A stretch of 54,989 nucleotides of DNA from a virus: positions 1 through 54,989 of the IMG/VR virus record IMGVR_UViG_3300049989_000072; one strand, given 5' to 3'. Below, one piece after another: positions 1 through 54,989 of the stretch (positions within the stretch are counted from its first letter, which is position 1; each line of letters opens with the position of its first letter). The notes beneath the pieces were generated by a model that saw only the letters and a program-made list of their open reading frames with translations, did not search any database and was not told where the DNA came from. A program made the translations under genes and the position numbers.

Positions 1-127
1 AAGCACTACGGTGTCAAGGGGATGAAGTGGGGCGTTCGCAAGGATCGAGTCAAGAAGGCTCGCAAGCCCAAGCGCACTCCGTCCGAGCAGCACATCGAAT
101 CTCGGAAGATCAAGCGCAAGAAGCTTT
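1..127. repeat. terminal overlap; identical to nt 54863-54989 (circular closure)
   Basis: Both ends read AAGCACTACGGTGTCAAGGGGATGAAGTGG...ATCAAGCGCAAGAAGCTTT. The exact 127-nt identity is typical of an assembler k-mer overlap on a circular contig. Confidence 0.9.
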
Positions 128-345
128 CCGAGATGTCCAACGACGAGATCGCAACTCTCAATCGTCGTCTGCAGCTGGAGAGCCAGTACGCAAAGCTCAA
201 CCCCAACGCCTACCAGCGGGGTCGATCTGTCATCAACGAGTTTACCTCGGCGGTGAACACAGCAAACACGATTGCGTCGCTACCGACAAGCCCTCTGGGT
301 AAGGCGGTAATTGCCGGCGCCGGCGAGATCAAGGGCAAGTGGTAG
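1..345 (+). CDS. 3' part of the junction-spanning GNAT gene with two HYGVKGMKWGVRK motifs (5' part is 54200..54989)
   Basis: The frame of track ORF 22..345 is open back to nt 1. It is in phase with the open frame 54200..54989 once the 127-nt overlap is collapsed. It encodes KHYGVKGMKWGVRKDR plus a K/R-rich tail and ends at TAG 343-345. Confidence 0.6.
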   Translation, partial: KHYGVKGMKWGVRKDRVKKARKPKRTPSEQHIESRKIKRKKLSEMSNDEIATLNRRLQLESQYAKLNPNAYQRGRSVINEFTSAVNTANTIASLPTSPLGKAVIAGAGEIKGKW

Positions 346-352
346 CTTGCAG

Positions 353-363
353 TCAAAATGGAA
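353..363 (+). repeat. TCAAAATGGAA 11-mer, copy 1
   Basis: Exact 11-mer, 13 nt upstream of the TerL ATG. Confidence 0.9.
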
Positions 364-376
364 GGGAGGGTTAGCT

Positions 377-2131
377 ATGGCGCTGTCAAACACGGCAGTC
401 CCGAAGTACTACGGTCAGTTTCGGGACCAGGTGCTGCGTCATGAGATTCCGGTAAACCGGGAAGTCGGTCTCGAGATGAATCGAATCGACGAACTTATCG
501 CTAACCCTCTCTTCTACTACGACGATAAGGCAATCGACGGCTTTATCAACTTCTGTGAGGCAGAGCTTACTCTCACGGATGGTTCAGATCTTCAGCTTCT
601 CGATACATTCAAGCTGTGGTCCGAGCAGATCTTTGGTTGGTACTACTTCACAGAGCGTGAGGTGTGGCAGCCAGGAAAGAATGGACGCCCCGGTCGCTTT
701 GTGACCAAGGTCGTCAAGCAGAGGCTTGTCAAGAAGCAGTATCTTATCGTTGCACGTGGTGCCGCGAAGTCGATGTATGCTTCTTGCCTCCACAACTACT
801 TCCTCACGGTCGACACGGAGACCACTCACCAGATTGCGACGGCTCCGACGATGGCGCAGGCCGAAGAGGTCATGTCACCCATTCGTACTTCGATCACGAG
901 GGCTCGAGGACCTTACTTCCAGTTCCTGACGGACGGTTCTCTCCAGAACACCACCGGCAGTCGGTTCAATCGACAGAAGCTCTTCTCTTCCAAGAAGGGT
1001 GTCGAGAACAACTTGACCAACTCTCTACTTGAAGTTCGTCCAATGACGAAGGACAAGCTCCAGGGTCTTCGGTCAAAGATCAACACCATCGATGAGTGGC
1101 TCTCCGGAGACGTTCGCGAGGACGTGATCGGCGCTCTCGAGCAGGGCGCGTCGAAACTCGAAGACTATCTGATCGTTGCCATCTCTTCGGAGGGAACGGT
1201 CCGCAATGGTAGCGGCGATAGCATCAAAATGGAACTTCAAAAGATCCTCAATGGTGACTACTACGACCCGCACACCTCAATCTGGCACTACAAGCTCGAT
1301 GACATCAAGGAAGTCAACGACCCTTCGATGTGGCTGAAGGCTCAGCCAAACCTCAACCGTACCGTAACGTACGAAACCTACCATCGAGACGTTGAGAGAG
1401 CAGCTCAGGCTCCCGCAGCGCGAAACGACATCCTCGCCAAGCGCTTCGGAATTCCCATGGAGGGCTTCACCTACTTCTTCAGCTATGCTGAAACCGAAGT
1501 CTTTAGTGCACAGAGGCCTCGGGCGTACGATGGCATGGTCGGTGCGATGGGTGCGGACCTTTCGCAGGGTGATGACTTCTGTGCATTTACCTTCCTATTC
1601 CCTCTTCCCGACGGACGCTTTGGGGTCCAGGTCAGAAGCTACATCTCTCAGAAGACTCTTGACAATCTACCAGGCGCAACCCGTCTGAAGTACAATGAGT
1701 TCCTTGCAGAAGACACTCTTCATGTCCTCGAAGGCAGCGTCATTGATCTTGACGTGGTCTATGAGGACATCGACGCCTTTATCACGGACCACAAGTACGA
1801 CATTGCGGCGTTTGGGTATGACCCTTACAACGCAAACGAGTTCGTCAAGCGCTGGACGACTGAGAATGGACCTTTCGGGGTCGAGAAGGTCATTCAGGGC
1901 TCGAAGACCGAGTCCGTCCCCCTGGGGGAGCTCAAGAACTTCAGTCAGGACCGTCAGCTTGTCTTCACGGAGAAGCTGATGTCCTACGCGATGGGTAACG
2001 CCATCACGCTCGAGGACACCAACGGAAACCGCAAGCTGTCGAAGCTTCGCCACGAGAACAAGATCGATAATGTCTCCGCACTGATGGATGCTTACGTTGC
2101 GTGGAAGCGCAACCGCGAAGCGTTCGAGTAG
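377..2131 (+). CDS. terL: terminase large subunit
   Basis: ATG 377 is preceded by GGAGGG. There is a Walker-A-like 'IVARGAAKS' and C-terminal acidic nuclease-type motifs (GADLSQGDD, GYDPYNANEF, DNVSALMDA). Size (584 aa) and position upstream of the portal fit. Confidence 0.8.
   Translation: MALSNTAVPKYYGQFRDQVLRHEIPVNREVGLEMNRIDELIANPLFYYDDKAIDGFINFCEAELTLTDGSDLQLLDTFKLWSEQIFGWYYFTEREVWQPGKNGRPGRFVTKVVKQRLVKKQYLIVARGAAKSMYASCLHNYFLTVDTETTHQIATAPTMAQAEEVMSPIRTSITRARGPYFQFLTDGSLQNTTGSRFNRQKLFSSKKGVENNLTNSLLEVRPMTKDKLQGLRSKINTIDEWLSGDVREDVIGALEQGASKLEDYLIVAISSEGTVRNGSGDSIKMELQKILNGDYYDPHTSIWHYKLDDIKEVNDPSMWLKAQPNLNRTVTYETYHRDVERAAQAPAARNDILAKRFGIPMEGFTYFFSYAETEVFSAQRPRAYDGMVGAMGADLSQGDDFCAFTFLFPLPDGRFGVQVRSYISQKTLDNLPGATRLKYNEFLAEDTLHVLEGSVIDLDVVYEDIDAFITDHKYDIAAFGYDPYNANEFVKRWTTENGPFGVEKVIQGSKTESVPLGELKNFSQDRQLVFTEKLMSYAMGNAITLEDTNGNRKLSKLRHENKIDNVSALMDAYVAWKRNREAFE
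1224..1234 (+). repeat. TCAAAATGGAA 11-mer, copy 2
   Basis: Exact 11-mer inside terL; its ATG is in frame (..SIKMELQ..). Confidence 0.9.
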
Positions 2132-2136
2132 AGGAA

Positions 2137-2147
2137 TCAAAATGGAA
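2137..2147 (+). repeat. TCAAAATGGAA 11-mer, copy 3
   Basis: Exact 11-mer; its ATG (2142) is the start of motif protein 1. Confidence 0.9.
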
Positions 2148-2528
2148 TCAAATCTTGATGACTTCCTCATGCATTACGGTGTCAAGGGGATGAAGTGGGG
2201 CGTTCGCAACAAGAAGCCCTCTAAGCGGCTCGTTCGCAAGGCCAAGAAGATCCGGGAGCGCCGAGAAAAGCTTCGAGAAGATTCGATCAAGGAGCAGCAC
2301 GCCTATCAAAGGAAGCTGAATCAGCAGCAGGCACTTCGAATCGTCCTCGGGCTTGTTCAAAAGCGCTCTCGGATGAAGCTCAATGAGATCAATCTCGATT
2401 ATGCGCGAAAGCACAAGGTCAAGGAGATGATCGATGCAATGGGCGGCCTTCCCGTGGCCGACACTCCAACCGTACTCAACGCCACACCCACGAATGGTGT
2501 GTACGACATCACAAGCCTAGGGAGGTAA
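2142..2528 (+). CDS. HYGVKGMKWGVR-motif protein 1 (short, basic)
   Basis: N-terminus is MESNLDDFLMHYGVKGMKWGVRNKK, followed by a K/R-rich helical region. The ATG lies inside a TCAAAATGGAA 11-mer, with AGAGGA upstream. Confidence 0.7.
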   Translation: MESNLDDFLMHYGVKGMKWGVRNKKPSKRLVRKAKKIRERREKLREDSIKEQHAYQRKLNQQQALRIVLGLVQKRSRMKLNEINLDYARKHKVKEMIDAMGGLPVADTPTVLNATPTNGVYDITSLGR

Positions 2529-2535
2529 GCTCCGA

Positions 2536-3651
2536 ATGTCTCAAGAGCTTGACGACTTCCTTATGCACTACGGTGTCAAGGGAATGAAGTGGGGTGTCCG
2601 TAAGGACGATGGTCTGAATCGCAAGGAGCGACGAAAGGCAAAAGAAGAGGCTCGCAAGAAGCTCCCCAAAGAAGTCAAGAAGGGGGTCAGTAATGCCGAC
2701 CTCTTGTTCAAGACCGCGAAGGGTCGCCGGTACGCAGCTTCGTTGAAGCGTCAGATCGAAGCCGATGCCGCAGAGATCGCAAAGAACAACACGAAATTTC
2801 TGGCTAAGGGCGGATTCACCGACGCCGATGTCACTCCGGAGCAGAAGCGTAAGAAGCTTACTCCGCAAGAAATTGCGTGGCTTGCGGTTGCCGGTACCAG
2901 TCTTGCTGTGGTTGCGGCGGCATACGCCTATGATCCCATCAAGAATGCGGTACAAAAGCGAATCGTCGCCAATGTCAAGCCGGGCGACAAAGTTTCTTCC
3001 GGAAACTACACAGAGCTGGTCCATGGCAGCAAGTCGAGGACTTGGCGAGGTAAGAAGGCTGGTGGATATTTCCAGCCAGAAGCTCTGGAGCGCAAGGAAT
3101 TTGAGATTCCCGCGGGAACCACATTCCATCGAATTTCTCGAAAGCCGGAAACCACCTTTCGGTCGGAGACCGGTACCTACGCAACCCACTCGACCGAAGA
3201 CTTCAATCGCTATGTGAACTCTTTTCGTAAAGAGCTTGGTTCCGTCGAGCTGCATCATGTACAGTTCAAGGCGAAGCAGCCCGTTCGTGTTTCGGACTAC
3301 AAGACAAACTCCAGAGCTATGGCTATGGCCATGGAAGGTCGCGTTTCGTCTCAGAGTCCCGTAACGCTGGAAGAAGGCGCAAAGAGATTCCGAGCCGAAG
3401 CCGGTGGGTCGTGGCATCGAGTGGGTTTTAGCGACCCCAGCAAGCCCACCACTGTCCAGAGTTTCTTTGAAATTCTTGAGCACAAGGGTTATGGCGCACT
3501 TGTCGACGAAATGGACGCGGGGGTCATTGGTGAAACCCCTCTGATGGTCTTTGCAAATCGGCTTTTTGACACAAAGTCTTCTTCGGAACTCACCCCCGAG
3601 ATGATTGCTGCTGCTCAGCGAGCGCTCATCGAGATCAACAATAGAAAGTAA
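2536..3651 (+). CDS. HYGVKGMKWGVR-motif protein 2 (basic region, hydrophobic helix, unknown C-terminal domain)
   Basis: N-terminus is MSQELDDFLMHYGVKGMKWGVRKDD, with a hydrophobic helix IAWLAVAGTSLAVVAAAYAY. I cannot place the ~230-aa C-terminal domain. Confidence 0.7.
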   Translation: MSQELDDFLMHYGVKGMKWGVRKDDGLNRKERRKAKEEARKKLPKEVKKGVSNADLLFKTAKGRRYAASLKRQIEADAAEIAKNNTKFLAKGGFTDADVTPEQKRKKLTPQEIAWLAVAGTSLAVVAAAYAYDPIKNAVQKRIVANVKPGDKVSSGNYTELVHGSKSRTWRGKKAGGYFQPEALERKEFEIPAGTTFHRISRKPETTFRSETGTYATHSTEDFNRYVNSFRKELGSVELHHVQFKAKQPVRVSDYKTNSRAMAMAMEGRVSSQSPVTLEEGAKRFRAEAGGSWHRVGFSDPSKPTTVQSFFEILEHKGYGALVDEMDAGVIGETPLMVFANRLFDTKSSSELTPEMIAAAQRALIEINNRK

Positions 3652-3662
3652 GGAGGGGTCAC

Positions 3663-4823
3663 ATGGAAGAACCTCTTGACGACTTCCTTGCTCACTATGG
3701 AGTCAAGGGGATGAAGTGGGGTGTCCGTAAGGACGACGATACCCCCAAGGAGCCTCGAAAGACCCGCGCCGAGAAGAAGATCGAACGCGCAAAGGCCCAA
3801 AGAGAGCGTCGCGAGCGACGTGTGGGCAAGATCCAAGGTCGAGTCAACATCATGGAGACCCGTGTCTCCGAGCTCAACAAGATCGCGGAGACGACAAAGA
3901 ACCCCTTCCGTCGAGCCATGGCCGTAGGTGATGTCAAAGATCTCAAGAAGGATATTCGGAAGTCCCAGAAGGACATCAAGGCAATTCGTGCTGGAAAGTT
4001 CACGGACACCGAGAAAGCGCTCCTTATTGGTGGCGCCACGCTGGCCACTGCAGCTCTCGCATACGGTACTTACAAGGGTATTGAGACTGGCGACTTCCGA
4101 CGTCTTGCCGCAAAGGGTAAGGCCGCTCTCCAGCTTCGAGACCACGTGGACTTCAAAGAGAACAAGGAATTCGCCAACAAGAACTACACGGAGAATGATA
4201 TTTTCCATCGAGTAGTTACCGGAATCAATCCGGGTTGGGGCGATGAGCCTGGAACCTCGATGAACTGTCGTCGGGCTACGCTTGCGTACGAGATGCGTCG
4301 CCGAGGCTACAACGTCAAGGCAACAAAGACGCTTACCGGCGCCGGTCAGACCCCTTTGGGCATGGGAAACGTTCTCGCGAGAGGGGAAAACGCTCCCGAG
4401 CGCGGCGTTCTTTCGTTTGTCTCTAAGACGTTTAGCGAAACCATGGAAAAGTCGAAAAACCCGCAAGCAAAGACGCCGAACCTTGATCTCTCAAACCGAA
4501 TCAAGGCAAGTGGGTCTTGGGGCGCACAGCGAGTTTGGCGCGCGGACGACAATAGTCCCGGAATCCTCGATGCTCTCAGCAAACTTCCTAACGGTGCTCG
4601 AGGTGAGCTCGGTATGAAGTGGAAGATGGGTGGCGGACACAGCATGGCGTGGGAGATCATCAACGGAAAGCCTGTCATCTTTGACACGCAGGTTCTTCAG
4701 CGATACAATACGCCCGAGAAGTTTGAGGAACTCCAGAACATGCTTGAGGAGGCCGCTATTACGCGTCTCGACAACGTCCAACTCAACGAGGACTTCCTCC
4801 TAAGGTGGCTGCAGAATGCTTGA
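3663..4823 (+). CDS. HYGVKGMKWGVR-motif protein 3 with a C-terminal papain-fold toxin-like (Tox-PL1-like) domain
   Basis: N-terminus is MEEPLDDFLAHYGVKGMKWGVRKDD, with helix ALLIGGATLATAALAYGTY. The C-terminus has 'SMNCRRATLAYEMRRRGY' ... 'GGGHSMAWEIINGKPVIFDTQ', a Cys/His/Asp pattern of papain-fold polymorphic-toxin domains. Confidence 0.65.
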   Translation: MEEPLDDFLAHYGVKGMKWGVRKDDDTPKEPRKTRAEKKIERAKAQRERRERRVGKIQGRVNIMETRVSELNKIAETTKNPFRRAMAVGDVKDLKKDIRKSQKDIKAIRAGKFTDTEKALLIGGATLATAALAYGTYKGIETGDFRRLAAKGKAALQLRDHVDFKENKEFANKNYTENDIFHRVVTGINPGWGDEPGTSMNCRRATLAYEMRRRGYNVKATKTLTGAGQTPLGMGNVLARGENAPERGVLSFVSKTFSETMEKSKNPQAKTPNLDLSNRIKASGSWGAQRVWRADDNSPGILDALSKLPNGARGELGMKWKMGGGHSMAWEIINGKPVIFDTQVLQRYNTPEKFEELQNMLEEAAITRLDNVQLNEDFLLRWLQNA

Positions 4824-5055
4824 TCGTCAAGAAGCGACGCTTGTCGTTCAGAAGAACCTTCCCGAGGGTGACATCCAGAATCTCATCGAGTACCAAGATC
4901 TTTACGTCTTCCAGGTCTTTTCCCCAGACCCCGACGAAGGTCAGTACGACCCGTTCTTCTCCGTTCACATGGAGACCGGCGAGTTTCGAGATTTCTCTAT
5001 CCTCAAGGATGGGAATACAGCCCAGATCATCGCTCTCTTCCTCGAGGAAGACTAG
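4816..5055 (+). CDS. small acidic protein; candidate immunity partner of the preceding toxin-like domain
   Basis: The 79-aa ORF overlaps the upstream stop (ATGCTTGA). The function rests only on the toxin-then-small-ORF arrangement. Confidence 0.4.
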   Translation: MLDRQEATLVVQKNLPEGDIQNLIEYQDLYVFQVFSPDPDEGQYDPFFSVHMETGEFRDFSILKDGNTAQIIALFLEED

Positions 5056-5084
5056 TGCCATCGACACCATCTAGGAGGTGACAT

Positions 5085-6344
5085 GTGAGTTTCCGAGATC
5101 GCTTGGCTCATGCAGCCAACGCGTTCGTCCGTAATGACCGAGAGCTTGCTCGGCCGCCGGTAGACTATGGTCCGAGCTACTTTGCTCGCCCAGATCGTCG
5201 TCGAGCAGTATCTCCGACCGATCGCTCGATCGTTTCGTCGATCTACACGCGAATCGGCATCGATGTCACCGCCGTCGACATGCGACACGTTGTGCTCGAT
5301 CAAAATGGAAGATTCTTGAAGTTGAAGGAGAAGAGCGGACTCAACGTTTGTCTCTCTCTGGAAGCCAACATCGACCAGGCAGCTCGACACTTCATGCTGG
5401 ATGCCGTTCTCACGCTCTTTGATGAGGGTGTGGTGGCTCTCGTACCCATCGACACGTCTGTGGATACCACGGACACGGGCGCTTTCGACATCCACTCCAT
5501 GCGAGTCGGGAAGATCACGGGATGGTACCCGGAGCACGTTCGAGTCGACGTCTACAACGAGAAGACAGCTCAGCACGAAGAGCTCATTCTCCTGAAGCGA
5601 AGCGTCGCGATCGTCCAGAACCCCCTCTGGAACGTGATGAACGAGCCAAACTCGACTCTGCAGCGTCTGATTCGGAAGCTTGCTCTCATTGACTCCGTCG
5701 ACGAGCAGACGAGCTCGGGTAAGCTGGACATCATCATCCAGCTGCCCTACACCGTGAAGACGCAGACGAAGCGAGACCAGGCGGAGACCCGCCGAACCGA
5801 ACTTGAGCGCCAGATGAAGGACTCGAAGTACGGTATCGGCTACATCGACGGCACCGAGCGAATCACGCAGCTCAACCGTCCGGCGGAGAACAACATGCTT
5901 CGGCAGGTCGAGTACCTGACCAACATGCTGTACTCGCAGCTTGGTATCACCGAGGCCGTGTTCAACGGTACGGCTGACGAATCCGAGATGCTCAACTACT
6001 ACAACCGGACGATCGAGCCCCTCCTGACTGCTTTCCAGCAGGCAATGGAGCGCTCGTTCCTGACGAAGACGGCAAGGACGCAGCGGCAGGCTATTCGCTT
6101 CTATCGCGACCCGTTCAAGCTGGTTTCGATGGAGAAGATCGCCGAGATCGCGGACAAGTTCACGCGCAACGAGATCGCATCCTCCAACGAGATGCGTGGC
6201 GCAATCGGTATGGCTCCTTCCACGGATCCCAAGGCCGACGAACTCCGCAATGCGAACATGCCCCAGCCCAAGGACGAGGAAAAGCCGTCCGTGAAGCCAA
6301 CAGAGGAAGGAAGCCTTCAAAATGGAAGACGGCCGGAAGCCTGA
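5085..6344 (+). CDS. portal protein (putative)
   Basis: GTG start lies 8 nt after AGGAGG. The 419-aa ORF sits between the terminase block and the protease-capsid gene. The call rests on position, size and general portal-like composition. Confidence 0.6.
   Translation: MSFRDRLAHAANAFVRNDRELARPPVDYGPSYFARPDRRRAVSPTDRSIVSSIYTRIGIDVTAVDMRHVVLDQNGRFLKLKEKSGLNVCLSLEANIDQAARHFMLDAVLTLFDEGVVALVPIDTSVDTTDTGAFDIHSMRVGKITGWYPEHVRVDVYNEKTAQHEELILLKRSVAIVQNPLWNVMNEPNSTLQRLIRKLALIDSVDEQTSSGKLDIIIQLPYTVKTQTKRDQAETRRTELERQMKDSKYGIGYIDGTERITQLNRPAENNMLRQVEYLTNMLYSQLGITEAVFNGTADESEMLNYYNRTIEPLLTAFQQAMERSFLTKTARTQRQAIRFYRDPFKLVSMEKIAEIADKFTRNEIASSNEMRGAIGMAPSTDPKADELRNANMPQPKDEEKPSVKPTEEGSLQNGRRPEA
5300..5310 (+). 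repeat. TCAAAATGGAA 11-mer, copy 4
   Basis: Exact 11-mer inside the portal gene; the ATG is out of frame. Confidence 0.9.
6317..6327 (+). repeat. TCAAAATGGAA 11-mer, copy 5
   Basis: Exact 11-mer; its ATG (6322) is the start of the protease-capsid fusion. Confidence 0.9.
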
Positions 6345-8505
6345 TTTCTCAGGCTACGCCACTAAGGCGGGACTTCTGTGCACGGATGGTCGTACCATCA
6401 CGCCAGAGGCCTTTGCCCACCAGGATGGACTCACTGTCCCTCTCGCCTGGTCACACAAGCAGGGTGCGCCTGCCAACATCCTCGGTCACGGCGTGCTTTC
6501 TGCGCGTCCCGACGGTATGTGGGTAGACGCCTACTTCAACGAGACTACCATGGCTAAGGATGCCAAGGAGCTCGTGCGCCACGGGGACATTCGGTCCCTC
6601 TCCATCCTCGCAAATCAGCTCGAGCACCGTGGTTCCCACGTGGTGAAGGGTCAGATCAACGAGGTGAGCCTGGTTGTCCAGGGGGCGAACCCGGGTGCGT
6701 TCATCGAGGAAGTCTCGCTGGCGCATTCGATCAACGGTGTCGACGTCGTCGATGCCATCATCTACGCGGACCAGCCGCTGGAGCTCTCCGACGAGCTGAG
6801 GCATTCTGCCTCGGACGACGAGGATGAGTTCGAGGGTGAGGATGTTCTGGAGCACTCCAATCAGGAGATCTTCGACAGCCTCACCGACGAGCAGCGGGAG
6901 TTCGTTGGGACTCTTCTCGGGGATGCGCTCAAGCATTCCGCGTCCAATGAGGACGAGGACGAGGACAACGATTCGGAGGAGACCGACATGGCCGACGAGG
7001 TCAAGCACGAGGTTGCCATCGACGAGAGCAAGACCGTTCAGGAGATCCTGGACAGCTTCTCGCCGGAGCAGCTCCGCGTCGTGGAGGGTCTGATCGGTCA
7101 GGGCATCGAGAACGCACTTGCTGCGATCGACGATGATGACGCCGATGACGACAAGAACGACGACACCAAGGACGACAGCGCGGAGCACTCCGCAGCTGAC
7201 GAAGACAACCAGCTCGCACACGCCCACCAGGAGGGTAACACCATGACCATGAAGAACGCTTTCGACGAGGCGAAGAAGGAGCAGCACGGCTCCACGCTGT
7301 CGCACAACCAGCTCGACGTCGACCAGCTCGAGGCGATCCTCGGCCAGGCCAAGTCGTCGTCGAACGGTTCGACGCTGCACGAGTCCTTCCTCGCGCACGC
7401 CGGCACGTACGGCATCGACAACATCGATCTGCTCTTCCCCGACTTCAAGACCCTTCAGTCGACGCCCGAGTTCCTCTCGCGTCGCATGGAGTGGGTCAGC
7501 CACGTCTGGGGCTCGATCAAGCGCGCACCCTTCACGCGCATCAAGTCGGTCTTCGCCGACATCACCACCGAGGAGGCTCGTGCGCGAGGCTACGTCACCG
7601 GTGACCTGAAGAAGGACGAGGTGTTCAAGCTCCTCGACCGCAAGACCACGCCGCAGACCATCTACAAGAAGCAGAAGCTCGACCGCGATGACATCCTCGA
7701 CATCACGGACATCGACATCATCGTCTGGCTCAAGGCCGAGATGCGCATCATGCTCGACGAGGAGATCGCCGGCGCGATCCTGATCGGTGACGGCCGCGAG
7801 GTCGACTCGCCCGACAAGATCAAGGAGGACCACCTCCGTCCGATCGCCTCCGACCACGAGATGTACGCTCACCCGGTGAACGTCGCCTCGAACACGGAGC
7901 CGCGTCAGCTCGTCAAGACGATCCTGCGTTCGCGCAAGCACTACAAGGGCTCCGGCACGCCGACGCTCTACACGACGGACGACACCCTCACGGACCTCAT
8001 CCTCATCGAGGACCGCATGGGCCGTCGCCTCTACGAGACGGAGCAGTCCCTCGCGGCAGCTCTTCGCGTGAAGGACATCGTCGTCGTCGAGGTCTTCGAC
8101 CGCGCACCCGACGTCATGGCCATCATCGTGAACCTGCTCGACTACACCGTCGGTGCAGACCGCGGTGGCGCCGTCACGTTCTTCGAGGACTTCGACATCG
8201 ACTTCAACCAGCAGAAGTACCTGCTGGAGACGCGCATCTCGGGTGCGCTCACGAAGGCGAAGTCGGCTCTCGTGTTCCGCCGCACCGCCGGCACCGTCGT
8301 CACGGCTGAGGAGCCCACGTTCGACAACACGGACAACACGCTGACCATCCCGACGGTCACGGGCGTCCAGTACCGCATCGACGACCAGAACGCAGCTGCC
8401 GGCGACCGTGTGATCACCGAGGGCGTCGACGTCACGGCACACGCCAAGGCCGGCTACCAGCTCGCCGACGGCTCGACCAAGTCCTGGTCGTACGAGCCCG
8501 TCTGA
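6322..8505 (+). CDS. prohead protease - acidic scaffold - major capsid protein fusion
   Basis: The N-terminus is HK97-type S78 protease-like (PLAWSHKQG..ILGHG.., SLSILANQ, INEVSLVVQGANPGAFIEE). A D/E-rich linker with a duplicated EI(F/L)DS..EQ segment follows, then a ~420-aa capsid-like C-terminal part. Confidence 0.75.
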   Translation: MEDGRKPDFSGYATKAGLLCTDGRTITPEAFAHQDGLTVPLAWSHKQGAPANILGHGVLSARPDGMWVDAYFNETTMAKDAKELVRHGDIRSLSILANQLEHRGSHVVKGQINEVSLVVQGANPGAFIEEVSLAHSINGVDVVDAIIYADQPLELSDELRHSASDDEDEFEGEDVLEHSNQEIFDSLTDEQREFVGTLLGDALKHSASNEDEDEDNDSEETDMADEVKHEVAIDESKTVQEILDSFSPEQLRVVEGLIGQGIENALAAIDDDDADDDKNDDTKDDSAEHSAADEDNQLAHAHQEGNTMTMKNAFDEAKKEQHGSTLSHNQLDVDQLEAILGQAKSSSNGSTLHESFLAHAGTYGIDNIDLLFPDFKTLQSTPEFLSRRMEWVSHVWGSIKRAPFTRIKSVFADITTEEARARGYVTGDLKKDEVFKLLDRKTTPQTIYKKQKLDRDDILDITDIDIIVWLKAEMRIMLDEEIAGAILIGDGREVDSPDKIKEDHLRPIASDHEMYAHPVNVASNTEPRQLVKTILRSRKHYKGSGTPTLYTTDDTLTDLILIEDRMGRRLYETEQSLAAALRVKDIVVVEVFDRAPDVMAIIVNLLDYTVGADRGGAVTFFEDFDIDFNQQKYLLETRISGALTKAKSALVFRRTAGTVVTAEEPTFDNTDNTLTIPTVTGVQYRIDDQNAAAGDRVITEGVDVTAHAKAGYQLADGSTKSWSYEPV

Positions 8506-8531
8506 TCGGCTGACCTAAGGGGTGAAACGAA

Positions 8532-8918
8532 ATGCCGAAGTTCACAGGAGTTGTTGGCTACGGCCAGAGCGTACAGACCGATCCAGGAGTGTATGAGGAC
8601 CAGATCGTCGAGCGAAAGCTCTCTGGCGACGTTCTCAAGAATTCCCGGAAGATGCAGGACGGGACAGGCCCCATCAATGGGGATCTCACGCCCAGCAATT
8701 CGATCAGTCTTGTCGCCGATGCGTACGCGCGAGAGAACTTCTGGCGAATTCGGTATATTTCGTGGGCGGGGACGCTCTGGACGGTGACAGATGTGACCGT
8801 GGAGCGTCCCCGCCTCATCCTGAGGCTAGGAAAGGTGTACAATGGACCTCGACCTGCTGATACAGGCGAAGAGGGAACGCTGGCTGGAGCTTCAAGCTCT
8901 ACTGACGGCGATTCCTGA
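8532..8918 (+). CDS. head-tail joining / head-closure-like protein (tentative)
   Basis: 128-aa ORF directly after the capsid gene, with AAGGGGTG upstream. The C-terminal 'WRIRYISWAGTLWTVTDVTVERPRLILRLG' resembles head-closure proteins. Confidence 0.35.
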   Translation: MPKFTGVVGYGQSVQTDPGVYEDQIVERKLSGDVLKNSRKMQDGTGPINGDLTPSNSISLVADAYARENFWRIRYISWAGTLWTVTDVTVERPRLILRLGKVYNGPRPADTGEEGTLAGASSSTDGDS

Positions 8919-9177
8919 CGTCACAGAGGCATATTTCCAGCAGCCTAACAACGTGGACATGCGGTATCCCTGCATTGTCTTCGCAGCGGACGTTGTGGCT
9001 ACCCAGCATGCGTCCAACCGGCCATATTTTCGACAGCAGCGGTATCTGGTGACCATCATGGACACTCGACCGAACACACCTATCGAGCAGTATGTGGCAG
9101 AAATGCCCACGGCCAAGTTCAACAGACGATTCACAGCGGATAAACTGCACCACGTTGTGTACACTCTCTTCTTCTAA
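8842..9177 (+). CDS. neck / tail-completion-like protein (tentative)
   Basis: 111-aa ORF between the head-closure-like and tail-tube genes. 'RYPCIVF..' is reminiscent of tail-completion (DUF3168-like) proteins. Confidence 0.3.
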   Translation: MDLDLLIQAKRERWLELQALLTAIPDVTEAYFQQPNNVDMRYPCIVFAADVVATQHASNRPYFRQQRYLVTIMDTRPNTPIEQYVAEMPTAKFNRRFTADKLHHVVYTLFF

Positions 9178-9192
9178 GGAGCAACAAGACTC

Positions 9193-9948
9193 ATGAGCAA
9201 GATCAAGTGGGATCAGGTAGGCGAGCGCAAGTTCGAGAACGGCGTCGACCACGGCGTCCTCTACCTTCCCGACGAGACGGGTGTCTACGACACCGGCTTC
9301 GCATGGAACGGTCTCGTGTCGGTCACGGAGAAGCCCTCGGGCGCCGAGCCGACCCCCGTCTACGCGGACAACATCAAGTACATCACGCTGATCTCCGCCG
9401 AGGAGTACGCAGCGTCGATCGAGGCCATCACCTACCCCGACGAGTTCATGCTCTGCGACGGTACGGCTGAGGTTTCGGTGGGCGTCTACGCCGGTCAGCA
9501 GGCTCGTCGAGCGTTCGGTCTCTCGTACCGCACGAAGATCGGCGATGACCTGAGCCCGGAGCGTGGGTACAAGATCCACCTCATCTACGGCGCGCTCGCA
9601 GCGCCCACGGAGAAGGCCCACACGACCATCAACGACTCGCCCGAGGCCGCCACGTTCACGTGGGAGCTCTCGACGACGCCGGTGGAGATCGAGGGCTTCA
9701 AGCCCACGGCCTCGCTGGTCATCGACTCGACCAAGGTCGACGCGGCGAAGCTGAAGACGCTCGAGGACCTGCTGTACGGCACGGCTTCCTCCGAGCCCTC
9801 GCTCCCCACGCCCGATGAGGTCGTGGCGATCTTCGGCGCAGCCCCCGCAGGTGCTCAGACGATGGGGACCCAGTCGTTCTCCAACTCGGAGGACAACTCG
9901 ACGGACTTCGAGGTCCAGTCGGGCGGCGACGCCGACAACGCGTTCTAA
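9193..9948 (+). CDS. major tail (tube) protein, copy 1
   Basis: AAGGAGCAAC lies upstream. N-terminus 'KWDQVGERKFENGVDHGVLYLPDETG..FAWNGLVSVTEKP' is a tail-tube-type opening as I recall it. The position before the chaperone and tape measure fits. Confidence 0.55.
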   Translation: MSKIKWDQVGERKFENGVDHGVLYLPDETGVYDTGFAWNGLVSVTEKPSGAEPTPVYADNIKYITLISAEEYAASIEAITYPDEFMLCDGTAEVSVGVYAGQQARRAFGLSYRTKIGDDLSPERGYKIHLIYGALAAPTEKAHTTINDSPEAATFTWELSTTPVEIEGFKPTASLVIDSTKVDAAKLKTLEDLLYGTASSEPSLPTPDEVVAIFGAAPAGAQTMGTQSFSNSEDNSTDFEVQSGGDADNAF

Positions 9949-9973
9949 TCTAGAACGGAAAGGAGAACAGGGA

Positions 9974-10528
9974 GTGCTAACACTCACCATTCGCGATCAG
10001 GAACACTTCGACGACGAAACAAACAAGTTTGTCGAAGGACCGACCATCGTGACGCTCGAACTCGAGCACTCCCTGTTCTCCCTCAAGACGTGGGAATCAA
10101 AATGGAAGAAGCCATTCCTCTCGTCTGACAAAACTTCTGAGGAAACCGTTGACTACGTCAAGATCATGACGCTCAACGACGTTCCTGAGACTGCCTTTGG
10201 GCGTCTCACCCAAGAACATTACAACCAGGTCGCGGAGTACATCAACGATCCTCACACCGCAACCTGGTTCAGCGAGACTCCTGGCGGCCGCTCCGGCCCC
10301 CAAAAGGAGATCATCACTGCGGAGATCATCTACTACTGGATTATTTCCCTCAACATCGACTTCGAGACCCAGTATTGGAATCTCAGTCAACTTCTAGCGC
10401 TCGTTCGCGTTTGCAACGAGAAGAACACGCCGGAAAAGAAGAAGCGAAAGATGAGCATGTCCGATCTGGCAGCTCAACGCCGTGCTCTCAACGAAAAGCG
10501 AAGACGAGACATGGGAACCAAGGGTTAG
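9974..10528 (+). CDS. tail assembly chaperone-like protein
   Basis: GTG follows GGAAAGGAGAAC. 'LEHSLFSLKTWESKWKKPFL' matches a motif I recall from chaperone-position genes of Gram-positive phages, and the tail is basic. Confidence 0.4.
   Translation: MLTLTIRDQEHFDDETNKFVEGPTIVTLELEHSLFSLKTWESKWKKPFLSSDKTSEETVDYVKIMTLNDVPETAFGRLTQEHYNQVAEYINDPHTATWFSETPGGRSGPQKEIITAEIIYYWIISLNIDFETQYWNLSQLLALVRVCNEKNTPEKKKRKMSMSDLAAQRRALNEKRRRDMGTKG
10097..10107 (+). repeat. TCAAAATGGAA 11-mer, copy 6
   Basis: Exact 11-mer inside the chaperone-like gene (encodes ESKWK); the ATG is out of frame. Confidence 0.9.
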
Positions 10529-10536
10529 GAGGTGTC

Positions 10537-11337
10537 ATGGCAACCGTAGAGTGGAATAAAATTCCTGATCGAACCTTCCAATACGGCGTTGATCGTGGCG
10601 TCCTCTATGTCGAAGGCTCTCCTGGGGTTCCTTGGAACGGTCTTCTCCGGGTTGACGAGAAGACCGAAGGCGCTCAGCTTCGTCCGGTCTTCATGGAAGG
10701 TCGATTGATCGATCAGGTTAGCTATCCGGGAAACTTCTCAGGTGCAATTTCGGCTATCACCTACCCCGACGAGTTCGAGCTTTGCGATGGATACGCTGTC
10801 TCTGCCGACGGCCTCATGCTGAGTCATCAGCCTCGCAAGAAGTTCTCTCTCACCTACCGGACAAAGGTAGCAAACCCTCTGACCCAAGAGCTCGCTAACC
10901 GAATTCACCTCATTTTTGGTGCTCGGATTGCCCCAACAGATCGATCGAACGCTTCTGTGGGTACAAACGTCAACCCCCTAGCGTTTAGCTGGCCCGTATC
11001 GGCCGTTCCTGCTATATTCACGGATCGTCGTCCCACGGCTCATGTAATTGTGGACTCTCGACTGGTGGATCCCTCGGCATTCAGCATGCTCGAGGATATT
11101 CTCTACGGAACCGACACCACAAACCCTCGATTTCCCACCCCCGCCGAGATTACGTCGCTGATGAAGCTTCGTGGCCTTGTCTTTGCGCTGGGATCTTCCG
11201 GTACGAGCGCTATCATCAAGCTTGGTCAGCCGGCCGAACTTGTCGGCGACCCCCTTGTTGGTGTTTATCGTACGACAGAGAATTCTCCTCTGGTTGCCGT
11301 TCCGGGCAGACCTGACATCTATCGATTGGAGCTGTAA
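10537..11337 (+). CDS. tail-tube paralog (copy 2)
   Basis: ATG follows AGGAGGTGTC. 'EWNKIPDRTFQYGVDRGVLYVEGSPGVPWNGLLRVDEK', 'AITYPDEFELCDG', 'FSLTYRTK' and 'EDILYGT...PTPAEI' are collinear with the 9193 protein. Confidence 0.5.
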   Translation: MATVEWNKIPDRTFQYGVDRGVLYVEGSPGVPWNGLLRVDEKTEGAQLRPVFMEGRLIDQVSYPGNFSGAISAITYPDEFELCDGYAVSADGLMLSHQPRKKFSLTYRTKVANPLTQELANRIHLIFGARIAPTDRSNASVGTNVNPLAFSWPVSAVPAIFTDRRPTAHVIVDSRLVDPSAFSMLEDILYGTDTTNPRFPTPAEITSLMKLRGLVFALGSSGTSAIIKLGQPAELVGDPLVGVYRTTENSPLVAVPGRPDIYRLEL

Positions 11338-11909
11338 TGGCATTCTTCGACGTTCCAGCTCTTGATGGTAGCGGTCGACTTCCCGTCAACGTTCGAACGG
11401 CCAACGCCGCCACGGACGAATTCCGAATGCAGGACTCTCTGCTACCGGTTGTCACCACTCTTCCGACGGCAAGCGCCGAAAAGATCCGTGGTCGACAGGT
11501 TCTTCTCAATAGCGACAACACGGTCTACGTTTCGGACGGCACCAACTGGCGACCGATTGGCGCAACCAGCGAGATCGGATGGGGTCAGCTAGGTAGCGTT
11601 GGCCCCAACTTCTACATGGACGGCGCAAGTACAATCTACGCCTTCCGCAACGGTCGCGCGATCGACTTCCGGTTCCGATTCGGACGAACGAGCGGCTCTC
11701 TCGTTGCCGGAGACAACCTGTACCAGATGGCGGCAATGTACGTCCCGTTTGGTAACGGTGACACGGTTCTCAACGCAGTTCAGAGGGCGGGAACGGGCAC
11801 ACCAACCCCGATTGCTTGCTACCTCACCGGATCAGGGACAATCTTCCTTGGTACCCCGGCGTCTACCATGAACCAGGTCCATGTTCAGGGACGTTTCTAC
11901 CTCCCGTAA
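11337..11909 (+). CDS. fiber-tip-like small structural protein (tentative)
   Basis: 190 aa. 'VLLNSDNTVYVSDGTNWRPIG' resembles tail-fibre distal motifs, and the gene sits inside the tail module. Confidence 0.3.
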   Translation: MAFFDVPALDGSGRLPVNVRTANAATDEFRMQDSLLPVVTTLPTASAEKIRGRQVLLNSDNTVYVSDGTNWRPIGATSEIGWGQLGSVGPNFYMDGASTIYAFRNGRAIDFRFRFGRTSGSLVAGDNLYQMAAMYVPFGNGDTVLNAVQRAGTGTPTPIACYLTGSGTIFLGTPASTMNQVHVQGRFYLP

Positions 11910-11920
11910 TCAAAATGGAA
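11910..11920 (+). repeat. TCAAAATGGAA 11-mer, copy 7
   Basis: Exact 11-mer immediately after stop TAA 11907-11909, 7 nt before GTG 11928. Confidence 0.9.
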
Positions 11921-11927
11921 GTGATCA

Positions 11928-12305
11928 GTGATTCGAATTCGCTCTAGGGGCTCTTTTCGAAACACCGAAAAGTTCCTTGATAAGATGGATCGCCGTGAGA
12001 TCTTCCAGGCTCTGGAAGCATACGGCAGAGAAGGCGTTGCAGCCCTCGAACTTTACACTCCTATGGACTCCGGCATCACCGCGGCTTCTTGGGACTTTGT
12101 AATCGAGGAAACGAACGACACCTACTCCATCACATGGACTAACAGCAATGTCGTCGCGGGAATGCCCCTCGTTATCATGCTTCAGTATGGTCACGGTACG
12201 GGAACCGGCGGTTGGGTTCGAGGTAGAGACTTCATCAACCCCGCAATTCAACCAGTGTTTGACAAGATCGCCGACGAGGTGTGGAAGGAGGTGGTGAACG
12301 CATGA
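11928..12305 (+). CDS. HK97 gp10-like head-tail component
   Basis: 125 aa. '..LELYTPMDSGITAASWDF..' fits the gp10-family pattern (aPvdTG.L). GTG start lies 8 nt after a TCAAAATGGAA copy. Confidence 0.45.
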   Translation: MIRIRSRGSFRNTEKFLDKMDRREIFQALEAYGREGVAALELYTPMDSGITAASWDFVIEETNDTYSITWTNSNVVAGMPLVIMLQYGHGTGTGGWVRGRDFINPAIQPVFDKIADEVWKEVVNA

Positions 12306-15300
12306 GCAGTATTGACGAGCGCGTCGTCGAAATGCAGTTCAACAATGGACAGTTCCAAGATGGAATTCGAGATACCATTGGCGCGCTGGATCAGCTAAAG
12401 ACCAGCTTGAATTTCGCTGGCGTGGAGAACACGCTTGATGACATTTCAAGCAAGATCTCGATCGTCGGTGCAATTGCGTTCACCGCCGTTCAGAATCTCA
12501 CCAATTCGGCTATCGGGTTGGGCGGACAGCTACTCAACTCCGTTCTCGACCCACTCATCGAGGGTGGTCAGCGTCGAGCACTGTCCATCGAGCAGGCAAA
12601 GTTCCAGTTCCGAGGCCTTGGTCTGGACGTCGAGGCCACCATGGCCAGTGCTCGCGAGGCTGTTCTTGGTACGGCGTTCGGTCTCGACGCAGCCGCCTCA
12701 GCCGCAGCACAGTTTGCGGCCTCTGGCATGCGTGCCGGCCCAGAGATGACATCTGCGCTTCGTGCTATCTCCGGCGTTGCTGCTCAGACGGGCAGCTCGT
12801 ACGAGGATATTTCTCGAATCTTCATCGGTGTGTCGGGTAATGCTCGACTCATGGGTAATGACCTTCTTTCGCTGTCTTCTCGAGGAATCAATGCTGCGGC
12901 AACGCTTGCGCAGTCCATGGGTATCAGCGAAGCGGAAGTTCGTCAACTTGTCACCAAGGGAAAGATCTCCTTCGAGGAGTTCTATCAGGCAATGGACGTT
13001 GCGTTCGGAGAGAACGCCACAAAGGCTTCCGAAACGTTCACGGGCTCCCTTGCAAACATGCGTGCGGCACTGTCTCGAATCGGCGCGTCCTTCGCGACGG
13101 TAGACTTTGAGAATCAGCGCAACGTCTTCAACGCCCTTACGCCGATCATCGACAAGATCGGTGCGGCACTCGTTCCCGTCATTGCTCTCTACCAGGAGCT
13201 TTCGGGAATTGGTAACGCCAACCTTGTCTCCTTCATCTCGGGACTCGATCTTGAGTTCGTAGCCCCAATGATGCTCGACATCGTTGCAGCTCTGCGTCAT
13301 ATTTATGGCCTGGCGATGCAAGTCAAGGATGCGCTCGTCGGTGCCTTCTCGGACATCTTCCCAAGCGACGGAATGTCCATCGGCGATCAGATTCGAGACA
13401 TTGTCTGGAATATCTGGGCGTTTATCGACACTCTTCGCCTTGGTGATGCTGAAATTGCAAAGATTCGCACTGGCTTTGCCGGGTTCTTTGCGGTTCTTGA
13501 CATCGGTCGCATGTTTGTCATGGAGCTTCTCGGCCTTCTTGGCCGGCTGTTCGGTGAAATCATGCCCGAGGGTGAAGGAACCTTCCTTGATACGGTTGAG
13601 AGCATCGGTGAGTTCCTCATCGGTCTTCGAGATACCATCAAGGAAAGCGGTGCCTTCGAAACTGCCTTCAATGCTATTGGCGATGTCCTCGTTAAGATCA
13701 TCGACATCTTCCAGCGAGCTCGAGACGCTGTTCTTGATATTCGCGATCGCATTGCCGACTTCCTCGGGACGATCGGCGGCGCGGCAGGAGATGTAGCGGC
13801 AGATCCAGGCGGCGTTGGCGGTTGGGTCGACAACCTTCGGGAGCGAATCCAGGGCCTTGCAAACCTCGGCGACATCATTGCCCTCGTTTGGGATGGAATT
13901 GTCGCTGGTGCGATGACCGCATGGAACGTCATTGCGCCTGTGATGTTCGCAATCGGCGGGTTCTTTGCCGACATGGGCGCAAACATTGCAGATGCTCTTC
14001 AGCGGACCGACTTCAACGCCATTCTCGACACGCTCAATCTGGGTCTTCTGACCTCGATCGTAGTGATGCTTCGGAACTTCCTCAACCCCCCGTTGGATGA
14101 TAACAACGGCGGACTGATGGGGCAGGTTCAGGAAGTCTTGGGCGGTTTGCAGGAGTCCCTCTCTGCGTTGACCGCATCCATCAAGGTCGGAACCCTTCTT
14201 CTGATCGCAGCTGCTGTGGGAATTCTTGCTGCTTCGGCAGTGGCTCTCGCAACGGTCGATTCCGAGGCTCTTCTGGTCTCTCTGTCGGCAATGACCATCA
14301 TGTTCGGGCAGCTGCTCGGATTCATGGCGGTCTTTGACGCGATCAGTGGCAGCACCGGCTTCCTGAAGATGGGGATGGTCGCAGCATCCTTCATCGTGCT
14401 CGGCATCGCACTCCGAATCCTTGTGTCGTCGGTCATTGCCCTGTCTTCTCTCTCGTGGGAGGAGCTCGGTAAGGGTCTTTCGGCAGTGACTGTCCTCATG
14501 GGCATCATGATCGGGGTCAGTCGAACGATGGGTGGCAGCATTGTCGGCCTTCAGGGCACGGCAGTCGCCATGATCCTGCTCGCAGTCGCGCTCAAGATCC
14601 TCGCAAGTGCTCTCGGCGACTTCGTCCAGTACAACTGGGAGGAGCTTGGTCGAGGCATGGCTGCAATCGCAGTCGGCATGGGCATTCTGGTCGCTACGTC
14701 GCAGCTCATGAAGGGTAGCTTCGTCGGTCTCACGCAGACGGCGCTCGCTATGATCCTCATGGGCGTTGCTCTGAAGATATTTGCTAGCGCCCTTGGCGAT
14801 TTCACTCAGTTCAGCTGGGAGGAGCTCGGTCGAGGCATGGCAGCCATCGCGGTTGGCATGGGTATCCTCGTCGCAACGTCGCAGCTGATGAAGGGCAGCT
14901 TCGTTGGTCTCACGCAGACCGCGATTGCTATGATCCTCATGGGTGTTGCCCTGAAGATCCTCGCTAGCGCCGTTCTCGACTTCGCTTCCATGAGCTGGGA
15001 TCAGCTGACGCAGGGCTTCATCGGCCTTGTTGGCACGCTTCTCGGTCTTGCGGTGGCGATGCAGGCCATGCCGGACAACCTCCCTCTCCTCGCTCTTGGT
15101 CTTCTCGGGATTTCGGTCGCGCTGAACATCATGGCCGCGGCGATGGCGACGCTTGGAGGCATGTCCCCCGAGCAGATGATGATCGCAATCATCGGACTCG
15201 GCGCAACGCTGGGTCTCCTGGTGCTTGCAGTCAACGCTCTGTCTGCAACCGCAACTGGAATCGTGGCCATCATGGCCATCTCCGGCGCCCTTCTTGTTCT

Positions 15301-16834
15301 GGCAATCGCTATGAACATGCTGGGGAGCATGTCGATCGAGCAGATCCTGACGGGCCTTGCGGCTCTGGCAGGCGTGCTGCTTCTTCTCGGCATTGCTGGC
15401 TACGTTCTCACCCCGACCATCCCCACTCTCCTCGGGCTTGGAGCCGCCGTGCTCCTGCTTGGTGTGGGTGTGGCACTCGCGGGCGTGGGCGTTGGTCTTC
15501 TCGCTGTTGGTCTCACCGCCCTTGGCGTTGCTCTCGCGAGCGTCACCGTGGGTGTGGTCACCTTCATCGCCGGCATCATCGGTCTCATCCCAATGCTCTT
15601 CGAGCAGATCGGGTATGGCATCGTTGCTCTGGCGGTGGTTCTCGGCGAGAACATGCCACTGCTGGTCGAAGCAATCGTCACACTGGCCCTCGGACTGATC
15701 GAGGCTCTTGGGATCATCGTCCCCGAGCTGATTATTCTGCTTGGCGAGATCGTGATCGCGCTTCTCGACATGCTCGCAACCCTGCTCCCACAGGTGATTG
15801 AGCTGCTCGTGAGTCTGATTCTTCAGCTCATCGCAGCGCTTACCGAGATCATCCCCGACATCATCAATCTCGCAGTGCAGATCATTCTGGCCCTTCTCGA
15901 GGGTATCCAGACGACCTTCCCTGTGCTGATCGAAACGATGCTCGTTCTGATCATGACGCTTGTGGAAGCAATCGTCACGCTGGTCCCGTTCCTCGTGGAC
16001 GCGGGCTACCGTCTGATCACCGGGGTCATCAACGGTATTGCCAACAACATTGGCGGTATCATCAATGCGGGTACCAACCTTATCGTCAACTTCCTTGAGG
16101 GTATTGGTGCAGCTATCCCGCGGCTTATTCAGGCAGCAGCCGACCTCATCGTCGACTTCCTCCAGGGTATTGCTGATGGTATCCGCAACAACACCTCCCG
16201 CATCCAGGCAGCTGGTCGGGATATTGCTTCGGCAATCATCGAGGGTGTCGTTGGTGGTATCACCGGGGGCGTCGGGCAGGTCATCACGGCCGCGCAGAAC
16301 ATGGCTTCGAGTGCACTCAACGCCGCAATGGACTTCCTTGACATCAACTCCCCGTCGAGAAAGTTCCGTGACCAGGTGGGTAAGCCCATGACCGAGGGTG
16401 TTGCCGTCGGTATCCTTGCCCTCATCGGTCTCGTCACCTCTGCGTCGGAGAGAGTCGGTTCTGCCGCCATCTCTTCTCTGCAGAGCTCCCTGTCCAACAT
16501 GAACGACGTCGTCCCCGACAACATCGACATGACGCCTACGATTCGTCCTGTGCTCGACCTGAGTGCTGTGCAGTCCGAGGCCTCTCGCATCGATGACATG
16601 ATGGCCGCAAACGCTCTGATTGCTTCCGCGAACCTCGATAGTGCTACGGCAATTTCTGAGGAACAGGAGGCGATTCGATCGCAGCGGGATTATGAGACGG
16701 GTCCGACCGTGGTCAACAACACCCACACGTTCAACCAAACCAACAACTCTCCGAAGGCCCTGCCTGCGGGTGAAATCTACCGGAGCACCCGGAACCTTCT
16801 ATCCGCAACCAAGGCCGACATCGCGAAGGGTTAG
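12302..16834 (+). CDS. tape measure protein
   Basis: 1510 aa. The N-terminal core is TP901-type (..GMRAGPEMTSALRAISGVAAQTGSSYEDISRIF..NARLMGNDLLSLSSRGINAA..). There is a long Ala/Gly/Leu-rich helical body with 3 x 60-aa tandem repeats. Confidence 0.85.
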   Translation: MSSIDERVVEMQFNNGQFQDGIRDTIGALDQLKTSLNFAGVENTLDDISSKISIVGAIAFTAVQNLTNSAIGLGGQLLNSVLDPLIEGGQRRALSIEQAKFQFRGLGLDVEATMASAREAVLGTAFGLDAAASAAAQFAASGMRAGPEMTSALRAISGVAAQTGSSYEDISRIFIGVSGNARLMGNDLLSLSSRGINAAATLAQSMGISEAEVRQLVTKGKISFEEFYQAMDVAFGENATKASETFTGSLANMRAALSRIGASFATVDFENQRNVFNALTPIIDKIGAALVPVIALYQELSGIGNANLVSFISGLDLEFVAPMMLDIVAALRHIYGLAMQVKDALVGAFSDIFPSDGMSIGDQIRDIVWNIWAFIDTLRLGDAEIAKIRTGFAGFFAVLDIGRMFVMELLGLLGRLFGEIMPEGEGTFLDTVESIGEFLIGLRDTIKESGAFETAFNAIGDVLVKIIDIFQRARDAVLDIRDRIADFLGTIGGAAGDVAADPGGVGGWVDNLRERIQGLANLGDIIALVWDGIVAGAMTAWNVIAPVMFAIGGFFADMGANIADALQRTDFNAILDTLNLGLLTSIVVMLRNFLNPPLDDNNGGLMGQVQEVLGGLQESLSALTASIKVGTLLLIAAAVGILAASAVALATVDSEALLVSLSAMTIMFGQLLGFMAVFDAISGSTGFLKMGMVAASFIVLGIALRILVSSVIALSSLSWEELGKGLSAVTVLMGIMIGVSRTMGGSIVGLQGTAVAMILLAVALKILASALGDFVQYNWEELGRGMAAIAVGMGILVATSQLMKGSFVGLTQTALAMILMGVALKIFASALGDFTQFSWEELGRGMAAIAVGMGILVATSQLMKGSFVGLTQTAIAMILMGVALKILASAVLDFASMSWDQLTQGFIGLVGTLLGLAVAMQAMPDNLPLLALGLLGISVALNIMAAAMATLGGMSPEQMMIAIIGLGATLGLLVLAVNALSATATGIVAIMAISGALLVLAIAMNMLGSMSIEQILTGLAALAGVLLLLGIAGYVLTPTIPTLLGLGAAVLLLGVGVALAGVGVGLLAVGLTALGVALASVTVGVVTFIAGIIGLIPMLFEQIGYGIVALAVVLGENMPLLVEAIVTLALGLIEALGIIVPELIILLGEIVIALLDMLATLLPQVIELLVSLILQLIAALTEIIPDIINLAVQIILALLEGIQTTFPVLIETMLVLIMTLVEAIVTLVPFLVDAGYRLITGVINGIANNIGGIINAGTNLIVNFLEGIGAAIPRLIQAAADLIVDFLQGIADGIRNNTSRIQAAGRDIASAIIEGVVGGITGGVGQVITAAQNMASSALNAAMDFLDINSPSRKFRDQVGKPMTEGVAVGILALIGLVTSASERVGSAAISSLQSSLSNMNDVVPDNIDMTPTIRPVLDLSAVQSEASRIDDMMAANALIASANLDSATAISEEQEAIRSQRDYETGPTVVNNTHTFNQTNNSPKALPAGEIYRSTRNLLSATKADIAKG
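14456..14995 (+). repeat. 3 x 180-bp tandem repeat inside the tape measure gene
   Basis: Units start at TGGGAGGAGCT at 14456, 14636 and 14816, with a degenerate fourth at 14996. Each encodes WEELG(R/K)G(M/L)(A/S)A(I/V)..GMGI.....Q/R.MKGS.VGL..TA.AMIL..VALKI.ASALGDF.Q(Y/F)(N/S). Confidence 0.85.
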
Positions 16835-16838
16835 CACG

Positions 16839-17693
16839 ATGCTGAATGAGTTGACCAGCCTTCGGGCACGAGTTCGCAGCTCGTACAACAACCAAATCCG
16901 TCATTCGATCGACGTGGGGTTCATCACACCGAACATTCGTTTGGTGAACATCGATGGACTCGCCGCCGTGAAGACGGACGTTCGAATGGTCGACTCCGGC
17001 ACGGACGCCGGTGGACTGTATATTTCGTCTCGGGACCCCGAGCGAAACATCGTCCTGACCGTGGAGTTTGATCCAGACCATTCCAGTCCGGAAAACTCCA
17101 CGGTCACCGGTCTCCGGCAAAAGCTTTCAAAGATTTTTGCTCCCCAGAATCGCGTGGAACTTCTGTTCTACCACGAGTACTTTAATGAAGTGATGTTCAT
17201 TGTGGGTACGGTGGAATCGAACGACCCCACGCTGTTCTCCGAGGAGACCCAGACCACCATTTCAATTCTGTGTGAGTACCCATATTTCCAGTCGCCGTAC
17301 GGCGAAGACCCCGCGTTCTTCAATCTTGCAAATACCTTGAGCCCTCAGATGGTTCCGTATGACCAGGATGTCAACGTGGGCTTCGTCTACAGCTTCGACG
17401 TCACTGCAGACACGACTGTCTCTCTCGGAATCACGGGAATCACCACAGGGACCGATCTCATTGTCGGTGGTCAGCATCTTGCTGGCGATCGCATTGAAAT
17501 TTCAACCGGATACGGCAATCGATACGTTCGACGAACAAGAAGTAGTGCCACGCAGACGCTTCTTGGTCGATTTGTCGGCAACCTCCAAGACACCAAGCTG
17601 TTTAGCAACGACGACAACTGGTTCCAGATCATCACGCCTGGGTTCACGGCCAATCACAGGATTGCATGGCGTCGTGAAAGGGGAAGTGTGTAA
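16839..17693 (+). CDS. distal tail protein (Dit-like)
   Basis: 284-aa ORF immediately after the tape measure. Called on position and size only. Confidence 0.45.
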   Translation: MLNELTSLRARVRSSYNNQIRHSIDVGFITPNIRLVNIDGLAAVKTDVRMVDSGTDAGGLYISSRDPERNIVLTVEFDPDHSSPENSTVTGLRQKLSKIFAPQNRVELLFYHEYFNEVMFIVGTVESNDPTLFSEETQTTISILCEYPYFQSPYGEDPAFFNLANTLSPQMVPYDQDVNVGFVYSFDVTADTTVSLGITGITTGTDLIVGGQHLAGDRIEISTGYGNRYVRRTRSSATQTLLGRFVGNLQDTKLFSNDDNWFQIITPGFTANHRIAWRRERGSV

Positions 17694-17695
17694 GG

Positions 17696-18763
17696 ATGGA
17701 CTTCCGAATCGGATCGACGAACCTCGACCCCGAGCACCCGATCGAGGATTTCGAGAGTATGGTGTGGACCGAAAGGTTCAACGCCTTTGGTGACTTCGAA
17801 CTCACCATGAAGAAGAGCAAGAAGAACCTGGCCCGTTACGCTCCAGGCGACTTCATCTTCAACGATGGCCCCACGGTCATGATGCTCGAGACCAGGGACA
17901 CGACTGAGCCCAATCTCATCAAGTACACGGGCAGATCTCTCGAAGCATTCCTCAAGTTCCGAGGAAACCTCAGCCCTGGCTCTCAGGGCGAGCGCCTGAC
18001 GGGAACGTACAAGCAGCTTATGCGATATTTCGTCAATCGCTACTGCATCGATGCGACTACCGCTGGTGTCAACAAGCTCCCTAACCTGTATCTCCCCACG
18101 GAAGACACGTCGGGCACGATCAATCAAGACATTGAGGTCCGTCGAGGCACGATTTACGACATTGTGAAGTCTTTGGCTGATGCAGGAGGTCTCGGCTTTG
18201 CGATTGAGCGTCGTGCGCAGTCCAACGGTGCATATTTGCTCGCCTTCACCACAAAGAGCGGCGCAAACACGAGCTACAACCCCGACGACTCCTTCTACAC
18301 GGAGGCGTCAGAAGCCAACGGCAAGCTTCTCAACGTCAAGGAGCTCGAGTCGAGTGCGAACTACAAGAACCACGCGTATATTGTAGGCGCCAAGGAAGTG
18401 CACAACTACTATCCGCCTGGGATTCCTTCGACGATCTCGGGATGGGCTAAGCGTACGCTTCTGGTCAACGCTACGGACATCGACACCGGAACTCCGTCGC
18501 TGGATTGGTCTCTTCTTCGCCTTCGAGGGATCGAGGCACTGGCTGAGTACAACAATCGGTATATTCGGATGGTCGATGCCGAAGTTCCGCCCCCCACGCT
18601 CGGTAATCTTCGCACGTCGACTGGTTATATCGTTGGTCAGACCGTTCTCATTCGTAAGCGGGACGGTGGACGGACGCCAATGCTCGTGACCGAGGTCGTG
18701 CACTCTCAGGATTCCGAGGGATACCGCAGCACCCCGACATTTGTCGACCCCAGCAACTTGTAA
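17696..18763 (+). CDS. minor tail protein, siphovirus Gp37-like
   Basis: 355 aa. N-terminus 'MDFRIGSTNLDP..EDFESMVWTERFNAFGDFELTM' resembles the ReqiPepy6 Gp37-like family as I recall it. It follows the Dit-like gene. Confidence 0.45.
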   Translation: MDFRIGSTNLDPEHPIEDFESMVWTERFNAFGDFELTMKKSKKNLARYAPGDFIFNDGPTVMMLETRDTTEPNLIKYTGRSLEAFLKFRGNLSPGSQGERLTGTYKQLMRYFVNRYCIDATTAGVNKLPNLYLPTEDTSGTINQDIEVRRGTIYDIVKSLADAGGLGFAIERRAQSNGAYLLAFTTKSGANTSYNPDDSFYTEASEANGKLLNVKELESSANYKNHAYIVGAKEVHNYYPPGIPSTISGWAKRTLLVNATDIDTGTPSLDWSLLRLRGIEALAEYNNRYIRMVDAEVPPPTLGNLRTSTGYIVGQTVLIRKRDGGRTPMLVTEVVHSQDSEGYRSTPTFVDPSNL

Positions 18764-18775
18764 GAAGGAGAAAAC

Positions 18776-19183
18776 ATGGATGTAACCAAGGGCACCAGCC
18801 TGATCACCACGCAGAGCACCTACGACACCTGGAAGGACATCATCACGATCGTCTTCCCCGGTGCAGGAGCGCTGTACGCCGGACTCGCGCTCATCTGGGG
18901 CTTCCCGTTTGCCGAGGAGGTCGTCGGAACCATCGCTCTGATCGTCACCTTCGGCAGCATCCTGCTCAAGGTGGCGTCCAAGCAGTACGAGAACGCCCAG
19001 CCGGCACCTCCTCTCGAGGGTGGAATGGTGGTCGTCAACACGACGAGCATTTCCGCAGACCCTGTCTCCGCAAGCTTCACGGTCGACCCCCTCACCCTTC
19101 CCACTGGCACGGACCTTCTGATGACGGTTCGCAACGACAGCAACCCCGACGAGCTTCCCGATAACGCGCCCTCGCAGGACTAA
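18776..19183 (+). CDS. holin, Dp-1 family-like, with a C-terminal extension
   Basis: 'YDTWKDIITIVFPGAGALYAGLALIWGFPFAEEVVGTIALIVTFGSILLKVASKQY' parallels the Dp-1 holin signature (YD.LK......P....LY..L..IWglP....i.gT......FLG). AAGGAGAAAAC lies upstream. Confidence 0.6.
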   Translation: MDVTKGTSLITTQSTYDTWKDIITIVFPGAGALYAGLALIWGFPFAEEVVGTIALIVTFGSILLKVASKQYENAQPAPPLEGGMVVVNTTSISADPVSASFTVDPLTLPTGTDLLMTVRNDSNPDELPDNAPSQD

Positions 19184-19205
19184 CACGTCCTATAGTGAGA
19201 CCCCC
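19170..19205 (+). promoter_or_regulatory. promoter-like motif P1 (CCTCGCAGGACTAACACGTCCTATAGTGAGACCCCC)
   Basis: One of nine copies in identical register (21 nt from the first C to TATAGT). It overlaps the holin 3' end, 20 nt upstream of GTG 19225. Confidence 0.55.
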
Positions 19206-19220
19206 TCTTTGAAAGGAGAA
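19205..19220 (+). promoter_or_regulatory. conserved initiation motif copy (CTCTTTGAAAGGAGAA)
   Basis: Variant of TCTCTTGAAAGGAGAAC, 4 nt before GTG 19225. Confidence 0.6.
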
Positions 19221-19224
19221 GCGC

Positions 19225-19509
19225 GTGTTCGGTAAGACCAGCACCAAGCCCAACTTCAACAAGGAGATCACCTCCGTCCTCGAGCAACTCGACGGCATGA
19301 GCGTGACGACCCCGGAGTACGCAGAGACCCTAACGATCCTCGAGCGCCTCGCCAAAGTCCAGACCCAGCACAAGGGAAAGACCCAGGTGAGCGCCGACGC
19401 GATCGTGACGGCCGCTGCATCCCTCGGTGGCATCGCACTCATCCTCGGCTTCGAGAGGGCCCACGTGATCACCACGAAGGCGTTGGGCTTTGTAGCAAAG
19501 CTCAAGTAA
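19225..19509 (+). CDS. small protein with a C-terminal TM helix
   Basis: GTG follows TTTGAAAGGAGAAGCGC. The gene is preceded by promoter-like motif copy P1 and followed by a 20-bp-stem terminator. Confidence 0.55.
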   Translation: MFGKTSTKPNFNKEITSVLEQLDGMSVTTPEYAETLTILERLAKVQTQHKGKTQVSADAIVTAAASLGGIALILGFERAHVITTKALGFVAKLK

Positions 19510-19537
19510 CACCCGCCCATCACCAGATAGGCATCAC

Positions 19538-19589
19538 AAACAGAGAACGCGTGTAGAACGTAACAATCATCTACACGCGTTCTCTGTTT
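19538..19589 (+). terminator. intrinsic terminator after the late operon
   Basis: Perfect 20-bp stem AAACAGAGAACGCGTGTAGA / TCTACACGCGTTCTCTGTTT with a 12-nt loop and a T-rich tail. Confidence 0.8.
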
Positions 19590-19595
19590 CTGTCT

Positions 19596-19619
19596 TATAA
19601 ATTTTCTCCGATCAAAATG
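19596..19619 (+). promoter_or_regulatory. module-boundary motif copy A (TATAAATTTTCTCCGATCAAAATG)
   Basis: Shares TATAAA..TTCTCCGATCA.A.AAT with 51277-51301. It lies just after the late-operon terminator. Confidence 0.35.
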
Positions 19620-19623
19620 TGAG

Positions 19624-19658
19624 TCTCGCAGGATCTACAGGCCATATAATGAGACCCC
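19624..19658 (+). promoter_or_regulatory. promoter-like motif P2 (TCTCGCAGGATCTACAGGCCATATAATGAGACCCC)
   Basis: Same register; the hexamer here is TATAAT. It follows the strong terminator at 19538-19589 and precedes ATG 19685. Confidence 0.55.
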
Positions 19659-19684
19659 TACCCACTTCACACAAGGAGATACCC

Positions 19685-19945
19685 ATGTTCGACAAGATCG
19701 CAACCGGCATCGTCCTCACGTCAGTCGTGAGCCTCGGAGTCATCGCAACGATCAACATCGAGAAGCTCTACCGCACTCGAGTCAAGCTCATCAACACCGA
19801 GCTGAAGCTCAAGGCGGCAGAGGAACTCTCGAAGAAGCTCGTCCACGCGATGCCCTCCGACCAGCTCGTCGACTTCGCCGCTGAGAACATGTCGCCGGAA
19901 GCATTCGAGGCATGGGGCACCGCCGTGCTCGCAAGCAGGCAGTAG
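19685..19945 (+). CDS. small membrane protein (MFDKI family)
   Basis: AAGGAGATACCC precedes the ATG, with an N-terminal TM helix. The first 19 nt (ACCCATGTTCGACAAGATC) are identical to the start region of the 20295 gene. P2 lies upstream and a hairpin downstream. Confidence 0.6.
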   Translation: MFDKIATGIVLTSVVSLGVIATINIEKLYRTRVKLINTELKLKAAEELSKKLVHAMPSDQLVDFAAENMSPEAFEAWGTAVLASRQ

Positions 19946-19955
19946 CCCTCAAGGG

Positions 19956-19975
19956 TGTAACCAGCAATGGTTACA
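19956..19975 (+). terminator. weak hairpin terminator
   Basis: TGTAACC-AGCAAT-GGTTACA followed by TTCTTTCTCC and preceded by CCCTCAAG. Confidence 0.35.
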
Positions 19976-19983
19976 TTCTTTCT

Positions 19984-20019
19984 CCTCGCAAGATTTACAG
20001 GGCCTATAGTGAGACCCCC
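19984..20019 (+). promoter_or_regulatory. promoter-like motif P3 (CCTCGCAAGATTTACAGGGCCTATAGTGAGACCCCC)
   Basis: Near-consensus copy that precedes ATG 20039. Confidence 0.55.
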
Positions 20020-20038
20020 TAATTCTAAGGAGAACATC

Positions 20039-20224
20039 ATGGAGACCCAGACCCCCCTCGCAGTCCTGTCCAAGATCGACTTCGCCAAGGTCGTCGGCCA
20101 GCAGGCCACCATCGCATTCGCCGTCACGGCGGGTTCGCTGGCTGGTATCACGGTCGTCGGCGCAGGCATCGTCCTCATCGACAGCATCATCGAGAAGCGT
20201 AAGGCTTCCAAGAACGACAACTGA
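20039..20224 (+). CDS. small membrane protein
   Basis: 61 aa. TAAGGAGAACATC precedes the ATG. There is a TM segment ATIAFAVTAGSLAGITVVGAGIVLI, and P3 lies upstream. Confidence 0.55.
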   Translation: METQTPLAVLSKIDFAKVVGQQATIAFAVTAGSLAGITVVGAGIVLIDSIIEKRKASKNDN

Positions 20225-20294
20225 GAACCACCCCTCAAGGAGAGAGTACCCTAACCGGTGCTCCCTTCTTTTTCGTTTCGAGAAAGGCAGACCC

Positions 20295-20522
20295 ATGTTC
20301 GACAAGATCCCGGCCGCAACCACCGCAGCCATCGAGAAGACCACGCCCATCATCCTCTCGGCATCGCAGCTGGCGGACAGCATCGAGGAGTTCGTCTCCT
20401 ACCGTCAGCTCGCATACCAGAAGGGCTACAACAAGGGTCTCTTCGTCGGTGTCGTCGCGACCATCGTCATCGCCACGGCCATCAACCACTACGACAAGAA
20501 GCAGGGTACGTGGAAGTCGTAG
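20295..20522 (+). CDS. small membrane protein (MFDKI family)
   Basis: 75 aa with a C-terminal TM helix GLFVGVVATIVIATAI. It shares its start region with the 19685 gene. Confidence 0.55.
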   Translation: MFDKIPAATTAAIEKTTPIILSASQLADSIEEFVSYRQLAYQKGYNKGLFVGVVATIVIATAINHYDKKQGTWKS

Positions 20523-20659
20523 ACTACGTCCTCTTCGCTCTCATCGTGATCGGTGGACCTCTCGGTCTTCTCATATTTGCAGCCGTCTCCGCTGTTCGTA
20601 GCTACAACCGCGAAGACGATGCTCGCAAGAATGACACCGGCTATAGTGAGAAGATCTAG
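20510..20659 (+). CDS. possible 49-aa membrane peptide
   Basis: GTG overlaps the upstream gene end. TM segment is YVLFALIVIGGPLGLLIFAAV. The 3' end contains promoter-like motif P4. There is no clear SD. Confidence 0.3.
   Translation: MEVVDYVLFALIVIGGPLGLLIFAAVSAVRSYNREDDARKNDTGYSEKI
20621..20653 (+). promoter_or_regulatory. promoter-like motif P4 (GCTCGCAAGAATGACACCGGCTATAGTGAGAAG)
   Basis: Same register, upstream of the 20739 gene. Confidence 0.5.
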
Positions 20660-20710
20660 AGTACCCCACTCCGCCGAAACCTCGGCTTGATCAAGCATGC
20701 GACTTCTCAT

Positions 20711-20735
20711 CATATTTTTCTCTTGAAAGGAGAAC
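20711..20735 (+). promoter_or_regulatory. conserved initiation motif copy (CATATTTTTCTCTTGAAAGGAGAAC)
   Basis: 3 nt before ATG 20739. Confidence 0.65.
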
Positions 20736-20738
20736 CTC

Positions 20739-20909
20739 ATGATGAAAACCGGAAGGTTTCGAAGAGTCTACGTCGTGAAGTTTCCTGACGGTCGTCAAGA
20801 GACATACGACGAGTACGGAAGCCTCTACGAGCTTGGAAAAGCTCTCCGATCCGAAGGGATCGATACCGATACCCTGACTCTCATCTCCGGCGAGCCCTAC
20901 AAGCTCTAA
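20739..20909 (+). CDS. hypothetical protein (56 aa)
   Basis: A canonical CATATTTTTCTCTTGAAAGGAGAAC motif lies 3 nt upstream of the ATG. The ORF is too short for the supplied track. Confidence 0.5.
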   Translation: MMKTGRFRRVYVVKFPDGRQETYDEYGSLYELGKALRSEGIDTDTLTLISGEPYKL

Positions 20910-20912
20910 CGT

Positions 20913-20930
20913 TTCTCTTGAAAGGAGAAC
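20913..20930 (+). promoter_or_regulatory. conserved initiation motif copy (TTCTCTTGAAAGGAGAAC)
   Basis: 2 nt before ATG 20933. Confidence 0.65.
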
Positions 20931-20932
20931 TA

Positions 20933-21142
20933 ATGCCTCTTCCCTCCTCGACGCTCGACTACACCATCGGCTCGATGCCGTTCTGGTTCGGGCTTCCCCT
21001 CTTCTTCATCCTCCTGCTCATCCTCGCGATGCAGTGGCGACGCGCCGTCGTCGTTCGCAGACGCGCAGAGGTCAAGCTCCCCACCGGCAACATGTCGGCT
21101 GCCGGAACACCCAAGCCCCGCTCTAAGGAGTACCGCAAGTGA
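20933..21142 (+). CDS. small membrane protein
   Basis: TTCTCTTGAAAGGAGAAC lies 2 nt upstream. TM segment is MPFWFGLPLFFILLLILAM. Confidence 0.55.
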   Translation: MPLPSSTLDYTIGSMPFWFGLPLFFILLLILAMQWRRAVVVRRRAEVKLPTGNMSAAGTPKPRSKEYRK

Positions 21143-21975
21143 AGGACCAGATCATCACGATCGCCCGGTCTGCATTCAAGCAGATCTCGGACAACTCGCC
21201 CACCATCCTGACCGCCCTCGGCGCAACGGGTGTCGTGGGTACAGCTGTCCTCGCCGCTCGGGGTCACCGCGACGCTCGAGCAGCAATCATGCGTCAGAAG
21301 CATGTCCTCACGGGCATGGATGACGGCGAGTGGACCTACCAGGAGGTGCTCCAGGCCCTCGAGCAGATCGAGATCCCGCCGGCGGATGTCTTCAAGCTCA
21401 CCTGGTCGCACTACCTGCCGGCCGCCGTCACGGGCGCGGCATCGATCGCGTGCATCATCGGCGCCAACTCGATCCACACGAGGCGTCAGGCCATCCTGAT
21501 GAGCGCCTACACCCTCTCCGAGCGTGCTCTCAACGAGTACCAGGCGAAGGTCCAGGAGGTCATCGGCGAGAAGAAGGCTGAGGCGATCAAGGATGAGGTC
21601 GCCAAGGATCGTGTGCTCGCCACGCCGTCAGACGCCTACGTCCCGCCGTACCAGGGCAAGGGTCAGCTGTGCCAGGACTCGCAGTCCGGTCGATATTTCT
21701 GGGCAACCCCGGAGCAGATCGACCGAGCTGAGAACGAGGTCAACCAGATGATCCTCAACGACGGTCATGCCTCGCTCAACGACTTCTACCGGCGCATCCC
21801 GGACGAGGAACTGGGGCCGATCGCTGCAGGCGAGGAGCTCGGGTGGACCAACGGTACCCTCATCGGTCTCCGCAAGACCGCGGTGCTGACGCCCGAGGAC
21901 AAGACCGTACTCTTCATCGAGTACACGACCGATCCCATCCGCAACTACTGGCGCGCGCACCCCTACGAGCGCTGA
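21139..21975 (+). CDS. membrane-anchored protein, paralog of 27140..28018 (DUF6353-like, name from memory)
   Basis: GTG follows AAGGAG. It shares with the 27140 protein two N-terminal hydrophobic helices, 'Y.P......ASIACIIGA' and a coiled region followed by a globular C-terminus. Confidence 0.45.
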   Translation: MKDQIITIARSAFKQISDNSPTILTALGATGVVGTAVLAARGHRDARAAIMRQKHVLTGMDDGEWTYQEVLQALEQIEIPPADVFKLTWSHYLPAAVTGAASIACIIGANSIHTRRQAILMSAYTLSERALNEYQAKVQEVIGEKKAEAIKDEVAKDRVLATPSDAYVPPYQGKGQLCQDSQSGRYFWATPEQIDRAENEVNQMILNDGHASLNDFYRRIPDEELGPIAAGEELGWTNGTLIGLRKTAVLTPEDKTVLFIEYTTDPIRNYWRAHPYER

Positions 21976-22023
21976 CCAACGTTCGGGGACGGTGCATATT
22001 TTGGCCGTCCCCGACACCCAATC

Positions 22024-22040
22024 GCTCTTGAAAGGAGCAC
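22024..22040 (+). promoter_or_regulatory. conserved initiation motif copy (GCTCTTGAAAGGAGCAC)
   Basis: 3 nt before ATG 22044. Confidence 0.6.
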
Positions 22041-22043
22041 ATC

Positions 22044-22700
22044 ATGGATTCCAAGACCTTCGACGACGTCATCGAGCACGTCGACAACATCTCGCGTGAC
22101 ACCCTCATGAAGAAGAACGGTGCCTACAACCCGAGCGAGGACAAGCTGGCCGGATTCAAGACCGCCGCAAACCTCCAGGGTATCACCCCTCGTGAGGCGT
22201 GCGTCGGTATGATGGCCAAGCACATCGTCTCCGTCTTCGACATGGTCGGAGCAGAAGGACCGTTCGACGAGGAAGTCTGGGACGAGAAGATCGGCGACTC
22301 GATCAACTACATGTACCTCCTTCGTGCGCTCATCGTGGAGGAGACCATGGATCGACTCGAGCGCGAGGACAAGATGATCGAGGATGCGCAGACCATGTCC
22401 AGCGAGCGTGTCAACGCCGAGGCTCGCAAGAACACGATGGAGTACTACATCGACCGTCCGAACGAGCCGATCCCGGAGGGGTATTCGACCGAGGTTCGGG
22501 AGGAGATCCAGCAGAAGCGCAAGGAAGCCGAGATCGAGCGCTTCCAGAAGGATCCCTACAAGCCCACGGCAGCCGAGCAGACCCTCATCGGCAAGCTCGT
22601 GAACAATCCCGACGCCTCCATCCCCGAGGACAAGCCGCAGGGGTTCAAGGACGCGGTCGAGTTCGGTCGAAGGCTGGCCAAGGGAGCTCACGCCCAGTAG
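22044..22700 (+). CDS. DUF1599 / MazG-like nucleotide-pyrophosphohydrolase-related N-terminal domain protein (tentative)
   Basis: 'LMKKNGAYN..DKLAGFKTAANLQGITPREACVGMMAKHIVSVFDMV......DEKIGDSINYMYLLRALIVEE' fits the DUF1599-type helical pattern (K..dY....F....g.....KH.........D..nY..L). Confidence 0.35.
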   Translation: MDSKTFDDVIEHVDNISRDTLMKKNGAYNPSEDKLAGFKTAANLQGITPREACVGMMAKHIVSVFDMVGAEGPFDEEVWDEKIGDSINYMYLLRALIVEETMDRLEREDKMIEDAQTMSSERVNAEARKNTMEYYIDRPNEPIPEGYSTEVREEIQQKRKEAEIERFQKDPYKPTAAEQTLIGKLVNNPDASIPEDKPQGFKDAVEFGRRLAKGAHAQ

Positions 22701-22702
22701 AT

Positions 22703-22737
22703 CCTCGCAGGATTTACACGCCCTATAGTGAGACCCC
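22703..22737 (+). promoter_or_regulatory. promoter-like motif P5 (CCTCGCAGGATTTACACGCCCTATAGTGAGACCCC)
   Basis: Starts 3 nt after the stop of the 22044 gene and precedes ATG 22768. Confidence 0.55.
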
Positions 22738-22767
22738 TCATTCACCCTCAACCCAAGGAGTAATCCC

Positions 22768-22986
22768 ATGGACGCAGAGAAGAAGAACTTCCTCGAGACC
22801 CTCAAGGCCAACAAGGAGACCATCATCCGTCGCACCCTGCTCGTCGCAGGCGTCGTCGGTGGCATCGCAATCGCCACCGTCATCGCCTCCGCAGCAGCCA
22901 AGCAGTCGGATGAGGCCGCCCTGGAGGCCCTGGAGGACTCGGAGCTCGTCTTCCTCGAGCCCATCGACACCCCCGTCGAGAGCTGA
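22768..22986 (+). CDS. small membrane protein
   Basis: P5 lies upstream and AAGGAGTAATCCC precedes the ATG. TM segment is LLVAGVVGGIAIATVIASAAA. A perfect 12-bp hairpin follows. Confidence 0.6.
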   Translation: MDAEKKNFLETLKANKETIIRRTLLVAGVVGGIAIATVIASAAAKQSDEAALEALEDSELVFLEPIDTPVES

Positions 22987-22997
22987 GACCCTCACCC

Positions 22998-23035
22998 GAA
23001 GGGAGCGTATAGTAGCAATACCGTACGCTCCCTTC
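22998..23035 (+). terminator. intrinsic terminator
   Basis: Perfect 12-bp stem GAAGGGAGCGTA / TACGCTCCCTTC followed by TTCTCTCTTTG. Confidence 0.7.
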
Positions 23036-23076
23036 TTCTCTCTTTGTCTGCATATTTGGAAAGGATGAGTTTTCAA

Positions 23077-23385
23077 ATGGTCATTCCTGTCGGCTTCAAC
23101 GACGATCACCTCCCTGCGCCACCCCGCGTGCCAGGAACAGATCTTAGCGACATGGATCGCAGACTCATGGAGGTCTGGGGGCGGTACTACGCACGCTCCG
23201 GCGGTCGTGACAACCACGCACTGGCTTCTGCTGCCACATATCTGAATCTCGCAATCACGGATCTGGAGATCCAGCGGGTGAAGAAGTGGTGGTCCAACGG
23301 CGTCCTCGACTACGCCCAGGATCAAGACACGGTAGACAAGTTCGTGGACGATCTCGAGATCTTCGCAAACATCCTTCTGGGCTAG
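23077..23385 (+). CDS. hypothetical protein
   Basis: Frame of track ORF 23044. ATG 23077 lies 8-12 nt after GGAAAGGATGAG, and ATG 23065 is an alternative start. Confidence 0.45.
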   Translation: MVIPVGFNDDHLPAPPRVPGTDLSDMDRRLMEVWGRYYARSGGRDNHALASAATYLNLAITDLEIQRVKKWWSNGVLDYAQDQDTVDKFVDDLEIFANILLG

Positions 23386-23389
23386 AGCC

Positions 23390-23411
23390 CATATTCTCTT
23401 GAAAGGAGAAC
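23390..23411 (+). promoter_or_regulatory. conserved initiation motif copy (CATATTCTCTTGAAAGGAGAAC)
   Basis: 8 nt before ATG 23420. Confidence 0.65.
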
Positions 23412-23419
23412 CACGTCTG

Positions 23420-23572
23420 ATGGCGGGTAAAGCAATCGGTTTCGTCAACCCTCAGGGTCGCTACGAGGTGTCATATTTCTTCACGGAGATCGACAACGAG
23501 GAGCGAGCCATCCTTCAAACGGGCCTCAACGAGCGTGCCCAGGAGCACTTCAAGGCGATGGAGGCAGCCTGA
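23420..23572 (+). CDS. hypothetical protein (50 aa)
   Basis: CATATTCTCTTGAAAGGAGAAC motif lies 8 nt upstream. The stop overlaps the next start (TGATG). Confidence 0.5.
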   Translation: MAGKAIGFVNPQGRYEVSYFFTEIDNEERAILQTGLNERAQEHFKAMEAA

Positions 23573-24120
23573 TGGGCAAGCGAGGACGACCCGTCACGTT
23601 GGATCAACTTGCAAAGCAAGGGATTCGACCAAACTTCCTTCGCCCGGAAGATCGCCTTCCCGAGGAGATGATTCCAGGTCCGAAACTGCCGGGCAGTGCA
23701 ACGACCTTCGATCCGCCCCTCACGTTCGACACATCAACCCTCGACCATCCCTTCTACAAGGAGAAGACCATGCTGCCCGACACCACCATGGGCCCGATGG
23801 GCCTTACCTCCTCGCACGACAGCGAGAGCGACCCCGACCAGTACCTGACCAAAGCGAAGGACATCGTCAGGAACTTCGTCGACTCGTACCTCCAGAACAA
23901 CCCCGAGCACCGCATGGAGATGCCCCACTACGAGGTCTACATCGTGTGGTTCTCCAAGGTGCTCAAGAACTGGAAGGCCGTCCTCTCGACGAGCCTCCCT
24001 GACGGACGCATCTACGAGGTCACCTACAACGGCGAGAAGGCTGAGGCCTACCTCGACTCGTACATGAAGACCCAGAACGCCGTGTTCGCCGATGACCTCG
24101 GCCGCGGCCTTCCCCGCTAA
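23572..24120 (+). CDS. hypothetical protein
   Basis: 182-aa ORF translationally coupled to the previous one. C-terminal 'IVWFSKVLKNWKAVLSTSLPDGRIYEVTYNG' resembles a conserved phage domain of unknown function. Confidence 0.5.
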   Translation: MGKRGRPVTLDQLAKQGIRPNFLRPEDRLPEEMIPGPKLPGSATTFDPPLTFDTSTLDHPFYKEKTMLPDTTMGPMGLTSSHDSESDPDQYLTKAKDIVRNFVDSYLQNNPEHRMEMPHYEVYIVWFSKVLKNWKAVLSTSLPDGRIYEVTYNGEKAEAYLDSYMKTQNAVFADDLGRGLPR

Positions 24121-24153
24121 CCACAACCACAACCCAGAAAGTAGGCATATTTC

Positions 24154-24882
24154 ATGCTGACCCTTCCCCTGACCTACCCCAACCCGTTCACGAACGAGGA
24201 CGAGACGAAGAACTTCTACTTCAACCTCACCCTCGCCGAGCTCAACGAGCTCAACGCGGACATGTCGGGCAACAACCTCATCCAGCGCGTCAAGGCGATG
24301 GGCGAGCGCGACCCCGAGATGTCGGAGACGTTCCGCACCCTTCGCGACCTCGTGCACGTGTCCTACGGCCAGCGAGTCACCGGCCAGAACGGCGAGATCG
24401 AGTTCATCAAGACCGAGATCGGCAAGCAGGGCTTCCTCGCTTCGGAGGCATATTCTGCCTTCATGGAGCAGATGTCGAGCGACGCCGACTTCGCGAGCAA
24501 GTTCGTGAACGGCGTCATGCCCAAGCGACTCCTCGAGCAGATGGACACGCCCGACGGCAACGCCGATGGCCTCACGCCTCGTCAGCGCTCGGAGCAGCGC
24601 ATGCAGGGTCGTCGTGGTCCCGGTGGCAAGCAGCGTTCGCCCCTCGGTGGCAGCGTGAGCAAGGCTCAGCTCGAGTTCGAGGAGAAGCAGGCCGAGCGCA
24701 TCCAGGGTGCGCAGGTCGAGCTCCAGCGCGAGGACATCGTCGAGGAGTCGGACCGCGCTCGTCGCAAGCGTGAGCTGCAGGAGCAAATGGACGCACTCGA
24801 CAACACTCCTTCGGAGACGGAGGAGGAGAAGTCCGCTCGCGAGTACCAGGAGTTCCTCGCCTGGAAGGCCTCGCAGGCCTAA
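24154..24882 (+). CDS. hypothetical protein with a charged coiled-coil C-terminus
   Basis: 242-aa ORF with coding-like composition. The SD is weak. Confidence 0.5.
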   Translation: MLTLPLTYPNPFTNEDETKNFYFNLTLAELNELNADMSGNNLIQRVKAMGERDPEMSETFRTLRDLVHVSYGQRVTGQNGEIEFIKTEIGKQGFLASEAYSAFMEQMSSDADFASKFVNGVMPKRLLEQMDTPDGNADGLTPRQRSEQRMQGRRGPGGKQRSPLGGSVSKAQLEFEEKQAERIQGAQVELQREDIVEESDRARRKRELQEQMDALDNTPSETEEEKSAREYQEFLAWKASQA

Positions 24883-24969
24883 GTAAGCCCTTGTGAGGGT
24901 GTGGGGGTACATGCCGAGTCTGGTCTCAACTTACCGGCTGTACTGAAATGACCTGTAAGGCGCCCCCGC

Positions 24970-25004
24970 CCTCGCAAGAACTGCATGGCCTATAGTGAGA
25001 ACCC
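24970..25004 (+). promoter_or_regulatory. promoter-like motif P6 (CCTCGCAAGAACTGCATGGCCTATAGTGAGAACCC)
   Basis: Same register; precedes ATG 25034. Confidence 0.55.
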
Positions 25005-25033
25005 ATTTTTCATCCCTCACCAAGGAGAACCAC

Positions 25034-25303
25034 ATGAACAAGCTCGCCATCGTCAAGGGCGTGTCCCACGTCGTCGTGTCCGTCGGTGTCGGAGCGGTCC
25101 TCGGGAATGCCATCCAGGCGACCTCCCCCATCAACGCAAGCACCCTCAACACGGTGCTGACCGCGGTGGGCAAGTTCGCGCTGGGCGGCATCCTCGCGGA
25201 CGCTTCGACCAAGTACGTCAACACGATCATCGAGGACACCGCCAAGGCATTCAAGGCCGGCAACACCATCGTGATCGACCCCTCGACCACGGACGAGAAG
25301 TAA
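25034..25303 (+). CDS. small membrane protein
   Basis: P6 lies upstream and AAGGAGAACCAC precedes the ATG. Hydrophobic segments are VSHVVVSVGVGAVLG and FALGGILA. A hairpin follows. Confidence 0.6.
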   Translation: MNKLAIVKGVSHVVVSVGVGAVLGNAIQATSPINASTLNTVLTAVGKFALGGILADASTKYVNTIIEDTAKAFKAGNTIVIDPSTTDEK

Positions 25304-25309
25304 CCCCTC

Positions 25310-25344
25310 AAGAGGATAAGACCCTAAACCAGTCTTATCTTCTT
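25310..25344 (+). terminator. intrinsic terminator
   Basis: Stem AAGAGGATAAGAC / GTCTTATCTTCTT (one mismatch), loop CCTAAACCA, T-rich tail. Confidence 0.65.
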
Positions 25345-25362
25345 TCTTCGGTCCCCGAGTTT

Positions 25363-25380
25363 TTCTCTTGAAAGGAGAAC
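25363..25380 (+). promoter_or_regulatory. conserved initiation motif copy (TTCTCTTGAAAGGAGAAC)
   Basis: 3 nt before ATG 25384. Confidence 0.65.
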
Positions 25381-25383
25381 CAG

Positions 25384-25584
25384 ATGCGTAAGATAATTCT
25401 TGCTCGCGAGGTCGTTCCCGGAACCATCATGGATAAGAGTCTTGACTCCGAGGTGTTCACCGTCAGGCAGGCATATCTTGCCCCTGCGACGGGCACCATG
25501 AACGGACAAGAGATGGTTATCCGAGGTCCTCTTGGGATCGTCATCAAGCGAGACGCAGACGCGAAAGTTTCCGTCCTGGTCTAG
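25384..25584 (+). CDS. hypothetical protein (66 aa)
   Basis: TTCTCTTGAAAGGAGAAC lies 3 nt upstream. Confidence 0.5.
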   Translation: MRKIILAREVVPGTIMDKSLDSEVFTVRQAYLAPATGTMNGQEMVIRGPLGIVIKRDADAKVSVLV

Positions 25585-25585
25585 T

Positions 25586-25607
25586 CATATTCTCTTGAAG
25601 GGAGAAG
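25586..25607 (+). promoter_or_regulatory. conserved initiation motif copy (CATATTCTCTTGAAGGGAGAAG)
   Basis: 4 nt before ATG 25612. Confidence 0.6.
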
Positions 25608-25611
25608 AACA

Positions 25612-25758
25612 ATGGTGACCAACAACCACTACCACTACAACCGGCGTCGTCCGAGCTTCCTCGGGTTCCTGGGGCACATCGTCGCGACCATCCTCACTGG
25701 CGGGCTGTGGCTCGTCGGTATGGGCATCTACGCCCTGTACAAGTACATCTCGAAGTAA
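25612..25758 (+). CDS. small membrane protein (48 aa)
   Basis: CATATTCTCTTGAAGGGAGAAG motif lies upstream. TM segment is FLGFLGHIVATILTGGLWLVGMGIYALY. Not in the supplied track. Confidence 0.5.
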   Translation: MVTNNHYHYNRRRPSFLGFLGHIVATILTGGLWLVGMGIYALYKYISK

Positions 25759-25767
25759 GGCAGCCAT

Positions 25768-26460
25768 ATGGCAACCCCAGAGGTCCCTTCCAACTCGCGC
25801 AACCCCAAGCCTGAGAAGAAGCAGCCCGTCGTCAACTACCAGAGCCTCCCGAAGAACGGGGAGGAGGTGGCCAAGGCCGATCGCGAGCCGGTCGGTCAGA
25901 TCGCGGCCGGAAAGACCCGGAAGCGCCCCCTCGGATCCAAGATCGCAGAGGCGTTCACGGGCGACGACGCGAAGACCGTGGGTCACTACGTGTTCTACGA
26001 CGTGGCGCTGCCCATGCTTCAGGAGCTGGTCGTGAAGTCGGGTCAGGAGGCACTCTCCAGGCTCATCTTCGGTTCCTCCCGTCTCCCCAGCACGACCACG
26101 CGATCCGGCTTCGTGAACTACCAGGCGCTCTCGCAGAAGAGTTCGTCCAGCGTCGTCGGTCGTGCGGCCGAGCCAGATGGTCCTCGTGGGCTCTCGAATC
26201 AGTCTCGAGCGCTCATGAACTACGACGAGATCGTGCTGGCGTCTCGTGCCGACGCAGAGCAGGTGCTGTTCGCACTTCGTGACCGCATCGAGCGCTACGA
26301 CGTCACGACGCTCTCGGATCTGCTCGAGATGATCGGTGTGTCGCCCGACTTCACGGATCACAAGATCGGCTGGTTCGACCTGAGTCGAGCTGCCGTGACC
26401 GGACCCATTCGAGGTGGCGGATATCTGCTGAACCTCCCCAAGGCGGAGGCGATCCAGTAA
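25768..26460 (+). CDS. hypothetical protein
   Basis: 230-aa ORF. The C-terminal 'YDEIVLASRADAEQVLFALRDRIERYDVTTLSDLLEMIG....KIGW' pattern recurs in phage proteins of unknown function. Confidence 0.5.
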   Translation: MATPEVPSNSRNPKPEKKQPVVNYQSLPKNGEEVAKADREPVGQIAAGKTRKRPLGSKIAEAFTGDDAKTVGHYVFYDVALPMLQELVVKSGQEALSRLIFGSSRLPSTTTRSGFVNYQALSQKSSSSVVGRAAEPDGPRGLSNQSRALMNYDEIVLASRADAEQVLFALRDRIERYDVTTLSDLLEMIGVSPDFTDHKIGWFDLSRAAVTGPIRGGGYLLNLPKAEAIQ

Positions 26461-26711
26461 TGGACGACGAGACGTTCCACGACAACCTGGAGGGACTCCA
26501 CCCCCTGCAGATCGGCGCGGTGGTGTGGGTCCAGATAACGGAGGTCGTCAGCGATCGTGTCATGACGGAGGTTGGCGTTCTCCGAGGCTACATGCACGAC
26601 ACAGGGACGAACACCCTTCGCTGGACACTCGGATTCCACCCGGAAGAGGGTTCGGAGACGGGAAGTATCATCCCACTCGACAACTTCAAGGTGAAGTTCG
26701 TCAGCATCTAG
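26460..26711 (+). CDS. hypothetical protein
   Basis: 83-aa ORF. The ATG overlaps the upstream stop (TAATG), with GGAGG upstream. Confidence 0.45.
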   Translation: MDDETFHDNLEGLHPLQIGAVVWVQITEVVSDRVMTEVGVLRGYMHDTGTNTLRWTLGFHPEEGSETGSIIPLDNFKVKFVSI

Positions 26712-26729
26712 TACAAGGAGATATTCCAG

Positions 26730-26996
26730 ATGGCAACGATCGTCAGCAACGCGGAGAAGCCCCTCAACCTCGACGTGATCCTCAGCATGGCGTGCTCGAA
26801 CCCCCACGACTTCAAGGCGTGGAACGATTTCGAGCAGACGAACCGCCAGCGACGTGCAGAGGGTCTTGAGCCGCTCGTGTACGACGGCTGGATGCGGTAC
26901 GACCTCCAGGTTCACTGCACGCAGATCGTGATCGTCGCCAGGGGAACCCTCGATGGCGGTTACGAGATCCGTGAGTACTTCCTCGAGGACCACTGA
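26730..26996 (+). CDS. hypothetical protein
   Basis: 88-aa ORF with AAGGAGATATTCCAG before the ATG. Confidence 0.5.
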   Translation: MATIVSNAEKPLNLDVILSMACSNPHDFKAWNDFEQTNRQRRAEGLEPLVYDGWMRYDLQVHCTQIVIVARGTLDGGYEIREYFLEDH

Positions 26997-27124
26997 TGTC
27001 GATCGAGCAGATGAAGGCCGCCATCTTGGACGCCCGTCCGGGATATTTCCACCGAATCAAGAGCATGCCGGATCACCAGATCGCTGCGATCTACAACCGC
27101 ATGCTCAGCCAGAACCAACTCTGA
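26996..27124 (+). CDS. hypothetical protein (42 aa)
   Basis: Coupled start (TGATG). Short ORF not in the track. Confidence 0.3.
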   Translation: MSIEQMKAAILDARPGYFHRIKSMPDHQIAAIYNRMLSQNQL

Positions 27125-27139
27125 AAGAAGAAACGAGAG

Positions 27140-28018
27140 ATGAAGATCAATCTTCCCCCCGCGGTCACCCGAGCGGTCGGCCGTAGCGTCCTCCAGGCGC
27201 AGAAGCACTCCCCCGAGATCCTCGTCGCAGCCGGTATCGCCGGTTTCGTCACCGCGGGCGTCCTGGCCGTCAAGGCAACGCTGAAGGTGGAGCCGGTCAT
27301 CGACCAGCACACCGAGAACGTCGAGATCATCACGTCCATCCAGGCCACCAGCGACGCCAGCCAGGCGCTCCAGAAGAAGGAGCTGTCGAAGCAGTATCGC
27401 CACACGGCGTTCGAGCTGACGAAGCTCTACGGTCCGTCGGTGACGCTCGCCATCGCCTCGGCCGCCTGCATCATCGGTGCACACGGCATCATGCGCAAGC
27501 GGAACGTCGCTCTCGCCGTCGCCTACAAGGGCGCGGAGCGGATGCTCGAGGAGTACCGCAAGCGTGTCGAGTCGGAGATCGGCATCGACAAGGAGCAGGA
27601 GCTCTACCACGGCCTCGTCGAGAAGGAGATCGTGGGTGAGGACGGCAAGACGCAGAAGGTGATGACTCGTGAGGGCAACACCTTCTCGCTGTACGCTCGA
27701 CTCTTCGATGAGTCGAACCCGAACTGGCGAAGCGACTCGGACTACAACCTCACCTTCCTCCGCAGCATCCAGGATCACGCCAACCACAAGCTCCGTACTC
27801 GTGGCCACGTCTTCCTGAACGAGGTCTACGACTGGCTGGGCATGGAGCGCAGCTCGCTCGGTGCCATGGCTGGCTGGCTCTACGAGGAGGGCGGCGACGA
27901 CTACATCGACTTCGGCCTCTACGACAACGTCGCCAACTCGGCAGCGTTCGTGGCGGGACTCGAGAAGAACGTCTGGATCGACTTCAACGTGGACGGACCG
28001 ATCCACACCCGCATCTGA
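27140..28018 (+). CDS. membrane-anchored protein, paralog of 21139..21975
   Basis: Collinear with the 21139 protein (two N-terminal helices, 'YGPSVTLAIASAACIIGAHG', coiled region). C-terminal 'FLRSIQDHANHKLRTRGHVFLNEVYDWLG'. Confidence 0.45.
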   Translation: MKINLPPAVTRAVGRSVLQAQKHSPEILVAAGIAGFVTAGVLAVKATLKVEPVIDQHTENVEIITSIQATSDASQALQKKELSKQYRHTAFELTKLYGPSVTLAIASAACIIGAHGIMRKRNVALAVAYKGAERMLEEYRKRVESEIGIDKEQELYHGLVEKEIVGEDGKTQKVMTREGNTFSLYARLFDESNPNWRSDSDYNLTFLRSIQDHANHKLRTRGHVFLNEVYDWLGMERSSLGAMAGWLYEEGGDDYIDFGLYDNVANSAAFVAGLEKNVWIDFNVDGPIHTRI

Positions 28019-28083
28019 AGGGATATTCCCATGGCGCTGCTCGATGAGCACAGCGTCGACATGATGATCTAGAAAGGGACCTC

Positions 28084-28233
28084 ATGGCCCTCCTGTACGT
28101 ATACACCTACCTGCATGAGGGCCGTGAGGTCCACTTCTACGCTTCCGAGCGTAGGCTCGCAGATCAACAGTTCAAGGATGCGTTCAACAAGACGCCCCTC
28201 GATGACCAGTTCGTCCGCCGGGATCGCTGGTAA
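28084..28233 (+). CDS. hypothetical protein (49 aa)
   Basis: GAAAGGGACCTC precedes the ATG. Short ORF not in the track. Confidence 0.3.
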   Translation: MALLYVYTYLHEGREVHFYASERRLADQQFKDAFNKTPLDDQFVRRDRW

Positions 28234-28234
28234 C

Positions 28235-28256
28235 CATATTCTCTTGAAAGGAGAAC
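28235..28256 (+). promoter_or_regulatory. conserved initiation motif copy (CATATTCTCTTGAAAGGAGAAC)
   Basis: 5 nt before ATG 28262 (LPXTG protein). Confidence 0.65.
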
Positions 28257-28261
28257 GCATC

Positions 28262-29428
28262 ATGAAGAAGTATCTCGCAGCCGCGGCTGCAGCAACGCTC
28301 GGTCTCGGTGGACTCGTCCTGGGTACCACCGCAGCCTCCGCCCACACGGCAACCGCCGACATCTCGTGCGAGAGCTGGTCTGCCAGCGCCACCGCATACG
28401 ACGAGGCTGCGTACGGCACGGTCATCGCCGACGGCGTCGTCATCCACGAGGGCGCTTTCAACGGCAACGGCTCCTACACGAACGTTCCGTGGGCATCCGA
28501 GGCGGACTCGCACCGTCTGCAGGTCACGATCGACTCGACCGAGGACCAGTACGACTACTCCTACGACCAGACGGTCACCGGATGCATCACCGAGGTTCCC
28601 CCGACGGAGGAGCCCCCGGTCGTCACGCCGCACATCCAGGACTACGTGGGCAACTGCGACGCCGCCTTCGTGCTCGACAACCTCGGCTCGACCGTGGACG
28701 TCACCTACACGATCAACGGCATCGACTTCCTCGTCTCAGCTGGTACGGCCGTCCACACGGACGCGGACGGAACCCGAATCGAGCCCTCGACCACCAACAC
28801 CTACGTCATCACGACCGACACGGGTGCGAGCTGGGAGTTCCAGGGTGGTGACTGCGAGACGATTCCTCCGACCGAGGAGCCGCCCGTGGAGCCCGAGGAG
28901 CCGGTGGTCTACCCGCCGAACGGCAACGTCTTCCTGCAGTGCGACTCGTTCCTCGTGGTGGCGGATAACCTGCCGGCCGGATCGATCGCTCGCGTCTACG
29001 TGAACGCCGTTCTCTTCGACGAGAAGGCGGCTGTGGGCGGCTCGTACACGCTGCGTGGTTCCTTCCCGGAGGACTACCGCGTGGTGCACCTGATCGTGAC
29101 GAACGAGGCTGGCGAGACGATCGTCGACATCATCCAGAACAACCAGGACTGCAACTTCCCGACGCCTCCCGCCGAGGTGTGCGAGGGAGATGAGGTCCAG
29201 GCTGAGGACGGTTCGTGCGTCCCGCCAACGTTCTACGAGCCCGAGATCGGAACGCCCATCAGCTCCGAGGCACCTGTCGCACCCGCACCGTCGGCAAGTG
29301 CGCCGCAGGCGCTGCAGGAGCAGGATGAGCTGCCTCAGACGGGCAACGAGCTCGCTCTGGGTGGTGGTCTGCTGGCGTTCGGCCTGATCGTCGCCGGCGT
29401 CATCGCTCGACGGTTCGCGAACCGCTAA
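28262..29428 (+). CDS. secreted, sortase-anchored (LPXTG) surface protein
   Basis: Signal peptide is MKKYLAAAAAATLGLGGLVLGTTAASAH. Cys-bracketed modules are separated by PPTEEPP linkers. The C-terminus is LPQTGNELALGGGLLAFGLIVAGVIARRFANR (LPXTG, TM helix, basic tail). CATATTCTCTTGAAAGGAGAAC lies upstream and a hairpin downstream. Confidence 0.8.
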   Translation: MKKYLAAAAAATLGLGGLVLGTTAASAHTATADISCESWSASATAYDEAAYGTVIADGVVIHEGAFNGNGSYTNVPWASEADSHRLQVTIDSTEDQYDYSYDQTVTGCITEVPPTEEPPVVTPHIQDYVGNCDAAFVLDNLGSTVDVTYTINGIDFLVSAGTAVHTDADGTRIEPSTTNTYVITTDTGASWEFQGGDCETIPPTEEPPVEPEEPVVYPPNGNVFLQCDSFLVVADNLPAGSIARVYVNAVLFDEKAAVGGSYTLRGSFPEDYRVVHLIVTNEAGETIVDIIQNNQDCNFPTPPAEVCEGDEVQAEDGSCVPPTFYEPEIGTPISSEAPVAPAPSASAPQALQEQDELPQTGNELALGGGLLAFGLIVAGVIARRFANR

Positions 29429-29440
29429 GTCCGCATATTT

Positions 29441-29475
29441 GGTGGGGTACGGTACACAGCTGACTGTACCCCACC
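29441..29475 (+). terminator. hairpin after the LPXTG gene
   Basis: GGTGGGGTAC ... GTACCCCACC is a 10-bp perfect stem, extendable with bulges. There is no U-tract. Confidence 0.5.
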
Positions 29476-29497
29476 ACTTCCCCCAAGGAGACCTCTC

Positions 29498-29686
29498 GTG
29501 AACACCCCCAAGCCCAAGGATCGTCGGAAGCCGGTCGCAAAGACCGAGGACAAGAAGACGCCCTTCGTCCACAAGCCGCACCTGACCGATCGCCCGATGA
29601 AGAACCACACTGGCCTCCAGGACCTCCTGCGAGACATGGGCGGTGCGCCTCGTCGTCGGACGATCCCGAACCCCAAGAAGAAGTAA
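29498..29686 (+). CDS. small highly basic protein
   Basis: GTG follows AAGGAGACCTCTC. 62 aa, K/R/P-rich. Confidence 0.45.
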   Translation: MNTPKPKDRRKPVAKTEDKKTPFVHKPHLTDRPMKNHTGLQDLLRDMGGAPRRRTIPNPKKK

Positions 29687-29913
29687 TGGCGGGCGAAGTC
29701 TGGCGCTACACCGGTAGGAAGTACAAGGATGGGATCGAAGTCCCATTTTTGACCTACAAGTGTAAGTCGACCGCAATCGCCCCCGCCAAGCACGACCGAG
29801 TCACATCCACGCATTCCTGCAAGATCCACATCGACCACGATGGTGATCATATTTGCATCTGCGAGAAGAAGTGGCCAAACAAGAACTCTCAGAAGGAGAA
29901 CGAAACGCGATGA
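29686..29913 (+). CDS. small Cys/His-rich protein
   Basis: 75 aa with 'YKCKS..HSCKIHIDHDGDHICICE'. Coupled start (TAATG). Confidence 0.45.
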   Translation: MAGEVWRYTGRKYKDGIEVPFLTYKCKSTAIAPAKHDRVTSTHSCKIHIDHDGDHICICEKKWPNKNSQKENETR

Positions 29914-30617
29914 ACTACAACACGCTGACCCTCGGGGTGGGCATCGGCATCGTGATCGGTGCCGTCCCTACCTTCTTCATCACGAAGAAGATCGTCACCC
30001 AGTCTGCCCAGGAGCGCGCGGACGCCGAGATCGCCGAGGTGACGGAGCGCTTCGCCAAGCTCAACAAGGTCGGGCAGTACGCAGACCCTTCGGCGCTGGC
30101 CCAGGAGCTCGGATACGTCACCACCGACACCGAGGACCCCACCTACGATGAGGCAGTTGCCGCTGAGGCGGTTCGAGTTCCGGTGATCGAGGTGTCTGAG
30201 GCGGATTCGGACGACGTCGAGGGCGTCGAGCCGCCGAAGCTTCCTCTTCCCTCGGACGTTCCTCAGCGACGCAACCTCTTCGAGGAGGCTGAGCGGATCG
30301 AGGCGAACATCAGCCAGGAGGAGATCGAGGCACGAAGCCCCGAGAACCCCTACATCATCACGGCTGAGGAGTGGGGCGACAACAACTCGCCCTTCGAGAA
30401 GATCACGCTCACGTACTACACGGACGGAACGCTCGCGGACGACCACGACAAGCCCGTCGAGGACAAGGGGACGCTCGTCGGTCTCGAGAATCTGCAGCGC
30501 TTCGGTACCTACTCGAGGGACCGTGAGATCGTGTACGTGCGCAACGAGAAGCACGATGCCGAGTTCGAGATCGTCCGCAGCGACCAGGACTACATCCAGA
30601 TGATGAACGAGCAGTAG
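29910..30617 (+). CDS. membrane-anchored hypothetical protein
   Basis: ATG follows AAGGAGAACGAAACGCG. N-terminal TM segment is LTLGVGIGIVIGAVPTFFI, followed by an acidic linker and a globular C-terminus. Confidence 0.55.
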   Translation: MNYNTLTLGVGIGIVIGAVPTFFITKKIVTQSAQERADAEIAEVTERFAKLNKVGQYADPSALAQELGYVTTDTEDPTYDEAVAAEAVRVPVIEVSEADSDDVEGVEPPKLPLPSDVPQRRNLFEEAERIEANISQEEIEARSPENPYIITAEEWGDNNSPFEKITLTYYTDGTLADDHDKPVEDKGTLVGLENLQRFGTYSRDREIVYVRNEKHDAEFEIVRSDQDYIQMMNEQ

Positions 30618-30630
30618 GAGGTGTGATGAA

Positions 30631-31179
30631 GTGGATCCCGTGATCGATGAGGGATATTTGGAGTGGCTGTACAGCCAGGTTGGCGCTGCCAGCAACCGAA
30701 ATCCCGCACGGTCCCATTGGTCTTTGACCAAGCAGCTTCATAGCAAGCCGTTCCGCACTGTCGTCTCTCGGGATGACAACCGGGCCGTGGACGGGGTCGT
30801 GCTGCGACAGGAATTCCTCTTGGAGTCCCAGTTTGCAGCCGACCCCGTCTGGCTTGCTATGGATGCGTCCATGCTCGAGGTTCTTGTTGCACTGTCGCGA
30901 CGAGCAGCTTTCGTGTCCGATGGCGTGTCGCTCGAATGGTTCTGGAAGATGCTTCAGAACGTCGAGATGCACCGCTACACGGATGATATTTATGATGAAG
31001 CGATCTACGAGGCCGTTGACCGGTCCTTGGAGATCATCCTCGACCGTCGGTATCGACCCAATGGCGTAGGCGGGTTCTTCCCACTTCATCATGCACATCA
31101 CGATCAGCGAACAATTGAGCTGTGGTATCAGCTGAACTCCTATATTCTGGAGAACACAGACATCGCCACGGCCCCTTGA
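30631..31179 (+). CDS. hypothetical protein
   Basis: GTG lies 10 nt after AGGAGG. 182 aa with 'YLEWLYSQVG....NRAVDGVVLRQEF'. It sits directly upstream of the replicase. Confidence 0.5.
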   Translation: MDPVIDEGYLEWLYSQVGAASNRNPARSHWSLTKQLHSKPFRTVVSRDDNRAVDGVVLRQEFLLESQFAADPVWLAMDASMLEVLVALSRRAAFVSDGVSLEWFWKMLQNVEMHRYTDDIYDEAIYEAVDRSLEIILDRRYRPNGVGGFFPLHHAHHDQRTIELWYQLNSYILENTDIATAP

Positions 31180-31201
31180 TGGACCTGAGATAAGGAGTTT
31201 T

Positions 31202-34200
31202 GTGGATTTTTACACCATCAAGGAAGTCCTGCAGAAGAACGGGGTCATCGAGATCTTCCCCGACTTCAAGGTTACTCGCTCCTCGGACCTCATGGTGCGG
31301 GGTAAGTCCTTCTATGCCGTGTGGGACGAGGAGCGGGGCCTGTGGTCGACGGATGAGTACGACGTACAGAGACTTGTGGACGAGCACCTGTGGCGTCACC
31401 GCAATTCCAAGACGGATGGCGTGTACTCGGTCAAGCTCATGAGCGACTTCTCGAGCGGCGTGTGGCGCCAGTTCAAGAACTACATGACGCTGGTGTCCGA
31501 CCACTACATCCAGCTCGACCAGGACCTCACCTTCAGCAACACCGAGGTGAAGAAGACCGACTACGTGTCGAAGCGCCTGCCCTATCCTCTTGTCACGGGG
31601 GATATTTCAGCGTACGACGAGCTCATTGGCACGCTGTACAACGAAGACGAGCGAGCAAAGCTCGAATGGGCGATCGGTGCGGTCATTGCCGGAGACGCCA
31701 AGAGCATTCAGAAGTTCCTGGTGCTCTATGGTGCGGCCGGTAAGGGCAAGTCCACCATGCTCAACATCATCATGAAGCTCACGGAGGGGTATCACACCAC
31801 CTTCGAGGCTAAGGCACTGACCTCTGCCGGCAACCAGTTTGCCATGGAGATGTTCGGAAACAACCCTCTCGTGGCTATTCAGCACGACGGTGACCTTTCC
31901 CGCATCGAGGACAACACGAGGCTCAACTCGATCGTCGCCCACGAAGACATGCTCATCAATGCCAAGTTCAAGGCGCCCTACACCGCAGCGGTGATGGCGT
32001 TCCTGTTCATGGGTACGAACAAGCCGGTCAAGATCACGGACGCAAAGTCCGGTATCATTCGACGACTCATCGACGTGCAGCCTTCGGGTAACATGCTGCC
32101 GTTCAAGCGGTATCAAGCACTCATGTCCCAGATCGACTTCGAGCTCGGTGCAATTGCACATCACTGCCTGAGCATCTATCGATCCATGGGTAAGGACTAC
32201 TACGGCAAGTATCAGCCGACCGAGATGATGCTGCAGACGGACGTCTTCTACAACTTCATTGAGTCATATTTCGATGTGTTCATGGAGCAGGACGGCGTTC
32301 AGCTGGCGCAGGCTTACAAGATGTACAAGGAGTTCGCGGATGACTCGAACCTTGAGTTCAAACTTCCGCTGCACAAGTTCCGTGAGGAGCTGAAGAACTA
32401 CTTCGGAGGGTATGTGGATCGCGGTTTCGTCGATGGCGTTCGTGTCCGCAGTTACTACACCGACTTCCAGCGGGACAAGTTCCGCCCACAGATCGAGGAT
32501 ACTGCCAGCTTCTCGCTGGTGTTGGATGAGACCACCTCGATATTTGACCAGATGTTCGCGGACCGACCGGCTCAGTATGAGAAGGAGAACGGTTCTCCTA
32601 CGGACTTCTGGGAGAATGTGAAGACGACTCTCGCCGACCTTGACACGTCACAGACGCATTACGTGAAGGTTCCTGTGAACCATATCGTGATCGACTTCGA
32701 CCTCGTGGACGACGAAGGCAACAAGTCGCTGGAGAAGAACCTCGAGGCTGCCAGTAAGTGGCCGGCAACCTACGCGGAGTTCAGCAAGTCTGGTGGTGGG
32801 GTGCACCTGCACTACAACTACACAGAGGATCCCACTCAGCTCGGTAGGATTTACGACGATCACATCGAGATCAAGGTCTATGAAGGCGGTGCCGCACTTA
32901 GGAGACGACTGTCCCACTGCAACAACGTTCCTGTTGCAACCCTCAATGGCGGACTTCCGCTGAAGGAGAAGAAAAAGATGCTGACGGATCAGACGATCCA
33001 GAGTGAGCGGGCCCTCCGCAATCTCATCATGCGGAACCTGCGGAAGGAGATCCACCCGGGCACCAAGCCCTCGGTCGACTTCATCCACAAGATCCTGTCC
33101 GACGCGTACGAGCAGGGTCTGACGTACGATATTTCGGATCTGCAGCCGGCGATCATGTCGTTTGCTGCGAACTCGAACAACCAGGCTGCGGCATGTCTGA
33201 AGCTGGTGGCTCAGATGAAGTTCAAGTCGGCTGTGCCTTCCGACGGCTCGCCTGACGCCGCGGTGAGCCTCAAGGACGACCGTCTGGTCTTCTTCGATGT
33301 CGAGGTCTTCCCCAACGTCCTCATGATCAACTGGAAGTTCCGTGGTTCCCCCACGATCGTCCGCATGATCAACCCGTCGCCGGAGCAGGTCGAGGAGCTG
33401 TTCAAGCTCAAGCTGGTTGGCTACAACTGCCGCCGCTACGACAACCACATCCTGTACGCCCGTTCGATGGGATATTCGATCGAGCAGGTGTACAAGAAGT
33501 CGCAGGAGATGATCACGCAGGGCAAGGGCTACTTTGCCGAGGCGTACAACCTCTCCTACGTCGACATCTACGACTTCGCGTCGAAGAAGCAGTCGCTCAA
33601 GAAGTGGCAAGTCGAGCTGGGGCTGAAGCACCAGGAGCTTGGTGAGCCGTGGGACGAGCCGCTGGACGAGTCCAAGTGGGAGAAGGCGTCCCTCTACTGC
33701 GACAACGATGTGCTCTCCACGGAGGCCGTCTTTGAGAACCGTCACGGAGACTTCGTGGCGCGTCAGATCCTGGCGGACCTCTCGGGTCTTCCGGTCAACT
33801 CGTCGACGCAGCAGCACACCGCTCGCATCATCTTCGGTCGCGATCGTGAGCCGCAGCAGAAGTTCATCTACACCAACCTCGCGCTCGAGTTCCCGGGCTA
33901 CGACTTCGACCTCAAGCGTCCTCGTGGCGAGTGGTCGATGTTCCATGGCGAGGCTGTGGGTGAGGGTGGATACGTCTACGCGGAGCCTGGCATCTACGAG
34001 GACGTCGCCGTGCTGGATATTCAGTCCATGCATCCGGCTTCCCTCATCGAGCTCGAGCACTTCGGACCCTACACGGAGCGGTTCGACATGCTCCGCAAGG
34101 CTCGTGTCGCGATCAAGCACGGTGACTACGCGTCGGCGCGCAAGATGTTCGACGGCAAGCTCGAGCCTCATCTCGAGGACGAGTCGACGGCCGAGGACCT

Positions 34201-35065
34201 GTCCTACGCGCTGAAGATCGCCATCAACATCGTGTACGGTCTTACCTCTGCCTCGTTCCCGAATCCCTTCAAGGACCCGAACAACATCGACAACATCGTC
34301 GCCAAGCGCGGCGCGCTGTTCATGGTGCTGCTCAAGCAGTTCGTCCAGGACAAGGGATATTCTGCCATCCACATCAAGACCGACTCGATCAAGATCCCGA
34401 ACGCCAATCCGGAGATCATCGACGCTGTCATGGAGTTCGGGCAGGAGTACGGCTACATCTTCGAGCACGAGGAGACGTACCAGAAGATCGCACTCGTCAA
34501 CGATGCGGTCTACATCGCGAAGACCAAGGACGGGCGTAAGCCCGCGCACTGGACCGCTACCGGCGCCCAGTTCCAGCACCCTTACGTCTTCAAGACCCTG
34601 TTCAGCGGCGAGGAGGTCGTGTTCCGCGACTTCTGCGAGGCGAAGCAGGTCACCGGCGCGATGTACCTGGACTACTCGGCAGGCGACGACCTGGAGGAGA
34701 CCGCCACGGCTCGGAAGTCTCGGAAGAAGGTTCCCGAGATGGTCGAGTCGAACGAGGAGCTCGAGGTCCCGATGTACCTGGAGGCTGAGGAGAAGGAGGC
34801 TGACGTCACCGAGGGGCTCACGTTCATCGGCAAGGTCGGACTCTTCGTCCCCGTGCTCAAGGGTGGCGCCAAGCTCGTGCGCGTCAAGGACAACAAGCTG
34901 TACGCGGTGGGTGGCACCAAGGGCTACCGCTGGGCTGAGGCAGACACGTTCGAGCAGGGTGGCAACATGGATGACATCGACATGTCATATTTCATGGCCC
35001 TCGCGGAGGCAGCTCGGAAGAACATCGAGCGCTTCGGTTCCTTCGAGGAGCTCGTCGATGCCTGA
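31202..35065 (+). CDS. replicase fusion: SF3 (D5-like) helicase + AEP primase-polymerase + family B DNA polymerase
   Basis: Walker A is VLYGAAGKGKST and Walker B-like is LVAIQHDGD. AEP motifs are IVIDFDLVD and SKSGGGVHLHY. PolB exonuclease motifs are FFDVEVFPN, YNCRRYDNHIL and YCDNDVLS. Polymerase motifs are LDIQSMHPAS, KIAINIVYG and IHIKTDSI. Confidence 0.8.
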   Translation: MDFYTIKEVLQKNGVIEIFPDFKVTRSSDLMVRGKSFYAVWDEERGLWSTDEYDVQRLVDEHLWRHRNSKTDGVYSVKLMSDFSSGVWRQFKNYMTLVSDHYIQLDQDLTFSNTEVKKTDYVSKRLPYPLVTGDISAYDELIGTLYNEDERAKLEWAIGAVIAGDAKSIQKFLVLYGAAGKGKSTMLNIIMKLTEGYHTTFEAKALTSAGNQFAMEMFGNNPLVAIQHDGDLSRIEDNTRLNSIVAHEDMLINAKFKAPYTAAVMAFLFMGTNKPVKITDAKSGIIRRLIDVQPSGNMLPFKRYQALMSQIDFELGAIAHHCLSIYRSMGKDYYGKYQPTEMMLQTDVFYNFIESYFDVFMEQDGVQLAQAYKMYKEFADDSNLEFKLPLHKFREELKNYFGGYVDRGFVDGVRVRSYYTDFQRDKFRPQIEDTASFSLVLDETTSIFDQMFADRPAQYEKENGSPTDFWENVKTTLADLDTSQTHYVKVPVNHIVIDFDLVDDEGNKSLEKNLEAASKWPATYAEFSKSGGGVHLHYNYTEDPTQLGRIYDDHIEIKVYEGGAALRRRLSHCNNVPVATLNGGLPLKEKKKMLTDQTIQSERALRNLIMRNLRKEIHPGTKPSVDFIHKILSDAYEQGLTYDISDLQPAIMSFAANSNNQAAACLKLVAQMKFKSAVPSDGSPDAAVSLKDDRLVFFDVEVFPNVLMINWKFRGSPTIVRMINPSPEQVEELFKLKLVGYNCRRYDNHILYARSMGYSIEQVYKKSQEMITQGKGYFAEAYNLSYVDIYDFASKKQSLKKWQVELGLKHQELGEPWDEPLDESKWEKASLYCDNDVLSTEAVFENRHGDFVARQILADLSGLPVNSSTQQHTARIIFGRDREPQQKFIYTNLALEFPGYDFDLKRPRGEWSMFHGEAVGEGGYVYAEPGIYEDVAVLDIQSMHPASLIELEHFGPYTERFDMLRKARVAIKHGDYASARKMFDGKLEPHLEDESTAEDLSYALKIAINIVYGLTSASFPNPFKDPNNIDNIVAKRGALFMVLLKQFVQDKGYSAIHIKTDSIKIPNANPEIIDAVMEFGQEYGYIFEHEETYQKIALVNDAVYIAKTKDGRKPAHWTATGAQFQHPYVFKTLFSGEEVVFRDFCEAKQVTGAMYLDYSAGDDLEETATARKSRKKVPEMVESNEELEVPMYLEAEEKEADVTEGLTFIGKVGLFVPVLKGGAKLVRVKDNKLYAVGGTKGYRWAEADTFEQGGNMDDIDMSYFMALAEAARKNIERFGSFEELVDA

Positions 35066-35390
35066 AGAGAAGAGTGGTGCGAGCGAGACGGCTGCTGACG
35101 GTCTCACGTTCGACGACTTCACGGTCGACCAACCTCTGAAGTTCGCGGGACGGGCGCTGGCAGATCGTCAGCGTACCGTCCCGGTGTTCCCCTACCCACT
35201 TCCGGCTAGGAATCTCTACACCAATGAGGTGGGCACCGCGTTCGGTACAGCAACCATCGATCTCGAGTCGGGCGAGATCGTCATCAAGCTCGGAAACGGA
35301 CCCGATGCCGAGCAGATCAAACAGAACCTGAGGACCATGCAGGAGTTCTACTTGTCTGGCCTCCATATTCGAGAGGACATGCGACCATGA
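35058..35390 (+). CDS. hypothetical protein
   Basis: 110-aa ORF. The ATG overlaps the polymerase stop (ATGCCTGA). Confidence 0.45.
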   Translation: MPEEKSGASETAADGLTFDDFTVDQPLKFAGRALADRQRTVPVFPYPLPARNLYTNEVGTAFGTATIDLESGEIVIKLGNGPDAEQIKQNLRTMQEFYLSGLHIREDMRP

Positions 35391-35704
35391 CCGAAGATTC
35401 CGAGCTGAAGGGCGTCGGAGACGAGCTAGTCTTCGAGGAGATGTTCATCCCGGAGCCCGAGGGCCCCCGAGTCGAGATCCATCTGCCGAACGGAGACGAG
35501 ACCCGACACGTCGGATACGGGATCCTCGACGAGGTGGGTGAGGTCATCGCGCTCATCCCTCGTGACGGCGATCGCAAGGGCGTGGAGTTCATCGAGCTGA
35601 TCGAGCGCCGCGCCGAGATGATCGTGAAGAACCCCGACTACCCGGACGAGATCCAGGGTCCGGAGATCCCGTTCGATTCCGGCGAGGTCCTCGAGGAGCA
35701 GTAA
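35387..35704 (+). CDS. acidic hypothetical protein
   Basis: 105-aa ORF with a coupled start (ATGA). Confidence 0.45.
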   Translation: MTEDSELKGVGDELVFEEMFIPEPEGPRVEIHLPNGDETRHVGYGILDEVGEVIALIPRDGDRKGVEFIELIERRAEMIVKNPDYPDEIQGPEIPFDSGEVLEEQ

Positions 35705-35708
35705 GCTT

Positions 35709-35742
35709 CCTCGCAAAAACCACACACCCCATAGTGAGAGCC
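35709..35742 (+). promoter_or_regulatory. promoter-like motif P7 (CCTCGCAAAAACCACACACCCCATAGTGAGAGCC)
   Basis: Same register with a CATAGT hexamer; precedes the SSB-like gene (ATG 35788). Confidence 0.5.
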
Positions 35743-35787
35743 GCCCCGGCTTTCATATTTTCATCTCACAACCAAGGAGAACAAGAG

Positions 35788-36267
35788 ATGGCACAGGCAC
35801 AGCGACGAAGCACCACCCTCGAGAACGTCCCCCTGATGTTCCGCAACTTCGCCGGCGAAGCTCGGCAGTTCAACGACGAGGGCAAGCGCAACTTCCACAT
35901 CTTCCTCGAGCCCGAGGTGGCGGAGGCGATGGCCCGCGACGGCTGGAACGTCAAGAACCTCAAGCCGAAGGACGAGGACGATCTCGTCGGTCAGGCGCAC
36001 CTGAAGGTCCTCGTGAACTTCAAGGGTCGTCCGCCGCAGATCTACATGGTGACGAGCAAGAAGAAGACCAAGCTCGACGAGGACACGGTGATGCTCCTCG
36101 ACACGGCGGACATCATCCGCGCCGACGTCACGATCAACCAGTACGAGTTCGACCCCCAGGGTCAGCCCGGAAAGTTCACGGCGTACTGCGACGTGCTCTA
36201 CGCGACCATCCGCGAGTCCGAGCTCGACATGAAGTACGACGAGCTGCCCGACGCAATCGCCGGCTAG
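35788..36267 (+). CDS. putative ssDNA-binding protein (OB-fold, acidic tail)
   Basis: P7 lies upstream, AAGGAGAACAAGAG precedes the ATG and a hairpin follows. 159 aa. 'FRNFAGEA..F...GKRNFHIFL', '..HLKVLVNF' and the acidic C-terminus ESELDMKYDELPDAIAG resemble phage SSBs (gp2.5/DUF2815-like). Confidence 0.4.
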   Translation: MAQAQRRSTTLENVPLMFRNFAGEARQFNDEGKRNFHIFLEPEVAEAMARDGWNVKNLKPKDEDDLVGQAHLKVLVNFKGRPPQIYMVTSKKKTKLDEDTVMLLDTADIIRADVTINQYEFDPQGQPGKFTAYCDVLYATIRESELDMKYDELPDAIAG

Positions 36268-36278
36268 CAGCAACAACT

Positions 36279-36316
36279 CAGGTGGGGCCTCGAAGTGGTT
36301 GTCGGGGTCCCACCTG
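36279..36316 (+). terminator. hairpin after the SSB-like gene
   Basis: CAGGTGGG ... CCCACCTG with additional inner pairs, followed by TCATATTCTCTTT. Confidence 0.5.
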
Positions 36317-36317
36317 T

Positions 36318-36340
36318 CATATTCTCTTTGAAAGGAGAAC
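36318..36340 (+). promoter_or_regulatory. conserved initiation motif copy (CATATTCTCTTTGAAAGGAGAAC)
   Basis: 4 nt before ATG 36345. Confidence 0.65.
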
Positions 36341-36344
36341 GAAC

Positions 36345-36518
36345 ATGTTCGTGTTCAAGCGTAAGAAGCCCAACCCCATCCGCGAGTTCTTCATCCAGCT
36401 CTTCGACAAGGATGCTCACAAGAAGGCCAAGAAGAAGTACCTGAAGAACCTCGACAAGACCGCCAAGAAGCATCTGAAGAGGACGAAGCGCGGTCTCAAG
36501 AAGTGGGGTAAGCGATGA
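36345..36518 (+). CDS. small lysine-rich protein
   Basis: CATATTCTCTTTGAAAGGAGAAC motif lies 4 nt upstream. 57 aa, K-rich. Confidence 0.45.
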   Translation: MFVFKRKKPNPIREFFIQLFDKDAHKKAKKKYLKNLDKTAKKHLKRTKRGLKKWGKR

Positions 36519-36567
36519 GCACCAAGGACGAGAAGATCGCCGAGATCCGACGCGATCGGATGAACTA

Positions 36568-37044
36568 GTGGCCTACACGCGTCACGGACACCAGATCGAG
36601 GGCACGCCCGTTGTCCTCCCAAGCCCCCCGAAGGCCCGCTGTGGTGGGCCTAAGCTGTGCGCGCAGTGCAGCTTGGACGTCGGGATATTTCATCGAGACC
36701 TGATGACTCACACCAAGGAGAAGCCCATGAACATCCTCACCATCGAGAACAAGGTGACCCAGAAGGAGGCGATGCTCTTCGACGGGTCCGACTCGGATCT
36801 GCATGCCGTCTACCTGTGGATCGAACGAAACCTCGGTTCGTACGACTACACCGCAACCGACGAGAACGGGAAGCGCATCATCGGTGAGGGCGTGACCATC
36901 CGTCCCGAGGACGGCGCCTTCCTCATCGGCACTCTCGAGGGTGAGATGGAGATCTCCCGAGGCGACTACGTCATCAAGGGTCTCGAGGGTGAGTTCTATC
37001 CCTGCAAGCCGGGCATCTTCGCCAACTCCTACAACATCGTCTGA
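36568..37044 (+). CDS. hypothetical protein; N-terminal 'RHGHQIEGT...CGGPKLCAQC' module plus a PGDYG-like C-terminal domain
   Basis: The frame is open from GTG 36568. An internal ATG at 36727 with AAGGAGAAGCCC could start a separate product. The C-terminus is 'RGDYVIKGLEGEFYPCKPGIFANSYNIV'. Confidence 0.45.
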   Translation: MAYTRHGHQIEGTPVVLPSPPKARCGGPKLCAQCSLDVGIFHRDLMTHTKEKPMNILTIENKVTQKEAMLFDGSDSDLHAVYLWIERNLGSYDYTATDENGKRIIGEGVTIRPEDGAFLIGTLEGEMEISRGDYVIKGLEGEFYPCKPGIFANSYNIV

Positions 37045-37066
37045 ACTACCAAGGAATCATATTTCA

Positions 37067-37339
37067 ATGGCACTGATCAACCACCAGTCCGAGACCGAAG
37101 TGATCCTCCGAGAGGACCTGGAGGATCGCTTCACCCTGATGTTCGACGATGTCGACGTGGTCAAGAAGCAGGAGGAGAAGGTCGACGGCCAGCTCACCTA
37201 CCTCGAGGTCTTCCGAGACCGCATCGTCAAGACAGCGGAGAAGCTCAACAAGGACGTACACGACTCCAGGGAGAAGTCGCTCGCGCTCACCAAGCTCGAG
37301 GAGGCTCTCATGTGGTCGGAGAAGGCGATCCTGAAGTGA
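37067..37339 (+). CDS. small helical hypothetical protein
   Basis: 90 aa with 'SREKSLALTKLEEALMWSEKAILK'. Confidence 0.45.
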   Translation: MALINHQSETEVILREDLEDRFTLMFDDVDVVKKQEEKVDGQLTYLEVFRDRIVKTAEKLNKDVHDSREKSLALTKLEEALMWSEKAILK

Positions 37340-37644
37340 GTCGCAAGAAGAAGTACAAGAAGTCTGATCGGTTCCAGGGCGATTCGATCCAGTTCTGGGG
37401 AGGTAGGGAGTCCGGCGCCGCGGTGGTCTCCTTCCTGAAGGGCTATGGCATTCGTGCCAAGTTCTTCCCCGCCAAGGACGATCGCCCCGACATCGTGATG
37501 GCAATCCCCAGGCTCGGCTCCACCTATCGCATCGACATCGGAGACGGCGTCATGGTGGATACGAACAAGCAGCTCCACGTGATCCTCAAGGTGGAGAAGG
37601 ATGAGCTGGAGGAGTCAGGTGTCTCTGATCCCGACATTCCGTGA
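37336..37644 (+). CDS. PGDYG-like small domain protein (paralog family)
   Basis: GTG overlaps the upstream stop (GTGA). 'SIQFWGGRESGAAVVSFL....RIDIGDGVMVDTNKQLHVI' follows the family pattern. Confidence 0.4.
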   Translation: MSRKKKYKKSDRFQGDSIQFWGGRESGAAVVSFLKGYGIRAKFFPAKDDRPDIVMAIPRLGSTYRIDIGDGVMVDTNKQLHVILKVEKDELEESGVSDPDIP

Positions 37645-37903
37645 GGTGATCTCGACCTCTCAGGCGGTGCAGTATACCGGAGAAGAGAAGCAGACAGAGA
37701 TCCTGCTGCAATTCTTCAAGGATTGCCGGCTCGAGGCCGAGTTCTTCCCACAGGGAGAAGTCCAGTCCATAAAGTCCGACGCCATTTTCGTGGACACCAA
37801 GCTCGGATACGAGCCGCTTCGTGTCGATGACTACGTGGTCGTCGACTGCCACAATCTCGTTCGCATCGTGCCCTGTCACGAGTTCGAGACCAACTACGTG
37901 TAG
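37601..37903 (+). CDS. PGDYG-like small domain protein (paralog family)
   Basis: 'AVQYTGEEKQTEILLQFF......LRVDDYVVVDCHNLVRIVPCHEFETNYV'. GTG 37619 after GGAGGAG is an alternative start. Confidence 0.4.
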   Translation: MSWRSQVSLIPTFREVISTSQAVQYTGEEKQTEILLQFFKDCRLEAEFFPQGEVQSIKSDAIFVDTKLGYEPLRVDDYVVVDCHNLVRIVPCHEFETNYV

Positions 37904-37905
37904 GG

Positions 37906-38142
37906 ATGGCTAACCCATTCACTTGGGTGCATATTCCTGCACATGAGATCCAGCAAGGCGACTCTATTGTGGTCGGCGGCAGAATGGTGCACATCATCAC
38001 GCCTCCGACCCGAGAGTCGATTGATCACGGGGGAATCCTCCTCGTGGCCAACAAGTCAGAAACAGGGACTGATCCTCAGTTCATGCTGATTGTTCCTGTC
38101 AACAACATCACTCGCGTCAGACGACGCACCATCCATATTTAG
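37906..38142 (+). CDS. small hypothetical protein ('W..I..GD.V.VGG' family)
   Basis: 78 aa with 'WVHIPAHEIQQGDSIVVGGRMVHIITP'. Confidence 0.4.
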   Translation: MANPFTWVHIPAHEIQQGDSIVVGGRMVHIITPPTRESIDHGGILLVANKSETGTDPQFMLIVPVNNITRVRRRTIHI

Positions 38143-38151
38143 GAGATCAGG

Positions 38152-38709
38152 ATGACCAACGACATCAAGACCCTCGTCAAGAACGGGCCCGCCTTCTTCG
38201 GTGTGCTCTTCGACGGCACCAACGCCAAGGAGATCGCACTCAAGCTGCGCGAGATCGTGGCAGACAACGATCTTCGGGTCGGTGTGTTCTACTCCAAGAG
38301 CTGGATCAAGCTCGAGTCGGACATCGACGACACCAAGGTCATCATCAAGAAGGACACGTGGGTCCTCTGGAACGAGATCGGCATCAAGACCGTCGCCAAG
38401 GAGGTGTTCGAGGCGGAGTTCAAGCGCTCCAACCCTCGCGCCAAGAAGTCCCCCGCAAGGTACGTGAAGCACCTGGGCGAGGGCTACAACGCGATCCAGT
38501 TCACCGGCAAGAACTCGACCGACGTCGCTCAGTTCGCTCGCGAGCACGGCGTCCACTCTCGAGCAGGTGGTTCCTACGTCCGATTCCAGCCGGCAGGCGA
38601 GGAGAAGGTCAACATCCAGAAGGGTGAGTGGCTCGGGTTCCCGATCGACGGCTCGGGCTGGTTCATCGGGTCGCAGGCCGAGGTCGCCTCGCGCTTCCGG
38701 ATCGGCTAG
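38152..38709 (+). CDS. tandem double PGDYG-like domain protein
   Basis: TTTAGGAGATCAGG precedes the ATG. The two halves ('FGVLFDGTNAKEIALKL...KKDTWVLWN' and 'AIQFTGKNSTDVAQFA...QKGEWLGFPIDGSGWF') repeat the family pattern. Confidence 0.45.
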   Translation: MTNDIKTLVKNGPAFFGVLFDGTNAKEIALKLREIVADNDLRVGVFYSKSWIKLESDIDDTKVIIKKDTWVLWNEIGIKTVAKEVFEAEFKRSNPRAKKSPARYVKHLGEGYNAIQFTGKNSTDVAQFAREHGVHSRAGGSYVRFQPAGEEKVNIQKGEWLGFPIDGSGWFIGSQAEVASRFRIG

Positions 38710-38716
38710 ACGTCAT

Positions 38717-38860
38717 ATTTGGTGATGGGGGACTCGTCTTGGTAGGCGGGCGATTGTTCGGCGCTTAGGTGTGCCGACTTAGGTCTATAAACAACGCATG
38801 CAGCAGCACGAAGGGGATACAACCGCGCGTGGACTGCACTTGCCTGTCCCATCACCAAAT
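38717..38860. repeat. 144-bp intergenic element bounded by perfect 13-bp inverted repeats
   Basis: ATTTGGTGATGGG (38717-38729) and CCCATCACCAAAT (38848-38860). The interior has a CTTAGGT direct repeat and GC-rich short palindromes. Confidence 0.7.
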
Positions 38861-38878
38861 CCGACAGAAGGAGAAATC

Positions 38879-39220
38879 ATGGCACTCGCCATCGTCCCTG
38901 CCCGACCGAAGAAGGCCCTCGAAGCTGTGATCTACAGCGGCTACACGCAGGACCTCAACAACGTCGATGACGTGATCGCGTGGATCGCCAAGAATGGTGG
39001 AAGCGCGCAGATTCGGACCAATCGCCCCAAGCCCAACGCCCCCGACGGAACGCTCGGACCGGACAAGAACCCGGTTCTGACGGTCTTCGAGGGCAACGGA
39101 ACCCGGTCGTTCCAGCTGAAGGCCGGAAAGGTCGTCGTGGCGACGGCTCCGGGTCGATTCCGCATTCTGACCACGGCTCAGTTCACCACGGAGTACACCT
39201 ACACGGACGAGGAGGAGTAA
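38879..39220 (+). CDS. PGDYG-like small domain protein (paralog family)
   Basis: GAAGGAGAAATC precedes the ATG. 'AVIYSGYTQDLNNVDDVIAWI....LKAGKVVVATAPGRFRILTTAQFTTEYTY'. A perfect 13-bp hairpin follows. Confidence 0.45.
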   Translation: MALAIVPARPKKALEAVIYSGYTQDLNNVDDVIAWIAKNGGSAQIRTNRPKPNAPDGTLGPDKNPVLTVFEGNGTRSFQLKAGKVVVATAPGRFRILTTAQFTTEYTYTDEEE

Positions 39221-39237
39221 TCCTCTTCACGCCGTAA

Positions 39238-39277
39238 AGAACGGGGGCGATCTCTTCACCGGGGTCGCCCCCGTTCT
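39238..39277 (+). terminator. intrinsic terminator
   Basis: Perfect 13-bp stem AGAACGGGGGCGA / TCGCCCCCGTTCT followed by TCTCTCTTTG. Confidence 0.75.
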
Positions 39278-39296
39278 TCTCTCTTTGAAATGAGAA
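39277..39296 (+). promoter_or_regulatory. degenerate initiation motif copy (TTCTCTCTTTGAAATGAGAA)
   Basis: 2 nt before ATG 39299; GGAG is replaced by TGAG. Confidence 0.4.
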
Positions 39297-39298
39297 TT

Positions 39299-39655
39299 AT
39301 GGGTCACGTCCACATCAACAATCCCGAATACCCGCACTCCCAGGACATGCTCGACTTCAAAGGCATGCCTATCCCCCGATGGCTGCATGAGCAAATCACA
39401 CAGTCGTACAAGGAGCACATGATGCGCACCGCATCCAAGCGAAGCCTCACCGAGTTGCTCGACGCCGCCAAGAGCATCGACTTCTCGTCCCCTGGATCGT
39501 TCTTCATCTCCGATGACGAGCTCTCCTCAATGTCGAAGTCAGATCGAGCCAAGCTCGGTCGAATCATGTACCACGGTGTCGGCAAGATCGTCGGCGCCTT
39601 CCTCGCTAAGGACAAGACCGACTCGGGACTCGTTGTCTCGTGGGGTCAGTCCTGA
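39299..39655 (+). CDS. hypothetical protein
   Basis: 118-aa ORF after a degenerate TTCTCTCTTTGAAATGAGAA motif. Confidence 0.45.
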   Translation: MGHVHINNPEYPHSQDMLDFKGMPIPRWLHEQITQSYKEHMMRTASKRSLTELLDAAKSIDFSSPGSFFISDDELSSMSKSDRAKLGRIMYHGVGKIVGAFLAKDKTDSGLVVSWGQS

Positions 39656-39671
39656 TATTTAGGAGAATCCC

Positions 39672-39872
39672 ATGCTCGAACTCACACTCACCGTTCTGCT
39701 CACGATCCTCATCATCGTGGTGATCATCGCCGCACTCGTCGGAGGCATTGCGCTCATCTTTTGGCTCGTTCGAGTCGTGGTGGACGAGTCGTGGCGCATC
39801 CGATACCGCCGCAATGTCACGCATCAGCACTTCAACGTCTACAACACCACACCGGCTGCGAAGGAGGAGTGA
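39672..39872 (+). CDS. small membrane protein
   Basis: TTTAGGAGAATCCC precedes the ATG. TM segment is LTLTVLLTILIIVVIIAALVGGIALIFWLV. Confidence 0.55.
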   Translation: MLELTLTVLLTILIIVVIIAALVGGIALIFWLVRVVVDESWRIRYRRNVTHQHFNVYNTTPAAKEE

Positions 39873-40222
39873 TGCTCGACAACGCCTATATTCGCATCGA
39901 CGACATCATCACGATCACTCGGGGCAAGTCCGAGATCATCGTCATCGAGACGGACGAGCTGCACGAGAAGCTGCAGGCTATCGGCAAGTCGGAGGCGCAG
40001 TTCTTCGATCATGTCACAATGCTGGCGGAGGTCGTTGGGATCAGCGTCGAGATCGTTCGGGACTCGGATGAGGAGCGGTTTATTTTCCGCACCACCCCGG
40101 GCAAGACCAAGCGTCGCAGCAAGTGGGTCTCGGACCTGTCTCCGTGGCAGATCATCGTCTACTACACCGCCGGCGTTCTCACGGCAAACCTCGTGCACCT
40201 GGTGTTCCTGTGGACGAGCTAG
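39872..40222 (+). CDS. hypothetical protein with a C-terminal TM helix
   Basis: GAAGGAGGAGTG precedes the ATG (coupled). The C-terminus is WQIIVYYTAGVLTANLVHLVFLW. Confidence 0.5.
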   Translation: MLDNAYIRIDDIITITRGKSEIIVIETDELHEKLQAIGKSEAQFFDHVTMLAEVVGISVEIVRDSDEERFIFRTTPGKTKRRSKWVSDLSPWQIIVYYTAGVLTANLVHLVFLWTS

Positions 40223-40458
40223 AGTTCCTTTCGCGATTCCCGGAGACGGTCGAGAAGAAGGGGGAAGTCTTTCTCACGAACGACGAGATGGCTTCCCTCA
40301 CCTTCCGACTTGAGCCCGTTATGCAGAGAGTTGTTGCCCGCGTCAAGGCCCAACACAACATCGCCGTTTCTGTCTGGTCAACGCGAAAGGTCAACGCGTT
40401 CCTACAACACGGCGTTTCCCTCTGCTGGGGACCCACCCCTCCTCGCAGCAAGAAGTAA
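40210..40458 (+). CDS. hypothetical protein
   Basis: 82 codons from GTG 40210, in the frame of track ORF 40123. The start is uncertain. Confidence 0.35.
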   Translation: MDELEFLSRFPETVEKKGEVFLTNDEMASLTFRLEPVMQRVVARVKAQHNIAVSVWSTRKVNAFLQHGVSLCWGPTPPRSKK

Positions 40459-40463
40459 CCCCC

Positions 40464-40480
40464 TCTCTTGAAAGGAGACC
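40464..40480 (+). promoter_or_regulatory. conserved initiation motif copy (TCTCTTGAAAGGAGACC)
   Basis: 4 nt before ATG 40485. Confidence 0.6.
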
Positions 40481-40484
40481 AAAG

Positions 40485-40652
40485 ATGGACGTCATTCTTT
40501 TCTTGGCCGCGTACGCAGTTCTGCTCGTGGCTTTTCTTCTGTCTTTCTGGATGAATCTTCGTCTATCCAAGGAAGTCAAGCGCTTGACATTCAGGAACCG
40601 CTACCTCGAGGCCTACAAGTCCTCGGTCGAAAGCATTGAGAGGCTTCGGTGA
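40485..40652 (+). CDS. small membrane protein (55 aa)
   Basis: TCTCTTGAAAGGAGACC motif lies 4 nt upstream. TM segment is VILFLAAYAVLLVAFLLSFW. Confidence 0.5.
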   Translation: MDVILFLAAYAVLLVAFLLSFWMNLRLSKEVKRLTFRNRYLEAYKSSVESIERLR

Positions 40653-40954
40653 CAGTCAACATCAGACACACGATCAAGGTCGGCGATCTCGTCACGCTGG
40701 TCAAGGGTGAGGCCAACTACACCACGCTCAGCCCTGACGAGATCCAGACCATCGCGAAGTGCTCCAAGAAGCAGATGTTCCAGGCACTCGAAGACTCAGC
40801 GGAGCAGCTGGACCTGACCATCGACATCACTCCCGAGGAAGACGGCTGGTGGGACGTCAAGTGGTTCCCCAAGGAGACCTCACGCCTGGGGAAGTTCTTC
40901 AGGAAGTCGATCTGGAAGCGGACGAAGCAGGTGAGCTACGGCTATGGAATCTGA
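40649..40954 (+). CDS. hypothetical protein
   Basis: 101-aa ORF. GTG overlaps the upstream stop (GTGA). Confidence 0.4.
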   Translation: MTVNIRHTIKVGDLVTLVKGEANYTTLSPDEIQTIAKCSKKQMFQALEDSAEQLDLTIDITPEEDGWWDVKWFPKETSRLGKFFRKSIWKRTKQVSYGYGI

Positions 40955-41210
40955 GCAGATCTGGTCGTGGGTTCTCGGTGCCATCGGAATCTGCGGCTTC
41001 ATCCTTGCCGGCCGGAAGGTGTGGTGGGCGTGGTACATCAACATCGCCAACCAGTTCATCTGGCTGGCATATTCCATCGTGACCCAGCAGTGGGGCTTCC
41101 TCGTGCTCTCGGTGTTCTACTTCATCGTGTTCTCGAAGAACGCGTACGACTGGACCAAAGAGCATTTTGGACGAGCCCCTCACTCTCGCGTCGATGACGG
41201 AGAGCGCTGA
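40944..41210 (+). CDS. 3-TM membrane protein, PnuC-like (tentative)
   Basis: 'WSWVLGAIGICGFILAGRKVWWAWYINIANQFIWLAYSIVTQQWGFLVLSVFYFIV' resembles the PnuC-like small membrane proteins common in actinophages. Confidence 0.35.
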   Translation: MESEQIWSWVLGAIGICGFILAGRKVWWAWYINIANQFIWLAYSIVTQQWGFLVLSVFYFIVFSKNAYDWTKEHFGRAPHSRVDDGER

Positions 41211-41700
41211 AGCCTGGGCGGACATCGAAGGATTCCCAAACTACGTAGTCAGCAGTGCGGGAGAAGTGGTGAATGTCAAGTTCCGACGTTCCCTCAACCC
41301 CCGCCCCAATCCGCACGGTGGTGGACTCCGGGTGACGCTTTCTCGTGAAGGGCGTCACCAGGAGTTCTACGTGCATCAGCTCGTAGCTGCGGCATTCCTT
41401 GATGGATACCGCCCCGGCGTGCATATTCGGCACGTCGACAGCAATAAGGACAACAACCATGTCAGCAACCTTTCATTCCGAAAGGGTCATTCTCGCGGTG
41501 ACGAGACCACTGGAGGTAGGGGACAACAGCTACCTCATCGAGGCTCTACGCGCGTCCGCATCGTCGAGACTGGCGAGGTCTTCCTCTCCGTCCGAGACTG
41601 CGCAAGATATTTGGGAGGGGACTACTCCACCATCTACCGATGCCTTCGAGACCCTGGTCGCAGACATAAAGGCTACACGTATGAGTACTTTGACGGGTGA
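41194..41700 (+). CDS. HNH homing endonuclease (NUMOD4 + HNH_3 + C-terminal HTH)
   Basis: 'WADIEGFPNYVVSSAGEVVN', 'HQLVAAAFL....IRHVDSNKDNNHVSNL' and 'VFLSVRDCARYLGGDYSTIYRCL'. Confidence 0.75.
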   Translation: MTESAEAWADIEGFPNYVVSSAGEVVNVKFRRSLNPRPNPHGGGLRVTLSREGRHQEFYVHQLVAAAFLDGYRPGVHIRHVDSNKDNNHVSNLSFRKGHSRGDETTGGRGQQLPHRGSTRVRIVETGEVFLSVRDCARYLGGDYSTIYRCLRDPGRRHKGYTYEYFDG

Positions 41701-42175
41701 AGAATTCCGGACGATTCCGGGATACCCTCGATACTCAATCTCGAATCACGGTCGAGTTCGCAACGACAAGAACGGGCGCTTTCTGAAGCCCAGTGCGGAT
41801 GCGCATGGATATTTGCGAGTGCAGCTTTCTCGAAGTCAGGGGAAGCGACTTTTCTATCTTGCGCGTCTGGTCTATGCGGTGTTCGTAGATGTGGAGCTTC
41901 GACAAGGCACCATCATTCGCCCAAAGGACGACGATCTCACGAATCTTCATGTCGACAACCTCGAGGCGTTGCATAGAAACATGGCCCAGGGAAAGGCTCT
42001 GTTCGACACGACCGAACCACCAAGAACTGTGCAAAGTCGCAGCGCAAGGCCGTTCGCCCGTCGAATCGAGATGTGTCCCAAAGTTCCTGATCACCCACCC
42101 CACAGATACCTGCACCCAGTCTTTGGGACGGTCTACTGTAACAACCTAGGAGTAAAGCGAGACCTCTATGCTTGA
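41681..42175 (+). CDS. second NUMOD4/HNH_3-like gene, possibly catalytically degenerate
   Basis: 'FRTIPGYPRYSISNHGRVRN' and 'LARLVYAVFV....IRPKDDDLTNLHVDNLE'. The first His of the HNH motif is replaced by Pro relative to the upstream paralog. Confidence 0.6.
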   Translation: MSTLTGEEFRTIPGYPRYSISNHGRVRNDKNGRFLKPSADAHGYLRVQLSRSQGKRLFYLARLVYAVFVDVELRQGTIIRPKDDDLTNLHVDNLEALHRNMAQGKALFDTTEPPRTVQSRSARPFARRIEMCPKVPDHPPHRYLHPVFGTVYCNNLGVKRDLYA

Positions 42176-42293
42176 GACCAAGCAGTGCACGTTCATCAAC
42201 CACAAGCACGATCCCCACAACTGGTTCGACCCCATCGTCGTCGACGGTAAGGTCTCGGGTCGTGAGAAGTTCCATTGCGAGGGGAAGTCGTAA
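42168..42293 (+). CDS. mini Cys/His protein 1 (41 aa)
   Basis: 'KQCTFINHKHDPHNW....KFHCEG'. It is the first of six tandem, overlapping tiny ORFs sharing a C-x(5-7)-H-x(2)-H ... C-x-G pattern. Confidence 0.4.
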   Translation: MLETKQCTFINHKHDPHNWFDPIVVDGKVSGREKFHCEGKS

Positions 42294-42568
42294 TGTCAGG
42301 ACCCATGAAGCCGGCCATTCCCGTCGGCCATGAGACCTCCACCCCTGTCGTCAAGTCCCGAGAGCGGATGAAGGCGAAGGAGAAGGCCAGAAAGGAACGC
42401 AAGAAGGAGCAGAAGGTACGCGGCAGTCGCATCGCCGAGTACACCAAGAAGCACCTGGTTCCGGTTCGCAAGTGCGAAAAGGTCACCAAGCACAACGAGC
42501 ACCTCTACTACTCCAAGGACGCGTTCGGGGCAAACCGCGCCATGCACTGTGTGGGACGAGCTTCGTGA
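42293..42568 (+). CDS. mini Cys/His protein 2 (basic N-terminus)
   Basis: Coupled start (TAATG). '..RKCEKVTKHNEHLYY.....AMHCVG'. Confidence 0.4.
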   Translation: MSGPMKPAIPVGHETSTPVVKSRERMKAKEKARKERKKEQKVRGSRIAEYTKKHLVPVRKCEKVTKHNEHLYYSKDAFGANRAMHCVGRAS

Positions 42569-42735
42569 CCATCAGCGCCTCGAGCAAGGCCCCCTCGAAG
42601 TCCGCCATGCCCAAGAAGGCGTGTCAAGATTGGCGTCCGCACCGTGCCCATGTGCGCAACGTCAAGTGGCCAACATATCCCTATCGCCAGGCAGTTGTGT
42701 GTCAGGGGGTGGAGAATGATGACGATTCCATGTGA
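42565..42735 (+). CDS. mini Cys/His protein 3
   Basis: GTG overlaps the upstream stop (GTGA). '..KKACQDWRPHRAHV......AVVCQG'. Confidence 0.35.
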   Translation: MTISASSKAPSKSAMPKKACQDWRPHRAHVRNVKWPTYPYRQAVVCQGVENDDDSM

Positions 42736-42835
42736 GCTGTGGATGCCGCATAAGGGACATAAGCACGTTCGAATGAAGGGTGAAGCTCCCGGGCAGATTT
42801 TCTGGTGCCCCGGAGTAGAGCAGCATGAATCCTAA
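42716..42835 (+). CDS. mini Cys/His protein 4 (39 aa)
   Basis: GGGGGTGGAGA precedes the ATG. 'IPCELWMPHKGHKHV......IFWCPG'. Confidence 0.4.
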   Translation: MMTIPCELWMPHKGHKHVRMKGEAPGQIFWCPGVEQHES

Positions 42836-42953
42836 GCGCTGTAACCTCGACGTCAAGCACTATGCTCACGACTGGGACTTCATTCTGATCGAGGATGATG
42901 AAGGTCGACAGGCGTGGCTATATTCGTTCTGCGACGGTCTCGTATGGCTGTAA
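42825..42953 (+). CDS. mini Cys/His protein 5 (42 aa)
   Basis: 'KRCNLDVKHYAHDW.......YSFCDG'. It overlaps its neighbours. Confidence 0.4.
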   Translation: MNPKRCNLDVKHYAHDWDFILIEDDEGRQAWLYSFCDGLVWL

Positions 42954-43123
42954 GTGAGTACGAAGGGTTCTTTCAGTGTGGCAACTTTGAGAATCACGGT
43001 CCTCACGAGCACGACATGATGGTCTTTGGGAGGGATGGTATGGGTTTTGACGCTGTCATCGAGACGGTGTGGTGTTTTGGTCGAGCCCACGACCTCCCTG
43101 CGTACAGAGATCTCGGACCATGA
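42944..43123 (+). CDS. mini Cys/His protein 6 (59 aa)
   Basis: 'FQCGNFENHGPHEHDM......VWCFG'. The stop overlaps the helicase start (ATGA). Confidence 0.4.
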   Translation: MAVSEYEGFFQCGNFENHGPHEHDMMVFGRDGMGFDAVIETVWCFGRAHDLPAYRDLGP

Positions 43124-44397
43124 CTTACGAACTGATGCCTCATCAACGTGAGGCGATTGGAAAGATGCGCAATGGCTCTGTCCTCAAAGGTGGTGTCGGA
43201 ACTGGCAAGACAATCACGGCGCTCGGGTATTTTTACGGCCACGTTGCAGGAGGCTGTCTCGAGCAGAAGCAGGATCGTTCGTATCACCCTCCGACCAGTC
43301 CCCGTGACCTCTACGTCATCACAACGGCAAAGAAGCGAGACTCCCTCGACTGGGAAGAAGAGGCCCTCATGGGCTTCGGCATCTCCCGAGACCCCGATCT
43401 TTCCGCTGGCGGCATAAAGCTCACCGTCGATAGCTGGAACAACATTGACCGCTACGTCGGAGTGAAGGATGCATTCTTCATTTTCGATGAGCAGCGGCTG
43501 GTGGGCTCCGGCGCCTGGGTCAAGGCCTTCCACAAGCTAGCCCAGGACAACCAATGGATCCTTCTGTCTGCCACCCCCGGTGACAGCTGGATCGAATACG
43601 CCCCTATCTTCATCGCACACGGTTGGTATAAGAACCGCACCGAGTTCATGAAGAAGCATGTGGTGTACAACACCTTCGCCAAGTTCCCCAAGATCGACCG
43701 CTATGTCGAGACGGGTATCCTGGAGAAGTACCGTCGTGCAGTCCTCGTCGAGATGCCGTACAACCGCCACACCAAGCGGCACGTGCTCAATACGATGGTC
43801 GGATACGACGAAGCACTGTACAACCGGGTGGTGAAAGACCGCTGGCACGTGTACGAGGAACGCCCCATTCGAGATATTGCGGAGATGATTCGCGTCGCTC
43901 GACAGGTGATCAACTCGGACACATCGAGACTTGCCGCGGTCATGGAGTTGCTCGAGAAGCACGACCGACTCATCATCTTCTACAACTTCAACTACGAGCT
44001 CGACATGCTCCGTACGTTGTCGTGTCTGGGACTTCCGATGGCCGAGTGGAACGGCATCAAGCATCAACCAATCCCAGAGGCAAAGAAGTGGATCTACCTC
44101 GTGCAGTATACAGCCGGCGCCGAAGGCTGGAACTGCATCTCGACCAACGCTATCTGCTTCTGGTCGCTCAACTACTCGTACAAGATCACCGAGCAGGGCA
44201 GAGGGCGCATCGACCGCCTGAACACCCCGTTCGACGATCTGTACTACTACACCCTGCGGTCTATGGCGGGTGTGGATACGGCGATCAACAAGAAGCTCGC
44301 CACCAAGACCAACTTCTCAGAGAAAGCCTACGTCAAACAGGCTGGTCTGTGGCCGGAAGAAAAGGAGCCGGAGAAGGTCTTGGTGTCATACCAGTAA
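43120..44397 (+). CDS. SF2 (SNF2/DEAD-like) helicase
   Basis: 'LMPHQREAI', motif I 'GGVGTGKT', motif II 'FIFDEQRL', 'LLSATPG', helicase-C 'LIIFYNFNYE' and motif VI-like 'TEQGRGRIDR'. Confidence 0.8.
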   Translation: MTYELMPHQREAIGKMRNGSVLKGGVGTGKTITALGYFYGHVAGGCLEQKQDRSYHPPTSPRDLYVITTAKKRDSLDWEEEALMGFGISRDPDLSAGGIKLTVDSWNNIDRYVGVKDAFFIFDEQRLVGSGAWVKAFHKLAQDNQWILLSATPGDSWIEYAPIFIAHGWYKNRTEFMKKHVVYNTFAKFPKIDRYVETGILEKYRRAVLVEMPYNRHTKRHVLNTMVGYDEALYNRVVKDRWHVYEERPIRDIAEMIRVARQVINSDTSRLAAVMELLEKHDRLIIFYNFNYELDMLRTLSCLGLPMAEWNGIKHQPIPEAKKWIYLVQYTAGAEGWNCISTNAICFWSLNYSYKITEQGRGRIDRLNTPFDDLYYYTLRSMAGVDTAINKKLATKTNFSEKAYVKQAGLWPEEKEPEKVLVSYQ

Positions 44398-44408
44398 GGA
44401 GAAGAAGG

Positions 44409-44891
44409 ATGAGTGAGCTCAGCAGAAAGATGGCGTTTGCTCTGCGCCACGGTCCGGGTGAGTTTGGGCTCGGACTGGCACCAAACGGGTCGATTCGACT
44501 GACCTGGTTTGCAGCGGCGATGAAAGCCACTGTCGAAGAGGTCAAAGAAGTCGTCAACAACGACTTTAAGGGCCGATTTGCAATCGAGGGACATCGAATT
44601 CGGGCGGTTCACGGTCATAGCATCGCGGTGGAGGCTCAGCGGGCGGCTTCGGTTGCTCCTGAGTGGCTCTACCACGGAACAAAGTCCAAGAACGTCGAAT
44701 CGATCATCAATCATGGGTTGATGCGCATGGAGCGTCAGCACGTCCACCTCAGCTCAAGCGCTGCTCGGGCTTTTGAGCGGGGTCCGCTGGTCATCCAAGT
44801 TCGATCGCAAGGTATCGAGGGTCTTCATATGGCCTCAAACGGTATCTGGCTCGCTCCCTGGGTGTCTTCCGACAACCTCTACTTCTTCTAA
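44409..44891 (+). CDS. kptA: RNA 2'-phosphotransferase (Tpt1/KptA family)
   Basis: AAGGAGAAGAAGG precedes the ATG. 'LSRKMAFALRHGPGEFGLGLAPNGSI', 'NDFKGRFAIEGHRIRAVHGHS', 'LYHGTKSKNVESIINHGLMRMERQHVHLS' match the family signature. Confidence 0.8.
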   Translation: MSELSRKMAFALRHGPGEFGLGLAPNGSIRLTWFAAAMKATVEEVKEVVNNDFKGRFAIEGHRIRAVHGHSIAVEAQRAASVAPEWLYHGTKSKNVESIINHGLMRMERQHVHLSSSAARAFERGPLVIQVRSQGIEGLHMASNGIWLAPWVSSDNLYFF

Positions 44892-44900
44892 GGAGCACTT

Positions 44901-45110
44901 ATGGGGACCATCACCGTCTGGGCACGGGCCATTCTGGTTAGCGACATCGTGTTCGTCGGTGGACAGGCCTATCGAGTGCACCGAGTCGTGGAAGACATCA
45001 ACGACGTGTGGGAGATTGAGGCCACACAGATCCATAACCAAGACCTATGGGTGGGTTTCGTGCTCATGGGCACTACCAATGTCCGCGTCATTCGCGGGCT
45101 TTCTCTTTGA
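44901..45110 (+). CDS. small hypothetical protein ('GD.V.VGG' family)
   Basis: TAAGGAGCACTT precedes the ATG. 'WARAILVSDIVFVGGQAYRVHRVVE'. The stop TGA lies inside the next TTCTCTTTGAAAGGAGAAC motif. Confidence 0.45.
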   Translation: MGTITVWARAILVSDIVFVGGQAYRVHRVVEDINDVWEIEATQIHNQDLWVGFVLMGTTNVRVIRGLSL

Positions 45111-45119
45111 AAGGAGAAC
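45101..45119 (+). promoter_or_regulatory. conserved initiation motif copy (TTCTCTTTGAAAGGAGAAC)
   Basis: 2 nt before ATG 45122. Its TGA is the stop of the 44901 gene. Confidence 0.65.
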
Positions 45120-45121
45120 AT

Positions 45122-45655
45122 ATGAAGATCACGCCCATCGACGAGCTTCGGCCCGAGCACATCGGTCAGATCGTTTCAGCCCAGTACATTCCTCGAGACC
45201 CTGAGGACGAGACGGGCGACACCCTGAAGACCGACAAGATGACCAAGCATGTCGGCATCCTTCAGACCTTCACCATCGATAAGGACGTCCCTCGTCGCTC
45301 GTTCCTTCGATTCCAGGGTGAGGGCACCTACATGCTTGCTCCGCGATCCGGAGACCGAGTCGAGCTGTACCTCCACACCCACGAGGACACAAAGCCGAGC
45401 GAGAGCGAGGAGGATGGCACCCTTCTCGAGATCTTCCCTCATGAGCTCAAGGAAGGCGATTGGGTTGAGCTTGGTACCGACTTCTACTCGATCAACACGC
45501 TCTACCACGAGCTGGAATCGGCCTCGATGGCGACCAGGTGGAAGTTGGAACTCCGTAACAAGAATCGCTCCAATTCGAGTACGATAGATGTTCTTTCCAT
45601 GACCCTCTCGTCGGAGACTCGCATCCGGATCAAGCGCTACAGAAGGCACGTCTGA
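45122..45655 (+). CDS. hypothetical protein
   Basis: TTCTCTTTGAAAGGAGAAC lies 2 nt upstream. 177 aa with 'FPHELKEGDWVELGTDFYSINTLY'. Confidence 0.5.
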   Translation: MKITPIDELRPEHIGQIVSAQYIPRDPEDETGDTLKTDKMTKHVGILQTFTIDKDVPRRSFLRFQGEGTYMLAPRSGDRVELYLHTHEDTKPSESEEDGTLLEIFPHELKEGDWVELGTDFYSINTLYHELESASMATRWKLELRNKNRSNSSTIDVLSMTLSSETRIRIKRYRRHV

Positions 45656-46050
45656 TGCCCAGGGAGTCTGAGGAGGTTGAAGTCCATCCGTGGGAGGTCC
45701 TTCAGGATGACGTGGTGAATGTTGCTGGGCGCATGCTGGCAATCGACTCCATCAACATGACGTCTCCGAGCGACCGAGAGGTATCTTTCAGCGACAATCG
45801 AGTCATGTTCGATACGTTTGATCGGCTGCTCATCAAGAACCTGGAGTTCACGTTCCGGTGTCGATCGGGGGAGACCTTCTGCGTTCCTGGTCACGAGCTC
45901 ATGAGGGTGCGGAGGTTCACGATTCCGGGCAATCGTGGGCGATCTGGGGAGACAGGGGAAGAAGCTCGGAGACGTGAGGAGGCGGAGTTCCGTCGGATGA
46001 ATCCGCACCTGTTCCCTGGCCAGGGTGGGGACATCGCTTCGCAAGAATGA
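45655..46050 (+). CDS. hypothetical protein
   Basis: Coupled start (TGATG). 131 aa with 'HPWEVLQDDVVNVAGRMLAIDSINM'. Confidence 0.45.
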   Translation: MPRESEEVEVHPWEVLQDDVVNVAGRMLAIDSINMTSPSDREVSFSDNRVMFDTFDRLLIKNLEFTFRCRSGETFCVPGHELMRVRRFTIPGNRGRSGETGEEARRREEAEFRRMNPHLFPGQGGDIASQE

Positions 46051-46070
46051 CAGGGCTCATAGTGAGACCC
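46037..46070 (+). promoter_or_regulatory. promoter-like motif P8 (CTTCGCAAGAATGACAGGGCTCATAGTGAGACCC)
   Basis: Same register; overlaps the 3' end of the 45655 gene and precedes ATG 46090. Confidence 0.5.
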
Positions 46071-46089
46071 ACTACCAAAGGAGAACCCC

Positions 46090-46302
46090 ATGCGTAAGCC
46101 CACTCGTCAGCAGATCGAGACCGGCGCCTTCGTCGCGTGTGCAGCCACTGGTGTCGTCGCCGCAGCGTACCTCGTCCTGACCCACAAGCAGAACGTGATC
46201 CGCACGGAGGCGTACGTCAAGTTCCTGCACGACTCGCTGAAGTCGTCGGACATCGCCCTGTCCAAGACCGTGGAGGCCATCGCCACCGCAATCCAGAAGT
46301 GA
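46090..46302 (+). CDS. small membrane protein
   Basis: P8 lies upstream and AAAGGAGAACCCC precedes the ATG. TM segment is GAFVACAATGVVAAAYLVL. A 9-bp-stem hairpin follows. Confidence 0.6.
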   Translation: MRKPTRQQIETGAFVACAATGVVAAAYLVLTHKQNVIRTEAYVKFLHDSLKSSDIALSKTVEAIATAIQK

Positions 46303-46310
46303 TCCACCTC

Positions 46311-46350
46311 GAGAGCCCCTGTAGACCCTAACCGGTTTGCGGGGGCTCTC
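46311..46350 (+). terminator. intrinsic terminator
   Basis: Perfect 9-bp stem GAGAGCCCC / GGGGCTCTC. The loop contains GACCCTAACCGG, and TTGTTGTC follows. Confidence 0.6.
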
Positions 46351-46354
46351 TTGT

Positions 46355-46386
46355 TGTCGCGAGAATGACTAGGGCTATAGTGAGAG
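46355..46386 (+). promoter_or_regulatory. promoter-like motif P9 (TGTCGCGAGAATGACTAGGGCTATAGTGAGAG)
   Basis: Same register; follows the hairpin at 46311-46350 and precedes ATG 46399. Confidence 0.5.
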
Positions 46387-46398
46387 AAAGGAACCACC

Positions 46399-46539
46399 AT
46401 GCCCAGAATCATCGTCAAGATCCTGCTCAACATCGCCATCGGTGTGCTCATCCGCCAACTGGAAAAGAAGATCCAGAAGGCGGTTCTGCACCGGATGACG
46501 GTCGACAAGCTGAATCTCATCAGCGAGCCTTCGGGCTAA
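46399..46539 (+). CDS. small membrane peptide (46 aa)
   Basis: P9 lies upstream and GAAAGGAACCACC precedes the ATG. 'IIVKILLNIAIGVLI'. Not in the track. Confidence 0.45.
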   Translation: MPRIIVKILLNIAIGVLIRQLEKKIQKAVLHRMTVDKLNLISEPSG

Positions 46540-46635
46540 CCCATCCACAACCTCGAAAAGCGGGGGCTTCGGCCCTCTCTTTTTGTCTGGGTCGGTGGCC
46601 AGAAATCTTGGAAAAGCCCACTTTTGCAAAAATCT

Positions 46636-46785
46636 TGTGGGAGTTTTCGTCCAACTTTTTTCTGTAGTGGCCAAAAAAGTGGGCAGAGTGGCCAAAAACG
46701 TTTTCAAAAGTGGGCACGTTTCGTCCAACTTTGTGGGACTTCGGTGGGACTTCGTCCAAGTTTTGTGGGACCTTTCGTCCAACTT
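46636..46785 (+). repeat. direct iterons (core GTGGGAC-n-TTCGTCCAAC-TT), about 5 copies
   Basis: Copies are at 46636-46657, 46709-46731, 46732-46744 (partial), 46745-46762 and 46764-46785. They lie in a ~600-bp non-coding, lower-GC region that also has five GTGGCCA / TTGGCCA words. Confidence 0.8.
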
Positions 46786-47075
46786 ATAGGGTGTTTTGGG
46801 CGGTTTTGGACCACTTTTCACAGGAAACTCATAGACTAGTGGCCAATTCTTGAAAACAGTACCAATTCACTATAGAAAAAGTTATTATAGTAGGTAGAGT
46901 AGAAAACGGGCAAAAAATTGGCCATCTGTCCACGAGGAGGACTTTGACATGCAAGACTCGTTGCCGACCCCAGGTTGCGGATGTGGCTACCCATGCCTCG
47001 GCAAGGTCATCCCAAACCCCGACCTCACAGGACTGAGCTCAGGCTGGATAAGTCTTCGATTCTAACGACCCTCAA

Positions 47076-47094
47076 AAGTTGGACGAAGTCCCAC
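47076..47094 (-). repeat. inverted iteron copy (AAGTTGGACGAAGTCCCAC)
   Basis: Reverse complement GTGGGACTTCGTCCAACTT matches the direct iteron core. It sits 17 nt upstream of TATAAT 47112. Confidence 0.8.
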
Positions 47095-47111
47095 GCAGTG
47101 TTTACATGCTA

Positions 47112-47117
47112 TATAAT
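47112..47117 (+). promoter_or_regulatory. consensus -10 hexamer TATAAT upstream of the nuclease-RNAP operon
   Basis: TTTACATGCTATATAATAGAAGG lies 58 nt upstream of ATG 47175. There is no -35 at 17-bp spacing; an inverted iteron copy (47076-47094) occupies that position. Confidence 0.35.
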
Positions 47118-47174
47118 AGAAGGGATAAAGGATGAACGACTACTCAAAGCTTATTTCTTTGTCTGAGGTGACTG

Positions 47175-47480
47175 ATGGCTGATCGCTTGGAGCGGGAGTT
47201 CCAGGCAGAGTTCATCAACGAACTGCGAGAGCGCTACCCCGAGGCCATCATTCTCAAGAATGACTCCGGCTATCAGCAGGGTATCCCGGACTGGATCATG
47301 CTGGTGGATGACCGCTGGTTCATGTTCGAGATCAAGCGCTCCCCGACCGCACCGCTGCGGCCGAATCAGGGCTACTACGTTGACTTGTGCAACGAGATGT
47401 CCTTCGCAGCCTTCGTCTATCCCCAGAACAAGGAGCAGGTGCTCGATGCACTTTCACGATCACTCCGTACTCGAAGGTAG
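47175..47480 (+). CDS. VRR-NUC family nuclease
   Basis: 'EREFQAEFINELR....GIPDWIMLVDDRWFMFEIKRS....PNQ' shows the PD-(D/E)xK pattern of VRR-NUC. GAGGTGACTG precedes the ATG. Confidence 0.65.
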   Translation: MADRLEREFQAEFINELRERYPEAIILKNDSGYQQGIPDWIMLVDDRWFMFEIKRSPTAPLRPNQGYYVDLCNEMSFAAFVYPQNKEQVLDALSRSLRTRR

Positions 47481-48027
47481 GCATTCCTTTCTTAGCCCCA
47501 GCCAGCACCATTGGATCAACGACACGGACGAGAAGTTCGACCGTCGATTCATGAAGCGGCTGTCCACGCTACACGGAAGCCAGCAACACGAGTTCGCCGC
47601 CTCCGCCATTCGCTTGGGCATCCGCCTCGCCGAATCGGAGCAGACGCTCAACCGTTACGTCAACGACTGTATCGGATTCCGCATGGAGCCCGAGGTCATG
47701 CTAGTCGCTGACGAGCACTTCGCCTTTGGCACCGCCGATGCGATCAAGTACCTCAGGCCTCACGGAGATCGCCGTGGCCTACTGAAGATCTTCGACCTGA
47801 AGACCGGTGAGACCCCCACCTCGTTCGTTCAGCTTGTCATCTACGCTGCGTTCTTCTGCATCGAGTATGACGTCAAGCCCATGGACATCGACTACGAGTT
47901 CAGGATCTACCAGTCCGACGACATCAAGATCTTCATCCCCGACCTCGACGACATCGTGAAGGCCTACTCCACGATCGTCAATCGCATCCGACGGATCTAT
48001 GACCTTCAGAGGGAGGTGTCCCTGTGA
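47446..48027 (+). CDS. PD-(D/E)xK (Cas4/RecB-like) nuclease
   Basis: 'SFLSPSQHHW', 'FGTADAIKYL....LLKIFDLKTGE....QLVIYAAFF' resemble the exonuclease motifs. Confidence 0.5.
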   Translation: MHFHDHSVLEGRHSFLSPSQHHWINDTDEKFDRRFMKRLSTLHGSQQHEFAASAIRLGIRLAESEQTLNRYVNDCIGFRMEPEVMLVADEHFAFGTADAIKYLRPHGDRRGLLKIFDLKTGETPTSFVQLVIYAAFFCIEYDVKPMDIDYEFRIYQSDDIKIFIPDLDDIVKAYSTIVNRIRRIYDLQREVSL

Positions 48028-50756
48028 CCGATGAGACCCATGTCAACGCCGACGAGATGATGGACGAAAGTCTCGCTCACTATGGCATTCTTCGTCGTTC
48101 CGGTAGGTACCCTTGGGGTTCCGGTGAAAACCCCTACCAGAACAACATGAACTTCCTGGCGTACGTCTCCGAACTTCAGAAGAAGGGTTGGAGCGAGAAG
48201 CAGATCGCCGAGGGCCTTGGTACCACTACCGGAGCTCTTCGCGATGCTAAGAAGATCGCCAAGACCGCCAATCGAGCCGCAGACCAGTCCCAGGCCCAGC
48301 GCCTCAAGGAGCGTGGGTGGTCGAACGTCGCCATCGGACAGCGAATGGGCATCAACGAGTCGTCGGTTCGCCAACTTCTCGCCCCGAGCAACCGAATCAA
48401 GAACGACAAGCTCCAGTCCACCGCAAATGCGATCCAGAAGCGTGTGGATGAGGTCGGCTACATCGATGTGGGTGCTGGAACCGAGCTTTACCTCGGTGTG
48501 AGTGCCACGCAGCTCAAGACTGCCGTCACCAAGCTCCGTGAAGAGGGTTACACGTACCATTACGTCGACATGCCTCAGCTCGGAACGGGTAAGGACACCC
48601 TCATGAAGGTGTTGGCCAAGCCTGGTATCGACGGCAAGACGATGTACGCCAACAAGCACCTCATCGAGCCCATTGCGGTCTACTCGGAGGACGGTGGTCG
48701 AACCTTCCTAGGCATCGAGAAGCCCAAGCAGGTCGATCTCAACCGCATTGAGGTTCGGTATGGGCCTGATGGCGGTGACGACAGGGACGGAATCATCCAG
48801 CTTCGCCGCGGAGTCGATGACATCTCCCTCGGCGCCTCGAAGTACGCTCAGGTTCGCATCCAGGTGGACGACACCCACTACCTCAAGGGCATGGCTGTCT
48901 ATACAGACGACCTTCCTGATGGCGTGGACATCCGCTTCAACACGAATAAGACCCGTGAGGAAGCTCCCACCAAGCTCGATGCGATGAAGCCGCTCAAGTC
49001 GGACGAAGACAACCCCTTCGGTGCCGTTGTTCGACAGAAGCACTACCTCGACAAGGACGGTAAGCGACAGCTTTCTGCCCTGAACATCGTCGGCGCCATG
49101 AACACCGAGGGTGGCGAAGAGGGTGCCTGGCGAAAGTGGTCTCGAAACCTGTCTTCCCAGATGCTTTCCAAGCAGTCTGCGCCTCTGGCCAAGCAGCAGC
49201 TCGGCATCGCAGGTGATCGTAAGCGCGCAGATCTTGATGAGATCCTCGCTCTGAACAACCCTGCCGTCAAGAAGAAGCTTCTCGATGGTATGGCTGACGA
49301 TCTCGATGCAGCAGCGGCCCACCTCAAGGCAGCCGGTCTTCCTCGAACCGCGTCTCACGTTCTCCTCCCCTTGACCACCATCAAGGAGACCGAGATCTAT
49401 GCACCCAACTACCGAGATGGCGAGCGAGTCGTTCTGATTCGTCACCCTCATGGTGGTACCTTCGAGATTCCCGAGCTCACGGTCAACAACCGTAACCGTG
49501 AAGCTGGTCGAATCATGAAGGGTGCGCAAGACGCAGTTGGCATCAACCCCAAGGTTGCCCAGCAGCTGTCGGGTGCCGACTTCGATGGCGATACCGTTCT
49601 GGTCATCCCGAACAACAATAAGGCTGTGAAGACTTCCTCCCCTCTCGAGGGCCTGAGGAACTTCGACCCCAAGACGGAGTACCGTGAATACCCTGGTATG
49701 AAGCGGATGTCCTCTGAGGGTACGCAGCTGAAGATGGGTGACATCTCCAACCTGATCACGGATATGACTATCCAGGATGCAACGGAAGCAGAGCTCGCTC
49801 GTGCTGTTCGTCATTCCATGGTGGTCATCGATGCAGAGAAGCACGGCCTCAACTACCAGCAGTCTGCCAAGGACCATGGTATTGCCGAGCTCAAGCGCAA
49901 GTACCAGGGCGATGCCCGTGCTGGTGCCGCAACTCTCATCTCTCGTGCCACCTCCCAGCAGAGGGTGGATGCTCGCAAGCCCCGGCCTGCAGCAGATGGT
50001 GGTCCTGTGGACCCGGAGACGGGTGAGCGTCGTTTCGTCCCCACCGGCGAGACATACGAGCGCCCCGTACGGGACCGCAAGACCAAGGAGATCATCGGCA
50101 CTGAGACGGTCAAGAAGACCCTCACCTCCACCAAGATGGCAGAGACCACCGATGCTCGAACTCTGAGCTCCGGGACTGTGATGGAAGGTGTGTACGCCGA
50201 CCATGCCAATCGTCTCAAGGCCATGGCCAATGAGGCCCGGAAGGCATCGCTTGCAATCAAGCCCATCCCCCAGTCGGCGTCTGCAAAGACCGCCTATGCC
50301 AAGGAGGTAAGTACCCTCCGGGATAAGCTAGATACGGCCCTCCGTAATAAGCCCCTAGAGCGCCGGGCCCAGACAGTCGCCAACATGATCGTCAAGGCCA
50401 AGCGGGATGCAACCCCCTCTATGGATGCGGCTGATCGTAAGAAGATTGCAGGGCAGGCCCTTGCAGAGGCGAGGCTCAGGGTCGGTGCACACAAGGCCCG
50501 TGTTGTGTTCACACCTCGTGAGTGGGAAGCTGTGCAGGCTGGTGCAATCAGCAACTCCTTCCTCACCCAACTGTTGAGCAATGCAGATCTCAATGAGGTA
50601 CGCCAACTGGCCACACCTCGTGACAGACCTGCCATCTCAGCAGCCCTCCTGGCCAGGGCACAGACCATGCTGTCTTCGGGTAACTACTCACAGGCAGATG
50701 TGGCTGATGCACTGGGTGTCAGTGTTAGCACTCTTAACACAGCGCTTCACGGATAG
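48024..50756 (+). CDS. candidate single-chain two-barrel RNA polymerase (YonO / crAss-vRNAP / RdRP-like) with HTH modules
   Basis: 'THYLKGMAVYTDDLPDGVDIRFNTN' resembles the beta DPBB (HGNKGV..EDMP..G..VDIVLNP). 'RVVLIRHPHGG...AVGINPKVAQQLSGADFDGDTVLVI' resembles the beta' DPBB ([11 protein letters not shown]...[24 protein letters not shown]). HTH-like 'WSEKQIAEGLGTTTGAL', 'WSNVAIGQRMGINESSVRQLL' and 'YSQADVADALGVSVSTLNTAL' are present. Confidence 0.55.
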   Translation: MTDETHVNADEMMDESLAHYGILRRSGRYPWGSGENPYQNNMNFLAYVSELQKKGWSEKQIAEGLGTTTGALRDAKKIAKTANRAADQSQAQRLKERGWSNVAIGQRMGINESSVRQLLAPSNRIKNDKLQSTANAIQKRVDEVGYIDVGAGTELYLGVSATQLKTAVTKLREEGYTYHYVDMPQLGTGKDTLMKVLAKPGIDGKTMYANKHLIEPIAVYSEDGGRTFLGIEKPKQVDLNRIEVRYGPDGGDDRDGIIQLRRGVDDISLGASKYAQVRIQVDDTHYLKGMAVYTDDLPDGVDIRFNTNKTREEAPTKLDAMKPLKSDEDNPFGAVVRQKHYLDKDGKRQLSALNIVGAMNTEGGEEGAWRKWSRNLSSQMLSKQSAPLAKQQLGIAGDRKRADLDEILALNNPAVKKKLLDGMADDLDAAAAHLKAAGLPRTASHVLLPLTTIKETEIYAPNYRDGERVVLIRHPHGGTFEIPELTVNNRNREAGRIMKGAQDAVGINPKVAQQLSGADFDGDTVLVIPNNNKAVKTSSPLEGLRNFDPKTEYREYPGMKRMSSEGTQLKMGDISNLITDMTIQDATEAELARAVRHSMVVIDAEKHGLNYQQSAKDHGIAELKRKYQGDARAGAATLISRATSQQRVDARKPRPAADGGPVDPETGERRFVPTGETYERPVRDRKTKEIIGTETVKKTLTSTKMAETTDARTLSSGTVMEGVYADHANRLKAMANEARKASLAIKPIPQSASAKTAYAKEVSTLRDKLDTALRNKPLERRAQTVANMIVKAKRDATPSMDAADRKKIAGQALAEARLRVGAHKARVVFTPREWEAVQAGAISNSFLTQLLSNADLNEVRQLATPRDRPAISAALLARAQTMLSSGNYSQADVADALGVSVSTLNTALHG

Positions 50757-50773
50757 CAGGAAGGTGTAGTGCA

Positions 50774-51022
50774 ATGGACACACAGCAAGTGATGCTGACA
50801 ACTGTTGACAATCCTTTCAATCCTTTCACTCAATGGAATGAATGGTTCGAGTTCGATGAGAGTTCAGGTTACTCAACTTGTTCGCTCCTTGCTCGAATCG
50901 CTTTGACAAGTGATGAGTTGAGTGATAGTGATCAACGGTTGGCAAGAGATGATGCAATCGACATCATCATTCGAGAAATTGGGCCAGGCTTCTACAAGCG
51001 AGTAACTTCGTCTGAAGCTTGA
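50774..51022 (+). CDS. hypothetical protein
   Basis: 82 aa. 'TVDNPFNPFTQWNEWFEFDESSGYSTCSLLARI' is a motif I recall from other phage proteins of unknown function. The segment has lower GC. Confidence 0.5.
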   Translation: MDTQQVMLTTVDNPFNPFTQWNEWFEFDESSGYSTCSLLARIALTSDELSDSDQRLARDDAIDIIIREIGPGFYKRVTSSEA

Positions 51023-51046
51023 CACCTTTGGCTCACCGACGGTGCC

Positions 51047-51081
51047 GGGGGGAGGGGTCTCGAAATTCTGACCCCCCCTCC
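51047..51081 (+). terminator. G/C-rich hairpin after the early/middle region
   Basis: GGGGGGAGGGGTC-TCGAAATTCT-GACCCCCCCTCC (imperfect). A second perfect 8-bp palindrome, CATGCAGG..CCTGCATG, lies at 51210-51237. Confidence 0.45.
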
Positions 51082-51276
51082 GCATCGCCTCCCTCCTCAA
51101 AAATTCCCCGGGGGACATTTTTAGGGAAACATTACTACCCCGGTTGGTTTATCTGGGGGTATCAGGCACAAAAAAACTGGGACTCATCCACCCAATCTCC
51201 TTTCAAGAGCATGCAGGAACTAGTCGTGACCTGCATGTAAGACCTGGTACCCTCAGATAAACTAATTGACAAACAC

Positions 51277-51301
51277 TATAAAAATTCTCCGATCATAGAA
51301 T
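51277..51301 (+). promoter_or_regulatory. module-boundary motif copy B (TATAAAAATTCTCCGATCATAGAAT)
   Basis: Lies 23 nt upstream of ATG 51324, after two hairpins. TTGACA at 51266-51271 is adjacent. Confidence 0.35.
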
Positions 51302-51323
51302 CCACACAGCTTTTGGAGCAGGA

Positions 51324-51749
51324 ATGAAGACGATTCGATCACTGCGTCCGGAAAACTGGGCGTGGCTACACGCAAAGGCCGGGCTGATGCTCTGGTCGGT
51401 TCTGTTTCTCATCTTTACACCGAATACACTGATGTTCAACCTCGGATACCTCATCCCGGTGTTCATCAGTGCGGTGACCATCCTAGGTTTGGCTCTGTCA
51501 GTCTATGGATTCTTCGTTTCTCGGTCAGATGTCATCATTCGTAAGGTTCGAGGCTTTACGATCGAGATCTCAGGCCTCTACGTCGCGATGGCCGGGCCAG
51601 GGGCATATTTCGCAACTCAACTCCTTCTCATTCCCGGGGAAGGAGGCGATCAGCGTATCGCGTTGGGCGCGTTTGCATATTTCGCAACGTCTGCTCTCGT
51701 GGTTCGGATTGTTGAGGTGCACCAGCGTAGAAAGAAGTACATCCGATGA
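51324..51749 (+). CDS. 4-TM membrane protein (holin-like?)
   Basis: 141 aa with four hydrophobic segments and a basic C-terminus (HQRRKKYIR). It is the first gene after the 51.0-51.3 kb non-coding region. Confidence 0.4.
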   Translation: MKTIRSLRPENWAWLHAKAGLMLWSVLFLIFTPNTLMFNLGYLIPVFISAVTILGLALSVYGFFVSRSDVIIRKVRGFTIEISGLYVAMAGPGAYFATQLLLIPGEGGDQRIALGAFAYFATSALVVRIVEVHQRRKKYIR

Positions 51750-52165
51750 TCCCGGACTTCACACCCGAGCTCATTCAGAGCATCGTGAGTTCGGTGGTCG
51801 TTGCCGCGGTCGTCACAGGTATCTTCACCTATCTCAACAAGCGAGCAAAGTCCCCCGAGTCACAGAACCAGCTTGCCGAGATCGGCACGAAGTTCGCGTC
51901 CCAGCTCCTTGTCGAGGCGCAGAACGAACGCAAGGAACTGCGAACCACGATCGCTGACCTCGAGAAGCTCAACGACGTCAAGCAATCCACCATCGATCGA
52001 CTCCAGAATCTCTTGAATGAGAAGGATCGTCGCATTCATGAGCTAGAGAACAGACAGCGCACCGTGGCCTTCAAGCTTCAGCGCGGAGAGGTCATCACGC
52101 TCAACGACATCTTTGGAGAAGACGCTCCTCACATCCAGGTCGCGCTCGAGGAGAACGCGGCATAA
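51746..52165 (+). CDS. N-terminally anchored coiled-coil membrane protein
   Basis: TM segment is IVSSVVVAAVVTGIFTYL, followed by a long heptad-like region. Coupled start (ATGA). Confidence 0.45.
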   Translation: MIPDFTPELIQSIVSSVVVAAVVTGIFTYLNKRAKSPESQNQLAEIGTKFASQLLVEAQNERKELRTTIADLEKLNDVKQSTIDRLQNLLNEKDRRIHELENRQRTVAFKLQRGEVITLNDIFGEDAPHIQVALEENAA

Positions 52166-52185
52166 CCAAGGAGGTGAACACATCT

Positions 52186-52527
52186 ATGGCACGCCCCAAC
52201 AAGGCTGACCCAGCGGCGCGAAAGTCCCTGCCCCTCGCAACGACTATGCAGGGTAGGGAAGACCAGCTGGTAAATCTGGCCTTGGACGTCGTCGAGAAGC
52301 AGATGCTCGACGGCACGGCGTCGTCACAGACGCTTGCGCACTGGCTCAAGCTAGGTAGCAGCAGGCATCGCAAGGAGATGCAGAAGATGCAGGTCGAGCT
52401 CGACCTGGCGAACGCTAAGATTCGTCAGATGGAGTCCGCCTCGCAGGGTGACGAGAAGCTCGAGAGAGCTCTCAAGGCCTTCCGCAACTACAGTGGACAG
52501 GAAGAGGACGAGGACCATGACGCTTAG
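52186..52527 (+). CDS. terminase small subunit-like protein (tentative)
   Basis: AAGGAGGTGAACACATCT precedes the ATG. 'LDGTASSQTLAHWLKLGSSRHRKEMQKMQVELDLANAKI' resembles a motif I recall in small terminases of Gram-positive phages. An HNH gene follows. Confidence 0.4.
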   Translation: MARPNKADPAARKSLPLATTMQGREDQLVNLALDVVEKQMLDGTASSQTLAHWLKLGSSRHRKEMQKMQVELDLANAKIRQMESASQGDEKLERALKAFRNYSGQEEDEDHDA

Positions 52528-52933
52528 GACATATTCTGTTCTGCGGACCCTCGAGACCTTCGAAGAGCGATACGAATACCTCCGCTTGTTTGGTCAGGTC
52601 GGGGAAGCCACGTTTGGTTCTGAACGATATTTGAATCAGACATTCTATCGCTCTACCGAGTGGAGACAGATCAGAAACCATGTTATTGCGCGTGATAACG
52701 GCTGTGACATGGGTGTTTCTGGTCGAGAGATTCACGATAAGATCATCATTCATCATATGAACCCGATGCAGTCGTCAGATCTCATCCACGGCAACGCCGA
52801 TATTTTGGACCCCGAGTTCTTGGTTTCGGTGACGCACAACACGCATAACGCCATCCACTATGGTGATCGCACCCGCCTTGTACGTGACTACGTCCCAAGG
52901 ACAGCAAACGACACGGCCCCATGGCTTCTTTGA
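52517..52933 (+). CDS. HNH endonuclease
   Basis: 'RDNGCDMGVSGREIHDKIIIHHMNP........VTHNTHNAIHYG'. The start overlaps the upstream stop. Confidence 0.8.
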   Translation: MTLRTYSVLRTLETFEERYEYLRLFGQVGEATFGSERYLNQTFYRSTEWRQIRNHVIARDNGCDMGVSGREIHDKIIIHHMNPMQSSDLIHGNADILDPEFLVSVTHNTHNAIHYGDRTRLVRDYVPRTANDTAPWLL

Positions 52934-52942
52934 AAGGAGAAC
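52926..52942 (+). promoter_or_regulatory. conserved initiation motif copy (TTCTTTGAAAGGAGAAC)
   Basis: 3 nt before ATG 52946. Its TGA is the stop of the HNH gene. Confidence 0.6.
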
Positions 52943-52945
52943 CAG

Positions 52946-53815
52946 ATGGCATATCCTGTTGATAAGCGCACTGCCGCCTTCAATACCAACAAGCACGATG
53001 CATTTGGGCATGATTGCCTAGGTGAAGTCGGCATCAAGAACGCTCGAAAGATTCCGCACTCCGGAGGAGACTTCGGTGGTAGCGGACCCATCTTCTCCAT
53101 TGCTGGCGGTAAGATTGTCAAGTCCGGCTGGAGCAACATGGCCGGCTGGTACGCAATTGAGGATAGCGGATACGGCATCTTCTTCGTGTACTTCCACGCA
53201 CTCCAGCAGATGGCTCCCGAGGGTACAATTACCGAGCCCGGCGATCGTATTGGCTACATCGGGAACACCGGTTCTGGCTCAAAGGGCCAGCACCTACACC
53301 TCAGTGCAGCTCTGTCGCTGTTCGCAGCCATGATGCTGGTCGCCATTGGCACCTACGCTCGTGGCAAGCGATCCACTGCTCAGTGGGCGGCCGATCACGG
53401 TCTCACCGACCCGATGCCCTACATCTACGACGAGACGCTCCGTCCCGTTCGTCCTCCTGTCCCCGAGCCCGTGCCCGAGGTCACCAACGAGTTTGGAGTC
53501 AACATGGCCACCTTCATCGACAAGAACAACACCATCGTCTGGGGCGACGACTGGATCCAGTCCTACCCCCCGGGCGTCTACATGGCGCTGCGCTACGGTC
53601 TCCGCGACGGCGTTCGCGACGCCAACATGCCCGAGTACATCTACGGCACCGTGGTCCGTGAGGTCTGGGCAGTCAACCAGAAGCGTGGCGAGGCAATGGC
53701 CCGCGCGGTCGGCAAGGAGTTCAAGAAGACGGCAGTCCCCGCGAGCTTCCCCGCCGCGGCAACGGACGCCCAGCTCCAGACCTTCGTGTCGGAGCGAGCT
53801 CTTTCCACTGTCTGA
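52946..53815 (+). CDS. M23 family peptidase (endolysin or virion lysin) with an unknown C-terminal domain
   Basis: 'HSGGDFGGSGPIFSIAGGKIV', 'FFVYFHALQQ', 'GDRIGYIGNTGSGSKGQHLHLS' give the HxxxD and HxH zinc motifs. TTCTTTGAAAGGAGAAC lies upstream. Confidence 0.75.
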   Translation: MAYPVDKRTAAFNTNKHDAFGHDCLGEVGIKNARKIPHSGGDFGGSGPIFSIAGGKIVKSGWSNMAGWYAIEDSGYGIFFVYFHALQQMAPEGTITEPGDRIGYIGNTGSGSKGQHLHLSAALSLFAAMMLVAIGTYARGKRSTAQWAADHGLTDPMPYIYDETLRPVRPPVPEPVPEVTNEFGVNMATFIDKNNTIVWGDDWIQSYPPGVYMALRYGLRDGVRDANMPEYIYGTVVREVWAVNQKRGEAMARAVGKEFKKTAVPASFPAAATDAQLQTFVSERALSTV

Positions 53816-53835
53816 GGATATTTAGGAGAGCAGTC

Positions 53836-54207
53836 GTGCCTGAAGAGATCGACAACAAGAAGAGCATCCTCAACTCGGTCAAGCTCGGTCTCGACATCAT
53901 CCCCGAGAACGACGAGTACGACCAGGTCGTCATGATGCACATCAATTCCGTCATCGCAAAGCTCGATCAGTTGGGTGTCGATCAGTTCGGCCCCTTCGAA
54001 GTCGAGGACGAGACGGCAAAGTGGTCTGACTTCCTTGGTGAGGACAAGCTCCTCAACATGGTCAAGAGCTATGTCGTTCTCCAGGTGCGGCTGCTCTTCG
54101 ATCCTCCCACCACTTCTTTCCTCCTCGACGCTTTCAACAAGATGTCGCAGGAGATGGAGTGGCGGATCAACGTCCAGACCGAAGGAAAGCGAGTCCTCAG
54201 TGACTAG
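53836..54207 (+). CDS. gp6-like head-tail connector protein (tentative)
   Basis: GTG follows TTTAGGAGAGCAGTC. 'SVKLGLDIIPENDEYDQVVMMHINSVIAKLDQLG' fits the connector/DNA-packaging (QLRG-type) pattern. Confidence 0.4.
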   Translation: MPEEIDNKKSILNSVKLGLDIIPENDEYDQVVMMHINSVIAKLDQLGVDQFGPFEVEDETAKWSDFLGEDKLLNMVKSYVVLQVRLLFDPPTTSFLLDAFNKMSQEMEWRINVQTEGKRVLSD

Positions 54208-54989
54208 TCCCGAAGACTTCCTGAAGCACTACGGTGTCAAGGGGATGAAGTGGGGCGTTCGCAAGGATCGGGATATTTCGGGCGGTTCTTCGGTCCCTGA
54301 GCACGAGCGGACAGAGGCGGTCGTCGTCCTTCAAGAAAAGTTGAAGGATGGCGGCTCTCTGACCGTCCTCAAGGATCCCCCCGGGGCTATCGCACGCTTC
54401 CGAGCAAGGCATAGCAAGAAGTTCCGCAAGGAGATGAAGAAGGATCACTTCTTTACCCTTAAGGATGCAGACGGAAACAAGGTTGGCGACGCGTCTTTCC
54501 GCCAAGACAGCCCTACGTCCCTCAATCTTGAGTGGATTGGTGTCTCCTCGAAGCATCGTGGGAAGGGCTATGCCAGTGCCGCACTCAGAGGTGTCATTCG
54601 CTACGCCCAGGACAACGGTCTAGAGCGTCTTACGCTCGAGGTCCCCGGAGCCTCCCCCGACGCACTCCACATCTACACCAAGCTTGGCTTCAAGGTCCTT
54701 GATCAGGTCGCTGGCTCGTCGGAAGATGACTTCTGGGGTGGTCTGACCAACATGGAGATGCTGATTCCTCAGGATTCGGTTCGACACTCCGACTTTGACC
54801 CCCAAGAGGTGGTGAACTACATCGTGGAAGCACTCAACAACCCCACGCCCTCCGACTTCCTCAAGCACTACGGTGTCAAGGGGATGAAGTGGGGCGTTCG
54901 CAAGGATCGAGTCAAGAAGGCTCGCAAGCCCAAGCGCACTCCGTCCGAGCAGCACATCGAATCTCGGAAGATCAAGCGCAAGAAGCTTT
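54200..54989 (+). CDS. 5' part of the junction-spanning GNAT acetyltransferase carrying two HYGVKGMKWGVRK motifs (continues at nt 128..345)
   Basis: It is absent from the ORF track because it runs off the window end. GTG 54200 starts VTSPEDFLKHYGVKGMKWGVRKDRD. GNAT motif A is 'LEWIGVSSKHRGKGYASAALRGVIRYAQDNGLERLTLEV....ALHIYTKLGFKV', followed by a second 'PSDFLKHYGVKGMKWGVRKDR'. Confidence 0.65.
   Translation, partial: MTSPEDFLKHYGVKGMKWGVRKDRDISGGSSVPEHERTEAVVVLQEKLKDGGSLTVLKDPPGAIARFRARHSKKFRKEMKKDHFFTLKDADGNKVGDASFRQDSPTSLNLEWIGVSSKHRGKGYASAALRGVIRYAQDNGLERLTLEVPGASPDALHIYTKLGFKVLDQVAGSSEDDFWGGLTNMEMLIPQDSVRHSDFDPQEVVNYIVEALNNPTPSDFLKHYGVKGMKWGVRKDRVKKARKPKRTPSEQHIESRKIKRKKL
54863..54989. 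repeat. terminal overlap; identical to nt 1-127
   Basis: Same 127-nt string as the window start. Confidence 0.9.

Follow-up and report, generated by a model that had tools for sequence, protein, structure and literature searches.

A repeated fixed-register promoter-like motif and a candidate two-barrel RNA polymerase in a 1706-like siphovirus genome

The analyzed window, 54,989 nt in length, is a complete siphovirus genome (57% GC) of the "1706-like" supercluster, whose members are Arthrobacter AM/AU, Gordonia DJ, Streptomyces BI, Rhodococcus CC, Microbacterium EL, Lactococcus 1706, and Faecalibacterium phages, and its closest relatives belong to Microbacterium cluster EL. All of its genes lie on the + strand. 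The ORF starting at 48024 encodes the signature protein of the supercluster, and the small conserved ORF behind it, the last gene ahead of a cos-like region, possibly encodes a partner protein; Koert et al. (bioRxiv 10.1101/842583) list it as a 'conserved hypothetical protein'. Nine nearly identical copies of a 35-nt promoter-like motif (class I) and one variant (class II) are distributed among these genes (Table 1).

Table 1. Motif copies and associated genes in the window. Match, start of the pattern match; distance, nt from hexamer end to start codon.
Feature	Coordinates	Strand	Match	Distance	Sequence	Context
Class I copy 1	19170..19204	+	19171	28	CTCGCAGGACTAACACGTCC-TATAGT-GAGACCCC	overlaps end of ORF 18776-19183; upstream of 94-aa ORF 19225-19509 (one TM-like segment)
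Class I copy 2	19624..19658	+	19625	34	hexamer TATAAT	upstream of 86-aa ORF 19685-19945 (TM-like)
Class I copy 3	19984..20018	+	19985	28		best consensus match, 62 bits; hairpin GTGTAACCAGCAATGGTTACAT immediately precedes; upstream of 61-aa ORF 20039-20224 (TM-like)
Class I copy 4	20621..20655	+	20622	91	GAGAAGAT after hexamer	91-nt leader to 56-aa ORF 20739-20909 (not hydrophobic)
Class I copy 5	22703..22737	+	22704	38		4 nt past ORF 22044-22700; upstream of 72-aa ORF 22768-22986 (TM-like)
Class I copy 6	24970..25004	+	24971	37		upstream of 89-aa ORF 25034-25303 (TM-like)
Class I copy 7	35709..35743	+	35710	52	hexamer CATAGT	upstream of single-strand annealing protein gene 35788-36267
Class I copy 8	46037..46071	+	46038	26	TTCGCAAGA..., hexamer CATAGT	overlaps end of ORF 45712-46050; upstream of 70-aa ORF 46090-46302 (TM-like)
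Class I copy 9	46355..46389	+	46356	17		directly after 17-bp-stem terminator 46311-46350; only 17 nt from hexamer to ATG of 46-aa ORF 46399-46539
Class II variant	47092..47125	+			CACGCAGTGTTTACATGCTA-TATAAT-AGAAGGGA	912 nt upstream of RNAP start codon
910-aa candidate single-polypeptide two-barrel RNAP	48024..50756	+				remote homology, fold matches, phrog_4291
Small conserved ORF, 82 aa	50774..51022	+				behind RNAP gene in all relatives examined

Scanning the window with the fixed-register pattern CTCGCARGANNNACANNGNCTATAGTGAGA, with ≤3 mismatches allowed, gave nine matches and no more, each of them on the + strand, and 100 dinucleotide shuffles gave none (chance expectation 0). This bears out the preliminary description, which had reported nine + strand copies at positions 1 nt lower because it counted a leading 'n', and its 21-nt offset from the first position to the hexamer is likewise invariant across the nine copies. 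A position weight matrix (PWM) built from the copies scores them at 39–62 bits; the next-best site on either strand reaches only −0.2, about 40 bits lower. The CTCGCA and TTTACA blocks are separated from the hexamer by 14 and 5 nt, respectively, confirming that neither occupies a −35 position; no −35 element lies 16–18 nt from the hexamer, and nowhere between 17 and 55 kb is there an excess of canonical TTGACA-16/18-TATAAT sites. Immediately past the hexamer come a purine GAGA and then a C-tract, and no conserved secondary structure of the motif was found (5 weak pairs, −2.9 kcal/mol, no compensatory changes). Judged from sequence alone, the flanks and spacing of the motif are unlike those of a sigma-A promoter.

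The gene setting required some revision of the initial picture. A distance of 20–45 nt to the start codon holds for most copies, but the full range is 17–91 nt, and the placement of most copies directly after a terminator hairpin was overstated: a convincing hairpin precedes three or four of the nine (19625, 19985, 46356, and perhaps 20622), and 4/9 abut or overlap the preceding ORF. Tiny membrane proteins do predominate downstream, with one TM-like hydrophobic segment in seven of the nine ORFs though not in all, and the gene at 35788-36267, taken at first for SSB-like, matches the single-strand annealing protein family phrog_4787. The genes behind the motif are of early type, the usual place of host-dependent promoters, and this counts against assigning the motif to a phage polymerase. 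No description of the motif was found in the searchable literature.

The ORF 48024 product belongs over its full length to phrog_4291 ('RNA-dependent RNA polymerase'), and its DFDGD loop (D519-F-D-G-D523) is invariant among 44 homologs, which show weak Pfam RdRP matches at this catalytic loop. PDB sequence searches gave no matches; the best PDB fold matches of its AlphaFold model, all at weak E-values (0.01–1), come from multisubunit RNAPs and are in every case the largest subunit (Pol IV, Pol II, mycobacterial beta-prime, and vaccinia), and a viral structure library adds double-psi beta-barrel proteins. HTH domains flank the core, with N-terminal ones at residues ~40-140 and a C-terminal one at ~873-909 (sigma-70 region 4-like). 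The protein is, on remote homology and with no enzymology for any member, a candidate YonO/crAss-type two-barrel RNAP. Koert et al. (bioRxiv 10.1101/842583) arrived at the same assignment via HHpred, and Ruprich-Robert and Thuriaux counted the 1706 protein among five YonO-like families. The 49 further ORFs of the window yielded no sigma, anti-sigma, MotA-like, activator, or other HTH family. No gene for a T7-like (Pol A family) RNAP was detected in the window either, and the large ORFs other than the polymerase candidate are all assigned.

The class II variant heads a nuclease-exonuclease-RNAP operon and keeps the ACA-N5-hexamer register, although the class I PWM gives it just −0.3. An equivalent is found at a conserved distance from the RNAP gene, −820 to −1030, in ~50/69 IMG/VR metagenomic relatives, where the hexamer is TATAAT in 37/50 copies and CCTAAT in four relatives, and TCG replaces ACA in eight loci. 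The four RNAP alignment columns best associated with this replacement are ~120 and ~122, just past the N-terminal HTH, and ~905 and ~907, in the final helix of the C-terminal one. Such co-variation lends only weak support to a link between polymerase and motif, as phylogeny confounds it and none of the columns discriminates without exception.

Comparison across the supercluster revealed a tripartite layout, CGCR-N6-ACA-N5-TATAAT-GAGA, whose register is conserved in 10/10 RNAP-carrying genomes compared, a set that reaches from Actinobacteria to Lactococcus and Faecalibacterium. The motif family ranks first among the non-coding repeats and keeps a single register in Camille, Circum, Secretariat, ReqiPepy6, Scap1, D_HF4_2, P118, 1706, and FP_oengus, the last with a changed hexamer (CTTTAT in all of its ten or more copies, with no A at the −11 equivalent). 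Strict-pattern matches on the +/− strands number 8/0, 9/0, 11/0, 10/0, 17/0, 12/1, and 9/1 in RNAP-carrying relatives and 0/1, 0/0, and 2/1 in three control phages without the RNAP gene, from which the motif is essentially absent. The proposal of a phage-specific promoter class tied to ORF 48024, for which co-occurrence with orthologs had been suggested as a check, is thus supported by comparative evidence, with biochemical use unproven. In most relatives, the hexamer is TATAAT, a perfect sigma-A −10. In every genome, 88–100% of sites have purines at positions +3 and +4 past the hexamer (the search pattern itself dictated +1 and +2), and 32/65 sites have no purine at positions 6-8, the expected sigma-type start. 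In 1706 and P118, TTTTACA lies just 5 nt from the hexamer; by contrast, Lactococcus phage sk1 has early promoters that depend on the host and are annotated as TTGACA-17-TATAAT. Because an almost full-length anti-SD complement (AGAAAGAAGG) starts immediately past the hexamer in 1706, the 5' end there is inferred to lie at or very near the hexamer. One ReqiPepy6 copy stands immediately ahead of a tRNA gene.

We consider it probable, though by no means settled, that the nine copies form a phage-specific promoter class read by the phage's 910-aa RNAP, possibly virion-delivered, and not by the host sigma-A holoenzyme. The motif-RNAP link is one of co-occurrence only, without transcript 5' ends, binding data, or enzymology for any member. 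In the mechanism proposed, the HTH domains of the enzyme would read two duplex blocks, CGCR and (TT)ACA, with about one helical turn between successive elements up to the A/T-rich hexamer (TATAGT/TATAAT), which would serve as the melting element; RNA would start at or beside the invariant GAGA, in the T7 style of TATA followed by G, and not at the distance set by a sigma −10 placed 7 nt upstream. The cassettes driven by the nine promoters would be short, lie in the early/middle region past the tail genes, and encode mostly one-TM mini-proteins, with recombination genes besides, and the class II variant (TATAAT-AGAAGG) would head the operon holding the polymerase gene itself. The least certain step is delivery of the polymerase with the virion and transcription of motif-headed genes right after injection; it may hold because orf75, the RNAP homolog of phage 1706, is labeled 'structural protein' in the GenBank record by that phage's authors, a single annotation in one distant relative.

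Since actinobacterial sigma-A promoters commonly need a −10 alone and the hexamer in most relatives is a perfect sigma-A −10, host RNAP could use many of the copies. The motif would then represent '-10 only' host promoters whose CGCR, ACA, and GAGA flanks bind a phage-encoded factor able to activate or redirect the host polymerase, much as in sigma appropriation by T4 MotA/AsiA, a reading we find rather unlikely without dismissing it. The 910-aa protein could itself supply this factor in its HTH domains, with its catalytic core working elsewhere, for example at a YonO-like single late promoter; YonO drives a long late operon from one promoter, and a single-copy late promoter would escape a repeat-based search. 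The early-type genes fit such host use, as do the TATAAT or TATAGT hexamers of nearly all actinophage and lactococcal copies (and the TATAAT of the 37 class II copies) and the end of CGCR 11 nt upstream of the hexamer, near the 11–13 nt of the T4 MotA box. Harder to reconcile with it are the FP_oengus and CCTAAT variants, which lack the A (−11) and/or T (−7) required by sigma-A, the C-tract occupying the expected start site behind the invariant GAGA, the extended SD of 1706 immediately past the hexamer, and an ACA kept 5 nt upstream across host phyla where sigma reads nothing specific. The 49 further ORFs offered no sigma, anti-sigma, or MotA-like gene, and in FP_oengus, which encodes an integrase, a dozen strong host promoters would each require repression in the lysogen.

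We give very little credence to the motif being no promoter at all but an RNA-level site (processing or translation enhancer) or a DNA site used in replication or packaging or bound by a repressor. For several copies, no terminator stands between the motif and the preceding ORF that it adjoins, so that read-through RNAs would include it, and a block GGGGTCTCGAAA near the cos-like end (51053-51064) resembles parts of it; the lack of conserved structure, however, speaks against this, and the strict strand bias, the intergenic position 17–91 nt ahead of start codons, the A/T-rich hexamer in a GC-rich genome, and the pre-tRNA copy of ReqiPepy6 fit initiation signals, while the copies often found after terminators imply promoter-gene-terminator cassettes. 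A minus-strand T7-type promoter was also considered, as the reverse complement GGGGTCTCACTATAGGCC has CTCACTATAGG in common with the T7 consensus, an 11-nt identity to the promoter core. It is effectively refuted: no Pol A family RNAP was detected and the large ORFs are otherwise assigned, minus-strand transcripts would be purely antisense because all genes are on the + strand, the −17 to −12 specificity region would land in non-conserved leader, and TATAAT in relatives breaks the match.

Among known systems, the intergenic repeat 5'-TAGaCTATaGGTgTaAgC of Microbacterium cluster EC comes from a study whose authors describe none for cluster EL (Jacobs-Sera et al. 2020, PMC7302621). Actinobacteriophage cluster motifs of this kind are similarly asymmetric, in a single orientation, and located in short gaps between genes, 21–30 bp ahead of the start codon, but their sequence is different and their clusters encode a sigma factor, not this RNAP. 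T4 middle promoters combine a MotA box at −30 with a sigma-70 −10, the box, ~11–13 nt upstream, replacing the −35. They resemble the present motif in pairing a −10-like hexamer with a conserved upstream box, whereas additional conserved ACA and GAGA blocks, non-TAnnnT hexamers in some relatives, and no MotA/AsiA-like genes detected in the window set this phage apart. Packaged phage RNAPs that transcribe early genes are known from crAss-like phages (gp66, two-barrel and RdRP-like) and coliphage N4. The N4 enzyme is T7-like and reads hairpin promoters, gp66 is much larger than the present candidate and its promoters are undefined, and virion association here rests on the 1706 orf75 label alone. 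YonO of the Bacillus prophage SPbeta is likewise a phage-encoded single-chain polymerase of ~100 kDa with a DxDGD loop and distant msRNAP/RdRP homology; its target is a single long late operon with one start site, for which no promoter sequence was determined (Forrest et al. 2017, PMC5467207), in contrast to the 9–17 early/middle motif copies per genome and the N- and C-terminal HTH domains of the enzyme in this phage group. Thermus phage P23-45 encodes two two-barrel RNAPs, the virion, TMP-fused gp96 and the non-virion gp64, with AT-rich and GC-rich promoter motifs (Chaban et al. 2024, PMC10770324); start sites were experimentally mapped there and none have been for the present motif, and no sequence relationship between the two sets of enzymes or of motifs came to light. 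The parallels extend to own repeated motifs upstream of (pre-)early genes, their co-occurrence with the enzyme across relatives, and virion delivery of one enzyme. T7, T3, and SP6 promoters share with this motif a long, contiguous, strand-specific consensus of ~30–35 nt repeated ahead of genes, a TATA just before the purine-rich start (TATA followed by GGGAGA in T7, TATAGT followed by GAGA here), and a consensus that drifts between related phages while its register stays, but the candidate enzyme is two-barrel and beta/beta-prime-like, unrelated to T7 RNAP, recognition would probably proceed through appended HTH domains, and upstream, three separate blocks (CGCR, ACA, hexamer) take the place of a continuous −17 to −5 block.

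The preliminary description had reported nine copies of a 35-nt promoter-like motif in fixed register on the + strand (the class I copies), and these were reproduced at the same coordinates (+1, owing to the leading 'n') by the CTCGCARGANNNACANNGNCTATAGTGAGA pattern, which at three or fewer mismatches gave nine matches in the window, all on the + strand, and none in 100 dinucleotide-preserving shuffles. With a weight matrix made from the same nine sites, the copies score 39-62 bits and no other site on either strand exceeds -0.2, so that the set can be regarded as closed and sharply apart from background. Four blocks are informative, namely (C)TCGCA(A/G)GA, ACA, the hexamer (TATAGT in six copies, CATAGT in two, TATAAT in one) and an invariant GAGA usually followed by CCC. 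The distance to the next start codon, first given as 20-45 nt, spans 17-91 nt from the end of the hexamer, with seven of the nine copies at 17-38 nt. The tiny membrane proteins described downstream were confirmed for seven of the nine ORFs, whose products (46-94 aa) carry one TM-like hydrophobic segment; the gene called SSB-like matches a single-strand annealing protein family instead, and a clear hairpin terminator precedes only three or four copies rather than most of them. Inside each copy, CTCGC and GTGAG are imperfectly complementary (five pairs including one G-U), a pairing of weak energy and without compensatory changes that is probably meaningless because it is lost in relatives. The reverse complement also has CTCACTATAGG in common with the T7 promoter, and a minus-strand T7-type promoter was rejected as coincidental since Pfam found no T7-like (Pol A family) RNAP domain in the eight largest and 49 further ORFs, all plausible window genes lie on the + strand and the likeness is gone in relatives.

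The large ORFs of the window include large terminase, portal, a protease-capsid fusion, tape measure protein and a primase-polymerase, and no GenBank phage is close to it in DNA sequence. By gene order and protein similarity it falls into a supercluster with Arthrobacter AM/AU, Gordonia DJ, Streptomyces BI, Rhodococcus CC, Microbacterium EL, Lactococcus 1706-like and Faecalibacterium phages. An all-against-all whole-genome 30-mer comparison was swamped by codon periodicity, and clustering was therefore limited to non-coding windows, where a homologous family is among the leading repeats of Circum, Secretariat and Lactococcus P118. In Camille, the largest repeat-finder family consists of eight copies of TCGCgnaAAaAACAnnnCtTATgrTGAGAACC in the register of the window, and pattern scans located the motif in Scap1, ReqiPepy6, oral phage D_HF4_2 and phage 1706. 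Counting the C of CGC as 0, the common layout is C(G/A)C(A/G) at 0-3, ACA at 10-12, the hexamer at 18-23 and GAGA (AGAA in lactococcal phages) at 24-27. The simple ACA-N5-TAT..T pattern was unsuccessful in FP_oengus; a de novo search recovered a diverged homolog there, with at least ten copies of GACGCGAAAAAtaCAGnnnnC-CTTTAT-GRRA that keep the register, CGC, CA and the following purines, and whose hexamer is without an A at the -11 equivalent. Four metagenomic relatives have the hexamer CCTAAT.

Comparing motif occurrence with orthologs of ORF 48024, the 910-aa RNAP candidate, as had been proposed, supports the association: the motif occurs in 10 of 10 RNAP-carrying genomes, and a variant copy (class II) accompanies the gene in about 50 of 69 IMG/VR loci. 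Three controls lacking the gene (Goodman, Appa and sk1, admittedly a small set) have 0-2 strict matches without strand bias. In no genome do copies occur in the structural arm; all lie in the interval separating the tail genes from the polymerase operon, and promoter-small gene-terminator cassettes are a frequent arrangement. One ReqiPepy6 copy lies directly 5' of a phage tRNA gene, with about 9 nt from the hexamer to the mature 5' end, and the motif class is thus not restricted to protein-coding cassettes. Terminator-like hairpins in distantly related phages sporadically have a common loop and closing sequence, ACC-C(T/A)AAC(A)C-GGT, which may serve termination or processing specific to the polymerase, or may simply be inherited cassette sequence; those of FP_oengus form a separate conserved family, GAGCTGTGGAGAAATCTGCGGCTC followed by a T-run.

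Positions of the features discussed and strict-pattern matches per genome
Feature	Genome	Position	Strand or matches
Class I copies (nine)	window	19170-46389	+
Class II site	window	47092-47125	+
ORF 48024 (RNAP candidate)	window	48024-50756	+
82-aa ORF	window	50774-51022	
Sequence near-identical to GCATCGCCGCCCT	window	51082-51094	
cos-like region	window	51045-51125	
TATAAAnnTTCTCCGATCA, exact copies	window	19596-19614; 51277-51295	
Non-coding repeat stretch	window	46580-46940	
TTCGTCCAAC	window	46646; 46720; 46751 (one mismatch); 46774	
TTCGTCCAAC, inverted copy	window	47078-47087	
CTCGC and GTGAG, example copy	window	19985-19989; 20009-20013	
Hairpins with common loop	window	46311-46350; 20244-20263	
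Hairpins with common loop	L003	23372; 27170	
Hairpins with common loop	L004	22284; 23373	
Hairpins with common loop	L007	17828; 20271	
Motif copy before tRNA gene	ReqiPepy6 (L008)	14185-14280	
Strict-pattern matches	window		8 (+) / 0 (-)
Strict-pattern matches	Camille		9 (+) / 0 (-)
Strict-pattern matches	Circum		11 (+) / 0 (-)
Strict-pattern matches	Secretariat		10 (+) / 0 (-)
Strict-pattern matches	ReqiPepy6		17 (+) / 0 (-)
Strict-pattern matches	1706		12 (+) / 1 (-)
Strict-pattern matches	P118		9 (+) / 1 (-)
Strict-pattern matches	Scap1		2 (+) / 1 (-)
Strict-pattern matches	Goodman (control, no RNAP gene)		0 (+) / 1 (-)
Strict-pattern matches	Appa (control, no RNAP gene)		0 (+) / 0 (-)
Strict-pattern matches	sk1 (control, no RNAP gene)		2 (+) / 1 (-)

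The identity of the ORF 48024 product was examined at several levels. It is 50-56% identical to right-end proteins of about 250 GenBank phages, named either 'HTH DNA-binding protein' or 'RNA-dependent RNA polymerase', and has at least 8000 metagenomic homologs, some of them (P0013, P0014, P0028, P0035, P0052, P0090, P0103 and P0108) longer, at ~1045-1076 aa, with an extra Pfam domain, PF13563, which we take to be the 2'-5' RNA ligase superfamily. Pfam detects only HTH domains in ORF 48024, at both ends and including sigma-70 region 4 models, and in PHROGs the protein matches phrog_4291, 'RNA-dependent RNA polymerase', over its full length. A D519-F-D-G-D523 loop is invariant across 44 homologs, among which a weak Pfam RdRP match was seen. 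Searches of PDB sequences, also with an RNAP profile, returned HTH noise only, and a fold search was therefore needed: the AlphaFold model (mean pLDDT 76) has multisubunit RNAP largest subunits as its only best PDB fold matches, at weak E-values of 0.01-1, and also matches double-psi beta-barrel (DPBB) proteins in a viral structure library. Koert et al. (10.1101/842583) reported an HHpred similarity to RdRP (PF05183) and described the DxDGD loop as well as HTH domains at the termini, treating the RNAP-like protein as a signature gene of the phage group, in which a helicase, nucleases, the RNAP-like protein and the small ORF following it are, according to them, the only conserved non-structural genes. 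Bioinformatic recognition of the enzyme family goes back at least to 2010, when Ruprich-Robert and Thuriaux placed the 1706 protein among YonO-like two-barrel enzymes; Koert et al. cite a study of 2003. Taken together, the phrog_4291 match, the DFDGD loop, the fold matches, the HTH ends and these two publications lead us to accept ORF 48024 as a candidate single-polypeptide two-barrel RNAP with appended HTH domains, for which no activity has been shown.

Directly 3' of the polymerase gene lies an 82-aa ORF whose position is kept in Circum, Scap1, Secretariat, P118, 1706, ReqiPepy6, D_HF4_2 and FP_oengus, and which is a candidate polymerase accessory factor; Koert et al. (10.1101/842583) list a 'conserved hypothetical protein' within the same conserved block as the RNAP-like protein. 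The window also contains a sequence near-identical to GCATCGCCGCCCT, found at the right physical termini of Scap1 and ReqiPepy6, and its real genome end is therefore probably at ~51094, which would make the polymerase gene and one small ORF the last genes of a linear genome. The surrounding cos-like region, conserved across the family, reads GGGGGGAGGGGTCTCGAAATTCTGACCCCCCCTCCGCATCGCCTCCCT | CCTCAAAAATTCCCCGGGGGACATTTTT, and a block within it, GGGGTCTCG(C/A)AA, includes the reverse complement of the promoter's GAGACCCC plus a TCGCAA-like block. Two exact copies of TATAAAnnTTCTCCGATCA (0.03 expected by chance) were also noted, the second in the left-end non-coding region with TTGACA-N5 before it; the resulting TTGACA-AACAC-TATAAA has 5-nt spacing, as in the main motif. 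Among 49 ORFs from 20.9-54.2 kb (not localised individually), Pfam recognised an Acb2/Tad1 hairpin domain (anti-CBASS/anti-Thoeris sponge family), an RNA 2'-phosphotransferase (Tpt1/KptA family), a PARP catalytic domain, Peptidase_M23 and NUMOD4/HNH homing-endonuclease domains.

The best sub-threshold site of the window, the class II site, reads CACGCAGTGTTTACATGCTA-TATAAT-AGAAGGGA and lies 912 nt upstream of the polymerase start codon, preceding the nuclease-exonuclease-polymerase operon. Across 80 polymerase-encoding IMG/VR loci, 69 of which have enough upstream sequence, class II was found by a simple pattern in 30 (-820 to -1290) and by a weight matrix in about 50 (-820 to -1030), with the consensus CTCGCnTnnAAAACATnGnnTATAATAGAAGGAAtaga and TATAAT as the hexamer in 37 of 50. 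A position conserved in this way links the motif family to the polymerase gene. The arrangement is compatible with autoregulation of the polymerase, and alternatively host RNAP may prime its synthesis, which is conceivable given the perfect TATAAT and purine-rich downstream region; neither is preferred. In eight IMG/VR loci TCG replaces ACA in the class II copy, the only motif copy within their 10-kb flanks, and no column of the RNAP alignment perfectly separates TCG- from ACA-type promoters, the associations being graded only. The four columns most associated with TCG (Fisher p ~1e-5) are residues ~120 and 122, just past the N-terminal HTH, and ~905 and 907, in the last helix of the C-terminal HTH, with the HTH regions making up ~24% of the polymerase. 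Because shared ancestry was not controlled, this apparent co-variation of HTH and promoter is suggestive only. Further upstream, a ~360-nt non-coding stretch holds many short direct repeats, including TTCGTCCAAC, GTGGCCAAAAA and GTGGGAC, and looks like a putative iteron-type origin or regulator-binding array; an inverted TTCGTCCAAC copy lies a few nucleotides upstream of the class II promoter.

The main rival explanation is that host sigma-A uses the motif, alone or with a phage activator, and the hexamer speaks in its favor, being a perfect -10 in most relatives, while actinobacterial promoters often need a -10 only. Against it, no -35 element was found 16-19 nt upstream of the hexamer apart from one relaxed match (46354, TTGTCG), the only one of the nine copies to pass a relaxed -35/-10 scan, and -35/-10 sites are not enriched (2 found versus 4.3 expected; 5 versus 6.2). 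The earlier claim that the upstream blocks are off the -35 position holds, with the conserved TTTACA 5 nt and CTCGCA 14 nt from the hexamer, and a TTTACA-like block keeps the 5-nt distance in phages of hosts as unlike as Lactococcus and Gordonia; the host-dependent early promoters of sk1 are annotated as TTGACA-17-TATAAT. The TAnnnT hexamer itself, present in the window and most relatives, is absent from FP_oengus (CTTTAT) and the CCTAAT variants. Nor was any sigma, anti-sigma, MotA-like or other HTH protein found by Pfam in the 49 further ORFs (E <= 0.001), although novel small factors are not excluded.

The composition around the presumed start bears on the same question. Past the hexamer, 88-100% of sites in each genome have purines at +3 and +4 (purines at +1 and +2 were imposed by the search pattern), actinophage copies carry a C-tract after the hexamer-adjacent purines, and a purine is absent 6-8 nt past the hexamer, the expected place of a sigma-type start, in 32 of 65 sites (4/9 in the window, 8/10 in Secretariat, 12/16 in ReqiPepy6), judged from sequence alone as starts were not mapped. 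In 1706, the near-complete 16S 3'-end complement AGAAAGAAGG starts immediately past the hexamer; for the transcript to include it, the mRNA 5' end must be at or next to the hexamer. The missing -35, the FP_oengus hexamer, the start-site composition, the 1706 ribosome-binding sequence and the lack of an alternative factor make an ordinary host promoter appear unlikely, and use by sigma-A in any form, alone or assisted, seems to us improbable without being dismissible. In layout, with its A/T-rich element directly followed by a conserved purine start, the motif is closer to T7-type promoters than to a sigma promoter. A role at the RNA level or another non-transcriptional role, such as the processing site raised in the preliminary description, is likewise unlikely, since inspection of the motif gave no supported structure and its placement is promoter-like.

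A further-reaching reading, which we hold to be possible but as a whole less likely than not, is that a virion-carried single-polypeptide two-barrel RNAP with built-in sigma-4-like HTH domains and no separate initiation factor reads a tripartite duplex promoter, CGCR-N6-ACA-N5-TATAAT/GAGA, and launches early transcription, the pair being conserved and co-evolving across thousands of Actinobacteria/Firmicutes siphoviruses. Successive blocks of the three are about one helical turn from each other, from which we infer that the HTH domains and the catalytic core might bind a single face of the duplex. The only clue to a packaged polymerase is indirect, namely the label 'structural protein' for the polymerase homolog orf75 in the 1706 authors' GenBank record, repeated in the ReqiPepy6 record. 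Early promoters read by an injected polymerase have precedents in N4 and crAss-like phages. Were the polymerase packaged, the injected enzyme would use the motif copies as early promoters, following the model for P23-45 (Chaban et al. 2024, PMC10770324), and this would explain both the position of the motif before early-type genes and the dozen FP_oengus copies lacking a sigma-like hexamer in a genome with an integrase gene. No comparable repeated promoter was found before the lysis and structural genes; speculatively, transcripts running through the joined cos site might extend into them. All functional statements on motif and polymerase remain inferences drawn from sequence and comparison.

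In the literature searched, including by literal sequence, no description of the motif was found; the genome papers of ReqiPepy6 (AEM 2011) and 1706 (Virology 2008) were not covered and may list putative promoters, and the cluster papers among those searched mention membrane-protein gene arrays and not the motif. A large cross-phylum family is provided with a sharply defined promoter candidate of ~30 nt in fixed register, so that the promoter question can be addressed directly using a single purified protein and short synthetic DNA templates. The motif also offers a rationale for the unexplained promoter-gene-terminator membrane-protein mini-cassettes of clusters AM, AU, CC, DJ, EL and BI, and together with the enzyme constitutes a possible small orthogonal transcription system for Gram-positive hosts. 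If the virion-RNAP reading of the tripartite promoter is true, it would supply the first defined promoter for the YonO-like RNAP branch and a compact new orthogonal transcription system.

Compared with known systems, sigma appropriation of the T4 MotA/AsiA kind has no detected counterpart here, the Pfam scan of 49 window ORFs (E <= 0.001) showing no sigma, anti-sigma, MotA or other HTH family. The T7-type promoter layout, with the hexamer followed by invariant GAGA, is met by the motif as a likeness of layout and not as membership. Two-barrel RNAPs of the YonO, crAss gp66 and P23-45 type are matched by the DxDGD-loop gene of the window, whose catalytic activity is predicted only; phage enzymes of the YonO type have been known since 2017 (PMC5467207), and YonO, a sister enzyme, has proven activity, with its promoter and need for extra factors left undetermined (Forrest et al. 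2017, PMC5467207). A phage-specific promoter class serving a phage-encoded RNAP is itself of a known kind, as in T7, N4, phiKZ/AR9 and P23-45.

Follow-up and report, generated by a model that had tools for sequence, protein, structure and literature searches.

Phage-encoded RNA polymerases (RNAPs) that carry two double-psi beta-barrels in a single chain have been described from several lineages. YonO of phage SPbeta is a single chain of ~100 kDa in which a beta-like barrel is followed by a beta'-like barrel; it serves a single late operon, transcribed from a single start site, and terminal helix-turn-helix (HTH) modules are not described for it (PMC5467207). Minimal non-virion versions of ~600 aa, with HTH domains unmentioned, are P23-45 gp64 and P74-26 gp62 (PDB 8f5m), and P23-45 gp64 uses a phage-specific, multi-copy, GC-rich promoter motif (PMC10770324). 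Both YonO and P23-45 gp64 are DNA-dependent and act at phage-specific promoters or start sites (PMC5467207; PMC10770324). A protein of Lactococcus phage 1706 represents one of five distantly related YonO-like families (PMC2919709), and Lactococcus phage P162 is described as 1706-related (PMC4110766). The crAss-like phi14:2 gp66, which has two barrels in one chain and a DFDxD motif, and N4 vRNAP are huge virion-packaged proteins by which early genes are transcribed from phage-specific signals. Barrel order and a DxDGD loop are shared by QDE-1 (Neurospora) and RDR2 (Arabidopsis), cellular RdRPs of Pfam family PF05183; both are eukaryotic RNA-silencing enzymes without HTH modules. For PHROG 4291, Koert et al. 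described an RdRP-like core, a DxDGD motif and, at either end, HTH domains, with a published HHpred match of 95.7% to PF05183 (bioRxiv 10.1101/842583). That description makes no link to a promoter motif or to a DUF7211-like N-terminus, and our literature search turned up neither biochemical nor transcript data on members of the family.

The window (the whole 54,989-nt stretch of viral DNA analyzed here) encodes a member of this family as a 910-aa ORF running from a GTG at 48024 to a stop at 50756 on the + strand, as a preliminary description had proposed. A GGGAGG Shine-Dalgarno (SD) sequence lies 7 nt 5' of the start codon, which forms a GTGA overlap with the stop codon of the nuclease gene before it. 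The gene closes a three-gene operon in the replication/recombination block, which holds a helicase gene as well as those for VRR-Nuc and the Cas4-like nuclease. A distance of ~340 bp separates it from the inferred right end of the cos genome, and on the circular map it is the last large gene ahead of the structural module. The features of this region, all on the + strand, are as follows.

47175-48027, +, upstream operon genes: VRR-Nuc endonuclease at 47175-47480 (PHROG 93) and Cas4-family exonuclease ending at 48027 (PHROG 3953)
48024-50756, +, single-chain two-barrel RNA-polymerase-like protein with terminal HTH modules, PHROG 4291 (ORF, SD, PHROG match, Foldseek match to QDE-1)
48024-48128, +, conserved DUF7211-like N-terminal peptide, residues 1-35, predicted disordered (invariant columns, pLDDT, DUF7211 match)
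48129-48455, +, two N-terminal three-helix HTH units, residues ~36-96 (weak) and ~97-144 (firm) (Pfam, segment scans, model)
48741-49103, +, putative beta-like double-psi barrel DPBB-B, residues ~240-360 (model strand pattern, invariant residues)
49341-49613, +, putative beta'-like double-psi barrel DPBB-A, residues ~440-530 (model, invariant residues, weak Pfam RdRP match)
49575-49592, +, ADFDGD, residues 518-523, aspartate triad, candidate site of catalytic Mg binding (without variation in 47 + 5 sequences)
49713-49907, +, strongly conserved helices after DPBB-A, residues 564-628 (invariant columns; helices 564-583, 588-607 and 611-628)
50631-50753, +, C-terminal HTH of sigma-70 region 4 / resolvase type, residues ~870-910 (Pfam, segment scans)
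50774-51022, +, small conserved gene, PHROG 4303, always 3' of the polymerase gene (PHROG match, synteny)

Full-length relatives occur in 249 phage records, and in representative clusters they number 1217. Family members, of ~870-990 aa, are built alike, with HTHs at the N-terminus, two barrels, DxDGD and an HTH at the C-terminus, and they share the same neighborhood, in which VRR-Nuc, Cas4-like nuclease, polymerase and PHROG 4303 genes are followed by the genome end. Isolates are 36-56% identical to the window protein (best 56%), the P162 homologue aligning full-length; among metagenomic clusters the best reaches 91% and the next 62-63%, and no close DNA relative of the window occurs among 50,697 phage records. 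The preliminary description had not recognized the combination of HTH modules and two barrels from described members; because Koert et al. (10.1101/842583) had already reported it, that claim of novelty was overstated.

PHROG 4291 ("RNA-dependent RNA polymerase") matched residues 9-909 of 910 (E=0), and Pfam RdRP scored 16.7, below its cut-off of 23.8, over residues 510-610, centered on the DFDGD loop; phmmer and hmmsearch against PDB sequences, however, matched no solved polymerase, and hhalign against YonO gave a probability of 2.4%, i.e., no detectable profile similarity. An AlphaFold2 model (pLDDT 78.7, pTM 0.67) matched the single-chain two-barrel RNAPs QDE-1 (E=1.4e-8), P74-26 gp62 (7e-6) and RDR2 (4e-5) in Foldseek searches of the PDB, each with probability 1.0, although TM-scores against QDE-1 were just ~0.3 and identities low (10-14% for QDE-1 and RDR2, 14-15% for the P74-26 and P23-45 enzymes). 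Cellular Rpb1 and beta' ranked next with weak E-values (0.03-0.3), phi14:2 gp66 was not among the significant matches, and in BFVD the model matched a phage "RdRP" (1.4e-6) and P23-45 A7XX94 (1.5e-5). Foldseek, PHROG 4291 and the invariant residues all back a single chain in which the beta-like barrel comes first and the beta'-like barrel second.

QDE-1 and RDR2 being the closest solved structures, and RefSeq and PHROG naming the family alongside the weak Pfam match, the protein could be taken for a true RNA-dependent RNA polymerase that copies phage or host transcripts, e.g., for double-stranded RNA or small-RNA amplification. We consider this very improbable. The name derives from the Pfam family and not from any assay, the protein has DNA-binding HTH modules, and a transcriptase fits a dsDNA siphovirus with a multi-copy promoter-like motif and no other RNAP. 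YonO, P23-45 gp64 and gp96 were DNA-dependent when assayed, and QDE-1 too accepts DNA templates (PMC5467207; PMC10770324; PMC9508822).

Both barrel signatures, including the exact ADFDGD, lie where they had been claimed: the beta-like segment THYLKGMAVYTDDLPDGVDIRFNTNK spans residues 284-309 (nt 48873-48950) and the beta'-like segment RVVLIRHPHGG...SGADFDGDTVLVIP residues 468-529 (nt 49425-49610). In an alignment of five homologues (41-57% identity) from hosts of two bacterial phyla, the invariant positions were YAQVR 274-278, HYLKG 285-289, D296, P298, G300-D302 and F305-K309 on the beta-like side, and R473, P475, H476 and SGADFDGD 516-523 on the beta'-like side; the same barrel residues were invariant in 47 metagenomic relatives. 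This pattern agrees with the earlier by-eye alignment of HYLKG...DDLP...GVD..FN with beta/Rpb2 RHGxKG...EDMP...PD..NP, and the segment matches exceed chance. DPBB-B, with invariants R278, K288-G289 and D296-x-P298-x-GVD-xx-FNTNK, falls inside the Foldseek alignments to QDE-1. DPBB-A has the invariants R473-x-P475-H476 plus the metal-binding loop, which in the predicted structure sits between helix 509-516 and strand 524-529. The helices that follow (conserved MG..SNLI.DM and ARAV.HSMVVID.EKH) are candidate equivalents of a bridge helix and a trigger loop.

These residues bear on whether the protein is chiefly a sequence-specific DNA-binding regulator, its core a dead polymerase relic and the motif described below an operator or activator site for host RNAP. 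The annotations point that way, since SEA-PHAGES uses "helix-turn-helix DNA binding domain protein", most GenBank records label the family as HTH DNA-binding, and HTH families are the only Pfam matches above cut-off. Yet none of the expected two-barrel active-site residues varies among hundreds of diverged sequences, and within the protein conservation is highest in the core (DFDGD triad, R-x-P, basic residues of the other barrel, post-barrel helices). A relic would not retain such residues, and we regard this reading as highly unlikely.

The HTH layout that had been proposed is firm for two units and weak for a third. HTH_23 matched residues 90-119 (31.1 bits, cut-off 24.6), and the C-terminus (875-909) matched Sigma70_r4_2 (30.2 bits, cut-off 25.7), HTH_3 (28.8, cut-off 23) and HTH_7 (23.9, cut-off 23.8). 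Predicted N-terminal helices lie at 37-53/58-64/69-96 and 101-108/112-119/121-144; the first unit (~36-96) is indicated by weak matches and its three model helices, and the N-terminal Sigma70_r4 match is likewise weak. Preceding it, the N-terminal peptide has invariant L17, H19, G21, R24, S26-P30 and G32-G34, with pLDDT <50 over residues 1-27. Its resemblance to the HYGVKGMKWG motif (Pfam DUF7211), of which five ORFs surrounding the terminase gene hold six copies, is real but weak: DUF7211 matched at E=0.036, below cut-off, and profile-profile local alignment (hhalign) gave 91% probability over 12 columns.

PHROG and Pfam scans revealed no second RNAP gene, in line with the preliminary description, and no other ORF large enough or matching; no sigma factor turned up in the scanned ORFs, which included part of the small ones. 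The window does contain a motif of ~30 nt, consensus (C)CTCGCAAGA-nTnACA-N5-TATAGTGAGA, for which the nine close copies previously counted are joined here by a tenth, divergent one. Every copy is on the + (coding) strand, and chance would give 0-0.6 copies.

19171-19201, +, copy 1 (CTCGCAGGACTAACACGTCCTATAGTGAGAC), SD and start 28 nt downstream
19625-19655, +, copy 2 (motif search, SD/start context)
19985-20015, +, copy 3, exact consensus (motif search, SD/start context)
20622-20652, +, copy 4 (motif search)
22704-22734, +, copy 5 (motif search, SD/start context)
24971-25001, +, copy 6 (motif search, SD/start context)
35710-35740, +, copy 7, just 3' of the DNA polymerase gene (motif search, SD/start context)
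46038-46068, +, copy 8 (motif search, SD/start context)
46356-46386, +, copy 9, directly preceded by a hairpin with a 17-bp stem (46311-46350) (motif search, SD/start context)
47092-47122, +, copy 10, divergent, CGC-N7-ACA-N5-TATAAT skeleton (motif search)

Nine of the ten copies lie 17-57 nt upstream of an SD and start codon. Copy 10, with a perfect TATAAT, is directly 5' of the polymerase operon. From 47122 across the contig junction to 19171 there is no full copy; this block comprises the polymerase operon, left-end genes and structural module. A partial TTGACA-N5-TATAAA lies at 51268, ahead of the left-end genes.

A 500-bp non-coding stretch at 46580-47090, rich in repeats (TTTCGTCCAACTT four times direct and once inverted, plus others), abuts the operon's motif. 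Together with the position of the gene in the replication/recombination block, these repeats leave some room for a replication role, in which the enzyme would make primer or origin-activating transcripts there and its HTHs would bind iterons. This appears improbable: the phage's replicase homologue already has a primase domain (PHROG 4210 and primase families), phage 1706 GP55 has been shown to prime (PMC12205980), and the ten dispersed copies before genes would be left unexplained.

The motif architecture (multi-copy, coding strand, starting the early region, often preceded by a terminator hairpin) was common to all seven genomes with the polymerase gene that were examined, namely the window, Streptomyces Scap1, Arthrobacter GantcherGoblin, Gordonia Secretariat, saliva Caudovirus D_HF4_2, Lactococcus P162 and Faecalibacterium FP_oengus, and it was not found in an SPbeta control stretch. 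GantcherGoblin has a counterpart of the divergent tenth copy at L001:5085-5112, and the order VRR-Nuc, Cas4-like nuclease, polymerase is also kept in relatives. Motif and polymerase are linked purely by occurring together in a single phage lineage, an association that common descent could produce by itself. What is new here is the ten-copy single-strand motif, its recurrence in 7/7 genomes and its misfit to sigma-70 spacing.

That misfit bears on the main competitor, in which the enzyme is an active two-barrel RNAP but the motif copies are early promoters for host sigma-A holoenzyme; the phage enzyme would then transcribe the packaging, head, tail and lysis genes, its HTHs recognizing a different late promoter of one or few copies. 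Six of the seven genomes, all but that of FP_oengus, have TATAAT or TATAGT within the motif. This is almost a perfect -10 hexamer and might serve host sigma-A, above all in Actinobacteria, whose -35 elements are weak. The motif precedes early genes, whereas the polymerase gene ends the early/middle block, so a late role like that of YonO, on one operon from one start site (PMC5467207), would fit its position better; the block lacking full copies and the partial element at 51268 accord with this. However, the conserved TCGCA and TnACA blocks lie 14 and 5 bp from the hexamer, which is not -35 spacing, and just one of the nine close copies passed a sigma-70 -35/-10 scan. In FP_oengus the hexamer is changed to TTTATG and lacks the A2 and T6 that the sigma-A -10 consensus calls for. 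Phages of Actinobacteria and of Lactococcus share the extended motif, which a conserved phage reader fits better than differing host sigma factors, and a search of the left ends of three genomes gave no conserved late motif. We consider this alternative possible but unlikely.

The protein is, in our view, probably a DNA-dependent single-chain two-barrel RNAP of the QDE-1 / YonO / P23-45 gp64 type that reads the motif through its own HTH modules. It differs from YonO and P23-45 gp64 in its terminal HTHs, from P23-45 gp64 also in length, from YonO also in having a ten-copy motif before early and middle genes, and from gp66 and N4 vRNAP in that its gene lies in the replication block and not among structural genes. 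The beta-like barrel would supply the basic residues R278 and K288, and the beta'-like barrel the R-x-P motif and the DFDGD aspartates holding the catalytic Mg ions. Working without a sigma factor, and in place of the host enzyme, the polymerase would bind the upstream part of the ~30-nt phage promoter through its HTH modules; the TATA(G/A)T segment would melt and RNA would begin in or near GAGA, driving the phage's many short early and middle transcription units. Since the polymerase gene is last in its operon behind the TATAAT-bearing divergent copy, the first molecules would either come from host RNAP reading that copy or, with lower probability, be brought in by the virion; FP_oengus encodes an integrase, so some expression after induction must begin without virion proteins. 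The polymerase is predicted to be self-contained, a one-chain miniature of the cellular RNAP catalytic core to which DNA-binding modules are joined at either end.

The 910-aa polymerase open reading frame (48024–50756, +), a single-chain two-barrel RNAP-like protein with helix-turn-helix (HTH) modules at its termini, belongs to a complete phage genome: bases 1–127 of the window are repeated exactly at 54863–54989, which gives a circular assembly of ~54,862 bp, and every recognisable gene lies on the + strand.

Principal genes of the window (coordinates, strand, product)
311–2131, +, large terminase
5085–6344, +, portal
6322–8505, +, protease-capsid fusion, a single 727-aa gene with an N-terminal Peptidase_S78 prohead protease domain
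10375–11337, +, major tail protein
12281–16834, +, tape measure
31202–35065, +, primase-polymerase, 1287 aa, matching PHROG 4210 at full length
43069–44397, +, helicase
47175–47480, +, VRR-Nuc
ending at 48027, +, Cas4-family exonuclease
48024–50756, +, polymerase, with a GTG start, a GGGAGG Shine-Dalgarno sequence 7 nt before it, and overlap with the upstream stop codon

The protease-capsid gene matches PHROG 3270 across most of its length, and its counterpart in Arthrobacter phage GantcherGoblin carries the annotation of a fused major capsid and protease; published work describes this arrangement for Arthrobacter clusters AM and AU. The 1287-aa primase-polymerase appears to be the counterpart of the multi-domain replicase of the same phage lineage; a protein similar in size and domain content is GP55 of Lactococcus phage 1706, a "four-in-one" replicase with demonstrated helicase, primase, polymerase and exonuclease activities (PMC12205980). 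The tape measure gene contains a tandem 180-nt direct repeat (14534–14893, 76% identity), two paralogous early-region genes (21139–21975 and 27140–28018, +) encode full-length DUF6353 proteins, and a strongly conserved ribosome-binding context, TCTCTTGAAAGGAGAAC, precedes start codons at eight sites (20715–20741 and seven others). Scans of the window for tRNA genes and Rfam families gave no match.

The two segments that the preliminary description had aligned by eye with the double-psi beta-barrels of cellular RNAPs are found at the coordinates given there, as residues 284–309 and 468–529, and conservation argues that they are not chance look-alikes. Across 47 metagenomic relatives (58–91% identity) and a five-sequence alignment spanning Streptomyces, Arthrobacter, Faecalibacterium and Lactococcus phages (41–57% identity), the invariant positions include YAQVR (274–278), HYLKG (285–289), D296, P298, GVD (300–302) and FNTNK (305–309) around the first barrel, and R473, P475, H476, SGADFDGD (516–523) and a long helical stretch (571–607) in and after the second. 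The DxDGD metal-binding loop of a beta′-type barrel is present within the invariant SGADFDGD; in the structural model a helix precedes it and a strand of the six-strand region 443–529 follows, and the Pfam RdRP alignment spans it. The Arg and Pro that are invariant in the beta′/Rpb1 barrel (Rpb1 R446 and P448; PMC2919709) have counterparts, by motif order, in the invariant L471-x-R473-x-P475-H476. Candidate basic residues of the beta-type barrel, R278 and K288, are likewise invariant; they belong to the stretch "YAQVR...HYLKG", after which comes "DDLP..GVD..FN" as in Rpb2/beta. By sequence comparison their spacing is 10, vs. 8 for Rpb2 K979 and K987, and one of the two is Arg.

An AlphaFold2 model built from the 47-sequence alignment (mean pLDDT 78.7, pTM 0.67) has beta-rich regions at 242–356 and 443–529. 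Foldseek searches of the PDB with this model returned, at probability 1.0, the eukaryotic RdRP QDE-1 (1.4e-8), the non-virion RNAP gp62 of Thermus phage P74-26 (7e-6) and the Arabidopsis RdRP RDR2 (4e-5), followed by dozens of Rpb1 and beta′ chains (E 0.03–0.4); the overall fold resembles that of solved members, at low TM-scores (0.22–0.37). Among predicted viral structures the best matches were phage "RdRP" proteins and P23-45 A7XX94. PHROG 4291 ("RNA-dependent RNA polymerase") matched at full length (E = 0, 1242 bits; residues 9–909 to profile positions 4–906 of 909), whereas Pfam RdRP (PF05183) reached 16.7 bits (E = 0.0031) over residues 510–610 only, under its 23.8-bit gathering cut-off, and hhalign gave no significant match to YonO, the SPbeta RNAP, taken from the SPbeta record (probability 2.4%, 19 columns), a weak negative given the low diversity of the family profile (Neff 2.1). 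Searches of PDB sequences by phmmer (whole protein; residues 430–640) and hmmsearch (47-sequence profile) found no polymerase, and yielded HTH proteins and noise only. Because sequence-only methods leave this gap unbridged, the assignment rests on the evidence from fold, with the conservation pattern of the active-site residues in support. Taking fold, profile and conservation together, we consider it very likely that the ORF encodes a two-barrel polymerase, as had been proposed, with a predicted catalytic activity.

The HTH modules said to flank this core are well supported at both ends. At the C-terminus, residues 875–909 score above Pfam gathering cut-offs for Sigma70_r4_2 (30.2 bits, cut-off 25.7), HTH_3 (28.8, cut-off 23) and HTH_7 (23.9, cut-off 23.8), and at the N-terminus HTH_23 scores 31.1 bits (cut-off 24.6) over residues 90–119, with Sigma70_r4 below its cut-off at 96–119 (19.4 vs. 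24.1 bits). The further N-terminal module that had been suggested, a three-helix unit at residues ~36–96, is weakly supported. The preliminary description did not recognise this arrangement from described members, incorrectly: Koert et al. (10.1101/842583) described the same family, which in their account marks an actinobacteriophage supercluster as a signature gene (Arthrobacter AM/AU/AW, Gordonia DJ, Rhodococcus CC, Microbacterium EL, Streptomyces BI) and is present also in Lactococcus and Faecalibacterium phages, with HTH domains at both termini, a DxDGD loop and a family alignment matching PF05183 in HHpred (95.7%, 286 columns), and proposed that it might act as an RNA polymerase. Ruprich-Robert and Thuriaux had placed the Lactococcus phage 1706 protein in one of five distantly related YonO-like families (PMC2919709). 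The ORF is a new member of a family that databases and one preprint already describe as a putative RNA polymerase bearing an HTH domain at each end.

The family is large and well populated. Relatives were found by tblastn in 250 phage records, 249 of which cover at least 80% of the query, from hosts including Arthrobacter, Gordonia, Streptomyces, Microbacterium, Curtobacterium, Rhodococcus, Lactococcus and Faecalibacterium, and in human-associated contigs. Their annotations are mostly "helix-turn-helix DNA binding domain protein", with some "RNA-dependent RNA polymerase" or "putative RNA polymerase". The catalytic core (residues 230–650) matched 1217 clusters at E ≤ 1e-3, 667 of them at E ≤ 1e-30, among 1.84 billion representative proteins. 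The nearest isolate homologue shares 56% identity, and no close relative of the gene emerged from a megablast search of 50,697 phage records. Some relatives (P0013, P0014, P0028, P0035, P0052, P0090, P0103, P0108) are 1045–1076 aa long and carry an extra PF13563 domain (2′-5′ RNA ligase superfamily), presumably C-terminal given the extra length, and in two representatives of ~1800 aa (P0137, P0141) the polymerase core begins near residue 1170. The literature searched yielded no experimental work on the family, whether assays of template-directed, Mg-dependent RNA synthesis, proteomics of virions or mapping of transcripts.

The nine-copy promoter-like motif reported for this genome is real. Copies with the consensus (C)CTCGCAAGAnTnACAnGnCCTATAGTGAGACCCC start at 19171, 19625, 19985, 20622, 22704, 24971, 35710, 46038 and 46356, all on the + strand, where none is expected by chance. 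A search with the skeleton CGC-N7-ACA-N5-YATANT added a tenth, divergent copy (47094–47117) directly upstream of the VRR-Nuc/Cas4/polymerase operon. Nine of the ten lie 17–57 nt upstream of a Shine-Dalgarno sequence and start codon of a + strand ORF, and hairpins precede several (e.g., 46311–46350). The tenth copy adjoins a 500-bp stretch (46580–47090) with no convincing ORF and dense short repeats (TTTCGTCCAACTT in four direct copies and one inverted, at 47074–47087; GTGGGACTTCG twice in tandem; GTGGCCAAAAA three times), a candidate replication origin or operator array.

A rival reading of the motif is a sigma-70 promoter, read by the host sigma-A holoenzyme while the phage enzyme serves late genes. 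Its TATA(G/A)T hexamer invites that reading; the conserved TCGCA block ends 14 bp before the hexamer and the TnACA block 5 bp before it, which is not sigma-70 geometry, and only one of the nine close copies passed a −35/−10 scan. On this count we do not take a sigma-70 promoter as the simplest reading, and it stays the main rival. The downstream half of the motif, CCTATAGTGAGA (e.g., 19985–20015), is close to the core of the T7 class III promoter, CACTATAGGGAGA. A T7-type RNAP was also considered as reader of the T7-like "CTATAGTGAGA" and rejected, there being no ORF of such size or family in the genome; because of this lack, the two have probably converged on a TATA element for melting with purines after it.

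In all six further genomes examined that encode the polymerase, a motif with this architecture occurs in multiple copies on the coding strand. The copies are grouped where the early region begins, immediately beyond the tail and holin genes, and are often preceded by a terminator hairpin.

The motif in six relatives (phage, consensus, copies)
Streptomyces Scap1, TCGCAAG..T.C..GC.TTATAGTGAGACCCCTAC, 6 copies
Arthrobacter GantcherGoblin, TCGCA.AAA..ACA.GGC.TATAATGAGA, 8 copies plus one before VRR-Nuc
Gordonia Secretariat, TTCGCA....TTACAyGCCyTATAATGAGACCCCTAC, at least 9 copies
Saliva Caudovirus D_HF4_2, TCGCAAAAAT.AC.....CCTATAATGAGAAC, at least 8 copies
Lactococcus P162, TTTTAAGTTTTACATACCCTATAATGArA, 11–12 copies
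Faecalibacterium FP_oengus, GACGCGAAAAATACAGCCTCCTTTATGGAAG, 12 copies

An ACA-N5-TATARTGARA core is common to the actinophages and a Lactococcus phage and was not found in a 50-kb SPbeta control, and the candidate promoter differs between lineages (TATAGTGAGA, TATAATGAGA, TTTATGGAAG). Host sigma-A reading is hard to reconcile with the FP_oengus sequence, because its hexamer has drifted and lost key −10 positions. The pattern is that of a long promoter-like element of fixed layout that drifts between lineages together with the phage polymerase. This drift recalls the lineage-specific promoters of T7, T3 and SP6. The phage-specific promoter motifs of P23-45 are a further parallel (PMC10770324). 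The polymerase is the best candidate reader of the motif, because among proteins conserved across the lineage it is the only one in which DNA-binding domains were found; the association is one of co-occurrence within one lineage. Weighing the rivals, we lean, with some reserve, toward the full mechanism, a DNA-dependent polymerase self-sufficient in motif recognition. More tentatively, and with somewhat greater doubt than belief, we propose a "sigma-fused" minimal machine, in which the ~100-kDa two-barrel polymerase alone would recognise TCGCA-N6-TnACA-N5-TATA(G/A)TGAGA via its built-in HTH modules, making the lineage independent of host sigma factors. Such a machine, if true, could explain spread across Actinobacteria and Firmicutes with GC far below that of the hosts.

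The position of the polymerase gene suggests how its expression might begin. Window positions 51046–51120 carry GGGGTCTCGAAATTCTGACCCCCCCTCCGCATCGCCTCCCTCC followed by TCAAAAATTCCCCGGGGGAC, of which 51046–51100 is a GC-rich palindromic stretch. Because this region is similar to both termini of Scap1 and to the left one of GantcherGoblin, the physical (cos) end is probably near 51100, which would put the end of the polymerase gene ~340 bp from the right end. The gene is also at the right end in nearly all isolates among the tblastn matches listed; the FP_oengus and Psst2 records use another numbering start point. In phage lambda, packaging proceeds from the left, terminase-proximal end, and the end packaged last is the first to enter the cell. 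Given lambda-like packaging, the polymerase operon would by analogy be the first DNA into the cell. The operon's motif copy holds a perfect TATAAT, so that host RNAP could make the first enzyme from it, as with T7.

The first 35 residues of the polymerase are predicted to be disordered, yet twelve of them are invariant across phyla. The preliminary description had likened this peptide (L-x-H-Y-G-I-LRRS-G-RYP-W-G) to the HYGVKGMKWG motif, which is Pfam DUF7211 (PF23847) and opens five ORFs around the terminase gene (54–100 bits). The resemblance falls below the 27-bit gathering cut-off (13.9 bits, E = 0.036); it is the best sub-threshold match of the DUF7211 HMM among all window ORFs (E = 0.56), and profile-profile alignment gives 91% probability over the first 12 columns; relatedness is plausible. 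A 62-nt coding repeat in five copies (2154–2215, 2548–2609, 3675–3736, 54209–54270 and 54848–54909, all +, one spanning the contig junction) encodes "(D/E)DFLxHYGVKGMKWGVRK" at the starts of the terminase-flanking ORFs. One of the five ORFs is a single open frame (54200–54989 continuing into 1–345, +) that crosses the junction and ends just inside the start of the terminase gene, encoding a DUF7211 motif, a GNAT acetyltransferase domain, a second DUF7211 motif and a tail that is basic and coiled-coil; it could represent either a fusion protein or two in-frame genes. DUF7211 proteins are encoded by phages of this lineage, FP_oengus among them, and a search of a 5.8-billion-protein set with two concatenated DUF7211 motifs, seeking fused domains, returned only ten short proteins. 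The tag is possibly a shared partner-binding or capsid-targeting peptide. At its boldest, the DUF7211-like peptide would target the polymerase to the capsid, to be co-injected and fire the early promoters; the DUF7211-like N-terminus common to the polymerase and head-module proteins is the sole hint of virion packaging of the kind known for N4 vRNAP, crAss gp66 and P23-45 gp96, and we think it improbable that the peptide is a capsid tag and the polymerase packaged.

The family bears on how single-chain two-barrel RNAPs find their promoters, a question on which the YonO paper leaves both the promoter and any need for factors to be determined (PMC5467207). The Arthrobacter, Microbacterium and phage 1706 replicase papers mention neither the present protein as a polymerase nor the motif. 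New here are a testable promoter candidate that accompanies the gene across two phyla and is unlike a host promoter, and a conserved N-terminal peptide. The family is a ready test system: the enzyme carries its candidate DNA-reading modules in the same chain, the candidate promoter is easy to spot, present in many copies and lineage-variable, and cultured hosts and phages exist (Arthrobacter, Gordonia, Streptomyces, Lactococcus). As a transcription tool, a self-sufficient, promoter-specific polymerase would be compact, orthogonal and unrelated to T7 RNAP. If the proposal is true, the database names "HTH DNA-binding protein" and "RNA-dependent RNA polymerase" would need correcting in phage records and for thousands of metagenomic proteins, and the family would represent a living sigma-independent two-barrel enzyme, relevant to ideas on the ancestor of cellular RNAPs.
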